From: Chiloscyllium plagiosum
Taxonomy: Eukaryota
NCBI RefSeq assembly: GCF_004010195.1
Contig: NC_057753.1
Coordinates: forward strand, 11,580,462 to 11,626,379
Length of the DNA: 45,918 bases
Direction of reading: 5' to 3'
Both the position numbers and the translations under genes were made by a program. Numbering within the stretch: position 1 is the stretch's first letter; every line of letters starts with the position of its first letter. This document shows, piece by piece, positions 1 to 45,918 of this stretch. The notes below the pieces were generated by a model. That model was not told the origin of the DNA and searched no databases. It saw only the letters and a program-made list of their open reading frames with translations.

Positions 1-420
1 GAACACTTTAACCCCAGGGCATCAATGTGGACTTCAACAGTTTCCTCATTTTCCCTTCCCCCACCTCACCCTAGTTCTAAACTTCCAGCTCAGCACTGTC
101 CCCATGACTTGTCCTACCTGCCTATCTCCTTTTCCACCTATCCACTCCACCCTCTCCTCCCTGACCTATCACCTTCATCCCCTCCCCCACTCACCTATTG
201 TACTCTATGCTATTCTCTCCCCACCCCCACCCTCCTCTAGCTTATCTCTCGACGCTTCTGGGCTATTCTCTCCCCACCCCCCCCCTCCTCCAGCTTATCT
301 CTCCATGCTCCAGGCTCTCTGCCTTTATTCCTGATGAAGGGCTTTTGCCCGAAACGTCGATTTCGAAGCTCCTTGGATGCTGCCTGAACTGCTGTGCTCT
401 TCCAGCACCACTAATCCAGA
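1..420 (+). mobile_element. Penelope-like element 3' fragment (end of GIY-YIG ORF plus family A terminal repeat)
   Basis: Start translates as TL*PQGINVDFNSF, like the PLE endonuclease C-terminus. It is followed by a pyrimidine-rich UTR and the terminal repeat seen again at 24044, 25783, 26772, 28449 and 39725. Confidence 0.75.
327..362 (+). ncRNA. Minimal hammerhead ribozyme motif (family A)
   Basis: CTGATGA (331-337), A, stem II GGGC-TTTT-GCCC, GAAAC, GTC (356-358). ACGT palindrome serves as stem III; stem I is weak. Confidence 0.7.
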
Positions 421-648
421 AGATGAACAGACGATCAAGGTATTTTTCAATGTATAATTTCAGTTACATCACACTGTAAAATTTTGCAATAAATTCTGTG
501 CCTTAGAATTGTGTCCTCCACTATCACCTGATGGAGGAGTGTCGCTCCGAAAGCTAGTGTGCTTCCAATCAAACCTGATGGACTATAACCTGGTGTTATG
601 TGATTTTTAACTTTGTACACCCCAGTCCAACACCAGCATCTCCAAATC
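421..648 (+). mobile_element. PLE terminal repeat family B with mutated hammerhead core
   Basis: cac-CTGATGG-A-GGAGT-gtc-GCTCC-GAAAGCTA-gtg at 525-559; reverse complement of the copy at 11474-11720. Confidence 0.65.
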
Positions 649-1342
649 ATCTGTGAGCACAACACTCTCTGTTCCCATTCTGGGATTAAACTGTTCATTT
701 GCAGGAACTGAAGGGAATGAAGGGAGTGAATCCAGGGAAGGGGCTGACTCAGGAAAGGTTGGTCTAGGTCTGGATCAAAGATATTGACATTCCCTGATCA
801 AAATGAATACATGCAGAAACGTGTGCTTCAACACAAAACAACTTTATTCACTTAATTTACTTTAGTTACATGCAAAGTAATGAGTGACTCTATTATCTTA
901 AAAGACTTTTCATACAGTCAACAAGTCTCACTGCCTTGGCTTCATATCGAGGTCTTCTGGGTGATGGCTAACACTTGGAAATCTATTTCCCTTCCCACGA
1001 TCTGGTCTCTCGAACCCCAGTCCAATGGTGAATGTCTCTCAAGCTGGGAAATACTATTCTGACGCTGATATTAAGTGCTGTACTGCAGTCTCTTGAGTAC
1101 CTTTCCCGTTCATTCCTTTGTGCACAAACAGGTGGGTGTGTCTCTGTGCCTTTGCACAACAGCCTGTTCCCAAGACCAGCCAAGGTCACTGCAGTTACCT
1201 TCCAGCCAGAACAGCCTGGATTTGCCCGAAGCCTTTTTTTCATTGCAATGCACAATTAACAATCTGGGTCGGAGGTATTTTGCCCCCTCAGTTGACACAT
1301 TGATACAAGGTTCGATCATATGTAATCCACGGAGCGCTAGCT

Positions 1343-2420
1343 AATGGGAGAGAAAATCGGCTTGACAGTAGGAGACAAAGGGTGGTGGTAGAGGATTGGT
1401 ATTCAGACTGGAGGCCTGTGACCAGTGGTGTGCTGCAAGGTTCAGTTCTGGATCTACTGTTATTCATCATTTACATAAACGCTTTGGAAGAGACTGCAGC
1501 AGGAATGGTTAACAGGTTTGCAGATGACACCAAAATTGCTGACATATTCCAAAGATCTGCAGGTTAGGTGAATTGGCCATGCTAAATTGCCCGTAGTACT
1601 AGGTGCATTAGTCAGGGATAAATATAGGGGAATGGGACTGGGTGGGTTGCTCATCAGAGGGTCGGTGTAGCCTTGTTGGGCCGAAGGGTCTGTTTCCACA
1701 CTGTAGGAAATCTAATCTAATCTAATCTAGTTTAAGGTAAAGAGGGCAATCTGAGAGTACAACAGGATCTTGATCAGCTGGGCCTGAGGAATGGCAGATG
1801 GAGTTTAATTAAAAGAAATGTAAGGTGTTGCATTTTGCTCAGACACACCAACACAGGATTTACACAGGTGGAGGGTGTTGTTAAACAGAGAGACTAGGGT
1901 TGCAGGTACAAAGTTCCTTGACAGTGGTGTTGCAGGTAGACAGGGTGGTGAAGAAGGCGTTTGGTACACTTCCTCTCATTGTTCAGAGAATCGGGACAGA
2001 ATGTTACGGCTGCACAACACATTGGTATGGCCACAGCGTTCAGTGAAGATTAACAAGGATGCTCCTGTGGCAGGAGGATTTGAGTTGTAAGGCTGGACAG
2101 ACTGAGTCATTCTACCCTGGAGAACCAAAGTCTGAGGGGTGACCTTGTAGAGGTTTCTAAAATCATGGCAGGGCAAAGGTAAGGTGAATTGCCAAGTTTC
2201 ATTCCCTCGGTTATGGGAGTCCAAAACTAGAGGCCGTAGATTTAAGGAGAAGGGGAAAGATTTAAAAGGGACCTGAGGGGCAGAGGATGGTGTGAATGGA
2301 ACGTGTTGGCAAAGGGATTGGTGAAGGAGGGTACAATTATAATACTTAAAACACATTTGGATATGTATGTGGATTGGAAAGTGTAAGAGGGATATGGGCC
2401 AAATGCTGGGAAATTGGACT
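1343..2420 (+). mobile_element. Decayed CR1-type LINE (RT to 3' end)
   Basis: [26 protein letters not shown]...RFADDTKI; interrupted by a SINE. Confidence 0.85.
1549..1728 (+). mobile_element. 5'-truncated HE1-like V-SINE
   Basis: SINE body plus GGGCCGAAGGGTCTGTTTCCACACTGT and (AATCT)n tail. Confidence 0.8.
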
Positions 2421-2985
2421 ACATCACTCTCCTCACCGTCTTTACTCATCTACTCAGCATCGGAAGGCTATTTCATCTTGTGGGGCAATTTAGAATGAGC
2501 GATCTTCAGGATAAGGGGTAGTAATTTCAAACAGGGATGTGGAGAAATTACTACCCACAAAGGGTCAGTAATCTGTGAAATTCATTCTCCCAGAGTGCTG
2601 TGGATGCCAGGACATGGAGTAAACTTAAGGAGGAGATAGACAGATGTTCAATCAGTTTAGGGTTGAAGGGGTACGGAGAGTAGGCAGGAAAGGGGAGTTG
2701 AAACCGATATGCGATCAGCCTCGATGGTATTAAATGGTGGAGCAGGCTCAATGGGCTGAATGGTGCTCCTCGATGTCATGGTCTAACTGGGTTGACCTTA
2801 GATCTACCTGCAGTGGTAGGCAACCTCTGTTTCCAAACCAGGATAAAATAAATATCGTCCATCAGCTTCTGTGGATCATTTCAAGAGGAAGTGTGCTATC
2901 CCAGTTTGAGACAGCACCAGCCCCACTGGAATAAAACAAAATACACTGACCCTCCCACTTCACCCATTGTCCGAACGAACACTGC

Positions 2986-4056
2986 TCAGCCCTGGATGTG
3001 ATTCTCAGCAGCAAGAACAGCAGAATCCAACTGCAGTCTTAACTGATGAACTCTCTGGTGACTCCGCAGCTTGTATGACTGAATAAATCCCCTCCCACAC
3101 ACAGAGCAGATGAATGGCTTCTCCCCGGTGTGAATTCGCTGATGTTTCAGCAGATTTGATGAATCCCTGAACGCTTTTCCGCAAACGGTGCAGGGGAATG
3201 GTCGCTCCCCGGTGTGGATGTGCTGGTGAGTCAACAGTCGGGTGGATCGAGTGAATCCCTTCCCACACTCAGAGCAGGTGAACTGCCTCTCCCCGGTGTG
3301 AAGTTGCTGGTGTACCCGAAGGCTACCAGAGTGAGCAAATTTCTTCCCGCACTGAGAGCAGGTGAATGGGCACTCCCTGGTATGGACCCGCTCATGTGAC
3401 AGCAGACTGGATAAGCGACTGAATCCCTTCTCACACCTGAAGCAGGTGAATGGCTTCTCCCTGGTGTGAACCCGCTTGTGTGCCATCAATGCAGAAGACT
3501 GAATGAATCCCTGCCCGCACTCCGAGCAAATGAACGGCCTCTCCCCGGTGTGAACTCGCCAGTGTCTCTTCAGGTCGGAGGAATGAGTGAATCCCTTCCC
3601 ACAGTCTGTGCAGGTGAACGGCCTCTCCCCGGTGTGGAAACGTCGGTGACTCTCCAGCCCAGATGGAAACCTGAACCGTTTCCCACAGTCCCCACACTGC
3701 CATGGCTTCTCCACGGTGCTGTTGTCCTTGTGTCCCTCCAGGTTGGATGATGAACTGGAGCCTGAAGTGCCCACACACACAGAACCCCCTGATGGTGTCT
3801 CCTGGAGGAATGTTATTGCAGCAACAACTTCCGCATTCAGACAATAGGGGTGCTCCGATTGGCTGGAGGTCCCGTGCGCTTCCGGTCCTCCAGAGCTGTC
3901 AATTGGATAGTCCGCATGCCTACCTGTCAAGAGCCAGCCAATAGGAGCCGCGGCTGTTCCGGACAAAGGGCCTCGCGCTGCCCCCGTGCTGAGGGAGCTG
4001 GAGGAGGGGAGGGCACTTTGCAACAAATCCCTTCCCTTCATTTTCCTCCAAGGCAT
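2986..4056 (-). CDS. C2H2 zinc-finger protein, 8 tandem fingers (ZNF1); start uncertain
   Basis: Eight CxxC-12-HxxxH fingers with TGERP-type linkers and no stops. First ATG is at 4056; the family's usual Met is GTG (STVEKPW). Confidence 0.8.
   Translation of the reverse strand: MPWRKMKGRDLLQSALPSSSSLSTGAARGPLSGTAAAPIGWLLTGRHADYPIDSSGGPEAHGTSSQSEHPYCLNAEVVAAITFLQETPSGGSVCVGTSGSSSSSNLEGHKDNSTVEKPWQCGDCGKRFRFPSGLESHRRFHTGERPFTCTDCGKGFTHSSDLKRHWRVHTGERPFICSECGQGFIQSSALMAHKRVHTREKPFTCFRCEKGFSRLSSLLSHERVHTRECPFTCSQCGKKFAHSGSLRVHQQLHTGERQFTCSECGKGFTRSTRLLTHQHIHTGERPFPCTVCGKAFRDSSNLLKHQRIHTGEKPFICSVCGRGFIQSYKLRSHQRVHQLRLQLDSAVLAAENHIQG
3822..3945 (-). promoter_or_regulatory. Putative ZNF promoter module (CCAAT / ETS / CCAAT)
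   Basis: ATTGG 3858, CTTCCGG 3879, ATTGG 3902, CCAAT 3938; homologous to 24721-24850. Confidence 0.6.
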
Positions 4057-4195
4057 GTGTTCACACAAAGCCCAGGGTTTCACTGTAACCTCACACTCAC
4101 TGAAACTTCCTCATCTGGCCCACCATAGAGATGTACAACACTGAAACAGACCCTTCAGATCAACTGGTCCATTCTGACCAGATATCCTCAATCTA

Positions 4196-4425
4196 GATTT
4201 GGAGGAGCCAGTGTTGGACTGGGGTGAACAAAGTTAAAAATCACACAACACCAGGTTATAGTCCATATCTGTGAGCACAACACTCTCTGTTCCCGTTCTG
4301 GGGTTAAACTGTTTACTTGCATAACACCAGGTTACAGTCCAAAGCTCGTACTTCCAAGTAAACCTGTTGGACGATAACCTGGAGTTGTGTGGTTTTTAAC
4401 TTTGTAGCACCAGCACCTCGATATA
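4196..4425. mobile_element. Two PLE family B terminal-repeat fragments around a ZNF intron-like piece
   Basis: GTGTTGGACTGGGGTGAACAAAGTTAAAAATCACACAACACCAGGTTATAGTCC, then an inverted fragment at 4323-4420. Confidence 0.6.
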
Positions 4426-4507
4426 ATGTTCATTTGCGGGAACTGGAGGGAAATGGAGTGAATCTAATAAAGGATAGTCTAAAGATCTTTTGTTACAGGA
4501 AGGTTTT

Positions 4508-4696
4508 AGATTAGATTACTTACAGTGTGGAAACAGGCCCTTNNNNNNNNNNNNNNNNNNNNNNNNNNNNNNNNNNNNNNNNNNACACGGGGAGAATGTG
4601 CAAACTCCACACAGTCAGTCACCTGAGGTGTGAATTGAACCCGGGTCTCAGGCGCTGTGAGGCAGCAGTGCTAACCACTGTGCCACCATGTCACCC
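4508..4696 (-). mobile_element. HE1-like V-SINE (contains N gap)
   Basis: tRNA-like head with A/B boxes and (AATCT)n tail on the minus strand. Confidence 0.8.
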
Positions 4697-5089
4697 ATAA
4701 GTTTTGACAATTGTTTTTGTAATTGATGAAAGTGCATGTTTTGTACCACCAAATACAACTTAATTAAGGTTCAACATTTATTTAATCAAGTTTGATTACG
4801 ATGTAGCTATTGATACCATGGTCATATATTTGGTTCATACAAGATATACTCATTCAGAAATGAATCATACAATCCCATGAAAGACAAGTTTTGGGAGTCA
4901 TGTCGTCATGAATGGTGAAATGAACTTGCATCTTTTCTTATTGTCAACAAACTCCGATATATTACGTTCAGTGTCACTAGTAAGGATTGAGTCTTAATTC
5001 TCTGCACCGACCTGGACTAAATCCAGACACACAGTCCACTGAATTTGTTTGTGATTAAACTGTGACCACCGCAGCCAAAGTTGCAAGTG

Positions 5090-6555
5090 ACTCAAAAATA
5101 GGTGGACAGGTAGGTCACAAGAGGGACAAAAACCGTCCAAAGAAGATATCTACAGGTTGACAAAGTCGGCAAAGAAGTTAGCAAAACGAGTCAATATGGA
5201 AACTGGAATGCTGTTCCAATTTTGGAAGGGGGAACAAAAGAACAGAACTTTTTGAAATGGAAAAAAATCCGCAAAAAGTTGCAAGACAAAAAGACTTTGA
5301 AATTCCAGTGCACCAAACACAGCTGGCACACAGGGGTAACACAGGCAAGTCATATCAACGCTGTTCAGGACATTTTTAGAATATTGTGTGCGATTCTGAT
5401 CTTCCTATCAGAAGAATATTGTGAAACTGGAAAGGGTTGAAAAAAGATTTACAAGGATGTTGCCAGGGTTGGAGGATTTGAGCTACAGGGAGAGGCTGAA
5501 TTGGCTGGGGGCTGTTTTCCCTGGAGCGTCGGAGGCTGAGGGGTGACCTCATAGAGGTTTATAAAATCATGAGGGGCATGGATAGGATAAATAGACAAGG
5601 TCTTTTGCCAGGGGCGGGGGAGTCCAGAACTAGAGGGGAATAGGTTTAGGGTGAGAGGGGAAAGAATTAAAAGAGACCTAAGGGACAACATTTTCATACA
5701 GAGGGTGGTACGGGTATGGAATGAGTTGATAGTGGTCCAGGCTGGTACAATTACAGCATTTTAAAGACATCTAGATAGGGACACGAATAGGAAGGGTTTA
5801 GAGGGATATAGGCCAAGTGCTAGCAAATGGGACTAGATTAGGTTAGGGATATCTGGTCGGCATGGACGAGTTGGACCGAAGGGTCTGTTTCCATGCTGTC
5901 CATCTTAATGACTCTATAACAGGTACCCAGGAAGGCGAATGGAATATTGGCCCTTATTTCAAGAGGGGGGGGGCGGGGGCGGGAGCTGGAACCTAACAGT
6001 AGGGAAGTCCTACTGCAACTCCCCAAGGTGCTGAGGAGATCACAACTGGAATATTGCGTGGGCCCGTTCCGGTTCCCCTCACTGAAGAAAAGGTATCATT
6101 TCATTGGAGGCAGTTCAGTGAAGGTTCACTCAGGTGATCCCTAGTGTGGAGGGGACTACGTTATGAACCAAGGTTAAACAGGTTGGGACCGCACTCACTG
6201 GCGCTTGGAGGAGAGAGGTGTGACCTTGCTGAAACCAATCAGATACTGAAGGGTCAGTCCTGAGAGGATGCTTCCCCTCCCCTCATGGGGGCACAGTCTC
6301 AGAACAAAAGGGGGCACTGATTTAAGATGAGGAGGAATATCTTTCCTCAGAGGGTCTTTGGAACTCCTTGCCGCAGAGAGCTGTGGGGGCAGAGTCCTTA
6401 TGAGCCATCTGAGGCTCAGAGTCTTGATCCGTCGGGGAGTCCCAGGGTTATGGGCAAAGTGGAGGCGAGGATTGTCAGTTCGACCGCGATCGTGTTGCCG
6501 AGCAGGAGTAGACCAAGAGGGGCCAAATGACCTCCTCGTGTTCCTGTTTCTTATG
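5090..6555 (+). mobile_element. Older CR1 fragment with a younger HER1-like 3' end nested at about 5420-5917
   Basis: KLERVEKRFTRMLPGLEDLSY-type coding and GGACCGAAGGGTCTGTTTCC tail; the flanks continue a more diverged CR1. Confidence 0.75.
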
Positions 6556-6919
6556 GTCTTCTTCCAAAAAAAACAAGAGAAATTCTCATCAACCTACGCG
6601 GAGTTGTGATAACCCTCCACTGGAGCAGGTGGGATGCGAGCCACGACTTCCCGATGCACAGTGAGGGAGGAACACTACCACAAGGGCCCATGTTCTTAAA
6701 CTAAGAGTGACCTTGGGCCCATGAATTGCAAATGATTCAGATGAGAGTGCAGCAAGCAATTAGCTGAGCTGCTATAAATAGTAAGATTCTGTAGAGACTA
6801 CTTACAGAAAGGAAAACAGGCCTCTTGCCCCAATGAGTCTACACTGAGTCTCCAGAAGAGCCTTCAACCCAGGCCCATATCCCCCTGCTCAAAGATTCCT
6901 CCACCACCTCCCCGCCCCC

Positions 6920-7324
6920 ATCTCTGTGACACTGCATTTCCCACGGCTAACACACCTAATCTCCCCGGTCACTATGCGGCCATTTAGCACAGCCAATCCA
7001 CTTTAACCTGCACATCCCTGGGCACTATGGGTAATTTAGCACGGCTAATCCACCCTAACTCTACATCCCTGGGCACTATGGGTAATTAGCATGGCCAGTC
7101 CACCCTAACCTGTACATCCCTGGGCACTATGGGTAATTTAGCATGGCCAGTCCACCCTAACCTACACATCTTTTGGAGGAAACTGGAACATCCGGAGGAA
7201 ATCCATGCAGAGACAGGGAGAGAACGTGTAAACTTCACACAGACAGCCGCCCTGAGGCTGGAATCAAACCCGGGTCCCTGGCGCCATGAGGCAGCAGTGC
7301 TCACCACTGAGCCACCATGCCGTC
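6920..7324 (-). mobile_element. V-SINE with about 4 internal 52-bp tandem units
   Basis: Head GGCATGGTGGCTCAGTGGTGAGCACTGCTGCC; repeated ACATCCCTGGGCACTATGGGTAATTTAGCA. Confidence 0.8.
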
Positions 7325-7361
7325 CTGGGACAGTAGCGATCACGGTCGGATCTGATGCTTG

Positions 7362-8159
7362 TCATGGCTTGTGGATTCGCTGGTGCCTCCGCAGGTTGGA
7401 GGACTGGGTGAAACCCTTCCCGCACCGGGAGCAGGTGAACGGCCTCTCCCCGGTGTGGACCCTCCGGTGCCTCAGCAGCTTGGATGAGTTGCCGAAGGCC
7501 TTCCCGCACAGTGAGCAGGAGAAGGGCCTCTCCCCGGTGTGGACCCGCCGGTGGGTCAGCAGGTTGGACAGCTGGTTGAAGGCCTTGCCGCACTCGGGGC
7601 AGGGGAATGGCCTCTCCCCGGTGTGGACCCGCTGGTGGGTCAGCAGGTTGGAGGAGTTGGCGAAGCCCTTGCTGCACTCGGGGCAGGCGAAAGGCCTCTC
7701 CCCGGTGTGCAGCCGCCGGTGGGCGCGCAGGACGGAGGGGTTGGCAAAGGCCTTGCCGCACTCGGGGCACGGGAAAGGCTTCAGCCCGGCGTGGGCCCGC
7801 TGGTGGGTGCGCAGGACAAAGGGGTTGGCAAAGGCCTTGCCGCACTGAGGGCAGGCGAACGGCCTCTCCCCGGTGTGGAGCCGCCGGTGGGCACGCAGGA
7901 CGGAGGAGTCAGTGAAGCCCATTCCGCACTCGGGGCAGGGGAATGGCTTCTGCCCAGTGTGGATCTGTTGGTGCCTGTGCAGGTGGGAGGACTGGGTGAA
8001 GCCCTTTCCGCAGTGCGGGCAGGCGAACGGCCTCTCCCCCGTGTGGACCCGCCGGTGAATCTCCAGCGCTGACGGCGACAGGAATCCCTTGCCACACTCC
8101 CCACACTTCCACCGTTTCTCCCCGGGGCGGGGGTCCCCGCGCCTCGCCAGGTTGGATCT
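7362..8159 (-). CDS. C2H2 zinc-finger open frame, 9 fingers (ZNF2); first in-frame ATG at 7922
   Basis: Stop-to-stop frame reads ...PGEKRWKCGECGKGF... through nine fingers to RIHKP*; in-frame TAG at 8160-8162. Confidence 0.75.
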   Translation of the reverse strand, partial: RSNLARRGDPRPGEKRWKCGECGKGFLSPSALEIHRRVHTGERPFACPHCGKGFTQSSHLHRHQQIHTGQKPFPCPECGMGFTDSSVLRAHRRLHTGERPFACPQCGKAFANPFVLRTHQRAHAGLKPFPCPECGKAFANPSVLRAHRRLHTGERPFACPECSKGFANSSNLLTHQRVHTGERPFPCPECGKAFNQLSNLLTHRRVHTGERPFSCSLCGKAFGNSSKLLRHRRVHTGERPFTCSRCGKGFTQSSNLRRHQRIHKP

Positions 8160-8417
8160 CTAAGCCGAACGCGCAACCGCGCGGACACGCTGTCCCACCG
8201 CGAGAGGCACTGCGCGTTCGCCGGGCTGGGAAACCCCCGGTTAAAGCCTTCTCTGCAGCCGGTTCACTCCCGATGGCTTTGGTGTGGTGCTCTTCCCCGG
8301 TCGCAGCACCCGTCTCGCATCATCTCTTCACGACTCAGGTCCAGGTATCGCAGCGACTCTGTGGCGCAAAGGTTCAGTTTGAGATTTCTGTCTGCAAATC
8401 CTCCCCTCGTACAGCCC

Positions 8418-8450
8418 CTGCAGTGAGGAGATTGCAAACGTCAGCACAGG
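8418..8450 (-). other. Putative splice acceptor of the ZNF2 exon
   Basis: Minus strand CTGACGTTTGCAATCTCCTCACTGCAG|GGGCTG; parallels the ZNF3 acceptor at 38665. Confidence 0.55.
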
Positions 8451-8516
8451 ATAGAAATTCAGAACACACTGTTCCCGCTTCTGCACATCATACTTTCCTC
8501 TGTCATCCCCAGACAG

Positions 8517-9283
8517 TTGTCATAGAGATGTACAGCACGGAAACAGACCCTTCGGCCCAACCCGTCCATGCCGACCCAGATATCCCAACCCAACCTAGTC
8601 CCACCTGCCAGCACCCGGCCCATATCCCTCCAAACCCTTCCTATTCATATACCCATCCAAATGCCTCTTAAATGTTACAATTGTACCAGCCTCCACCGCT
8701 TCCCTCTGGCAGCTCATTCCATACATACACTAGCCTCTGTGTGAAAAAGTTGCCCCTTAGGTCTCTTTTATACCTTTCCCCTCTCACCCTAAACCTATGC
8801 CTCTAGTTCTGGACTCCCCTCATCCCAGAGAAAAGACTTTGCCTATTTATCCAATCCATGCCCTTTGAGATTTTATAAACCTCTATAAGGTCACCCCTCA
8901 GCCTCCGATGCTCCAGGGAAAACAGCCCCAGTCTGTTCAACCTCTCCCTGTAGCTCAAATCCTCCAACCCTGGCAACATCCTAGTACATCTTTCAGGTTT
9001 CACAACATCTTTCCGATAGGAAGGAGACCAGAATTGCACACAATATTCCAACGGTGGCCTAACTAATGTCCTGTACAGCTGCAACAATGACCTCCCAACT
9101 CCTGGACTCAATACTCTGACCGATAAAGGAAAGCATACCAAATGCCTTCTTCACTATCCTATCTACCTGCGACTCCACTTTCAAGGAGCTACGAACCTGC
9201 ACTCCAAGGTCTCTTTGTTCAGCAACACTCCCTAGGACCTTACCATTAAGTGTATAAGTCCTGCTAAGATTTGCTTTCCCAAA
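8517..9283 (-). mobile_element. HER1-like CR1 LINE 3' portion
   Basis: LYRTLVRPPLEYCVQFWSPSYRKD...RRLRGDLIEVYK and (CTATGA) tail. Confidence 0.85.
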
Positions 9284-9842
9284 AGTGAGGACTGCAGATG
9301 CTGGAAATCCGAGGCTCTCCCAACTCCTGTACTCAATCTCCATCCTACACACTCTCCAGCCATCCTCACCTCACTGTCCGAATATCTGCCCTCTTCCCCA
9401 TTTTCCAGAAAGGGGCTGATCCTTAAAAAGCTGTAAATCTCGATCTCACACCCTGCGCCTTCATTCTCATTCTGCTCTACCTAACATCGCAGAATGATAC
9501 AAATGTTACGGCACAGGAGGTGATTTCACCGTACCAGCTTATTAAATAAACATCATCCCTTAGTGCCAAATTCCTGTTTTGTCCCCATACCACTGCGCGT
9601 TACTTTTTATGTAAATAACTATCCAATTCCCTCCCAAATGGCCCAATTGAACCTGCCTCCACCACACTTCCAGTCCGCAAAGTAAACTATTCACTGAGTG
9701 AGAAAGGTTTGCCTCTCTTCAACCTTGCTTCATTTGCATCTCATTTTATACACATAATCTCTCATTCGCATTCCTTTTACCAGCAGGAACAGTTTCTCCC
9801 AATCTAGGAGGTAGATTAGGTGGCTCAGTGGTTAGCCCTGCT

Positions 9843-10342
9843 NNNNNNNNNNNNNNNNNNNNNNNNNNNNNNNNNNNNNNNNNNNNNNNNNNNNNNNNNN
9901 NNNNNNNNNNNNNNNNNNNNNNNNNNNNNNNNNNNNNNNNNNNNNNNNNNNNNNNNNNNNNNNNNNNNNNNNNNNNNNNNNNNNNNNNNNNNNNNNNNNN
10001 NNNNNNNNNNNNNNNNNNNNNNNNNNNNNNNNNNNNNNNNNNNNNNNNNNNNNNNNNNNNNNNNNNNNNNNNNNNNNNNNNNNNNNNNNNNNNNNNNNNN
10101 NNNNNNNNNNNNNNNNNNNNNNNNNNNNNNNNNNNNNNNNNNNNNNNNNNNNNNNNNNNNNNNNNNNNNNNNNNNNNNNNNNNNNNNNNNNNNNNNNNNN
10201 NNNNNNNNNNNNNNNNNNNNNNNNNNNNNNNNNNNNNNNNNNNNNNNNNNNNNNNNNNNNNNNNNNNNNNNNNNNNNNNNNNNNNNNNNNNNNNNNNNNN
10301 NNNNNNNNNNNNNNNNNNNNNNNNNNNNNNNNNNNNNNNNNN
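9843..10342. other. Assembly gap (500 N)
   Basis: Run of N; smaller gaps at about 4543-4584 and 15868-15909. Confidence 0.99.
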
Positions 10343-10478
10343 AACCGAATTTTCAATTGCATATTCGCTCGGTCTCGGCTCACTGTGCGAAAGCCTCGAG
10401 CACACATCACAGAAAATCTGGTAGTTGTGGGTACAAATAGGAGCAGCAAGTTGGTGAGTGACTTTTTTTATTAAAATT

Positions 10479-10778
10479 ATTAGATTCCCCACAGTGTGGA
10501 AACAGGCCCTTCGGCCCAACAAGTCCACACCGACCCTCTGAAGAGCAACCCACCCAGACCCACTCCCCTGCATTTACCTGTGACTAATGCACCTATCACG
10601 ATGGGCAATTCACCTGACCTGCACATCTTTGGACTGTGGGAGGAAACCGGAGCACCCGGAGGAAACCCACGCAGACACGGGGAGAATGTGCAAACTCCAC
10701 ACAAACACTCGCCCGAGGCTGGAATTGAACCCGGGTCCTTGGCGGTGTGAGGCAGCAGTGCTAACCACCGAGCCGCCC
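10479..10778 (-). mobile_element. Full-length HE1-like V-SINE
   Basis: A/B-box head, V-domain GTCTGCGTGGGTTTCCTCCGGGTGCTCCGG, CR1-like tail. Confidence 0.85.
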
Positions 10779-10960
10779 ATTCTTTATCCATTAAGTTTGA
10801 AATTTTATTTTGTGTTGGATACTCATAGAATCCCTACAGCGTGGAAGCAGGCTGTTCAGACCGTATCGACACTCCCACCCAGACCCACCCCATCACCCAT
10901 TCCCTGTAACCCTGCATTTCCCCCACGGCTAACTCACTTTGCCTGCACATTCTTGGACAC

Positions 10961-11465
10961 TATAGGCATCAGATGCTCCCAACATGGTCTTCTCTACATT
11001 GGGAGGACCGAACGTAAACTTGGGGAACGGTTCGCCGAGCTTATCAGCCGGGGACAACCAGACCTCCCATTTTAATTTCCCATCCCACTCTCTTTCCGAC
11101 ATGACCATCCTTGGCTTCCTCTACTGCCACAAACCACATCACAAATTGGGGGAACAACACCTCATCTTCTGCCTGGGGCAGCCTACAGCCTGGAGGACTT
11201 AGCGTTGAGTTCTCCAATTTCAAATAGTCTCCCTTCCCAGCCCCAGCCCCCTCCCTTCCACTGCTCCCTGCCACCAACCGGATTCATTTCCCCCGTTGAC
11301 CAACCAGGTCATAGCCTCCTCCTGTCTTCACCTATCCCCACCCTGCCCTGCCCTGCCCCGCCCCTGTCACCCCATTTTTTCTGCAGCTCTCTCTACACCC
11401 ACCCCCAGTGCTGAAGAAGGTTACACCCAAAACGTTGACTTCTCCACCTCCTGATGCTGCCTGGT
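10961..11465 (+). mobile_element. PLE GIY-YIG endonuclease pseudogene fragment plus decayed terminal repeat
   Basis: IRCSQHGLLYIGRTERKLGERFAE...HFNFPSHSLSDMTILG...EQHLIF, frameshifted; hammerhead relic CTGAAGA at 11411. Confidence 0.85.
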
Positions 11466-11473
11466 TTGATGTG

Positions 11474-11748
11474 ATTTGGAGATGCCGGTGTTGGACTGGG
11501 GTGTACAAAGTTAAAAATCTCACAACACCGGGTTATAGTCCAACAGGTTTGATTGGAAGCACTAGCTTTCGGAGCATCACTCCTTCATCAGGTGGTTGTG
11601 GAGAATAAAACTGTAAGACACAGAATTTATAGCAAAAGTTTACAGTGTGGATATAACTGGAATTATATATTGAAAAAGACCTGGATTGTTTGTTAAGTCT
11701 CTCATCTTTTAGAATGTTAAAAATCACACAACACCAGGTTATAGTCCT
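11474..11748 (-). mobile_element. PLE terminal repeat family B
   Basis: Reverse complement of 421-648. Confidence 0.65.
11560..11594 (-). ncRNA. Minimal hammerhead ribozyme motif (family B, intact core)
   Basis: cac-CTGATGA-A-GGAGT-gat-GCTCC-GAAAG-CTA-gtg; stem I cac/gtg, AGCT palindrome as stem III. Confidence 0.75.
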
Positions 11749-11750
11749 TT

Positions 11751-12074
11751 AGATTTTTTTTTTAAGATTCCCTCCAGTGTGGAAACAGGCCCTTCGGCCC
11801 AACTAGTCCACACCAACCCTCCGAAGAATAACCCACCCAGATCCATTTCCCTCTGACTAATGTACCTAACGCTACGGGCAATTTAGCATGGCCAATTCAC
11901 CTGACCTGCACATCTTTGGACTGTGGGAGGAAAGCCGGAGCACCCGGAGGAAACCCACGCAGACACGGGGAGAACGTGCAAACTCCACACAGTCAGTTAC
12001 CCGAGGCTGGAATCAAACCTGGGACCCTGGTGCTGTGAGGCAGCCGTGCTAACCAGCGAGCCACCGTACCGCCC
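11751..12074 (-). mobile_element. HE1-like V-SINE
   Basis: Same head, body and tail as 10479-10778. Confidence 0.85.
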
Positions 12075-12076
12075 CT

Positions 12077-12566
12077 TATTTGGAAGCACTACCTTTTGGA
12101 GCGCCGCTCCATCAGGTGGTTAGCAGCAGCGCTCCGAAAGCTAATGTGCTTCCAATTAAACCTGTTGGACTATAACCTGGTGTTGTGTGATTTTTAACTT
12201 TGTACACCCCAGTCCAACACCGGCGTCCCCAAATCTTTTAGAATGACCTTGTTGGTTTCGCTTCTTTCATATATGTAAATCGCAAAACGTTTTTTAAAAG
12301 TTACATTCTCAAGCGAACTTTAACAACTGGTGTCATGTCGGCCCAGATAAGGTTCCGAAGGTGTGAGACTGTCTGTGCCACAATGGTCAGACTGATTCTA
12401 ATCTAAGATTTACATGGATTCATGCAGTTTTTGAGCAAAGTAAAATGTAATTCTGCAAGTGCGAATTCACCCCACAAACTTATATGTCTATGTGTGCACG
12501 TGGGTTGTTGTGTTCTTCCAGCCTCCTGCTTGTGTACTTTGGATCCCAGCATTTGCAGTTTCTTTT
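12077..12566. mobile_element. Rearranged PLE family B repeats with an inverted junction
   Basis: Head-to-head decayed hammerhead halves at 12081-12150, followed by further PLE-like UTR. Confidence 0.55.
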
Positions 12567-12569
12567 CGC

Positions 12570-12730
12570 CACTATAGGCAATTTGGCACTTAACCCACAC
12601 AACTTTGGACCGCGGGAGGAAACCCACACAGAGACAGGGGGAGAACATGCAAACGCCTGAGGGTGGAATCGAACCCGGGTCCCTGGCGCTGTGAGGCAGC
12701 GGTGCTAACCACTGAGCCACCGTGCCGCCC
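12570..12730 (-). mobile_element. Partial V-SINE
   Basis: tRNA-like head GGCGGCACGGTGGCTCAGTGGTTAGC on the minus strand. Confidence 0.75.
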
Positions 12731-14011
12731 GTGAATTGAATCTGACTTCAGAAATACGTTGGTGCAAACATGGGACAAAAGTCAGCCATTCAGCCCCTCA
12801 AGGCTGCGTCACCACTCACTAGGCTTGTGGCTGATCTGATTTTAACAGGAATGTTACAGTCGTGATCGTATTCAATGGTGAGGCAGGTTCCAGGGACTAA
12901 ATGGCCTCTTCCTGCCCCCAGTTCAGTGTTCTTAAACAGGCGACCCCTTATTTTGAAACTATGGTTCCCGATTCAACAGGAAACATCCTCTCCACATCCA
13001 CCCGGTCAAGTCTCCTCAGGATCTTATTTGCTTCAATTCAGTCACCTCTGATTCTTCTAAACTCCAGGCCTAGCCCTGTCCAGCCTTTCCTCTCAAAGGC
13101 CAACCCGCTCAGTCCAGGCATTAGTGCAGTAAAACCTCACTCTCTCTGAGCTACCTTCAACCCATTAATGCCCTCCCGCGAGTCCAGTGACTAATATTGC
13201 ACCAGTCCAGCTGATGTCTCACCCAATGCCCCGTGTGAAGCACAGCCTCTCCCTGCTCTTGCACTCACTTCCCCTTAGGGCAAACCATGACATTCTCTCA
13301 GCTGTACTGAACGGACGGAGAGAGAGCAGGTAAATGTGAAACCCAAGACCAACATCGAGGGCGGTGTCTGACAGGAGGTGCAGCAAGGTTGTTGACGCTT
13401 GGCCTTGGGGGGGGGGGTCAATTTCCTCCCTCAGTCACAATTTCCCAAGTTTCATCGCTGTAATAAGAAGGAGCCATTACAACCCGTCAATCTTCCTCAA
13501 GTATCCCCTTCCAAAGAAACGCGGAGCCATCCAGCCCTTTGAGTTTGCTCTGCCCTTCGATACGTTCGCGCTGGTCGTCCAACCAAAAAGCACTCAAATA
13601 TTTCGGCCTCCACTGATTTCGGTGGCAGAGAATTGCACTGGCTTCCTGGGCGTGCTCCTGATCTCAATCCAAGATGGCCTACCACGTACCTTTAGACAGT
13701 GAACCCCTTGGTTCTGGATCATAAGATGCGGAATCCACAAGGGCAGAGGCAAGAAACGAATAGGGGAGGAGCACACGGGTGGGAATGGTGGATAGATCCT
13801 CTCGACAAGTAACTACACATTGAAAGAGGGAACAGAACAGGAGACAATGAGGGAATGTAACAAAGGCACTACGTTAATCAGAACTGACTGAGTCTTCACG
13901 TAGATTGGAAACAACAGGTAGATGTAGCGAGAAGGAAGACCTTGGACTGTCTTTGGGACGGTTTGCAGTTGTGGATCCAACTAGGCTATTTTGAATCTCA
14001 TCATGTGTAAT

Positions 14012-16921
14012 AGTCATAGAGGTGTACAGCATGGAAACAGACCCTTTGGTCCAACCCGTCCATGCCGACCAGATATCCCAACCCAATCTAGTCCCACCTG
14101 CCAGCGCCCGGCCCATATCCCTCCAAACCCTTCCTATTCATATACCCATCCAAATGCCTTTTAGATTTACAATTGTACCAGCCTCCACCACTTCCTCTGG
14201 CCGCTCATTCCATACACGTACCACCCTTTGTGTGAAAAAGTTGCCCTTAAGTCTCTATTATATCTTTCCCCTCTCACCCTCTAGTTCTGGACTCCTCCAT
14301 CCCAGGGAAAAGACCTTATCTATTTATCTTATCCATGCCCCTTATGATTTTATAAACCTCTATAAGGTCTCCCCTCAGCCTCCGACACCCCATGGAAAAC
14401 AGCCCCAGCCTGTTCATTCTCTCCTTGTAGCTCAAACCCTCCAACCCTGGCAACATCCTTGTCAATCTTTTCTGAACCCTTTCACATTTCACAACATCTT
14501 TCCGATAGGAAGGTGACCAGAATTGCAGGCAATATTCCAACAGTGGCTTAACCAATGTCCTGTACAGGTGCAATATATCCTCCCAACTCCTGTACTCAAT
14601 ACTCTGGCTGATAAAGGAAAATATACCAAACGCCTCCTTCATTATCCTATCTAGCTGCGACTGCACTTTCAAAGAGCTATGAACCTGCACTCCAAGGTCT
14701 CTATGTTCAGCAACACTCCCTAGGACCTTACCATTAAGTGTATAAGTCCTGCTAAGATTTGCTTTCCCAAAATGCAGCACCTCGCATTTATCTGAATTAA
14801 ACTCCATCTGCCGCTTCTCAACCCATTAGCCCATCTGGTCCAGATCCTGTTGTAATCTGAGGTAACCCTCTTTGTTGTCCACTACACCCTCCAATCTTGG
14901 TGTCATCTGCAAACTTACTAACTATACCTCTTTTGCTCACATTCAAATCATTTATATAAATGACGAAAAGTACTGGACCCAGCACCGATCCTTGTGGCAC
15001 TCCACTGGTCACAGGCCTCCAGTCTGGAAAACAACCCTCCAACACCACCCTCTGTCTTCTACCTTTGAGCCAGTTCTGTATCCAAATGGCTAGTTCTCCC
15101 TGTATTCTGTGAGATCTAACCTTGCAAACCAGTCTCCCATGGGGAACCTTGCCAAATGCCTTACTGAAGTTCATATAGATCACATCTACCACTCTTCCCA
15201 TATCAATTCTGTTTGTTACTTCAAGTTTGTGAGACATGATTTCCCACATGTTGACTATCTCTACCCAAATACATGTATATCCTGTCCCTCAGGATTCCCT
15301 CCAACCACTTGCCCACCACTTAGGTCAGGCTCACTGGTCTATAGTTCCCTGGTTTGTCTTTACCACCCTTCTTAAACAGTGGCACCACGTTTGCTAACCC
15401 CCAATCTTCCAGCACCTCACCTCTGACTATCAATCATACAAGTATCTCAGCAAGAGGCCCAGCAATCACTTCTCTAGCTTCCCACAGAGTTCTGGGGTAC
15501 ACCTGATCAGGTTCTGGGGATTTACCAACTTTTATGCGTTTCAAGACATCCAGCACTTCCTCCTCTGTAATATGGACATTTTTCAAGATGTCACCATTTA
15601 TTTCCCTACAGTCTATATCTTCCATGTCCTTTTCCACAGTAAATACTGATCCAAAATACTCCTTTAATATCTCTCCCATTTTCTGTGGCTCCGCACAAAG
15701 GCCGCCTTGCTGATCTTTAAGGGGCCCTATTCTCTCCCTAGTTACCCTTTTGTCCTTAATGTATTTGTAAAAACCCTTTGGATTCTCCTTAATTCTATTT
15801 GCCAAAGCTATCTCATGTCCCCTTTTGTCCCTCCTGATTTCCCTGTTAAGTATACTCCTACTACCTTNNNNNNNNNNNNNNNNNNNNNNNNNNNNNNNNN
15901 NNNNNNNNNGAAAATTCTTGCCTAATACCGTCAAAATTGGCCTTTCTCCAAATTAGAACTTCAACTTTTAGATCTGGTCTATCCTTTTCCATCACTATAT
16001 TAAAGCTAATAGAATTATGGCCATTGGTCTCCAAATTGCTCCCCCACTGACAACTCAGTCACCTGCCCTGCCTTATTTCCCAAGAGTAGGTCAAGTTTTG
16101 CCCCTTTTCTAGTGGGTACATCCACATACTGAATCAGAAACTTTTCTTATACACACTTAAGAAATTCCTCTCCATCTAAACCCTTAACACTATGGCAGTC
16201 CCAGTCTATGTTTGGAAAGTTAAAATCCCCTACCATAACCACCCTATTTTTCTTACAGATAGCTGAGATCTCCTTAAAAATTTGTTTCTCAATTTCCCTC
16301 TGACTATTAAGGGGTCTATAATACAATTCCAATAAGGTTATCATCCCTTTCTTATTTCTCAGTTCCACCCAAATAACTTCCCTGGATGTATTTCCGGGAA
16401 TACCCTCCCTCCGCACAGCTGTAATACTATCCCTTCTCAAACAGCTGTAATGCTATCCCGTATCAAAAAGGCCACTCCCCTCCTCTCTTGCCTCCCTTTC
16501 TGTCCTTCCTGTAGCATTTGTATCCTGGAACATTAAGCTGCCAGTCCTGCCCATCCCTGAGCCATGTTTCCGTAATTACTATGATATCCCAGTCCCATAT
16601 TCCTAACCATACTCTGAGTTCATCTGCCTTCCCTGTTAGGCCCCTTGCATTGAAATAAATGCAGTTTAATTTATTAGTCCTACCTTGTCCCTGCCTGCCC
16701 TGACTGTTTGATTCACTTCTGTCCTCAACTGTACTAGTCTCAGATTGACCTCTTTCCTCACTGTCTCCCTGGGTCCCACCTCTCCCACCTTACTAGTTTA
16801 AATCCTCCCAAGCAGCTCCAGCAAATCTCCCTGCCAGTATATTAGTCCCCTTCCAATTTTGGTGCAACTCGTCCATCTTGTACAGGTCACTTCTACCCCA
16901 AAAGAGATTCCAATGATCCAA
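14012..16921 (-). mobile_element. Long CR1/HER1-like LINE: ORF1 esterase end, APE endonuclease, RT, 3' tail; internally deleted and disrupted
   Basis: WNLFWGRSDLYKMDELH...GTNILAGRF; YYRP...[38 protein letters not shown]. Confidence 0.9.
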
Positions 16922-17028
16922 AAATGAGGCAGTTTTAATAAATAATGTCAGAGCAAATAATAAAAGGAATACCATAGTCTCTGAATACCATAAGGCTGCT
17001 CTCTCGCAGAGACGGACTAAAATCATGA

Positions 17029-19770
17029 GGGGAGGCGATGGCCCAGTGGTATTATTGCTCGACTGTTAATCCAGACACCCAGAATACTGTTCTGGGGACC
17101 TGGATTCAAATCCCGCCTTGGCACGTGGTGGAATTTGAGTTCAATAAAAAAGCGGGAATTAAGAGTCGACTGCTGACCATGAGACCATTGTCAATTGTCG
17201 GAAAAACCCATCTGGTTCCCTCATGCCCTACAGGGATGGAAATCGGCCAACCTGACCTGGTCTGACCTACATGTGACTCCAGAGCCACAGCAATGTGGTT
17301 GACTCTGAACTGCCCTCTGACATGGCCTGGCAAACCACTCAGATTGTATCAATCACTAGAAAGTCACAACGAAGAAATGAAACCAGACGGACCCCCACCC
17401 GGCTTCGAGCTCAGACCTGGGAAAGACAACGGCAAAAGCTCAAACAGCCCTGTCGACCGTGCAAAGTCCTCCTTACCAACATCTGGGGGCGAGTGCCAAA
17501 ATTGGGAGAGCTGTCTCACAGACTAAAGCAATAGCCTGAGATAGTCATCCCTACGGAATCATACCTTACAGATAACACCTCAGACCCCACCACTACCACC
17601 ACCATCTCTGGGTATGTCCTGTCCCACCGGCACGGTGGTATACAATCAGGAGGGAGTTGCCCTGGAAGTCCTTGACATCGACTCCAGTCCCCGTGAAGTC
17701 TCGTGGCTTTGTGTTAAACGTGGGCAAGGTAACGTCTCACTGGTTACCATGTACCATCCTCCTTCACCTGTTGAGCAACACATGGAGGAAGCACTGAGGT
17801 GGCAAGGGTGCAAAATGTACCTTGGGCGGCGGATTCCAATGCCCGCCACGGCAGCAGCATTACTGATCGAGCTGGTCGGGTCCTAAAGGATTTAAGGCTA
17901 TCACGCAGCACCTGCTCAGTGACGCCCAGATTGAGTTTCGCCAGGGACACCCAGCTCCTGATCTCATTAGAGCCTTGGTTCAAACATGGACAAAAGAGCT
18001 GAATTCCAGGGGGGAGGTGAGAGTGACAGCCCTCGACATCAAGGCTGCATTTGACCATGTATGGCATCAAGGAGCCCTGGCAAAACTGGAGTCAGTGGGT
18101 ATCGTGGGGAAACACTCCGCTGGTTAGAGTCATACCTGGGTCTGTGGCAGGCGGTGAAGGAACCAACAAGAGGGGGGGAAAGAAACATTTGACCTCATCC
18201 TTACTAATCTGCCGGCTGCAGTAGCATCTGCCCATGACAGCATTGGTAAAAGAGCCCACCACACTTGTCCTTGTGGGGACGAAGTCCCATCTTCACATTA
18301 AGAATAGCGACCGTCGTGTTGTGTGGCACTGTCACGGTGCTAAATGGGACAGACTTCGAACTGATCTAGCAGCTCAAGACTGGGCATCCGTGAGGCCATC
18401 AACAGCAGAACTGTACTCCCGCCCAATCTGCAACCTCGTGGCCTGGCATAGCCCCCACTCAACCATTACCTGCAAGCCAGGGGATCAACCCTGGTTCAGT
18501 GGAGAGTGTAGGAGGACATGCCAGGATCAGCATCAGGCGCACCTGAAAACGGGGTGCCAACCTGGGGTGAAGCTACCAGACAGGACTACTTGCCTGCCAA
18601 TTGGCATAAACTGCAAGTGATAGACAGAGCTAAGCAATCCCACAACCGACAGATCAGATCTAAACTCTGCAGTCCTTCCATGTCCAGTTGTGAATGGTGG
18701 TGGAGAACTAAACAACTCTCTGGAGGAGGAGGTTCCACAGATATCCCCACCCTCAATGATGGAGGAGCCCAGCACATCAGTGCAAAAGATCAGGCGGGCC
18801 AAAGGGCCTGTACTGCGCTGTATTCTTCTATGTTCTATGTTCTCTGGAGGAGGAGGTTCCACAGATATCCCCACCCTCAATGATGGAGGAGCCCAGCACA
18901 TCAGTGCAAAAGATCAGGCTGATGCATTCGCAACAATCTTCAGTCAGAAGTGCCGAGTTGACGATCCACCTTGGGCTCCTCCAGTGGTCCCCAGCATCAC
19001 AGACACCAGTCTCCAGCAAATTCGATTCACTCCACGTGATATCAAGCAACGGCTGGAGGCACTGGATACTGCAAAGGCACTGGGCCCTGATAACAGTCTG
19101 ACAATAGTACTGACGATGTGCGCTCCAGAACTTGCCGCTCCTCTAGCCAAGGTACAACACTGCCATCTACCCGACAATGTGAAAATTGCCCAAGTATGTC
19201 CTGTACGCAAAAAGCAGGACAAATCCAACCCAGCCAATTACCGCCCAATCTGTCTGCTCTCCACCATCAGTAAAGTGATGGAAGGAGTCACCAACAGTGC
19301 TATCAAGCAGCACCTACTCAGCAACAACTTGCTCAGTGACACCCAGTTTAGGTTTTTCCAGGGTCATTCAGCTCCTGACCTCACTACAGCCTTGGTTCAA
19401 ATGTGGACAAAAGAGCTGAATTCCAGGGGGGAGGTGAGAGTGACAGCCCTTGACATCAAGGCTGCATTTGACCGTGTATGGCATCAAGGAGCCCTGGCAA
19501 AACTGGAATCGGTGGGTATCGTGGGGAAAACACTCCGCTGGTTAGAGTCATACCTGGCGGAAAGGAAGATGGTTTGTGATTGTGGGGGTCAGTCGTCTCA
19601 ACTCTCGGACATTTCAGCAGGAGTCCCTCAGGGTAGTGTCCTAGACCCAACAATCTTCAGCTGCTCCATCAATGACCTTCCAAGGTCAGAAGTGGGGATG
19701 TTCGCCAATGATTGCACAGTGTTCAGACCTCAGATACTGAAGCAGTCCATCCAGGCTTGGGCAGACAAAT
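17029..19770 (+). mobile_element. Non-LTR retrotransposon pseudogene (APE + RT) with tRNA-like 5' head
   Basis: A box 17039-17049, B box 17102-17113; LLTNIWG...ELSHRL...TESYL (APE); [21 protein letters not shown] (RT); frameshifts and stops. Confidence 0.85.
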
Positions 19771-20066
19771 GGGGAGTCCAGAACTAGAGGTTTAGGGTGA
19801 GAGGGGAAAAGATTTAAAAAGGAACCTAAGGGGCAACCTTTTCACACAGAGGGTGGTGCGTGTATGGAATGTGCTGCCAGAGGACGTGGTGGAGGCTGGT
19901 ACAATGACAGCATTTAAAAGGCATCTGGATGGAGACATGAATAGGAAGGGCTTAGAGGGATATGGGCCAAGGGCTAAAATAGGACTAGATTAGGTTAGGA
20001 TGTCTGGTTGGCATGGACAAGTTGGACCGAAGGGTCTGTTTCCGTGCTGTACATCTCTAAGACTCT
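19771..20066 (+). mobile_element. HER1-like CR1 3' end
   Basis: RGNLFTQRVVRVWNVLPEDVVEAG and tail. Confidence 0.85.
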
Positions 20067-20219
20067 GTGTATAAGTTAGATGGACTGGCCATGCTAAATG
20101 CACTATAGTGTCCAGGGATTAGCCATGGAAAACGCAGGGTTACAGGAATATGGTAGACAACTGGGTCTGCTGGGATCTTCTTTGGCCTTTATCCACACCA
20201 CAGGGATTCTATGAATAAT

Positions 20220-21345
20220 GTGGTCTCACCAGTGCTCAGCATAACTAAAGCATAACCTCTCTCCTTTTGTATTCAACCCCCCCTTGTGATTAATGATATA
20301 ACATTCTATTAGCTTTCCTGTTTACTTACTGTGCCTCCATACCAATTCATACACTCGGATGTCTGGATCTCTGTGTCCCATAGCTCCGCAATCTCTCAAG
20401 TTGAGGTATTGTGCTTATTTTCTTTTAATTCTTCCAACCAAAATGGACAATTACATATATCCCCACATCATACTCAATTTGCCACATCTTCACCATTCAT
20501 CTAACCCATCCTTTTTGCAGCTTTGCTATCTCTTCGTCAAACTTACTTTCTGACTGATTTTTGTGTCATGAGCAAATCTAGCGACCGTATCTTTGGTCCA
20601 GTCATCCAAGTCACTTGCGGGGAGGCAATGGCCTAGTGGTATTATTACTGGACTGTTAATCCAAAGACCCAGGTAATATTCTGGGGACCCGGGTTCAAAT
20701 CCCACCATGGCAGATGGTGGAATTTGAGTTCAAACTAAACAAAACAATTTGTAATTAAGAGTCTAATGACAACCATGTGTCGATTGTTGTAAAAACCCAT
20801 CTGGTTCACTAATGTCCTTTGGGGAAGGAAACTGCCTTCCTTACCTGGTCTGGCCTACATGTGACTCCAGACCCTCAGCAATATGGCTGACTCTCAATGG
20901 CCTCTGGGCAATTAGGGATGGGCAATAAATGCTGGCCCAGCATAAAAAAACCTGTAATACCAAGGAACTATGTACCTAGGTCTCTGTTTGGCAACACTCC
21001 CCAGGGTCCTACCATTAACTGTGTGAGCCCTGTATTGGTTTGTTTTACAAAATGCAGCACCTCACGTTTATCTAAATTGAACTCCATCTGCCATTCCTCG
21101 GTCCACCAACCCAGTTGATCAAGATCCCGTTGTACTCCGAGACAACCTTCTTCACAGTGCACTGTCTCCCCCCCCCCCCCCCTCCCCCCCCCCCAAAACT
21201 TGGTGTCATCCACAAACCTACTAACCATGCCTCCTATATTCTAATCCAAATCATTTACATAAATGATGAGCAGCAGTGGACCCAGCACTGATCCTTGTGG
21301 CACACCGCTGGTGACAAGTCTCCAGCCTGGGAACCACCATCCTCT
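20220..21345 (-). mobile_element. Decayed CR1 RT fragments flanking a SINE
   Basis: FAHDTKI / FVDDTK, WQMEFNLDK motifs. Confidence 0.7.
20619..20950 (+). mobile_element. tRNA-derived SINE matching the 5' end of the LINE at 17029
   Basis: GGGGAGGCAATGGCCTAGTGG...GGTTCAAATCC...CCCATCTGGTTCACTAATGTCC...GGGCAATTAGGGATGGGCAATAAATGCTGGCC + poly-A. Confidence 0.85.
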
Positions 21346-21357
21346 GTCTGCTACAGT

Positions 21358-22966
21358 CAAGTGGTTAAAGGACGGCTGGAAATTAGGAAGTCTTGAAAAA
21401 TGAGATAACAAGGGACCAGAGACAGTGTGTTCCTGTTAGGGCGAAGGGCAAGGCTGGTAGCTGCAGGGAATGCTGGGTGACTAAAGAAATTGAGGGTTTG
21501 GTCAAAAAGAAGGAAGCATACGTCAGTTGGAGACAGCAAAGACCAAGTGAATCCCTAGAGGAGTATAAGGATAGTCGGAGTATACTTAAGTAGGAAATCA
21601 GGGGGGCAAAAAGGGGATATGAGGTAGCTTTGGCAAACTGGGTTAAGGAGAATCCAAAGGGATTCTACAAATATATTAAGGACAAAAGGGTAACTAGGGA
21701 GAGAATAGGGCCCCTGAAAGATCAGCAAGACCACCTGTATGTGGAACCAGAAAAGTTGGGGAGATACTACACAAGTATTTTGCATCAGTGTTTACTGTGG
21801 AGAAGGTCATGGAAAATAGAGAATGTGGGGAATTAAATAGTGACACCTAGAAAAATGTCTGTATTACAGAGGGGTGGTACTGGATGTCTTGAAATGCATA
21901 AAGGTAGATAAATCCCTGGTACCTGATCAGGTGCACCCGGGATCACTGGGGGAAGCTAGGGAAGTGATTGCTGGGCCTCTTGCTGAGATATTTGTATCAT
22001 CAATAGTCACAGGTGAGGTGCCGGAAGACTGGAGGTTGGCTAATATGGTGCCACTGTTTAAGAAGGGTGGTAAGGACAAGCCAGGGAACTATAGACGAGT
22101 GAGCCTGACCTCAGTGGTGGGCAAGTTGTTGGAGGGAATCCAACAACGTGGGTTTCCTCCGGGTGCTCCGGTTTCCTCCCACAGTCCAAAGATGTGCAGG
22201 GTCAGGTGAATTGGCTATACTAAATTGCCTGTAGTGTTAGGTAAGGGGTAAATGTAGGGGTATGGGTGGGTTCGCTTCGGCGGGTCGGTGTGGACTTGTT
22301 GGGCCGAAGGGCCTGTTTCCACACTGTAATGTAATCTAATCTGTAATCTGAGGGACAGGATGTACATGTATTTAGAATGGCAAGGACTAGGGATAGTCAG
22401 CATGGCTTTGTGCATGGGAAATCATGTCACAAACTTTTGAGTTGTTTGGAGAGGTAATGAAGAGGATTGATGAGGGCAGAGCAGTGAACGTGGTCCAAAT
22501 GGATCCAATAAGGCTTTCGACTGGTTAGCAAGATTAGATTACATGGAATAGAGAGAGAACTAACCATTTGGATACAGAACTGGCTCGAAGGTAGAAGAAA
22601 GTGGTGGTGGAGGGTTGTTTTTCAGACTGGAGGCCTGTGACCAATGGTGTACCACAAGGATTGGTGCTGGGTCCAGAGCTAGAGGGTGTAGGTTTGAGGT
22701 GAGAGGGGAAAGGATTAAAAAGGACCAAGAGGCGACTTTTTCATGCAGAAGGTGGTGTGAGTATGGAATGAGCTGCCAGAGGAAGTGGTAGAGGCTGGTA
22801 CACTTACAATATTTAAAAGGAATCAGGATGGGTACATGAATAGGAAGGGTTTTGTGGGATATGAGCCAAATGATGCCAACTGGAACTAGATTATTTTAAG
22901 CTATCTGGTCGGCATGGACAAGTTGGACCAAAGGGTCTGTTTCCATTCTGTATATCTCTATGACTG
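21358..22966 (+). mobile_element. CR1/HER1-like LINE with internal deletions; V-SINE nested at about 22147-22349
   Basis: KENPKGFYKYIKDKRVTRERIGPLKD; GEVPEDWRLANMVPLFKKG; 3' tail. Confidence 0.85.
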
Positions 22967-22967
22967 T

Positions 22968-23745
22968 AAGCCAATTTTGTATCCAATTGGCTAGCTGTCC
23001 CTGAATCCTGTGTGATTGTGTCAGAAAGATTCAGTCTACCATGTGGGTACCTTGTCGAAGCCTTCCTAAAATCCATGTAGACAATGTCTACCACAGAGCC
23101 GTCATCTATCTTCTTGATCACCTCTTCAAAAAACTATCAAATTTGTGAAATATGATTCCCATTACACATAGCCATACTGACTACCCCTAATCAGTCCTTG
23201 TCTTTCCAAATGCATGCAAATCTCTCCACTCCCTTCCAACAACTTATCTACCACTGATGTTAGGCTCATCAGTCTGTGGGTCACTAGCCTTTCTTAAATA
23301 ATGGTACAACATTAGCCATCCTCCGGTTTTCTGGCACCCCACCCACACTTAGAGTCATAGAGATGCACAACACAGAAACAGACCCTCCAATCCAACTCAT
23401 CCATACTGACCAGAAATCCTAAATTAATCTAGTCCAGGACTTGGTCCATATCCCTCTTAACCCTTCCCATTTATATATTCATCCAGATGCCTATTAAATG
23501 TAGTAATTGTACCAGCCTCCACCATTTCCTCTGGCAGCTCATTGCATACACGCACCACCTTCTACATGAGCAAGTTGCCCCTTCGTCTCTTTTATATCTT
23601 TCCCCTCTCACCCTAAACCAATGCCCTCTAGTTCTGGACTCCCTCACCCCAGGGAAAATACATTGTCTGTTTACCCTATCCATGCCCCTCATGATTTTAA
23701 AAACCTCTATATGGTCACCTCTCAGCCTCCGTCCCTCCAGGAAAA
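22968..23745 (-). mobile_element. Two CR1 fragments (RT piece and 3' end)
   Basis: VDIVYMDFRKA; RRLRGDHIEVFKIMRG. Confidence 0.8.
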
Positions 23746-24043
23746 ATTGATTTGCTAAATTGACTCCTCCAGTGCAGTAAGGACTGAAAATATATAGCAT
23801 AGCTACAGTACTATACTAGAAATAATAAATGTACATCAGAGAACCACAAATAATAAATACCATTATGACAAATCTTGACATATCTTTGTCCTATGTTAAA
23901 TTTAAGTTCCCATAAATGCAGGATATTTCCTGGAGATCCCACTCCTTCATTGTGAACATTGTAGATAGGCACATGAGGGAAATAAATTTTCAAGACTTCA
24001 GGGATATAGAGGGGTTCGGGACTAACGAGTTTATTGCACGGAG

Positions 24044-24180
24044 AAGGGCTTATTCCTGAAGAAGGGCTTATGCCCGAAACGTCGATTCTCCTGCTCCTTG
24101 GATGCTGCCTGACCTGCTGCGCTTTTCCAGCAACACATTTTTCAGCTCTGATCTCCAGCATCTGCAGTCCTCACTTTCTC
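24044..24180 (+). mobile_element. Solo PLE family A terminal repeat with hammerhead (24056-24083) and 22-bp TSD
   Basis: CTAACGAGTTTATT(G/A)CACGGAG at 24022-24043 and 24181-24202; CTGAAGA-A-GGGC-TTAT-GCCC-GAAACGTC. Confidence 0.8.
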
Positions 24181-24624
24181 CTAACGAGTTTATTACACGG
24201 AGAGTCAGCATGCAGTCCAGTTAGCAAATGGACAACTTCTGTCCTACAATGACTCTATTGTTGGAAATACATAAGCTAGCTATAGCACAATATTACATGG
24301 CTAGCAATAATAACAATGCACTTTTCTCAGGGAAATATAGATAATGTAAGTCTTATGTACCACAGAACAGCACAAGATTCTCTCTTATATGCATTTGTTA
24401 TCCCCCTAAATGTCGGCCATTTCCTGGAAAGGCCAACCCTTTAATCGAGAATCTTTGGAGAGAGACCATCCTTTGAGCCAGGTAGATAAATCTGTCCAGC
24501 GTGGAGGAGAGAGACCTGGATCAACCTTTCCAGTGTCTGTCCCTCCCCGAAGATTCACTTCCCCTCCCTTCTGTTTCTGCAAGTCCACACTTTAACCCCA
24601 GAATGAAAAAAAGAGAGTGCCGTG

Positions 24625-24985
24625 CTCACAGATGTCTGGACAGAGGAAGGAAGTTGCAATCTGGGGCGAAGTTCAATCTTTATTCAAAGAGAGAGAAACA
24701 GCAACTTCAGATGCTCATGGTCCAACTTCCCCCATTCAGACAATACAGGGGCTTTGATTGGTAGGAGGACCAGGCTCCTTCCGGTCATCCAGAGTCTATC
24801 ATTGGTCAGTCACCCGGTGGGGAGAACAATGTGGGGAGAGTTTGACCAATGGGAATGACACTTGGTCCGTGCACGTGCGTAGACCGCTCACCGAGAAGGT
24901 CAATAGAGCGGTGTACCCACCGCGGGGTCTTTTGGGAAGTCAAGCTGCCATGCAGTGATTGTAGCAAGGGGAGGGGGCGTGGCGA
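24625..24985 (-). promoter_or_regulatory. Putative ZNF promoter and non-coding first exon with GTGAG donor at 24629
   Basis: ATTGG 24757, CTTCCGG 24778, ATTGG 24801, CCAAT 24846, CACGTG 24872, GGGGCGTGGC 24974; homologous to 3822-3945. Confidence 0.6.
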
Positions 24986-25782
24986 CCGAACTGAGCAGCA
25001 ATACATGTGGGCACTCAGCGCATTTGGTTGGGACAGCCCTTTATCGACCTGAGCATTGCCTTCAGACCTTAGAACCATTTTGAAATTAAAGCAGGAATGT
25101 TCGAGAGTCTCAGATGTTCTGGCATTGTTCGTGGAGGAAGAGACAATTAACATTTCGCGTCCAACGTGAACCTACTTTAGTCAAGGACTTAGACGTTTGG
25201 GTGACACATTTGGGAAGGACCGCTGTGAAACCTGAACCCATCAGCCAACATCTTCAGGGGCGCAGAATTAAGGGAAAAGCAGGCGGTGGGTAAATTAGGT
25301 TGCAATCAATAGGGAGAACGTAGGAGGCAGGGAATTGTAGTTTGAGGAGGTGGAGAACGAGTTGAACTCTGGATTTCTGGCCTTAACCTTCAGGGGATTA
25401 GAAGGGGAGGATTTGCCGACAGGAAACGCAAACTGAACACTCTAAGAAGAACTGAGAGAGTGTAAGATAGGAGGGGCTCAAGAGTAAGCAGTTATCCAAA
25501 ATAGGGAGTTGAGAATTCATCAATGATTTTAAGATCCTGTATTAAGTTTATGACGAAGCTACAGTTTACTTTTTAGTTAAATAGGCGGAGAAATCACCTG
25601 ACCCATAATAGGTGAGAGCAGCTCACTGTCCAGAATCACTATTACCCTGATGGGGGGGGGGGGGGCTTGGGTGGTTTAATGGTAATGGCCTACCTATGAC
25701 CCATGGGACTCACATTTCAAGTTCCATTTGTTCCAGAAGAGTGTGATGATATCTCTGAACAGATTGGTTAGGAACATATCAA

Positions 25783-25910
25783 GGAGAAAGTGAGGACTGC
25801 AGATGCTGGAGATCAGAGTCGAGAGTGTGGTGCCGGAAAAGCGCAGCAGGTCAGGCAGCATCCGAGGAGCAGGAAGATTGACGTTTCGGGCATAAGCCCC
25901 TCATCAGGAA
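25783..25910 (-). mobile_element. PLE family A terminal repeat with intact hammerhead core (25880-25907)
   Basis: Minus strand CTGATGA-G-GGGC-TTAT-GCCC-GAAACGTC. Confidence 0.75.
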
Positions 25911-26771
25911 CGAGCCTCACTCACGGGAAACATTAAGAAAACAACTCATACTAACATAAAAACTGGAAAATTATCAGGCCCTGACGGACTTTGATATGTT
26001 TGTCGTGTTTCAATGCCAGCATTCTGTGGTCTGAGTAATTCTCTGCGTGTTAAATGATATGCCGCAAAGACTGGACTTTTATTGAGACTGCTGTCTTGAA
26101 GTTTATTAACTACTGTTACAAGACCTGCTATTTTCACAAAGTCTGTCAAATTTTCACATTTATTGATTTTGCAGCTACACGACGTGACTGTAACAGAAGA
26201 CTTGACTGAATCCGTAACAGGGTCTGAAGATTTTACATCATTCTATGACAGTGGGGAATAAAGATCACATTGACAGGAAATGGAAGGAATTGTGAGAAGT
26301 CAACCCATTCGGAAATCGTACCCTTTATATATATATATATATATAAAAAATGGGTGTTGCTTCTTCCTTTCCCGCTCAAGAACCACGGGATCACTGCAGA
26401 GCCACGCTGTCTTGCCCCTGTTGTCAGACGTTCCCACTGGAATAAGACTTGGTATCCTGTAACAAGACACACACACACAGACGTGTCTGCATCCAAGGTG
26501 GCAAGTTTGGAATCTTCAAAGTACTGAAGTACATGGATGCACTTGCTGGATGATAAACTATCTGCTGGTACCCGCGGTGTGTCCGCGGAGGGAAGATCCT
26601 GAAGAGGAGACGCCTTTGATCACAAAATTTAGAACACGTGGGGATTAAAAAGTGGAGAAACCGAGACTCCCTTTGTAATTCATCTTTGTCACTCGGAGTA
26701 GGCATCTGCTGTACGTTTGTTTTTGAGTCAGATCAGGTCGAAAACCAAACAGACTAATCAAAGAACTGCTC

Positions 26772-27005
26772 TATTCCTGATGAAGGGCTTTCACCCGAAA
26801 CGTCGATTTTCCTGCCCCTCGGGAGCTGCCTGACCTGCTGTGCTTTTCCAGCACCACTCTGATCCAGACTCTTGCAGTCATTGTTTTTACCTAGTTGATT
26901 TTAATCCTACTGCGAATCCTCTTGCAAGGATGCCTGCCTTGAAGAGGTTTCCCTCCTGCTGCCTGACCTGCTGTGCTTTTCCAGCACCGCTCTGATCTAG
27001 ACTCT
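26772..27005 (+). mobile_element. PLE family A partial tandem terminal repeats; hammerhead 26777-26804
   Basis: CTGATGAAGGGCTTTCACCCGAAACGTC; GCTGCCTGACCTGCTGTGCTTTTCCAGCACC occurs twice. Confidence 0.7.
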
Positions 27006-27940
27006 AATCAAAGAAACTCTAATCAAACCCGGCTCCCTGACACCGTGAGGCAGCGGTGCAGACCACTCTAGTTTGAGGTTGAGCACAAGACAGTGTTTCC
27101 TCTCCACTGCCGCGGGCTGACCAGAAGTACGTGTCATCCTCATGTTCGGCTTCTCCAAAGATTGCCCTAGACGGCGAGACAGGCTGGTGGACCCGTGTCC
27201 ACACACCGTTGGATTGCACCCCGGCTTAATGGTTGGGCCGGACGTGGTCCTTCGGAGACATTACCCGACGGAAAGGCGATCCAAACCGCGCCGGCTCCTT
27301 GTCGATTCTGGGGAAGAGCAGACCACGTTGCAGGGTGGTGTGGAATCTAGTTCCAGGAGCAGCCCACCCTGAAGGTGAATGACACGTTAACGAGAAGCAT
27401 CAACACCCGGAAGGGCACCGTCCTTCAAACCTGCCTGGGCCAAGGTCAGTCAACTCAACATGAACAAATTTTGGGATCTTTGATGTTCCAATCGACGTGT
27501 TTGCCACCTCTTGGATGATAATAATATGTAGATCGCTGCCTACTAGTATGTGTACAAGGTTTGGGGGGGGGGGGGGGGGGTGTACTTCTGTGATTTACTG
27601 GTAGTGTTCCTTCCTCTGGGCCAGTGGGCCCAGGTTCAAGTCTCATCGACTCCAGAGGTGTGTTATGACATCTCTGCACAGGTTGTCACCTGATTCAGGA
27701 AAAGTCCTGGTACTCCAGTAATGCTTAGTCCAGCTGTTTCAGCAAGGTGAAAGTTTTCAGGCCAAGGGCCCATACTGAGATTGGTGACGGTGGCTCAGTG
27801 GTCTGCACTGCTGCCTCACGGTGCCAGGGACCCGGGTTTGATTCCACCCTCTCAGGTGACTGTCTATCTGGAATTTGCACATTCTCCCTGTACCTGCGTG
27901 GGTTTTCTCCGAGTGACCCGGTTTCCTCCCACAGTCCAAA

Positions 27941-28437
27941 GGTGTGCAGATTAGGGTGGATTGGCCGTGCTAAATTACCCATAGTGCCCAGGGATGTGCA
28001 GATTAGGGTGGATCGGCCGTGCTAAATTACCCATAGTGCCCAGGGATGTGCAGGTTAGGGTGTTTTGGCCATGCTAAATTACCCATAGTGCCCGGGGATG
28101 TGCAGGTTAGGGTGGATTGGCCATGCTAAATTACCCATAGTGCCCAGGGATGTGCAGGTTAGGGTGGATTGGCCGTGCTAAATTACCCATAGTGCCCAGG
28201 GATGTGTAGGTTAGGGTGGATTGGCCGTGCTAAATTACCCATAGTGCACAGGGATGTGCAGGTTAGGGTGGATTGGCCATGCTAAATTACCCATAGTGCC
28301 CACGGATGTGCAGGTTAGGGTGGACTGGCCATGCTAAATTACCCATAGTGCCCAGGGATGTGCAAGTTAGGGTGGATTGGCCATGCTAAATTACCCATAG
28401 TGCCCAGGGATGTACAGGATAGGGTGGATTGGCCATG
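27941..28437 (+). repeat. 52-bp tandem repeat, 9 full units plus a partial
   Basis: GGGATGTGCAGGTTAGGGTGGATTGGCCATGCTAAATTACCCATAGTGCCCA with exact 52-bp period. Confidence 0.95.
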
Positions 28438-28448
28438 GGAAATGTGAG

Positions 28449-28648
28449 CTGAAAATGTGTTGCTGGAAAATAGCAGCAGGTCAGGCAGCATCCAGGGAAC
28501 AGGAGAATCGACGTTTCGGGAATTCCTGAAGAAGGACTTATGCCCGAAACGTCGATTCTCCTGTTCCCTGGATGCTGCCTGACCTGCTGCTATTTTCCAG
28601 CAACACATTTTCAGCTCTGATCTCCAGCATCTGCGGTCCTCACTTTCT
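28449..28648. mobile_element. Fold-back PLE family A cassette with hammerhead (28526-28553)
   Basis: 75-bp inverted arms 28446-28520 / 28543-28617; TSD CCATGG(G/A)AAATGTGAG. Confidence 0.8.
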
Positions 28649-29003
28649 CCATGGAAAATGTGAGGCAGCAGGAATAGGACAGGGTCTGGGTGGGAAACTC
28701 TTTGGAGGGACTGCATGGCCTCAATAGGCCAAATGGCCTCTCTCTGCACTGTAGGGATTCTATAGGTAGTACCAAGGCCTGTCTTAAGCAGCCTGGTTAC
28801 CTATTGTGTGGAGATTACACCACATTCTGCCAGTTTCCTTACTACTTGACATGTAATATGCAAGAAAGTATGAAATCTGCAGATGCACCACTGTCAGGTT
28901 TGGAATACAGTGCACGTTGGCCATTCCATTTGGGTACATGACATGGATGGAGGAAAAGGATTCAGCTTTCCTGACGGTACGCGAGTGTGGTGTATTTTTT
29001 TTT

Positions 29004-29300
29004 TAGATTACATTACAGTGCGGAAACAGGCCCTTCGGCCCAGCAAGTCCACACCGACCCGCCGAAGGGCAACCCACCCATACCCCTACATTTACCCCTT
29101 ACCTAACACTACGGGCAATTTAGTATGACCAATTCACCTGACCTGCACATCTTTGGACTGTGGGAGGAAACCGGAGCACCCGGAGGAAACCCACGCAGAC
29201 ACGGGGAGAATGTGCAAACTCCACACAGTCAGTCGCCTGAGGCGGGAGTTGAACCCGGGTCTCAGGCGCTGTGAGGCAGCAGTGCTAACCACTGTGCCAC
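29004..29300 (-). mobile_element. Full-length HE1-like V-SINE
   Basis: Head, V-domain and (TAATG/C) tail. Confidence 0.85.
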
Positions 29301-29363
29301 CCCAAACAATTAAAACAATTCCGCCGTCAATTCTGCTTTCAAAACCTCTCAGGGTCAGGAGAG

Positions 29364-29452
29364 ATTTGCATTTACCTGGCACCATGCACAACCTCAGGGC
29401 ACCCCAAACTGCTTTTTAGCCACGAAATTACTTCTTGGAAGCGTGGTCAGTC
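29364..29452 (-). mobile_element. Possible DeuSINE (AmnSINE1/SacSINE1-like) 3' remnant
   Basis: TTGCATTTAC...CCTCAGGGCACCCCAAA...AGCCACGAAATTACTT...GAAGCGTGGTCA resembles my recollection of the consensus tail; not aligned. Confidence 0.4.
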
Positions 29453-29562
29453 AGGATTTTTAACCTATTCACTCGCGGGGTGATTTGGCATCACCGGCTT
29501 GGCCCAGTATTTGCTGAACGTCGGGGGCGGGGGCAGGGGAGTCAAGCTATGAGGAGAGATTA

Positions 29563-29762
29563 CAGATTGTTCTGCAATAACCCGACAGCTACGTTCCTCT
29601 GCGACCACGCAGATTAGAAAATATTGCTGTGGAAGATCGCTATAGAAAAATCACTTTGCCCATTCAGTAAAAGTTGGTGCGATCCAAACATGGTCCACAT
29701 TTCATCAACCAGGCGATCGCCAATTCGTGTTGGCGAAACGCACGTTATACCGGAGTGACCTG
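29563..29762. mobile_element. Tc1/mariner (Tigger-like) MITE candidate
   Basis: TA|CAGATTGTTCTGCAATAAC ... GTTATACCGGAGTGACCTG|TA; imperfect TIRs with TA flanks. Confidence 0.5.
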
Positions 29763-29841
29763 TACACAAATTACACGATGTTCGGCACAACATCGTGGGC
29801 CGAAGGGCCTGTTCTGTGCTGTATTGTTCTATGTTCTAAAT

Positions 29842-30730
29842 TAGGCCTGTTTTCTCTTGGAATTTACGAGGGTAAGGAGTGATCTGATCAAAGTCTTCAA
29901 GGTTTCTGAATATCGCATGCAATTCTGGTCACCTTCCTATCGGAAGGGTGTCGTGAAACTTGAAAAGGTCCATAAAAGATTTACAAGGACATTGTCAGGA
30001 TTGGAGGATTTGAATGCGGAAAGGCTGAATAGTCTTGGGACTGTTTTCCCTGGAGGAGTGACCTTACAGAGGTTTATAAAATCAGGAGGGGCATGGATAC
30101 GATAAATAGACAAGGTCCTTTCCCTGGGGTGGGGGAAGTCCAGAACTAGAGGGGCATAGGTTTAGGGTGAGAGGGGAAAGACATAAAAGAGACCTAAGGA
30201 GCAACTTTTTCACACAGAGGGTGGTGCGTGTGTGGAATGAGCTGCCAGAGGAAGTGGTGGAGACTGGTACAATTGCAACATTTAAAAGGCATCTGGGTGG
30301 GGACATGAATAGGAAGGGTTTCGAGGGATATGGGCCAAGTGCTGGCAGGTGGGACTAGATTGGGTTGGGATATCTGGTCGGCATGGACAGGTTGGACCAA
30401 AGGGTCTGGTTCCATTTCTATGACTCTGTAACTCTACGTCAACAAGAAAAGACAGGCTAGATAAAGATCAACTGTTTATGCGGTTGAAGATTGTAGAATT
30501 AGGGGCATAGTCTGAGAATTCAGGAGAGTATAGCATTTCTATACTCAAAGGGTGGTGGAGGTGTGGAACTCTCTTCCACAAATGACACTGGATACTGGAT
30601 CAGTTGCTAGTTTTAAATCTGAGAGAGAGATAGATTTTTGCTAAGTAAAGGTGTAAAGGCCACAGATCAGCCACGATCTCAGTGAGTGACAGAACAGGTT
30701 CGAGGGGCTGAATGGCCTACTCCTGTTCCT
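29842..30730 (+). mobile_element. Older CR1 3' end with nested HER1-like 3' end (about 29905-30432)
   Basis: QFWSPSYRKGVVKLE; NFFTQRVVRVWNELPEEVVE. Confidence 0.8.
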
Positions 30731-31262
30731 GTTGCCCCGTCCCTAGTTGTGGTGGTGACGAACTGCCTGGGTGTGTAAAGTTGTGCGCTTGGTCTCGTTG
30801 ACATGCTTGCAAGCCACCACAGTGTGGTTTCTTGGGTCAAACCTCACAGCTCGTATGATGGTCCCTCTGTATTAGCTCTTGTCACAAATATATGCGAAAG
30901 CAGATGTATTGAGGTTTCGTCACACAAGCTGTTTATACAGTTGTAACACCTCAGACTTGCACATAGTCTGGGTTCCACGCTTACTGATAGTACGGGGAAA
31001 GTACATGTCTGTAACATGACAAGCAGCTGCACTGACCCCCCCATTGCAATGATAGTACTGGACGTGAGGTAAAAGCCTTTGTAGTGGAATGTGATGAGAT
31101 CTATCCCGGATCTACGCGATAATCCAACATATTCATCTGAGTGTCTGCGCAGGGTTCCTGCTCAAACAGTGGCTGCATGAGTTTTAACTTTCCAAACGTG
31201 TCTGGGCTTGGCAACGGACCCATCCGATTGCAGAACAGTGAACGTGACTCCTCTGTTCAAAG

Positions 31263-31771
31263 AAGTTAAAAATCACACAACACCAGGTTATGGTCCAACA
31301 AGTTTATTTGGAGGCATTGACTTTCGGAACGCTGCTCCTTCATCGGGTGGTTGTGGAGAAGGATCATAAGGCACAGAATTACAGCAACAGGGTTGCAGTG
31401 TCATGGACTGTCTTTAACGTCACACCTTCAATGCACTATCTGAGCTGAGGTGGCATCTCTTGTTAAAAGCTATCTTGAGAATGTAACTTTTAAAAAGTTC
31501 TGGGATTTACATATGAAGGAACCAAAACTAACATGATCATTCTAAAAGGTGAAAGACGTGAGCTAAATTTGTTTAATATTACAGTCCATGACACTGCAAC
31601 CCTGTTCCTGTAATTCTGTGTCTTATGATCCTTCTCCACAGCTACCCGATGAAGGAGCAGCGTTCCGACAGCTAGTGCTTCCGAATAAACCTGTCGCGAC
31701 TATAACCTGGTGTTGGATGATTTTTTTAACTTTGTCCACCCCAGTCCAACACTGGCACCTACACATCATGA
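31263..31771. mobile_element. Fold-back PLE family B cassette
   Basis: Inverted arms about 31263-31411 / 31581-31732; both cores read CCGATGA; TSD CTGTTCAA(A/G)GAAGT. Confidence 0.75.
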
Positions 31772-32048
31772 CTGTTCAAGGAAGTGCAGAGACAGGAAGC
31801 TAGCAATCTACAGACTGGCTATCTTCACATCTATTGTAGTGAAAATGCATGTGCTCATTTATCAAGGGAGATCTATCTGGATATTTAGAAAACTTTAATG
31901 CAAACAGGCAGAGTCAGCATGGTTTTGTGAAAGGGAATTATGTTCAACCAACTTACTGGGGATTTTTTAAACAATAAAGTAAGCAGTGTGGTTCAAGGGG
32001 CACCCAAAACTGTACTGTACTGTGATTCCAAAAGCTGTTTGACATAAC

Positions 32049-32361
32049 GGGTGGCACAGCGGTTAGCACTGCTGCCTCACAGCAGCAGAGACCCGGGTTC
32101 AATTCCTGCCTCAGACGACTGATTGTGTGGAGTTTGCATAATTCTCCCCGTGTCTGCATGGGTTTCCTCCGGGTGCTCCGGTTTCCTTCCACAGTCCAAA
32201 GATGTGCAGGTTAGGTGAATTGGCCATGCTTAAATTACCCGTAGTGTTAAGTGAAGGGGTAAATGTAGGGGAATGGGTATGGGTGGGTTGCGCTTTGGCG
32301 GGTCGATGTGGACTTGTTGGGCCGAAGGGCCTGTTTCCTCACTGTAAGTAATGTAATGTAA
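32049..32361 (+). mobile_element. Full-length HE1-like V-SINE
   Basis: GGTGGCACAGCGGTTAGC head; (GTAAT)n tail. Confidence 0.85.
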
Positions 32362-32811
32362 TAATGACCTTGGATGTGCACTATGCAAAAAAAACATAGC
32401 TCAAACTCATATAACATAGAAACCGATCCTTCGGTCCAACCAGTCCATGCCAACCATAATCCTAAACTAAACTAGTCCCACCTGCCTGCTCCTGGCCCAT
32501 ATCCCTCCAAATCTTTCCTGTTCACGCATTTATCCAAGTATCTCTTAAATGTTGTAACTGTACCCACATCCACTACTTCCTCTGGAAGTTCATTCCACAT
32601 GTGAACCAGTCTGTATGTAAAACAAAACTGCCTTTTTTAAAAGCTTTCTCCTCTCCCCTTGTCTCGAAATCCCCCACCCTAAGGAAAAGACACCTGCCGT
32701 TCACATTATCTATAATCCTCACTATTTTATAAACCTTAGCGAGTTCTGACATTTGTAGCTCAGGTTGAGGTTCTGGACATAGGTTTGCTCGCTGAGCTGG
32801 GAGGTTCATTT

Positions 32812-32851
32812 CCAGACGTTTCGTCACCCTACCAGGTAACATCCTCAGTGG
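32812..32851 (-). ncRNA. Minimal hammerhead ribozyme motif (family C)
   Basis: cca-CTGAGGA-T-GTTACC-tggtag-GGTGAC-GAAAC-GTC-tgg. Confidence 0.78.
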
Positions 32852-33062
32852 GCCTCAGGCAAAGCACTGTTCATGATTCCTGCTTTCTATTTATATATTT
32901 GGGTTGGTGATGCCATTTCCTGTGGTGATATCATTTTATGTTCTTCTCAGGGGTTGGTAGATGGGGTCTAACTCGATGCGTTAGGAAATGACATCACCAA
33001 CCCAAAGAAACCCAAATATATAAATAGAAAGCAGGAATCATGTACAGTGCTTTGCCTGAGGC

Positions 33063-33102
33063 CCACTGAGGATGTTACCTGGTAGGGTGATGAAACGTCT
33101 GG
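33063..33102 (+). ncRNA. Minimal hammerhead ribozyme motif (family C, second arm)
   Basis: cca-CTGAGGA-T-GTTACC-tggtag-GGTGAT-GAAAC-GTC-tgg. Confidence 0.72.
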
Positions 33103-34437
33103 AAATGAACCTCCCAGCTCAGCGAGCAAACCTACATCCATTTTATAAACCTCCTACCCTCCAGTGAAAAAAGTTCCAGCCTATCCCATAACTCAAACCC
33201 TCCCTTCCCAGCAGCATTCTGATAAATCTCTTCTGAACCCTCTCCAGCTGAATAATACCATTCCTATGGCAGGGAGGCCAGAACGGGACAGAGTACTCCA
33301 GAAGGGGCCACACCAACGTCCCGTACAACCCCAAGCTCGTCACGTGAGAGTGAAGGAACAGCGTGGATAGAGGGTTAGTAAGCTACCAGGAAACAGAGTC
33401 GGGCACGAATGGGTCAGGCAAGATGTGAGGAGCGAAATGCCACAGGGATCAGCGCAGGGGCTTCAGCGCTTTACAATTTATATCAATGACCTGGATGAAA
33501 AGAAAAACCGAACGTATGATTGCCAAATTTGCTGATGACACAATGGCAGGGTGGAAGGTAAGCTGCGAAAGAGAATGTGAGGTATAAAGTGTGGCTCAAT
33601 GGGCAAAACTGGGGCAGCTTCTAAACTTGGGGGAAAGTGAACTTGCTCACAGCTCGGCAGGAAGAATGCAATAGCTGCATCCTATTTGTACAGACAGATT
33701 GCAGAATCCTGAGGGGCAGAGGGATCTGGGGGACCTGGAACCTGAATCACTAAAGTTAGCACGTGGTCGCAGCAAGTAATTAAGGCGGCAAGCTGAATAT
33801 TGTTGTTTATGGCAAAGGTCGGGGGGGGGGGGGGGGTGGATGTTGGAATATAAAAGTAGGGATCATCGAATCATACACTACAGTAGAGTCTGGACTGGAC
33901 TGGCAAATCTGCACTGAGTCTACACTTGCCCACACTAGCCTTTGAATGTTTGGACACTTCACGCGCTCATCCAAAGCACTTTTTGAAAGTTGCGAGGTTT
34001 CCCGCCTCAACTATCCTCCCAGGCAATGCATCCCAGACCCACCACCACCCTCTGGGTGAAAATGACTGTCCTCCAATGCCCCGTAAACCTCCTGCCTTTC
34101 ACCTCCAGCGTCTCGCTGTAGCTGTACACGGGGCGTTGACAGTGCCACACCTGGAGCATGGCGCATGCTTTTTTGTTCCTCATCTAGGAAAGGAAATAAC
34201 TGCATTAGGAAGATTCACAAGGTACACGGCACCTGCTTGCGGTCCGACAGGTCTGTCTGAAACCACAAGCTCCCGGAACGTCGCTGCTTCGTCAGGTGAA
34301 GTGGGACAGAGAAGGAGCAGTGCTCCCAGAGCTCGTGGTTTCAAATGAACCTGTCCGACCGTAACTCAGTGTGTGTGTGTGTGACTTCTGACTTCGTCCA
34401 CCTCAGCCCGACACCGGCAACTCCACCTCGGGGCAAG

Positions 34438-34774
34438 GATTAGATTCCCCAAAGTGTGGAAACAGGCCATTTGGCCTAACAAGTCCACGCCGACCCTCCA
34501 AAGAGTAACCCACCCAGATCCCATTTCCCGCTGACTAATCTACCTAACGCTATGGGTAATTTAGCACAGCCAATCCACCCTAACCTGCACATCTTTGGAT
34601 TGTGGGAGAAAACCAGAGCAACCGGAGTAAACCCACCAAGACATGGTTGGGGGGAGGGGGGGGGGGGAGGGCGGTGAATGTGCAAATTCCACACAGACAG
34701 TCACCCTGAGGGTGGAATCGAACCCAATTCCCAGGCTTTGTGAGGGCAGCGGTGCTAACCACTGAGCCATCGTG
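34438..34774 (-). mobile_element. V-SINE
   Basis: Head, body and tail on the minus strand. Confidence 0.8.
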
Positions 34775-35295
34775 CATTAGGAAGTGTCAAGAGAAGGGCC
34801 ACTCAACTGGGAATAGGGGAGGGTTTCCTTTTCGTTCACTTACCAGTCATAGTCACACAGCATGGTAACAGACCCTTCGGTCCAACCAGTCCATGCCAAA
34901 CATAATCCCCGAACTAAACTAGTCCCAACTGCCTGCTCCTGGCCCGCATCTCTCCAAACCTTTACTATTCATGTATCCATCCAAATGTCTTTCAAACGTT
35001 GTAATTTTATTCAGAAGTTGAATAATAACAAACAAGTTATCAAGAGGCTTCTGTTTCGGTCCTGGCCTTCCGCTACTGGGAATATTCTCGTTGAGTCCTG
35101 CGTGAGTCTCTCGCACAAACAGGATTCAGATTTGGGCTCTGCACAAACGCAGCGGCTGTGGTGCTAGATCACCGAACTGAAGAATGTGACTCACTTGCGG
35201 GATCTTACGAGGAAAGGTTGGTCAGGCTGGGCCGGTATCCACTGGAGACTAGGCGTGTAAAAGGTGATCTCCTTGAGGCACACAAGAGTCGGATG

Positions 35296-35660
35296 AGGCA
35301 GCATGGTGGCTCAGTGGTTAGTGCCACTGCCTCACGGCGCCAGGGACATGGGTTCGACTCCAGACTCAGGGTCAATGTCTGTGTGGAGTTTACACATTCT
35401 CCCCCCCCAACATCTGCGTGGGTTTCCTCCCACAGTCCAAAGATGTGCAGGTTAGGGTGGATTGGCCGTGCTAAATTACCCATAGTGCCCAGGGATGTGC
35501 TGGTTAGGGTGGATTGGCCGTGCTAAATTACCCATAGTGCCCAGGGATGTGTAGGTTAAGTGCATTAGTCAGGGGTGAATGTGGAGTAGTGGGCTGGGAT
35601 GCTCTTCAGAGGGCGAGTGTGAACCTGTTGGGCCGAAGGGCCTGTTTCCACACTGTAAGC
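35296..35660 (+). mobile_element. V-SINE with 2 copies of the 52-bp unit
   Basis: Head GGCAGCATGGTGGCTCAGTGG; tail GGGCCGAAGGGCCTGTTTCC. Confidence 0.8.
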
Positions 35661-35947
35661 ATTCTTTTTACTTCCAAATCAGAATGGAACTCAACAGTGA
35701 AAGAATGTTTCCTTTTCTGAGAACAAGGAGACAGGGGTGAGGAGACTGCTTATCCCGCAGAGGACTATGTGACCTTGAGAAGTACAGACATCGGGTATTT
35801 TTAAGGCTGATGAGGATGGATTCTCGACGAACGTGAGCATCAAACCTGTTAGCAGCGGTGGGCAGGACTGCGGACGCGGGCACAATCAGAGCTCTCATCG
35901 GATGGCAGAATGGGCTCATGGGACTGAATGGCACGCTCCTTCTCCTC

Positions 35948-36677
35948 AGAGTCACAGAGATGTACAGCACGGAAACAGATGCTTCGGTCCAACTCGTCCC
36001 AGATATCCCGAACCTAATCTAGTCCCATTTGCCAGCACTTGGCCCATATCCCTCCAAACCCTTCCTATTCATGTCCCCATCCAAATGCCTTTTAAATGTT
36101 GTAATTGTACCAGCCTCCACCACTTCCTCTGGCAGCACATTCCATACATGTACCACCCTCTGTGTGAAAAAGTTGCCCCTTAGGTCCCTTTTATATCTTT
36201 CCCCTCTCATCCTAAACCTACACCCCTCTAGTTCTGGACTCCCTGACCCCAAGGAAAATACCTTGTTTATTTACCCTAAGCATGCCCCTCATGATTTTGT
36301 AAACCTCTATAAGGTCATCCCTCAGCCTCTGACGTTCCAGGGAAAACAGCCCCAGTCTGTTCAGCTCAAACCCTCCAACTCTGGCAACATCCTTGTAAAT
36401 ATTTTCTGAACCCTTTCACATTTCACAACATTTTTCCAATAGGAAGACCAGAATTGCACGCAATATTCTAAAAAAGTGGCCTTACCCATGTCCTGTACAG
36501 CTGCAACATGACCTCCCAACTCCTGTACTCAATACTCTGACCAATAAAGGAAAGCATACCAAAAGCCTTCTTCACTATCCTACCTACCTGTGACTCCACT
36601 TTCAAGGAGCTGTGAACCTGCATTAAGTATATAAGCCCTGCTCTGATTTGCTTTCCCAAAATGCAACACCTCGCACC
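35948..36677 (-). mobile_element. HER1-like CR1 3' portion
   Basis: KKAFGMLSFIGQSIEYRSWEVMLQLY. Confidence 0.85.
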
Positions 36678-36926
36678 TAGTTTTTTTTTCACCTGTTTGT
36701 TTGTATGTAACAAGGAGTTAATGAGAACCATCTTTACCCAGCCAACTGTAAGAAAGTGGGACTCGCTCCCACAGCGGGTGGTTGAGGGGAACTGTGGGGA
36801 TACATTTCAGACGAAGCCGGATACAGACACGAGGGAGAAAGGGAATGGAAGGACATGCAATTGGGGGTAAGATGAAGAGGAGCGGGAGGAGGGTCAGGTG
36901 GAGCGTAAACACTGACAGAGACCGAC

Positions 36927-37420
36927 TGTGAAACTTGAAAGGGTTCAGAAAAGATTTACAAGGAAGTTGCCAGGATTGGGGGGTTTGAGCTACAGGGAGA
37001 GATTGAACAGGCTGGGGCTGTTTTCCCTGGAGCATCAGAGGCTGAGGGGTGACTTTATAGAGGTTTATAAAATCATGAGGGGCATGGATAGGGTAAATAG
37101 GCAAGGTCTTTTTCCTGGGGTAGGGGAGTCCAGTACTAGAGGACATGGGTTTAGGGTGAGAGGGGAAAGATCTGAGAGACCCAAGGGGCAACTGTTTCAC
37201 TCAGAGGGTGGTGCGTGTGTGGAATGAGCTGCCACAGGAAGTGGTGGAGGCTGGTACAATTGCAGCATTTAAAGAGCATCTGGATGGGGACATGAATAGG
37301 ACGGGTTTAGAGGGATATAGGCCAAGGGCTGGCAAACGGGACTAGATTGGGTTCGGATATCTGATCAGCATGCTTGAGTTGGACCGAAGGGTCTGTTTCC
37401 GTGCTGTACATCTCTATGAC
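36927..37420 (+). mobile_element. HER1-like CR1 3' end
   Basis: KLERVQKRFTRKLPGLGGLSYRERL; tail CTCTATGAC. Confidence 0.85.
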
Positions 37421-37482
37421 CCACTGTCAGGATGAACACAGTCCAGGTCCTGGGTGTAACTCCTGCAGAACCGAGCTCTGGT

Positions 37483-38325
37483 TCACTTGTGAAGACGCTG
37501 GTGCCTCAGTAGGTTGGATATCTGAGTGAATCCCTTCCCACACTCAAGGCAGTTGAACGGCTTCTCCCTGGTGTGCACTCGCTGGTGCGTGCGCAGGCTG
37601 GACGAGTGGGTGAAACGCTTCCCGCACTCAGAGCAGGTGAACGGCCTCTCCCCGGTGTGGACACGCTGGTGTCTCAGCAGGTTGGATGAGTCACCGAACC
37701 CCTTCCCGCACACCGAGCAGGTGAACTGCCTCTCCCCGGTGTGGACACGCTGGTGGGTCAGCAGGTTGGACGACTGAGTGAACCCCTTCCCGCACACGGA
37801 GCAGGTGAACGGCCTCTCCCCGGTGTGGACCCGCTTGTGGGTCAGCAGAGCCGACGAGTCGCTGAAGCCCTTCCCGCACACCGGGCAGCTGAAGGGCCTC
37901 TCCCCGGTGTGGACCCGCTGGTGGGTCAGCAGGGCGGACGAATGAGTGAACCCCTTGCCGCACTCTGAGCAGACGAACGGCCTCTCCCTGGTGTGGACTC
38001 GCCGGTGCATCTGCAGGTTGGAGGACTGACTGAAGCCCTTGCCGCACACGGAGCAGGTGAACGGCCTCTCGCCGGTGTGAATGCGCTGGTGCGTCAGCAG
38101 GGCGGAGGAATCAGTGAATCCCTTCCCACAATCCCGGCAGGTGTACGGCTTCTCCCTGGTGTGGACCCGCTGGTGGGTCAGCAGGGCGGACGAGTGAGCG
38201 AAGCCCTTGCCGCACACGGAGCAGGTGAACGGCCTCTCGCCGGTGTGAATGCGCCGATGGGTTTCGAGGGCAGACGGGGAACAGAATCCTTTCCCGCAGT
38301 CCCCGCATTTCCACCGTTTCTCCAT
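37483..38325 (-). CDS. C2H2 zinc-finger protein, 10 tandem fingers, no effector domain (ZNF3)
   Basis: accATGg start, [14 protein letters not shown], ten intact fingers, stop after RLHK. Confidence 0.9.
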
Positions 38326-38664
38326 GGTGCGGATATCCTCGTCTCTTCCCCCAGGTCTGAGGATCAGATGAAGCCTAATTCACAGGCAGGACACACATGC
38401 GGTATCTCCGCACCGCGAACAGCGAGACATCCCCAGTCTGTCCAACCAGTTAAAGCTATCTCCACAGCCAGTTCAATAGAACACACTCTCACCCGGGGGT
38501 GTGTGTGTGTGTGTGTGTGTCTGAGCACACTCCTAGTCACACCGGTGTTTGAAAGCTTCTGAAGCAGACAGAACACGATTAAAATGTTGATATATAGGTC
38601 CCAGTGAATCGAGGCTTTGGCGTGATGCTTGATTTGAGATTTTGAATCCTCCCCGTCCAACGTA

Positions 38665-38692
38665 CTGGAAAAGAAGATTACAAATGTCAGCG
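38665..38692 (-). other. Putative splice acceptor of the ZNF3 exon
   Basis: Minus strand CTGACATTTGTAATCTTCTTTTCCAG|TACG. Confidence 0.6.
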
Positions 38693-38729
38693 ATATCGGC
38701 ACAGGATAGTCATTCAGAAAATACAATTT

Positions 38730-39365
38730 TAGTTTGTGGTATAAAAGTAGGGAGCTTTTGTTAAAACTGTACAGGACCCTAGTCAGACCCACAGCAGGAT
38801 CAGGGTAAACGATTTCGGGCCCCTTATCCAAGGAAAGTTTACTGGCATTAGAGGCAGTCCGGAGGAGGTTCATTCGGCCAATCCGAGGGCTGGAGGGACT
38901 GCCTTATGAGGACAGGTTGAGTAGGTCGGGCCTGTACTCATCGGGGTTTAGAAGAATGAGAGGCGACCGAATTCAAACAGACAGGATTCTTGGGGAGGAC
39001 TTGACAGAGGGGGAGATGTGGAGAGGTCGTTCCCCCAACTTGTGTGGGAGATCTAAGATGAGAGGGGGACGGGATGTCATCTCAGAGCGAGGGGGTCACC
39101 CATTGAAGACAGGGACGGGGAGGAATTTCTTCTCTCTCCGAGGTGGGGGTGGGTGAGTGAATCTGTGGAACACTTTACCGCGGAGGGCTGTCGAGGCCAG
39201 GTGATTGAGTATATTCAAGGCTGAGACAGAGAGAGAGTTTGAATCAGTGAAGGAATCAAGGATAATGGGGAAAAGGCAGGAGATTGGGAGTCGAGGACGA
39301 TCAGATCTCATTGAACAGTGGAGCAGATTCAACGGGCTGAATGGCCTATTTCAGCTCGTGTGTCT
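38730..39365 (+). mobile_element. Older CR1-type 3' portion
   Basis: GLYSSGFRRMRGDRIQT; RNFFSLR; GGGCTGAATGGCCTA tail. Confidence 0.75.
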
Positions 39366-39724
39366 TCTGGCCTCTGTGGAACATGCTTTTTCTTTCCATG
39401 TTTCCAAAGGCTGTAAATCTCCACCGCCCCACACATACCCCCCTCCATTCACACTGCACAATGACCGCGGTAGAAAGGTTTGGCCTGTGAAGTTTCCAAA
39501 CCGGGAGCGTTTACTTTGACATCCGTCGGTCATTAAAAGCCGAGAACGCTGAAGCTTTCAGTTTTCAGACCTGGGGTGAATCTACTCGAGTTGAACCTGA
39601 AGCTGTGGAGGGGCAATTTCTCCAGATTCGATCTAGGTTTTAGTTTTGATTTCAGAAGTGTAAAGGATCTTTTTACCGTAACTGGGAATGGATGTTGGGT
39701 GCTGTCATATAGCTGATATAACAG

Positions 39725-39920
39725 AGTCGAGAATGTGGTGCGGGAAAAGCACAGCAGCATCCGAGGAGCAGGAGAATCGATGTTTCAGGCATAAGCCCTT
39801 CATCAAATGCCCAAAACGTCGATTCTCCTGCTCCTCGGATGCTGCCTGACCTGCTGTGCTTTTCCGGCACCACATTCTCAACTCTGATCTCCAGCATCTG
39901 CAGTCCTCACTTTCTCCTCC
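39725..39920. mobile_element. Fold-back PLE family A cassette, hammerhead cores truncated
   Basis: Inverted arms around 39806; ATATAACAG at 39716-39724 and 39925-39933. Confidence 0.7.
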
Positions 39921-40029
39921 TGCAATATAACAGGGCAGTTTTGCAAATTGGAAAAAGAAGGCGCTTTTTTTTTAAATTAAAGCTGGGTAAAACCACATTG
40001 TTTTTGGATCAGGAAGAGTTTGTTTCTTT

Positions 40030-40380
40030 ATTCACTTGTGGGGTGTGAGCAATGTTGGCTGAGTCCAACCTTTATTGCCAGTCTCTAATTGCCCTTGAGT
40101 AGGTGGTGGTGAGCTGCCATCTTGAACCACTGTAGTCCACGAACTATGACATGTAGTGGTAGTAGGTGAAGTGACAAGATTTTATGACACTGTCCCACTA
40201 AATGTTGCCTGTTACAGTCAGAATGTGAGTACACCATCATTGTATTGCAGCTTGTGACCTGAGAGGGTACAGTGTAAAGGTCACGTACATCATCTTGCCC
40301 TGGAATTACTTGAAGCAAGAGATGCTACCGGTAATGTCATTGCCAGTGATGAATTTCTTCTCTTCCCACATTGGAGCCAA
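40030..40380 (-). mobile_element. Decayed 3' end of a LINE sharing its tail with the SINE at 20619
   Basis: Minus strand CAGTGGTTCAAGATGGCAGCTCACCACCACCTACTCAAGGGCAATTAGAGACTGGCAATAAA. Confidence 0.6.
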
Positions 40381-40636
40381 TTCTTTGGATAGGTTACACA
40401 TCCCTTATATTATCACAAACTGCCAAAGACATTTATTTTATCCTGGCCTATTCACAATTGCTTTACAAACTGTAACAGCCTTTGTAAGTCACTCTGATAG
40501 TTCTCTGTACGATAAGATATCACGCTAGCTTACCTTCTAAGCCCGTGCACATTATCCAATCTGATTTCTGTAACTTGCTGGCTTAATGCTAGTCAGATAT
40601 TATGCAAGGTAAGATATGGGAGCAGAATTAAGCCAT

Positions 40637-43600
40637 TCACAGAGTCACAGAGATGTACGGCATGGAAACAGATCCTTCGGTCCAACCCGTCCATGCCGAC
40701 CAGATATCCCAACCCAATCTAGTCCCACCTGCCAGCACCCGGCCCGTATCCCTTCAAACCCTTTCTGTTCATATACCCATCTAGATGTCTTTTAAATGCT
40801 GCAATTGTACCAGCCTCCACCACTTTCACTGGCAGCTCATTACATACACGTACCATCCTCTGCATGAAAACGTTGCCCCTTAAGTCTCTTATATATCTTT
40901 CCCCTCTCACCCTAAATCTATACCCTGTAGTTCTGGAATCCCCGACCGCAGGGAAAAGACTTTATCTATTTATCCTATCCATGCCCCTCATGATTTTATA
41001 AACCTCTATAAGGTCACCGCTCAGCCTCCGACGCTCCAGGGAAAACAGCCCCAGTCTGTTCACCCTCGCCCTGTAGCTCAAATTCTCCAACCCTGGCAAC
41101 ATCCTTGTAGATCCTTTCTGAACCCTTTCAAGTTTCACAACATCTGTCCGATAGGAAGGAGACCAGAATTGCATGCAATATTCCAACAATGGCCCAACTA
41201 ACGTCCTGTACAGTCGCAACATGACCTCCCAACTCCTGTACTCAATACTCTGACCAATAAAGGAAAGCATACCAAACCCCTACCATTAACCCATTTGACC
41301 CATTAAGTCTGCTCCACTGTTTGTTCACGGCTGATGTGTTTCTCAACGCCATGGTCCTTCCTTCTCCCTGTGACCCTTGGTCCCCTCACTAATCAAGAGG
41401 CTGTCTATCCCAGTCTTAAATACACGCAATGACTTGGCTTCCACAGCCCTCTGCGGCAATGGGTTCCACAGATTCACCACCTTCTGGCTGACGAAATTCC
41501 CCCTCGTCTCAGATCCAAAGGGTCTTTTACTCTGAGGTCATACCCCTGCCTCCTAGTCTCTGCTACTAGTGGAAACATCTTCTCCACATCCGCTGTACCT
41601 AGGTTTCTCAGTATTCAATCAGGTCCCCGCCCATCCATCTAAATTCCAAGCACACACCCAGAGTCCTCAACTCCTCAAATGAAAAGCCCTTCAACCCCGG
41701 ATTGTTCTTGTAAACCACCTATGGACCCCCTCCAACGCCAGGGCATCATTCCTTAGATACAGGGCCTGAAGCTGCTCGCAATATTCTAAATACGGCCTGA
41801 CTAGGGCCACATACAGCCTCAGCCGTACATCTCTGCTCTTGTATTTTCACCCTATTGTAATGAAGGCTAACGCTACATTTGCCTTCCTGACTGCCAACTG
41901 AACCTGCATGTTAACTTTAAGCCAAACCTGAACTAAGACTCCCAAGTCCCTTTGTGCTTCAGATTTCCAAAGCCTTTCCCAGTTTAGGGAATAGTCCACG
42001 CCTCTTTTTCCCTGACCAAAACATTGGAACCTCACATCTTGCACACTGTATTCAAACAGCCACTTCCTTCCTCTCTCCCAGCCTGCCCAAGTCCTTCTGC
42101 AGCCTCCCCACTTCCTCAACCTTACCCGTCCCTCCAGCTATCTTTGTGTCATCTGCGAACTTAGCAACAAGGCTGTCATAGAGTGATTAGTTGTGGTCCC
42201 AACACTGACCCCTGCGGAACTCCACTAGCCACCGGTTGCTTTATCTCTACACTCTGCCATCTACCAGTCAGCCAATCCTCTATCCATGCTAGAACCTTGC
42301 CCCCAATACCTTAGGCTCTTGTCTTATTTCGTAGTCTATTGTGTGGCACCTTGTCAAAGGTTTTCTGGAAATCCAAATAGATCATGTCCACTGGCTCTCC
42401 ATTATCTAACTTGCTCATTACTTTGTCAAAAAAAGATATGTCAGGCATGACCTCCTCTTGACAAAACCATGCTGACCCAGCCCCATTTTACCACGTTCTT
42501 TGCAATCTCATCCCTAATAATGGACTCTGAAATCTTACTAGTGAACAAGGATATGGTCCTATAGTTTCCTGGTTTCTGCCTCCCTCCCTCCATTCTCAAA
42601 CAGGGGTGTTACACAAGTCGCTTTTCAGTCCTCTGGGACCCTCCTGACTTCATTGATTCCTGAAGGACCACCGCCAATGCCTCCAAAATCTCATCTATCT
42701 TCTTCAGAACTCCGGGGTGTAGTCGTAGAATAACACAGCACGGAAACAAATCCCTCGGTCCAACCAGTCCATGCCAACCATCTTCCCAAACTGAACTAGT
42801 CCCACTTGCCAGCCCCTCCAAATCTTTCCTATTCATGAACTTATCCAAATGTCTTTCAAACATTGTACCTGTAACTGCACCCACCATTTTCCCTGGCAGT
42901 TGATTCCACACACAAATCATTCTCTGTATATAAAAAAAAAAGGTCCAGGACATTGGTTAGGCCACTGTTGGAATATTGCGTGCAATTCTGGTCTCCTTCC
43001 TATCGGACAGACGTTGTAAAACCTGGAAGGGTTCAGAAAAGATTTACAAGGATGTGGCCAGGGTTGGAGGATTTGAGCTACAGGGAGAGGCTGAACAGGC
43101 TGGGGCTGTTTTCCCAGGATCATCGGAGGCTGAGGGGTGACCTTATCAAGGTTTATAAAATCATGAGGGGCATGGATTGGGTAAATAGGCAAAATCTTTT
43201 CCCTGGGGTCGGGGAGTCCAGAACTAGAGGGTGAGAGAGGAAAGATATAAAAGGGACCGAAGGGGCAACTTTTTCACACAGAGAGTGGTGCTTGTATGGA
43301 ATGAGCTGCCAGAGGAAGTGGTGGAGGCTGGTACAATTGCAACATTTAAGAGGCATTTGGATGGGTATATGAATAGGAAGGGTTTGGAGGGATATGGGCC
43401 GGGTGCTGGCAGGTGGGACTAGTTTGGGTTGGGATATTTGGTCAGCATGGACGGGTTGGACCGAAGGGTCTGTTTCCATGCTGTACACCTCTATGACTCT
43501 ATATCGTTTTCAGATTTCTCTCCTCTCACCTTAAAAATACGCCCCCGAGTCTTGAAATCCTCCATCCTAGCCGAAAAGATACCTGCTGTTCACCTTATCG

Positions 43601-44215
43601 CTGCCCCTCATGATTTTATAAACCTCTATAAGGTCATCACCCCTCGTCTCCTGTGCTCGTGTGGTCCCAGCCTTTCTGGTCTATTTTTACATCTCAAACC
43701 CTCCATTCCCGGCAACATCCTGGTTAATCTTTTCTGAACTCTTTCCAGTTTAATAACATCCTTCTTGTAACAAGGCGACCAGAGCTGGAGCTCACAGTGC
43801 TCCATAACAGGCTTCACCAATGTCCTAGGCGACCTCAACATCACATCCCAACTCCTATACTCAAAAGACTGAGCAATGAAGGCAAGCGTGCTAAACACCT
43901 TCTTAACCGCCCTGTGACACAAATTTCAAAGAATTATGTACCTGATCCCAGAGGTCTCTCTGTTCTACAACACGACCCAGGGGCCTATTATTAATCGTAT
44001 AGGTCCTGCCTTTGTTAGTTTTTCCAAAATACAATACCCAACATTGATCCAAATTAAACTCGATCCGCCACTGCTCAGCCCATTGACCCAATTCATTAAG
44101 GTCGCAGATAAACCTCTTCACTGTCTACTACATCACCAATTTTAGCATCATCTGCAAGTTCACTAAACATATCTCATATACTCACATCCTAGTCATTTAT
44201 ATAAATGATAAACAA
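40637..44215. mobile_element. Cluster of CR1 fragments: 40637-41275 (-), 41290-42720 (-), 42724-42930 (-), 42943-43502 (+), 43510-44215 (-)
   Basis: Repeated LEYCVQFWSP / RRLRGDLIEVYK / WNELPEEVV motifs and tails. Confidence 0.8.
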
Positions 44216-44393
44216 AAGATTAGATTAGGTTAGGTTAGATCCCCTATAGTACGGAAACAGGCCCTTTGGCCCAACAAGTCCCAACTTGTTAGGAAGGAAG
44301 ATGTGTTGGACATTTTGACCAACTTGAGGATAGACAAGTCCCCCGGGCCTGACGGGATATATCCTAGGATTATGTGGGAAGCAAGAGAGGAAA

Positions 44394-44739
44394 GATTAGA
44401 TTAGGTTAGGTTAGGTTAGATCCCCTATAATACGGAAACAGGCCCTTTGGCCCAACAAGTCCACACCAACCCTCCGAACAGCAACCCACCCAGACCCATT
44501 TCCCCTACCCTATATTTAACACTGGCTAATGCACCAAACACTATGGGAAATTTAGTACGGCCAATTGAACCGACCTGCACATCTTTGGACTGTGGGAGGA
44601 AACCAGAGCACCCGGAGGAAACCCACACAGACACGGGGAGAACGTGCAAACTCCACACAGACAGTCGTCCGAGGTTGGAATCGAACCCGGGTCCCTGGTG
44701 CTGTGAGGCAGCAGTGCTAACCACTCAGCCACCGTGCCG
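44394..44739 (-). mobile_element. Full-length HE1-like V-SINE
   Basis: Head GCGGCACGGTGGCTGAGTGGTTAGC; (CTAAC/T)n tail. Confidence 0.85.
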
Positions 44740-44759
44740 CAGCAGAAGTGGACCCACTT

Positions 44760-45918
44760 TCTATTCCTTGTGGAACATCACTGGTCACAGGCCTCCAGTC
44801 ATCCTCTGTGTCCTACCATGAAGCCAATTTTGTATCCAGTTGGCTAGCTCACCCTGAATCCCATAAGACCTAACTTTACTAATTAGTCTACTATTTTGAA
44901 CCTTGTCAAAGGCTTTACCATACAGACAATGCCTACTGCTCTGCCCTTGTCAATCTTCTTGTTTACTTTATTAAAAAAGTACTTTATTTCCTCACAAAAA
45001 TCCATGACTATCCTTGATCAATCCTTGCCTCTCCAAATGCATGTAAATCCTATCTTTCGGAATCACCTCCAACAACTTATCGACCACCAATGTCAGACTC
45101 ACAGGTCTACACTTTCCAGGCTTCTCCTTACAGCCTTTCTTAAACAATGACACAACAGTAGACACCCTCCAGTCATCCTGTACTGCACCCATGTCATAGA
45201 GTCATAGAGATGTTCAGCATGGAAACAGACCCTTCGGTCCAACCTGTCCGTGCCGACCAAATATCTCAATCCAATCTAGTCCCACCTGCCAACACACGGC
45301 CCATATCTCTCCAAACCCTTCCTATTCATATACCCATCCAAATGCCTCTTAAATGTTGCAATTGTACCAGCCTCCACCACTTCCAAGTTACAAGTGGAGT
45401 CCCGCAGGGATCAGTTCTGGGTCCTCTGCTGTTTGTAACTTTTATTAATGACTTGGAAGAGGGAGTCGAAGGGTGGGTCAGTAAATTTGCAGACGATACG
45501 AAGATTGGTGGAGTTGTGGATAGTGAGGAGGGCTGTTGTCGGCTGCAAAGAGACTTAGATATGATGCAGAGCTGGGCTGAGGAGTGGCAGATGGAATTCA
45601 ACCCTGTCAAGTGTGAGGTTGTCCACTTTGGAAGGACAAATAAGAATGCAGCATACAGGGTTAAAGGTAGGGTTCTTAGTGAGGTGGAGGAGCAGAGGGA
45701 TCTTGGGGTCTATGTTCATAGATCTTTGATCTTGGGGTCTATGTTCATAGATCTTTGAAAGTTGCCACTCAGGTGGATAGAGCTTGTAAGGAGGTCGATG
45801 GTGTATTAGTGTTCATTAGCAGAGGGATTGAATTCAAGAGTAGTGAAGTGATGTTGCAGCTGTACAGGACCTTGATTAGGCCACATTTGGAGTACTGTGT
45901 GCAGTTCTGGTCGCCTCA
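44760..45918. mobile_element. CR1 fragments: 44760-45384 (-) and RT 45385-45918 (+)
   Basis: [42 protein letters not shown]. Confidence 0.85.

Follow-up and report, generated by a model that had tools for sequence, protein, structure and literature searches.

The question raised by this locus of the shark Chiloscyllium plagiosum is whether the small hammerhead-like motifs dispersed along it are self-cleaving RNA modules and, if so, whether cleavage would belong to the copies seen here or to the RNA of the elements that produced them. In the window, by which we mean the whole 45,918-nt stretch of DNA that was analysed, an earlier note made from the letters alone had placed eight cores of three families (A, B and C), and all eight were recovered at those positions and strands. 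Each of them carries the conserved core (C3-A9, G12-A15.1, U16.1 and H17) with A9 followed by one extra nucleotide, a stem II, GAAA and a predicted cut preceded by GUC or CUA, and in each of them helix III is reduced, as had been described, to a 4-nt palindrome, ACGT in families A and C and AGCT in family B. A strict descriptor of the minimal hammerhead ribozyme (min-HHR; CTGANGA, stem II of at least 4 bp, GAAA, Watson-Crick pairing 15.2-16.2, UH and stem I of at least 2 bp) was matched five times in the window (331+, 24056+, 33066+, 32848- and 11591-), and the remaining three cores, all of family A, are copies with a single stem mismatch (26777, 28526 and 25907). The same descriptor gave no match in any of 200 dinucleotide shuffles of the window, and 39 matches in 972,712 random genomic bases versus none in 5 shuffles. 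All 5 window matches and all 39 of the random sample have the unpaired nucleotide between A9 and 10.1 as well as the G10.1-C11.1 pair, position 11.1 being C or U. The pairing of the stems, which was said to be kept across families, holds in the five intact motifs but not in the three mismatched copies, and stem I of family A is weak, with 2 bp followed by U.U (4 bp in subfamily A2 only). Detection by motif search succeeded with the descriptor but not with Rfam covariance models: none of the 12 cmscan matches at E<=5 is to a hammerhead family. The mir-3199 and mir-680 matches, both below the gathering score, were rejected as fold-back family A insertions.

The features of the window are collected in Table 1. 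Copies are single or in inverted pairs, and no tandem array of hammerhead-bearing units is present in the window, which also holds three C2H2 zinc-finger ORFs.

Table 1. Hammerhead motifs and remnants of Penelope-like elements in the window
Feature	Position	Strand	Details
Family A (subfamily A3) min-HHR, intact	329..360	+	core 331-358, predicted cut after 358
pLTR remnant enclosing the A3 motif of 329..360	126-421	+	
Family B pLTR remnant, decayed min-HHR	431..649	+	core from 528, A9 to G
Decayed Penelope-like GIY-YIG remnant and A-like decayed core	10938..11440	+	remnant 10938-11184 (tblastn E 2e-9 with family A protein); core at 11411, G12 to A
Family B min-HHR, intact	11560..11594	-	core 11591-11563, predicted cut after 11563 (CUA); copy 11472-11715
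Family A1 short insertion	24022..24203	+	from ribozyme 5' edge to +125; intact min-HHR 24054-24085, predicted cut after 24083; 23-nt direct repeats with one mismatch (24022-24044, 24181-24203)
Family A short insertion	25780..25914	-	core 25907-25880 intact; C.A at first pair of stem I
Family A3 short insertion	26769..26903	+	core 26777-26804; one C.A in stem II
Family A1 fold-back insertion	28433..28664	+	inverted arm ends 28523, direct arm 28522-28650; 16-nt direct repeats with one mismatch; core 28526-28553, A.C in stem II
Decayed family B head-to-head pair	31263..31768	.	31263-31401 minus, 31468-31768 plus
Family C min-HHR, intact	32812..32851	-	core 32848-32815, predicted cut after 32815; arm 32736-32982
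Family C min-HHR, intact	33063..33102	+	core 33066-33099; arm 32983-33140; joined head to head with the minus-strand C arm in one insertion flanked by 13-nt direct repeats (32724-32736, 33140-33152)
Family A fold-back insertion	39732..39917	.	neither arm with a complete core

At the level of the parent elements, loci of the same genome show that each family adjoins, just downstream and on the same strand, an ORF with reverse transcriptase (RT) and GIY-YIG domains, and ORFs of this kind directly upstream of families A, B and C bear out the Penelope-like terminal repeat context that had been inferred for the motifs. In all three families a single ORF encodes the RT followed by a C-terminal GIY-YIG. 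The motif is present in both direct pLTRs of a near-full-length element of family B (locus L283, 3,272 nt apart) and of family C (locus L284, 2,537 nt apart); for family A the 5' motif position (L244) and the 3' position (L199) come from different copies, and among the 32 loci examined no family A locus carries both pLTRs. Pfam matches were obtained for GIY-YIG (E 4.9e-5 in A, 0.0024 in C) and RVT_1 (E 1.9e-5 in C, 0.0025 in B, 0.072 in A), with scores mostly under the curated cut-offs and 4 of the 7 proteins of one search left without a match, and family B reached an Atlas score of 0.97 with HTH_animal/GIY-YIG/RVT_1 clusters. It has been shown that the Neptune and Penelope/Poseidon clades of EN+ Penelope-like elements (PLEs) can be told apart by a CX2-5CxxC linker (Craig et al. 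2021, PMC8557442). Because A and B have a CX4CxxC linker between RT and EN, which C lacks, A and B would be Neptune-type and C Poseidon-type, an assignment made by motif only, under which Nematis may also fit A and B. As in the EN+ PLEs of that study, the GIY-YIG is C-terminal, with two cysteines between GIY and YIG. The motif lies in the 5' UTR of A and B, where the ATG follows at a distance of about 160 and 120 nt, respectively; in family C the ATG from which the ORF reads on overlaps A9, the extra U and G10.1.

The proteins of the three elements share only about 28-48% identity over aligned pieces. The three families belong to three different elements, and comparison between them is therefore no within-family covariation. 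Of the compensatory stem changes that had been claimed, one family C stem I pair stands, and covariation within a family was shown for C only. Among 28 distinct rows this pair is GC in 12, UA in 9, CG in 4 and other in 3, and its covariation score of 0.261 was reached by none of 500 shuffles, a comparison to be read with the caveat that related sequences can exceed such shuffles without any structure. Two-sided change is seen in only 1 of 9 family C pairs, 428 of 500 shuffles reached the value of a "further pair types" measure, and 13 rows cannot form one particular pair of stem II. A chance resemblance of repeats to the hammerhead consensus, which the short stems and the lack of an Rfam hammerhead match might suggest, has a negligible probability and was refuted by the shuffle controls together with the family C covariation; no match was found in any shuffle, nor genome-wide with reversed patterns, and the motif occupies the same position in three unrelated PLEs.

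Genome-wide, exact-pattern matches amount to 28,912 for family A, 13,382 for B and 1,219 for C, that is at least 43,513, and the number of intact motifs is extrapolated to about 1.4e5. Most genomic copies are truncated, solitary and decaying. Inserted copies decay in a nearly neutral way. Of 108 A copies, 43 keep the core and 23 have lost G12, the non-CpG divergence of core and tail is similar (3.8% and 5.5%), and the variable positions are N7, loop II and CpG sites. These values bear on the idea that the window copies are host-domesticated ribozymes regulating neighbouring zinc-finger genes, for which the five intact copies beside the three zinc-finger ORFs could be invoked. We hold it to be highly improbable: the loss of G12 and the small difference in divergence between core and tail speak against it, the window has 5 intact motifs in 46 kb, a density of the same order as the genome-wide mean (39 in 973 kb), and the copies are solitary or inverted, so that no direct-repeat partner lies nearby.

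The ends of the insertions were mapped relative to the ribozyme. In family A, 103 of 176 copies have their 5' end between -10 and +10 of C3, against 4 of 176 at the predicted cut site (binomial p 6e-43), and in family B 30 of 65 between -12 and +10, against 1 of 65 (p 2e-8). Insertions starting at the predicted cut site, considered as a genomic footprint of cleavage, were rejected as such at 4/176 in A, 1/65 in B and 0/29 in C. An apparent 5' hotspot of family C, with 17 of 29 ends at -2, was likewise discarded, since it stems from subfamilies with other upstream sequence. The accumulation of A and B ends at the 5' edge of the ribozyme and not at the cut site suggests that uncleaved RNA was copied. 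At the other side, the 3' ends of each family form two clusters, about 80-95 and 107-131 nt past C3. Direct repeats of at least 9 bp flank 12 of 58 short non-inverted A copies, versus 0.7% of 600 control pairings, and target-site duplications (TSDs) abut the hotspot 5' ends. The likeness to the EN+ PLEs of PMC8557442 extends to 5' truncation, partial tandems, inverted 5' copies and a 30-40 nt tail; 5' truncation, an inverted 5' copy, the optional tail and TSDs were all found here.

This pattern could also mean that the motif of A and B owes its retention mainly to a structural role, as the 5' boundary of the RNA or RNP, marking a transcription start, an RT stop or a snap-back, with cleavage dispensable for insertion. 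The excess of ends at C3 over the cut site in both families is what such a boundary predicts, and so are the TSDs abutting those ends and the start at -1 of L244, an A copy that continues into the ORF; moreover, ribozyme mutants of PAc, the Poseidon of Anolis carolinensis, whose hammerhead is protein-assisted (Frangieh et al. 2024, PMC11167929), insert in vitro all the same. We nevertheless regard it as unlikely, if worth keeping in sight, given that a purely structural role would not need the catalytic nucleotides, all of which are kept in three unrelated elements, that family C has no such hotspot, that a promoter just upstream would leave the same pattern with the fold playing no role, and that no pile-up of starts is seen in RNA reads. 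The short A unit of about 130 nt, with its common 5' end and TSDs, accounts for most A copies, and it might be taken for a SINE- or retrozyme-like element, non-autonomous and mobilised in trans through an RNA of its own, the more so as non-LTR retrozymes, reported in one chondrichthyan, reportedly derive from pLTRs (bioRxiv 10.64898/2026.07.22.740005). This we find improbable, because the unit matches the 5' end of full-length elements co-linearly and runs on into the ORF in L244, L262 and L267, 31 of 176 A copies reach more than 60 nt further upstream into the pLTR, and its ends differ from the cut site expected of a self-cleaved monomer. Both sets of motifs are type I and related to pLTRs, but retrozymes form tandem arrays of 51-972 bp units, none of which occur in the window, whereas the present motifs are dispersed single or fold-back pLTR ends.

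With these alternatives weighed, we consider it very probable that the eight motifs are minimal type I hammerheads in the pLTRs of three families of EN+ PLEs, whose parent RNA likely self-cleaves slowly, as a dimer or aided by protein, and that the window copies are likely inert insertion relics. The designation of self-cleaving modules, as in the earlier note, would apply to the RNA of the parent elements rather than to the window copies, because most genomic copies are truncated, solitary and decaying. By analogy with other PLEs, helix III would arise between two motifs held together by the ACGU or AGCU palindrome, and the cut would fall after GUC or CUA. For none of the five intact motifs does folding favour the active dimer; it lies 9-16 kcal/mol above the predicted MFE of the dimer. 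In one raw RNA run, of which about 2% was read and whose organism may not be this species, no pile-up of read ends was found anywhere, the cut site included, and its reads came from both strands and mostly continued into unlike sequence; a second raw run gave 0 reads. On the same analogy, the RNA would be reverse transcribed from two internal sites, about 80-95 and 107-131 nt past C3, and the copy would run back across the uncleaved ribozyme; we propose that the motif is found in nearly every insertion, and in so many genomic copies, because of this internal start and read-through. A further reading for the Neptune-type families, which we judge rather improbable, is that insertions owe their 5' end to the hammerhead fold itself, RT on uncleaved RNA stopping or snapping back at the 5' edge and yielding ribozyme-plus-tail cassettes of about 130 nt flanked by TSDs, with intact motifs of the order of 100,000.

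Minimal hammerheads in pLTRs of metazoan PLEs were described by Cervera and De la Peña (2014, PMC4209133) in teleosts, coelacanth (about 4,000), Xenopus (about 9,000) and reptiles; the word "shark" does not appear in the main text or two searched supplements, and our literature search found no paper on shark PLE hammerheads or on insertion 5' ends clustering at the ribozyme. Judged by their sequence, the present motifs fit that architecture and appear to be new members of this known class. In common with it they are type I without a real helix III, with 15.2-16.2 palindromic, a single additional nucleotide separating 9 from 10.1 and the G10.1-C11.1 pair; several families occur per genome, mostly as single dispersed copies, in both pLTRs of full elements (here B and C), with some opposite-strand pairs 100-700 bp apart. 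The stems differ, as Schistosoma min-HHRs have 7-8 bp in helix II and 4-5 bp in helix I, compared with 4 bp and 2 bp in family A. PAc resembles family C, in which the ORF also starts at stem II and the cut lies about 27 nt past the start codon (PMC11167929), with two 3' end positions ("tail") and no cleaved ends seen among insertions. Unlike PAc, families A and B carry the motif in the 5' UTR and encode proteins with the CX4CxxC linker, and the families described here come from genome sequence.

Since the class has been known since 2014, these motifs by themselves change little. Their copy number is of use, the extrapolated number of intact motifs (about 1.4e5) being more than 10 times the coelacanth and Xenopus counts of PMC4209133. 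On the side of the genome, the insertion ends support the in vitro finding that the template is uncleaved RNA, in a field where the function of the PLE hammerhead has been called unclear, and the sharp 5' boundary at the ribozyme edge in A and B constitutes a mappable feature. If the reading in which the fold sets the 5' end were true, the PLE hammerhead would have a role other than cleavage, which could be probed on a few hundred thousand junctions in the genome.

A pattern scan of the window returned 36 CTGANGA sites, and all eight cores that the earlier note had assigned to three minimal hammerhead families (min-HHRs; A, B and C) share one layout: CTGANGA is followed by a single additional nucleotide, stem II and GAAA, and then by the two-base centre of a palindrome, T and H. 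Five of them pass a strict descriptor that has no match in 200 dinucleotide shuffles of the window. The hammerhead-model search proposed at that time did not bear fruit, as no Rfam hammerhead model matched the window motifs in a scan of the window, where the top matches were miRNA models sitting on fold-back copies. The motifs are genuine and their first interpretation is correct: in architecture and context, A, B and C are min-HHRs of metazoan Penelope-like elements (PLEs), a class covered by the available parts of a review (PMC6155905), and the families themselves are new members of it. No earlier description of them was found in the literature searched; the word "shark" is absent from the main text and two of the supplements of PMC4209133, the paper on this class, and the accessible part of a 2026 preprint describes tandem retrozymes in one chondrichthyan.

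The proposed location within Penelope-like terminal repeats (pLTRs) is borne out by the carrier elements. Reverse transcriptase (RT) and GIY-YIG fragments lie upstream of the motif on the same strand in the three families, and the 5' pLTR carries the motif as well: paired direct copies occur in locus L283 of family B (3,272 nt apart) and in L284 of family C (2,537 nt apart). Pfam GIY-YIG and RVT_1 matches have E-values of 2e-5 to 0.07, their scores mostly falling short of the curated cut-offs, and four of seven proteins had no match in the first Pfam scan; the B protein reaches an Atlas score of 0.97 with HTH_animal/GIY-YIG/RVT_1 clusters. A and B have a CX4CxxC linker and C is without it, a criterion (PMC8557442) that would assign A and B to the Neptune type and C to the Penelope/Poseidon type. 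Numbering from C3 as 0, the ATG lies at +163 in A and +119 in B; in C the reading frame starts at an ATG overlapping A9, the extra U and G10.1, like in the Anolis carolinensis Poseidon element PAc (PMC11167929, in its available part). An A locus, L244, continues from the motif into the ORF; in the N-terminal part of this ORF, a low-complexity stretch rich in Ala, Thr and Pro varies in length (L244:461-1484, L262).

Fetched genomic copies have a fixed 3' end and a variable 5' extent. In every family the 3' ends gather in two places, roughly +80-95 or +121-131 for A and B, and roughly +66-80 or +99-115 for C. This agrees with PAc, in which RT starts at two sites within the RNA and the tail measures 30-40 nt. 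An inverted arm accompanies 55 of 176 A copies (12-nt exact test). Of 58 short A copies lacking such an arm, 12 lie between direct repeats of at least 9 bp, versus 0.7% of 600 control pairings. Three insertions of the window have such repeats: 24056, with 23 nt and one mismatch; 28526, with 16 nt and likewise one mismatch; and the C pair, with 13 nt. Around 25907 none were found. Inverted and solo pLTRs, target-site duplications and palindromic junctions are reported for PLEs in the available portion of PMC3846280. At many junctions of subfamily A1, part of stem II is repeated directly before the core (window 24045-24055; L032, L038, L043), as would be expected if snap-back and template jumping took place there.

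Insertion starts at the predicted cut site, 3' of GUC or CUA, were rejected for both A (4/176 ends at +25..+31; 186 copies, 185 scored, nine with N at the junction removed) and B (1/65). That so few insertions start there suggests that uncleaved RNA was copied, matching PAc. Instead, 103 of 176 A ends fall at -10..+10 and 30 of 65 B ends at -12..+10, an excess over a uniform spread (p 6e-43 and 2e-8) in which BLAST-derived ends carry a few bases of uncertainty and subfamilies outside the 29-member library might inflate the peak. The corresponding peak of C was discarded as an artefact of such missing subfamilies; that of A, we argue, is genuine because target-site duplications adjoin those ends. 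Transcription starting at the 5' edge of the ribozyme would be the simplest cause of this abrupt limit in A and B; alternatively, RT may stop or snap back at the hammerhead fold.

By analogy with the elements of PMC4209133 and PMC11167929, monomers would be inactive and palindrome-mediated dimers would cut slowly, or the element's own protein may assist cleavage; the latter source adds that insertion in vitro does not require cleavage. In folding predictions, the active dimer of each of the five intact motifs is 9-16 kcal/mol less stable than the MFE, as would suit activity that is low or needs assistance. In one run of a coded organism, raw RNA reads contain the repeat on both strands, mostly extending into unlike sequence, and their ends do not pile up, which neither supports nor contradicts cleavage.

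Among 108 A copies, variation concerns N7, loop II, the unpaired stem I position and CpG sites; 23 have lost G12, 43 keep a complete core, and non-CpG sites diverge by 3.8% in the core and by 5.5% in the tail (p 0.02; the count includes gaps as well as variants between subfamilies). Therefore, inserted copies decay nearly neutrally. In a comparison between the subfamilies of C, which reflect active lineages, 88.8% of alignment cells pair versus 26-46% in slid controls. Covariation was seen at the third stem I pair, where 25 of 28 distinct rows have GC, UA or CG; this is the only pair changed on both sides, and one stem II pair is broken in 13 rows. A third C subfamily (L167/L168, L145, L101, L155, L213, L215), often in inverted pairs, has its own stem I pair and a stem II mismatch, and its cut site reads GUU or GUC.

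The three C2H2 ORFs of the window are a zinc-finger gene cluster. The 52-nt tandem repeat reiterates part of a SINE-like element of high abundance (family D3), presumably HE1; the LINE-type remnants, with many shorter pieces on both strands, are presumably CR1/L2.

Hammerhead cores and other features of the window
Feature	Position	Strand	Remark
A core	331	+	strict descriptor
A core	24056	+	strict descriptor
A core	26777	+	single stem II mismatch
A core	28526	+	single stem II mismatch
A core	25907	-	stem I first pair lost
B core	11591	-	strict descriptor
C core	32848	-	strict descriptor
C core	33066	+	strict descriptor
Decayed copy	528		
Decayed GIY-YIG remnant	10938-11184		then A-like core
Decayed copy, A-like core	11411		preceded by GIY-YIG remnant
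Decayed copies	31263-31768		
Decayed copies	39732-39917		
C2H2 zinc-finger ORF	2986-4110	-	84-nt periodic repeats
C2H2 zinc-finger ORF	7362-8159	-	84-nt periodic repeats
C2H2 zinc-finger ORF	37483-38379	-	84-nt periodic repeats
52-nt tandem repeat	27832-28547		
52-nt tandem repeat	35333-35684		
LINE-type endonuclease and RT remnant	14316-16789	-	
LINE-type endonuclease and RT remnant	18624-19787	+	
LINE-type endonuclease and RT remnant	45162-45758	+	

Random genomic stretches (R101, R151, R219) also hold another short fold-back repeat, probably a fourth PLE hammerhead family, in which a CTGAGGA core is combined with a stem II and a tail unlike those of the others. In the 3.56 Gb genome from which the window comes, one 31-mer of family A has 28,912 exact occurrences, and the B and C patterns have 13,382 and 1,219, with none for the reversed control patterns. 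In a sample of 972,712 bases taken at 50 arbitrary genomic places, 39 motifs pass the strict descriptor, against none in five shuffles; this extrapolates to about 1.4e5 per genome. It is in this copy number, together with the 5' boundary pattern, that the value of the finding lies.

Follow-up and report, generated by a model that had tools for sequence, protein, structure and literature searches.

A probable Penelope-like insertion with a head-to-head, doubly 5′-truncated layout and two outward-facing hammerhead motifs in a LINE fragment of Chiloscyllium plagiosum

Described Penelope-like insertions and the plan of the locus

An inverted, 5′-truncated copy together with a tail of 30–40 bp at one end is, in the accessible text of Craig et al. 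2021 (PMC8557442), typical of the insertions of Penelope-like elements (PLEs). The available sections of Arkhipova et al. 2013 (PMC3846280) describe pLTRs in a head-to-head inverted arrangement, with a target-site duplication (TSD) of 9–10 bp, a 31-bp tail and the first codons of the ORF lying within the pLTR. Dual minimal hammerhead ribozymes (min-HHRs) on opposite strands, 100–700 bp apart, are reported in the accessible part of Cervera and De la Pena 2014 (PMC4209133). For PAc, the Poseidon element of Anolis carolinensis, the available portion of Frangieh et al. 2024 (PMC11167929) places the ATG at stem II, the cut 26 nt downstream of the ORF start and the start of reverse transcription (RT) at +111–118, with the tail lying between two RT start sites; PAc is able to cut both strands in vitro and to extend them, a dimeric form is predicted for it, and the steps after priming are left unvalidated in that text. 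Retrozymes, to go by the accessible parts of PMC7229834 and bioRxiv 10.64898/2026.07.22.740005, are direct tandem repeats.

Here we analyse an insertion in a window of 45,918 nucleotides – the whole stretch of DNA that was analysed – from Chiloscyllium plagiosum. The insert comprises 403 bp (32737–33139) bracketed by two identical 13-mers, ATTTTATAAACCT. We take it to be a single, dead-on-arrival, doubly 5′-truncated insertion of an endonuclease-bearing (EN+) Penelope-like retrotransposon from an abundant family, a reading to which we give a probability of about 0.88. The features found that characterise EN+ PLEs are a pLTR with a minimal type I hammerhead, an inverted 5′-truncated copy, a 38-nt tail at one end only and an AT-rich TSD. 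The layout is an ordinary one: it is a known PLE integration product, and the locus is a clean example of it. The parts of the insert and of its host sequence, as we read them, are as follows.

32425–32736, minus strand: left part of the host LINE fragment, 70–84% identical to many copies in the window and collinear with them up to the TSD
32724–32736, plus strand: left TSD, 13 bp, exact ATTTTATAAACCT; 11 other LINE copies in the window each hold the motif once
32737–32982, minus strand: primary 5′-truncated PLE copy, 246 nt, with the tail at its end (alignment of the arms; public contigs)
32737–32774, minus strand: PLE ‘tail’, 38 nt, at one end only (alignment; contig ends with unrelated flanks at or near 32737)
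32922–32982, minus strand: central spacer, 61 nt, high-copy family sequence (depth in public contigs; other copies run upstream in frame, by hand reading)
32982–32983, no strand: blunt head-to-head inversion junction, with no microhomology on either side; family sequence continues past it
32983–33139, plus strand: inverted 5′-truncated PLE copy, 157 nt, tailless, ending at the short 3′ terminus of the family
33140–33152, plus strand: right TSD, 13 bp, exact ATTTTATAAACCT; its first A also fits the element
33153–33327, minus strand: right part of the host LINE fragment, without 22 bp beside the TSD

An exact 13-bp duplication has a chance expectation of about 2e-8 per position, or 2e-7 with 11 positions of play. 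The 13-mer occurs exactly once in each of eight other LINE copies in the window, and with one mismatch in three more; since it belongs to the host LINE it is the duplicated target, and these paralogous copies display its empty state. The target is AT-rich (11 of 13 positions are A or T) and begins ATT. On either side of the insert the flanking sequence runs collinear with LINE copies elsewhere in the window. An earlier, sequence-only reading had proposed a 403-bp insertion with a perfect 13-bp TSD, splitting a CR1 fragment. The extent and the duplication, exact on both sides, are confirmed, and the collinear flanks bear out the interruption of a LINE; the name CR1, however, is one that we assume from a C-terminal peptide motif, not from a library match. 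The host LINE has lost 22 bp immediately beyond the right TSD (33152/33153), a deletion with 3-bp microhomology: in this check nine of 11 LINE copies were compared (those at 23694 and 2163 were left out), and seven of the nine hold the full segment.

The insert consists of two pieces placed head-to-head – 246 nt of minus-strand and 157 nt of plus-strand orientation – that meet at 32982/32983. Aligned with one another, the arms (32775–32921 and 32983–33139) share 147 nt, in agreement with the inverted arms of about 150 bp or more proposed earlier; they differ by five substitutions (three at CpG sites, by hand reading), and the left arm lacks 10 bp, a divergence of 3.4% plus the indel. The left piece exceeds the right by 38 nt at its 3′ end and by 61 nt at its 5′ end. 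The former had been described as a unique extension of about 38 bp: the length stands, and the stretch is indeed unique within the insert, but elsewhere it is the tail of the family, present as such in public contigs.

Set against the accessible descriptions of EN+ Penelope-like elements, the locus is alike in its head-to-head inverted copy, its one-end tail in the 30–40-bp range, its TSD, the first codons within the pLTR and a TATA-like box. It differs in that both copies are shorter than 250 nt and hold no ORF body, in a TSD of 13 bp as opposed to 8–10 bp, and in a junction without a palindrome.

Hammerheads, fold and coding traces

Four further features lie within the arms.

32812–32851, minus strand: minimal type I hammerhead of the left arm (motif and fold reading), predicted to cut after 32815
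33063–33102, plus strand: second minimal hammerhead, in the right arm (motif and fold reading), predicted to cut after 33099
32888–32897, minus strand: TATA-like box of the left arm, read from sequence, with a mirror copy at 33017–33026 (plus strand)
32738–32842, minus strand: candidate first 35 codons of the PLE ORF (ATG within the hammerhead core; PAc-like geometry; 25/36 identity to the N-terminus of P0002, see below)

The two hammerhead cores (CUGAGGA..GAAA-CG-UC) start at 32848 on the minus strand and 33066 on the plus strand and point outward, just as the sequence-only reading had it. The left hammerhead combines the CUGAGGA core with an extra U between 9 and 10.1, a G10.1–C11.1 pair, a 7-bp stem II, a palindromic ACGU stem III and a 3-bp stem I; the right carries a G10.1–U11.1 wobble after CpG decay. 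As far as the available descriptions of metazoan PLE min-HHRs extend, the likeness covers the type I core, the extra nucleotide at 9/10.1, G10.1–C11.1, the long stem II and short stem I, the palindromic 15.2–16.2 and the occurrence of pairs on opposite strands, whereas stem I has 3 bp here and 4–5 bp in the Schistosoma families, and the G–U wobble sets the right copy apart. Non-LTR retrozymes, in the accessible accounts, are likewise short, hammerhead-bearing and PLE-related, with a large TSD; their same-strand hammerheads, however, release monomers and circles, while here each strand of an inverted arrangement bears a single hammerhead. Membership in this class was ruled out, the two copies being inverted, with no direct tandem units bearing same-strand hammerheads.

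Rfam gave no matches at gathering across the window. Around the element, at E values up to 10, it gave five weak matches, none of them a hammerhead, the best being to a generic miRNA-hairpin model and far below the gathering score of that model. The MFE of the strand is −301.8 kcal/mol (z = −35 against 100 shuffles). In a lone arm the hammerhead is predicted weakly, with a pair probability of 0.04–0.10 for stem II and of about 0 for stem I, and a read-through RNA from either strand would pay 75–77 kcal/mol for the ribozyme fold. Because of that cost, the earlier expectation that a transcript of either strand would contain one ribozyme holds in sequence but not in fold. The hammerheads are most likely passengers of the pLTR, predicted to be locked within the hairpin in any read-through RNA; self-cleavage is an activity that their motifs would imply, and the TATA-like boxes of both arms may, from their letters, be promoter elements. 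In the MFE structure the tail and part of the left TSD (32727–32772) fold into a little hairpin of their own, probably by chance.

The insert had been thought to hold no coding sequence, and this is probably wrong: its arms carry frames that resemble the end and the start of a PLE ORF, without a match to a PLE protein. From an ATG in the hammerhead core an open frame runs for 35 codons up to the tailed end, a length with a 16% probability of arising by chance. Counted from this ATG, the predicted cut falls at +28 and the two ends, short and tailed, at +68 and +106 respectively. PAc, in the available part of its description, is alike in the ATG at stem II, in a cut 26–28 nt downstream, in two 3′ termini that bound a tail and in AT-rich targets; its RT start lies at +111–118, the tailed end here at +106. 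The likeness is one of geometry.

The one homologue found for the 35-codon frame is the N-terminus of an RP9 isoform X2 model from Hemiscyllium ocellatum (P0002), with 25 of 36 residues identical. As a sequence match it places the family in a carpet shark; the protein is a host gene model, not a PLE protein. Residues 1–36 of P0002 start with the ATG frame of the insert’s PLE family, and its start suggests either an exonised pLTR serving as an alternative first exon or an artefact of the gene model.

The minus strand of the spacer encodes the peptide RIELDPIYQPLRRT (32980–32939), and the right arm holds 33 open codons that stop in the hammerhead; both, we presume, resemble the C-terminus of a PLE ORF, and the spacer peptide the C-termini of PLE endonucleases; the spacer is the probable C-terminal part of such an ORF. 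The right-arm frame (32984–33085) ends within stem II, sharing positions with the ATG that follows, so that the end and the start of the ORF appear to overlap within the ribozyme. In public contigs the number of 18-bp in-frame tandem units at 32904–32940 varies within the family. The ORF identity of the open frames in the arms we infer from sequence. The 35-residue frame found no matches by phmmer among 1.84 billion representatives, and word searches with the spacer peptide and the right-arm frame – weak queries, padded with unrelated residues – likewise found none. Pfam gave no families for P0001, and the ESM Atlas no usable match for the parent protein. Protein searches thus retrieved neither an autonomous parent nor a PLE protein, their sole match being the host protein model with the same short frame.

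The family in public contigs and its neighbours in the window

Contigs from four of 24 candidate runs (X2, X3, X10 and X12) were compared, at a likeness of 90, with positions 32340–33008, a stretch that takes in the left flank and left piece and reaches 26 nt into the right arm. One X3 contig shows no differences from the left flank over 108 bases, and the organism of that run is therefore the same or a very close species; another X3 contig shows one difference. A contig of X12 (organism B) differs from the flank at 10 positions, with one gap, in 117; set beside the 3.4% between the arms, this distance weakly predicts an empty site in organism B. Summed depth reaches 12,000–33,000 times that of the flank in one arm bin and 2,600–8,400 times in the spacer, ratios that are not copy numbers; given this excess over single-locus depth, the spacer is family sequence. 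We put the PLE family at roughly 10^4 copies in the genome.

Past the junction depth falls in all four runs, by factors of 9.7, 12.3, 11.8 and 16.3. The residue amounts to 270–690 single-locus equivalents, at most 6–10% of spacer depth, and may come from arm contigs that fit the 26-nt mirror or from copies that span the junction. Among the loose ends listed (24 of 1744, for all positions), those past 32982 run into other sequence in at least 16 contigs of X3 and at least eight of X12, and by hand reading these continuations, among the loose ends listed, are in frame with upstream family sequence. Both outer ends can be recognised among the loose ends listed: at the site equivalent to the right-arm terminus at least 60 contigs each of X3 and X10 and at least 74 of X12 pass into unrelated AT-rich flanks, and at the tail terminus there are at least three ends in X2 (at 32738) and at least 32, with a variant of the tail, in X10. 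A joint in organism B from 32896 to 32983, of depth 12–16 (among the 15 of 163 joints listed), reads as what may be another copy with a different junction. Joints from 32936 to 32904–32906 and from 32926 to 32910 were considered as recurrent inversions and rejected; by hand reading they fit copy-number variants of the 18-bp tandem unit. Pattern scans of metagenomes returned no loci and then five, all five of them chance matches of 19–23 nt.

Within the window, a relaxed hammerhead motif scan gave 20 matches, 12 of which were assigned by eye to three hammerhead families. There are five other inverted hammerhead pairs. Three of these have a TSD and a one-sided tail of 32–39 nt, and the inverted layout with a one-sided tail is thus generic in the window:

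31267–31771 (31253–31785 with TSDs): fold-back of another PLE-type family; TSD 14 bp with one mismatch, tail 39 nt
28447–28648 (28433–28662 with TSDs): fold-back of another PLE-type family; TSD 14 bp with one mismatch, tail about 32 nt (hand reading)
39725–39924 (39716–39933 with TSDs): fold-back of another PLE-type family; TSD 9 bp, tail 38 nt

These three TSD-bounded neighbours come from two other PLE-type families. Neighbouring fold-backs vary among themselves in size and centre, and two are near-perfect palindromes. The family of the 403-bp insert has one copy only in the window. For the inverted pairs at 25824–26860 and 11473–12235 no adjacent TSD was found.

The depth profile and the neighbours bear on the proposal that the insert is a self-propagating, non-autonomous ribozyme unit: a fold-back with a fixed junction, transcribed and re-inserted whole by PLE proteins. 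We found no positive evidence for such a unit and regard it as very unlikely. The clean ends and the perfect TSD would suit it, pLTRs are able, in the accessible text of PMC3846280, to mobilise enclosed sequence in trans, and depth past the junction is above zero. Yet that depth is down 10–16-fold, copies running upstream instead; the ribozyme, at 75–77 kcal/mol, is predicted to be unable to fold in read-through RNA; the neighbours are unlike each other in size and centre; and the family is represented by a single copy in the window. That the cassette belongs to a small, MITE-like, PLE-derived subfamily re-inserting whole, hidden within the residual 6–10% of depth, is similarly a long shot. 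Our literature search, whose coverage excluded most subscription papers, yielded nothing on a fixed-junction fold-back PLE family or on fold-back or non-autonomous PLEs in sharks, and no PLE structure on point. The other possibility raised by the sequence-only reading, an inverted and truncated PLE insertion, is by contrast well supported by the published layout, the family termini, the continuation of family sequence past the junction and the three like neighbours.

Formation of the inverted arm and setting of the locus

At 32801, 32833 and 32844 both arms hold letters found in only 1.5–8% of family depth, and for this reason both can be assigned to one minor subfamily. The arms differ at 32871 (T/A), a site that varies within the family (7–25% of depth), and the 10 bp absent from the left arm are present in the right arm and in the family (loose end at 32905, among those listed). 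The anatomy of the insert, its TSD, the family membership of every part, the coincidence of the outer ends with family termini and the shared subfamily letters are directly established.

The abundance of the family, the divergence of the arms (3.4% plus an indel) and the 22-bp deletion adjoining the right TSD might suggest that two solo pLTRs came together, through separate insertions or through inversion or repair after insertion, but we consider either highly improbable: one exact TSD encloses the pair with no second TSD inside, both outer ends are 3′ termini of the family, and the same three rare letters stand in both arms. The notion of an assembly artefact, a collapsed or mirrored repeat, is scarcely credible. 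No contig piece crosses 32736 or spans the element among the 32 of 95,188 pieces listed, and the available text of PMC8557442 notes assembly trouble with such structures; against this, the arms are non-identical (five substitutions, the 10-bp indel and CpG sites decayed in opposite directions), the two TSD copies agree exactly, and X3 contigs reproduce the left flank with zero and one differences.

For a PLE insertion, our preferred reading, the following course may be envisaged. The PLE RT-endonuclease would have cut both strands 13 nt apart at an AT-rich site in an old LINE. One 3′ end would have primed at the outer start site, with the 38-nt tail kept, and synthesis would have stopped after 246 nt; the other would have primed at the inner start site, tailless, with a further copy of the repeat as template, whether a pLTR in tandem within the same RNA or one in a separate RNA, and synthesis would have ended at 157 nt. 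Blunt, head-to-head joining of the cDNAs would have followed, with fill-in creating the TSD. Priming on both strands, and the number of templates, we infer. Since the same 147 bases are present in both arms, two template copies, or a fold-back, are required.

The fold-back alternative leaves the PLE classification unchanged and differs in mechanism alone: the inverted arm would have arisen by self-priming of the first cDNA, trimmed by the endonuclease. We hold this to be possible, if doubtful. PMC3846280 proposes self-priming, and PMC8557442 that the endonuclease resolves the tail, as far as the accessible text of each extends; the arms share rare subfamily letters, as a self-copy would, and two neighbouring fold-backs are near-perfect palindromes. 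However, neither microhomology nor snap-back complementarity was found at 32982/32983, so that nothing there could seed a snap-back, and for this reason two primings joined blunt are weakly favoured over self-priming. Also against a self-copy, the right arm has 10 family bp that the left lacks, and the T/A by which the arms differ at 32871 segregates in the family (7–25%), although both differences could post-date the insertion. The discordant letter at 32871 hints, tentatively, that a dimeric enzyme used different pLTR templates for the two arms, an idea towards which we remain more sceptical than persuaded.

For the question of how PLEs form the inverted arm, a single locus has little weight and its value is collective: with some 10^4 short copies and letters diagnostic of subfamilies, counts of concordance between arms could separate two-template priming from fold-back self-copying. 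Were the junction to recur at many loci, the structure would be an undescribed non-autonomous form of PLE, and more noteworthy.

Several minor observations concern the setting of the locus. The inverted pair at 11473–12235 appears to be interrupted by a SINE-like insert, and a solo 141-bp PLE end with a hammerhead lies at 24024–24200, between 18-bp direct repeats with one mismatch. Assembly gaps fall at about 9830–10350 and near 15900, with 584 N in total. Arrays of C2H2 zinc fingers occur at 2986–4110, 7362–8159 and 37483–38379 (minus strand); the window has the look of a cluster of ZNF genes, and about 4.3 kb separate the third array from the element downstream of it.
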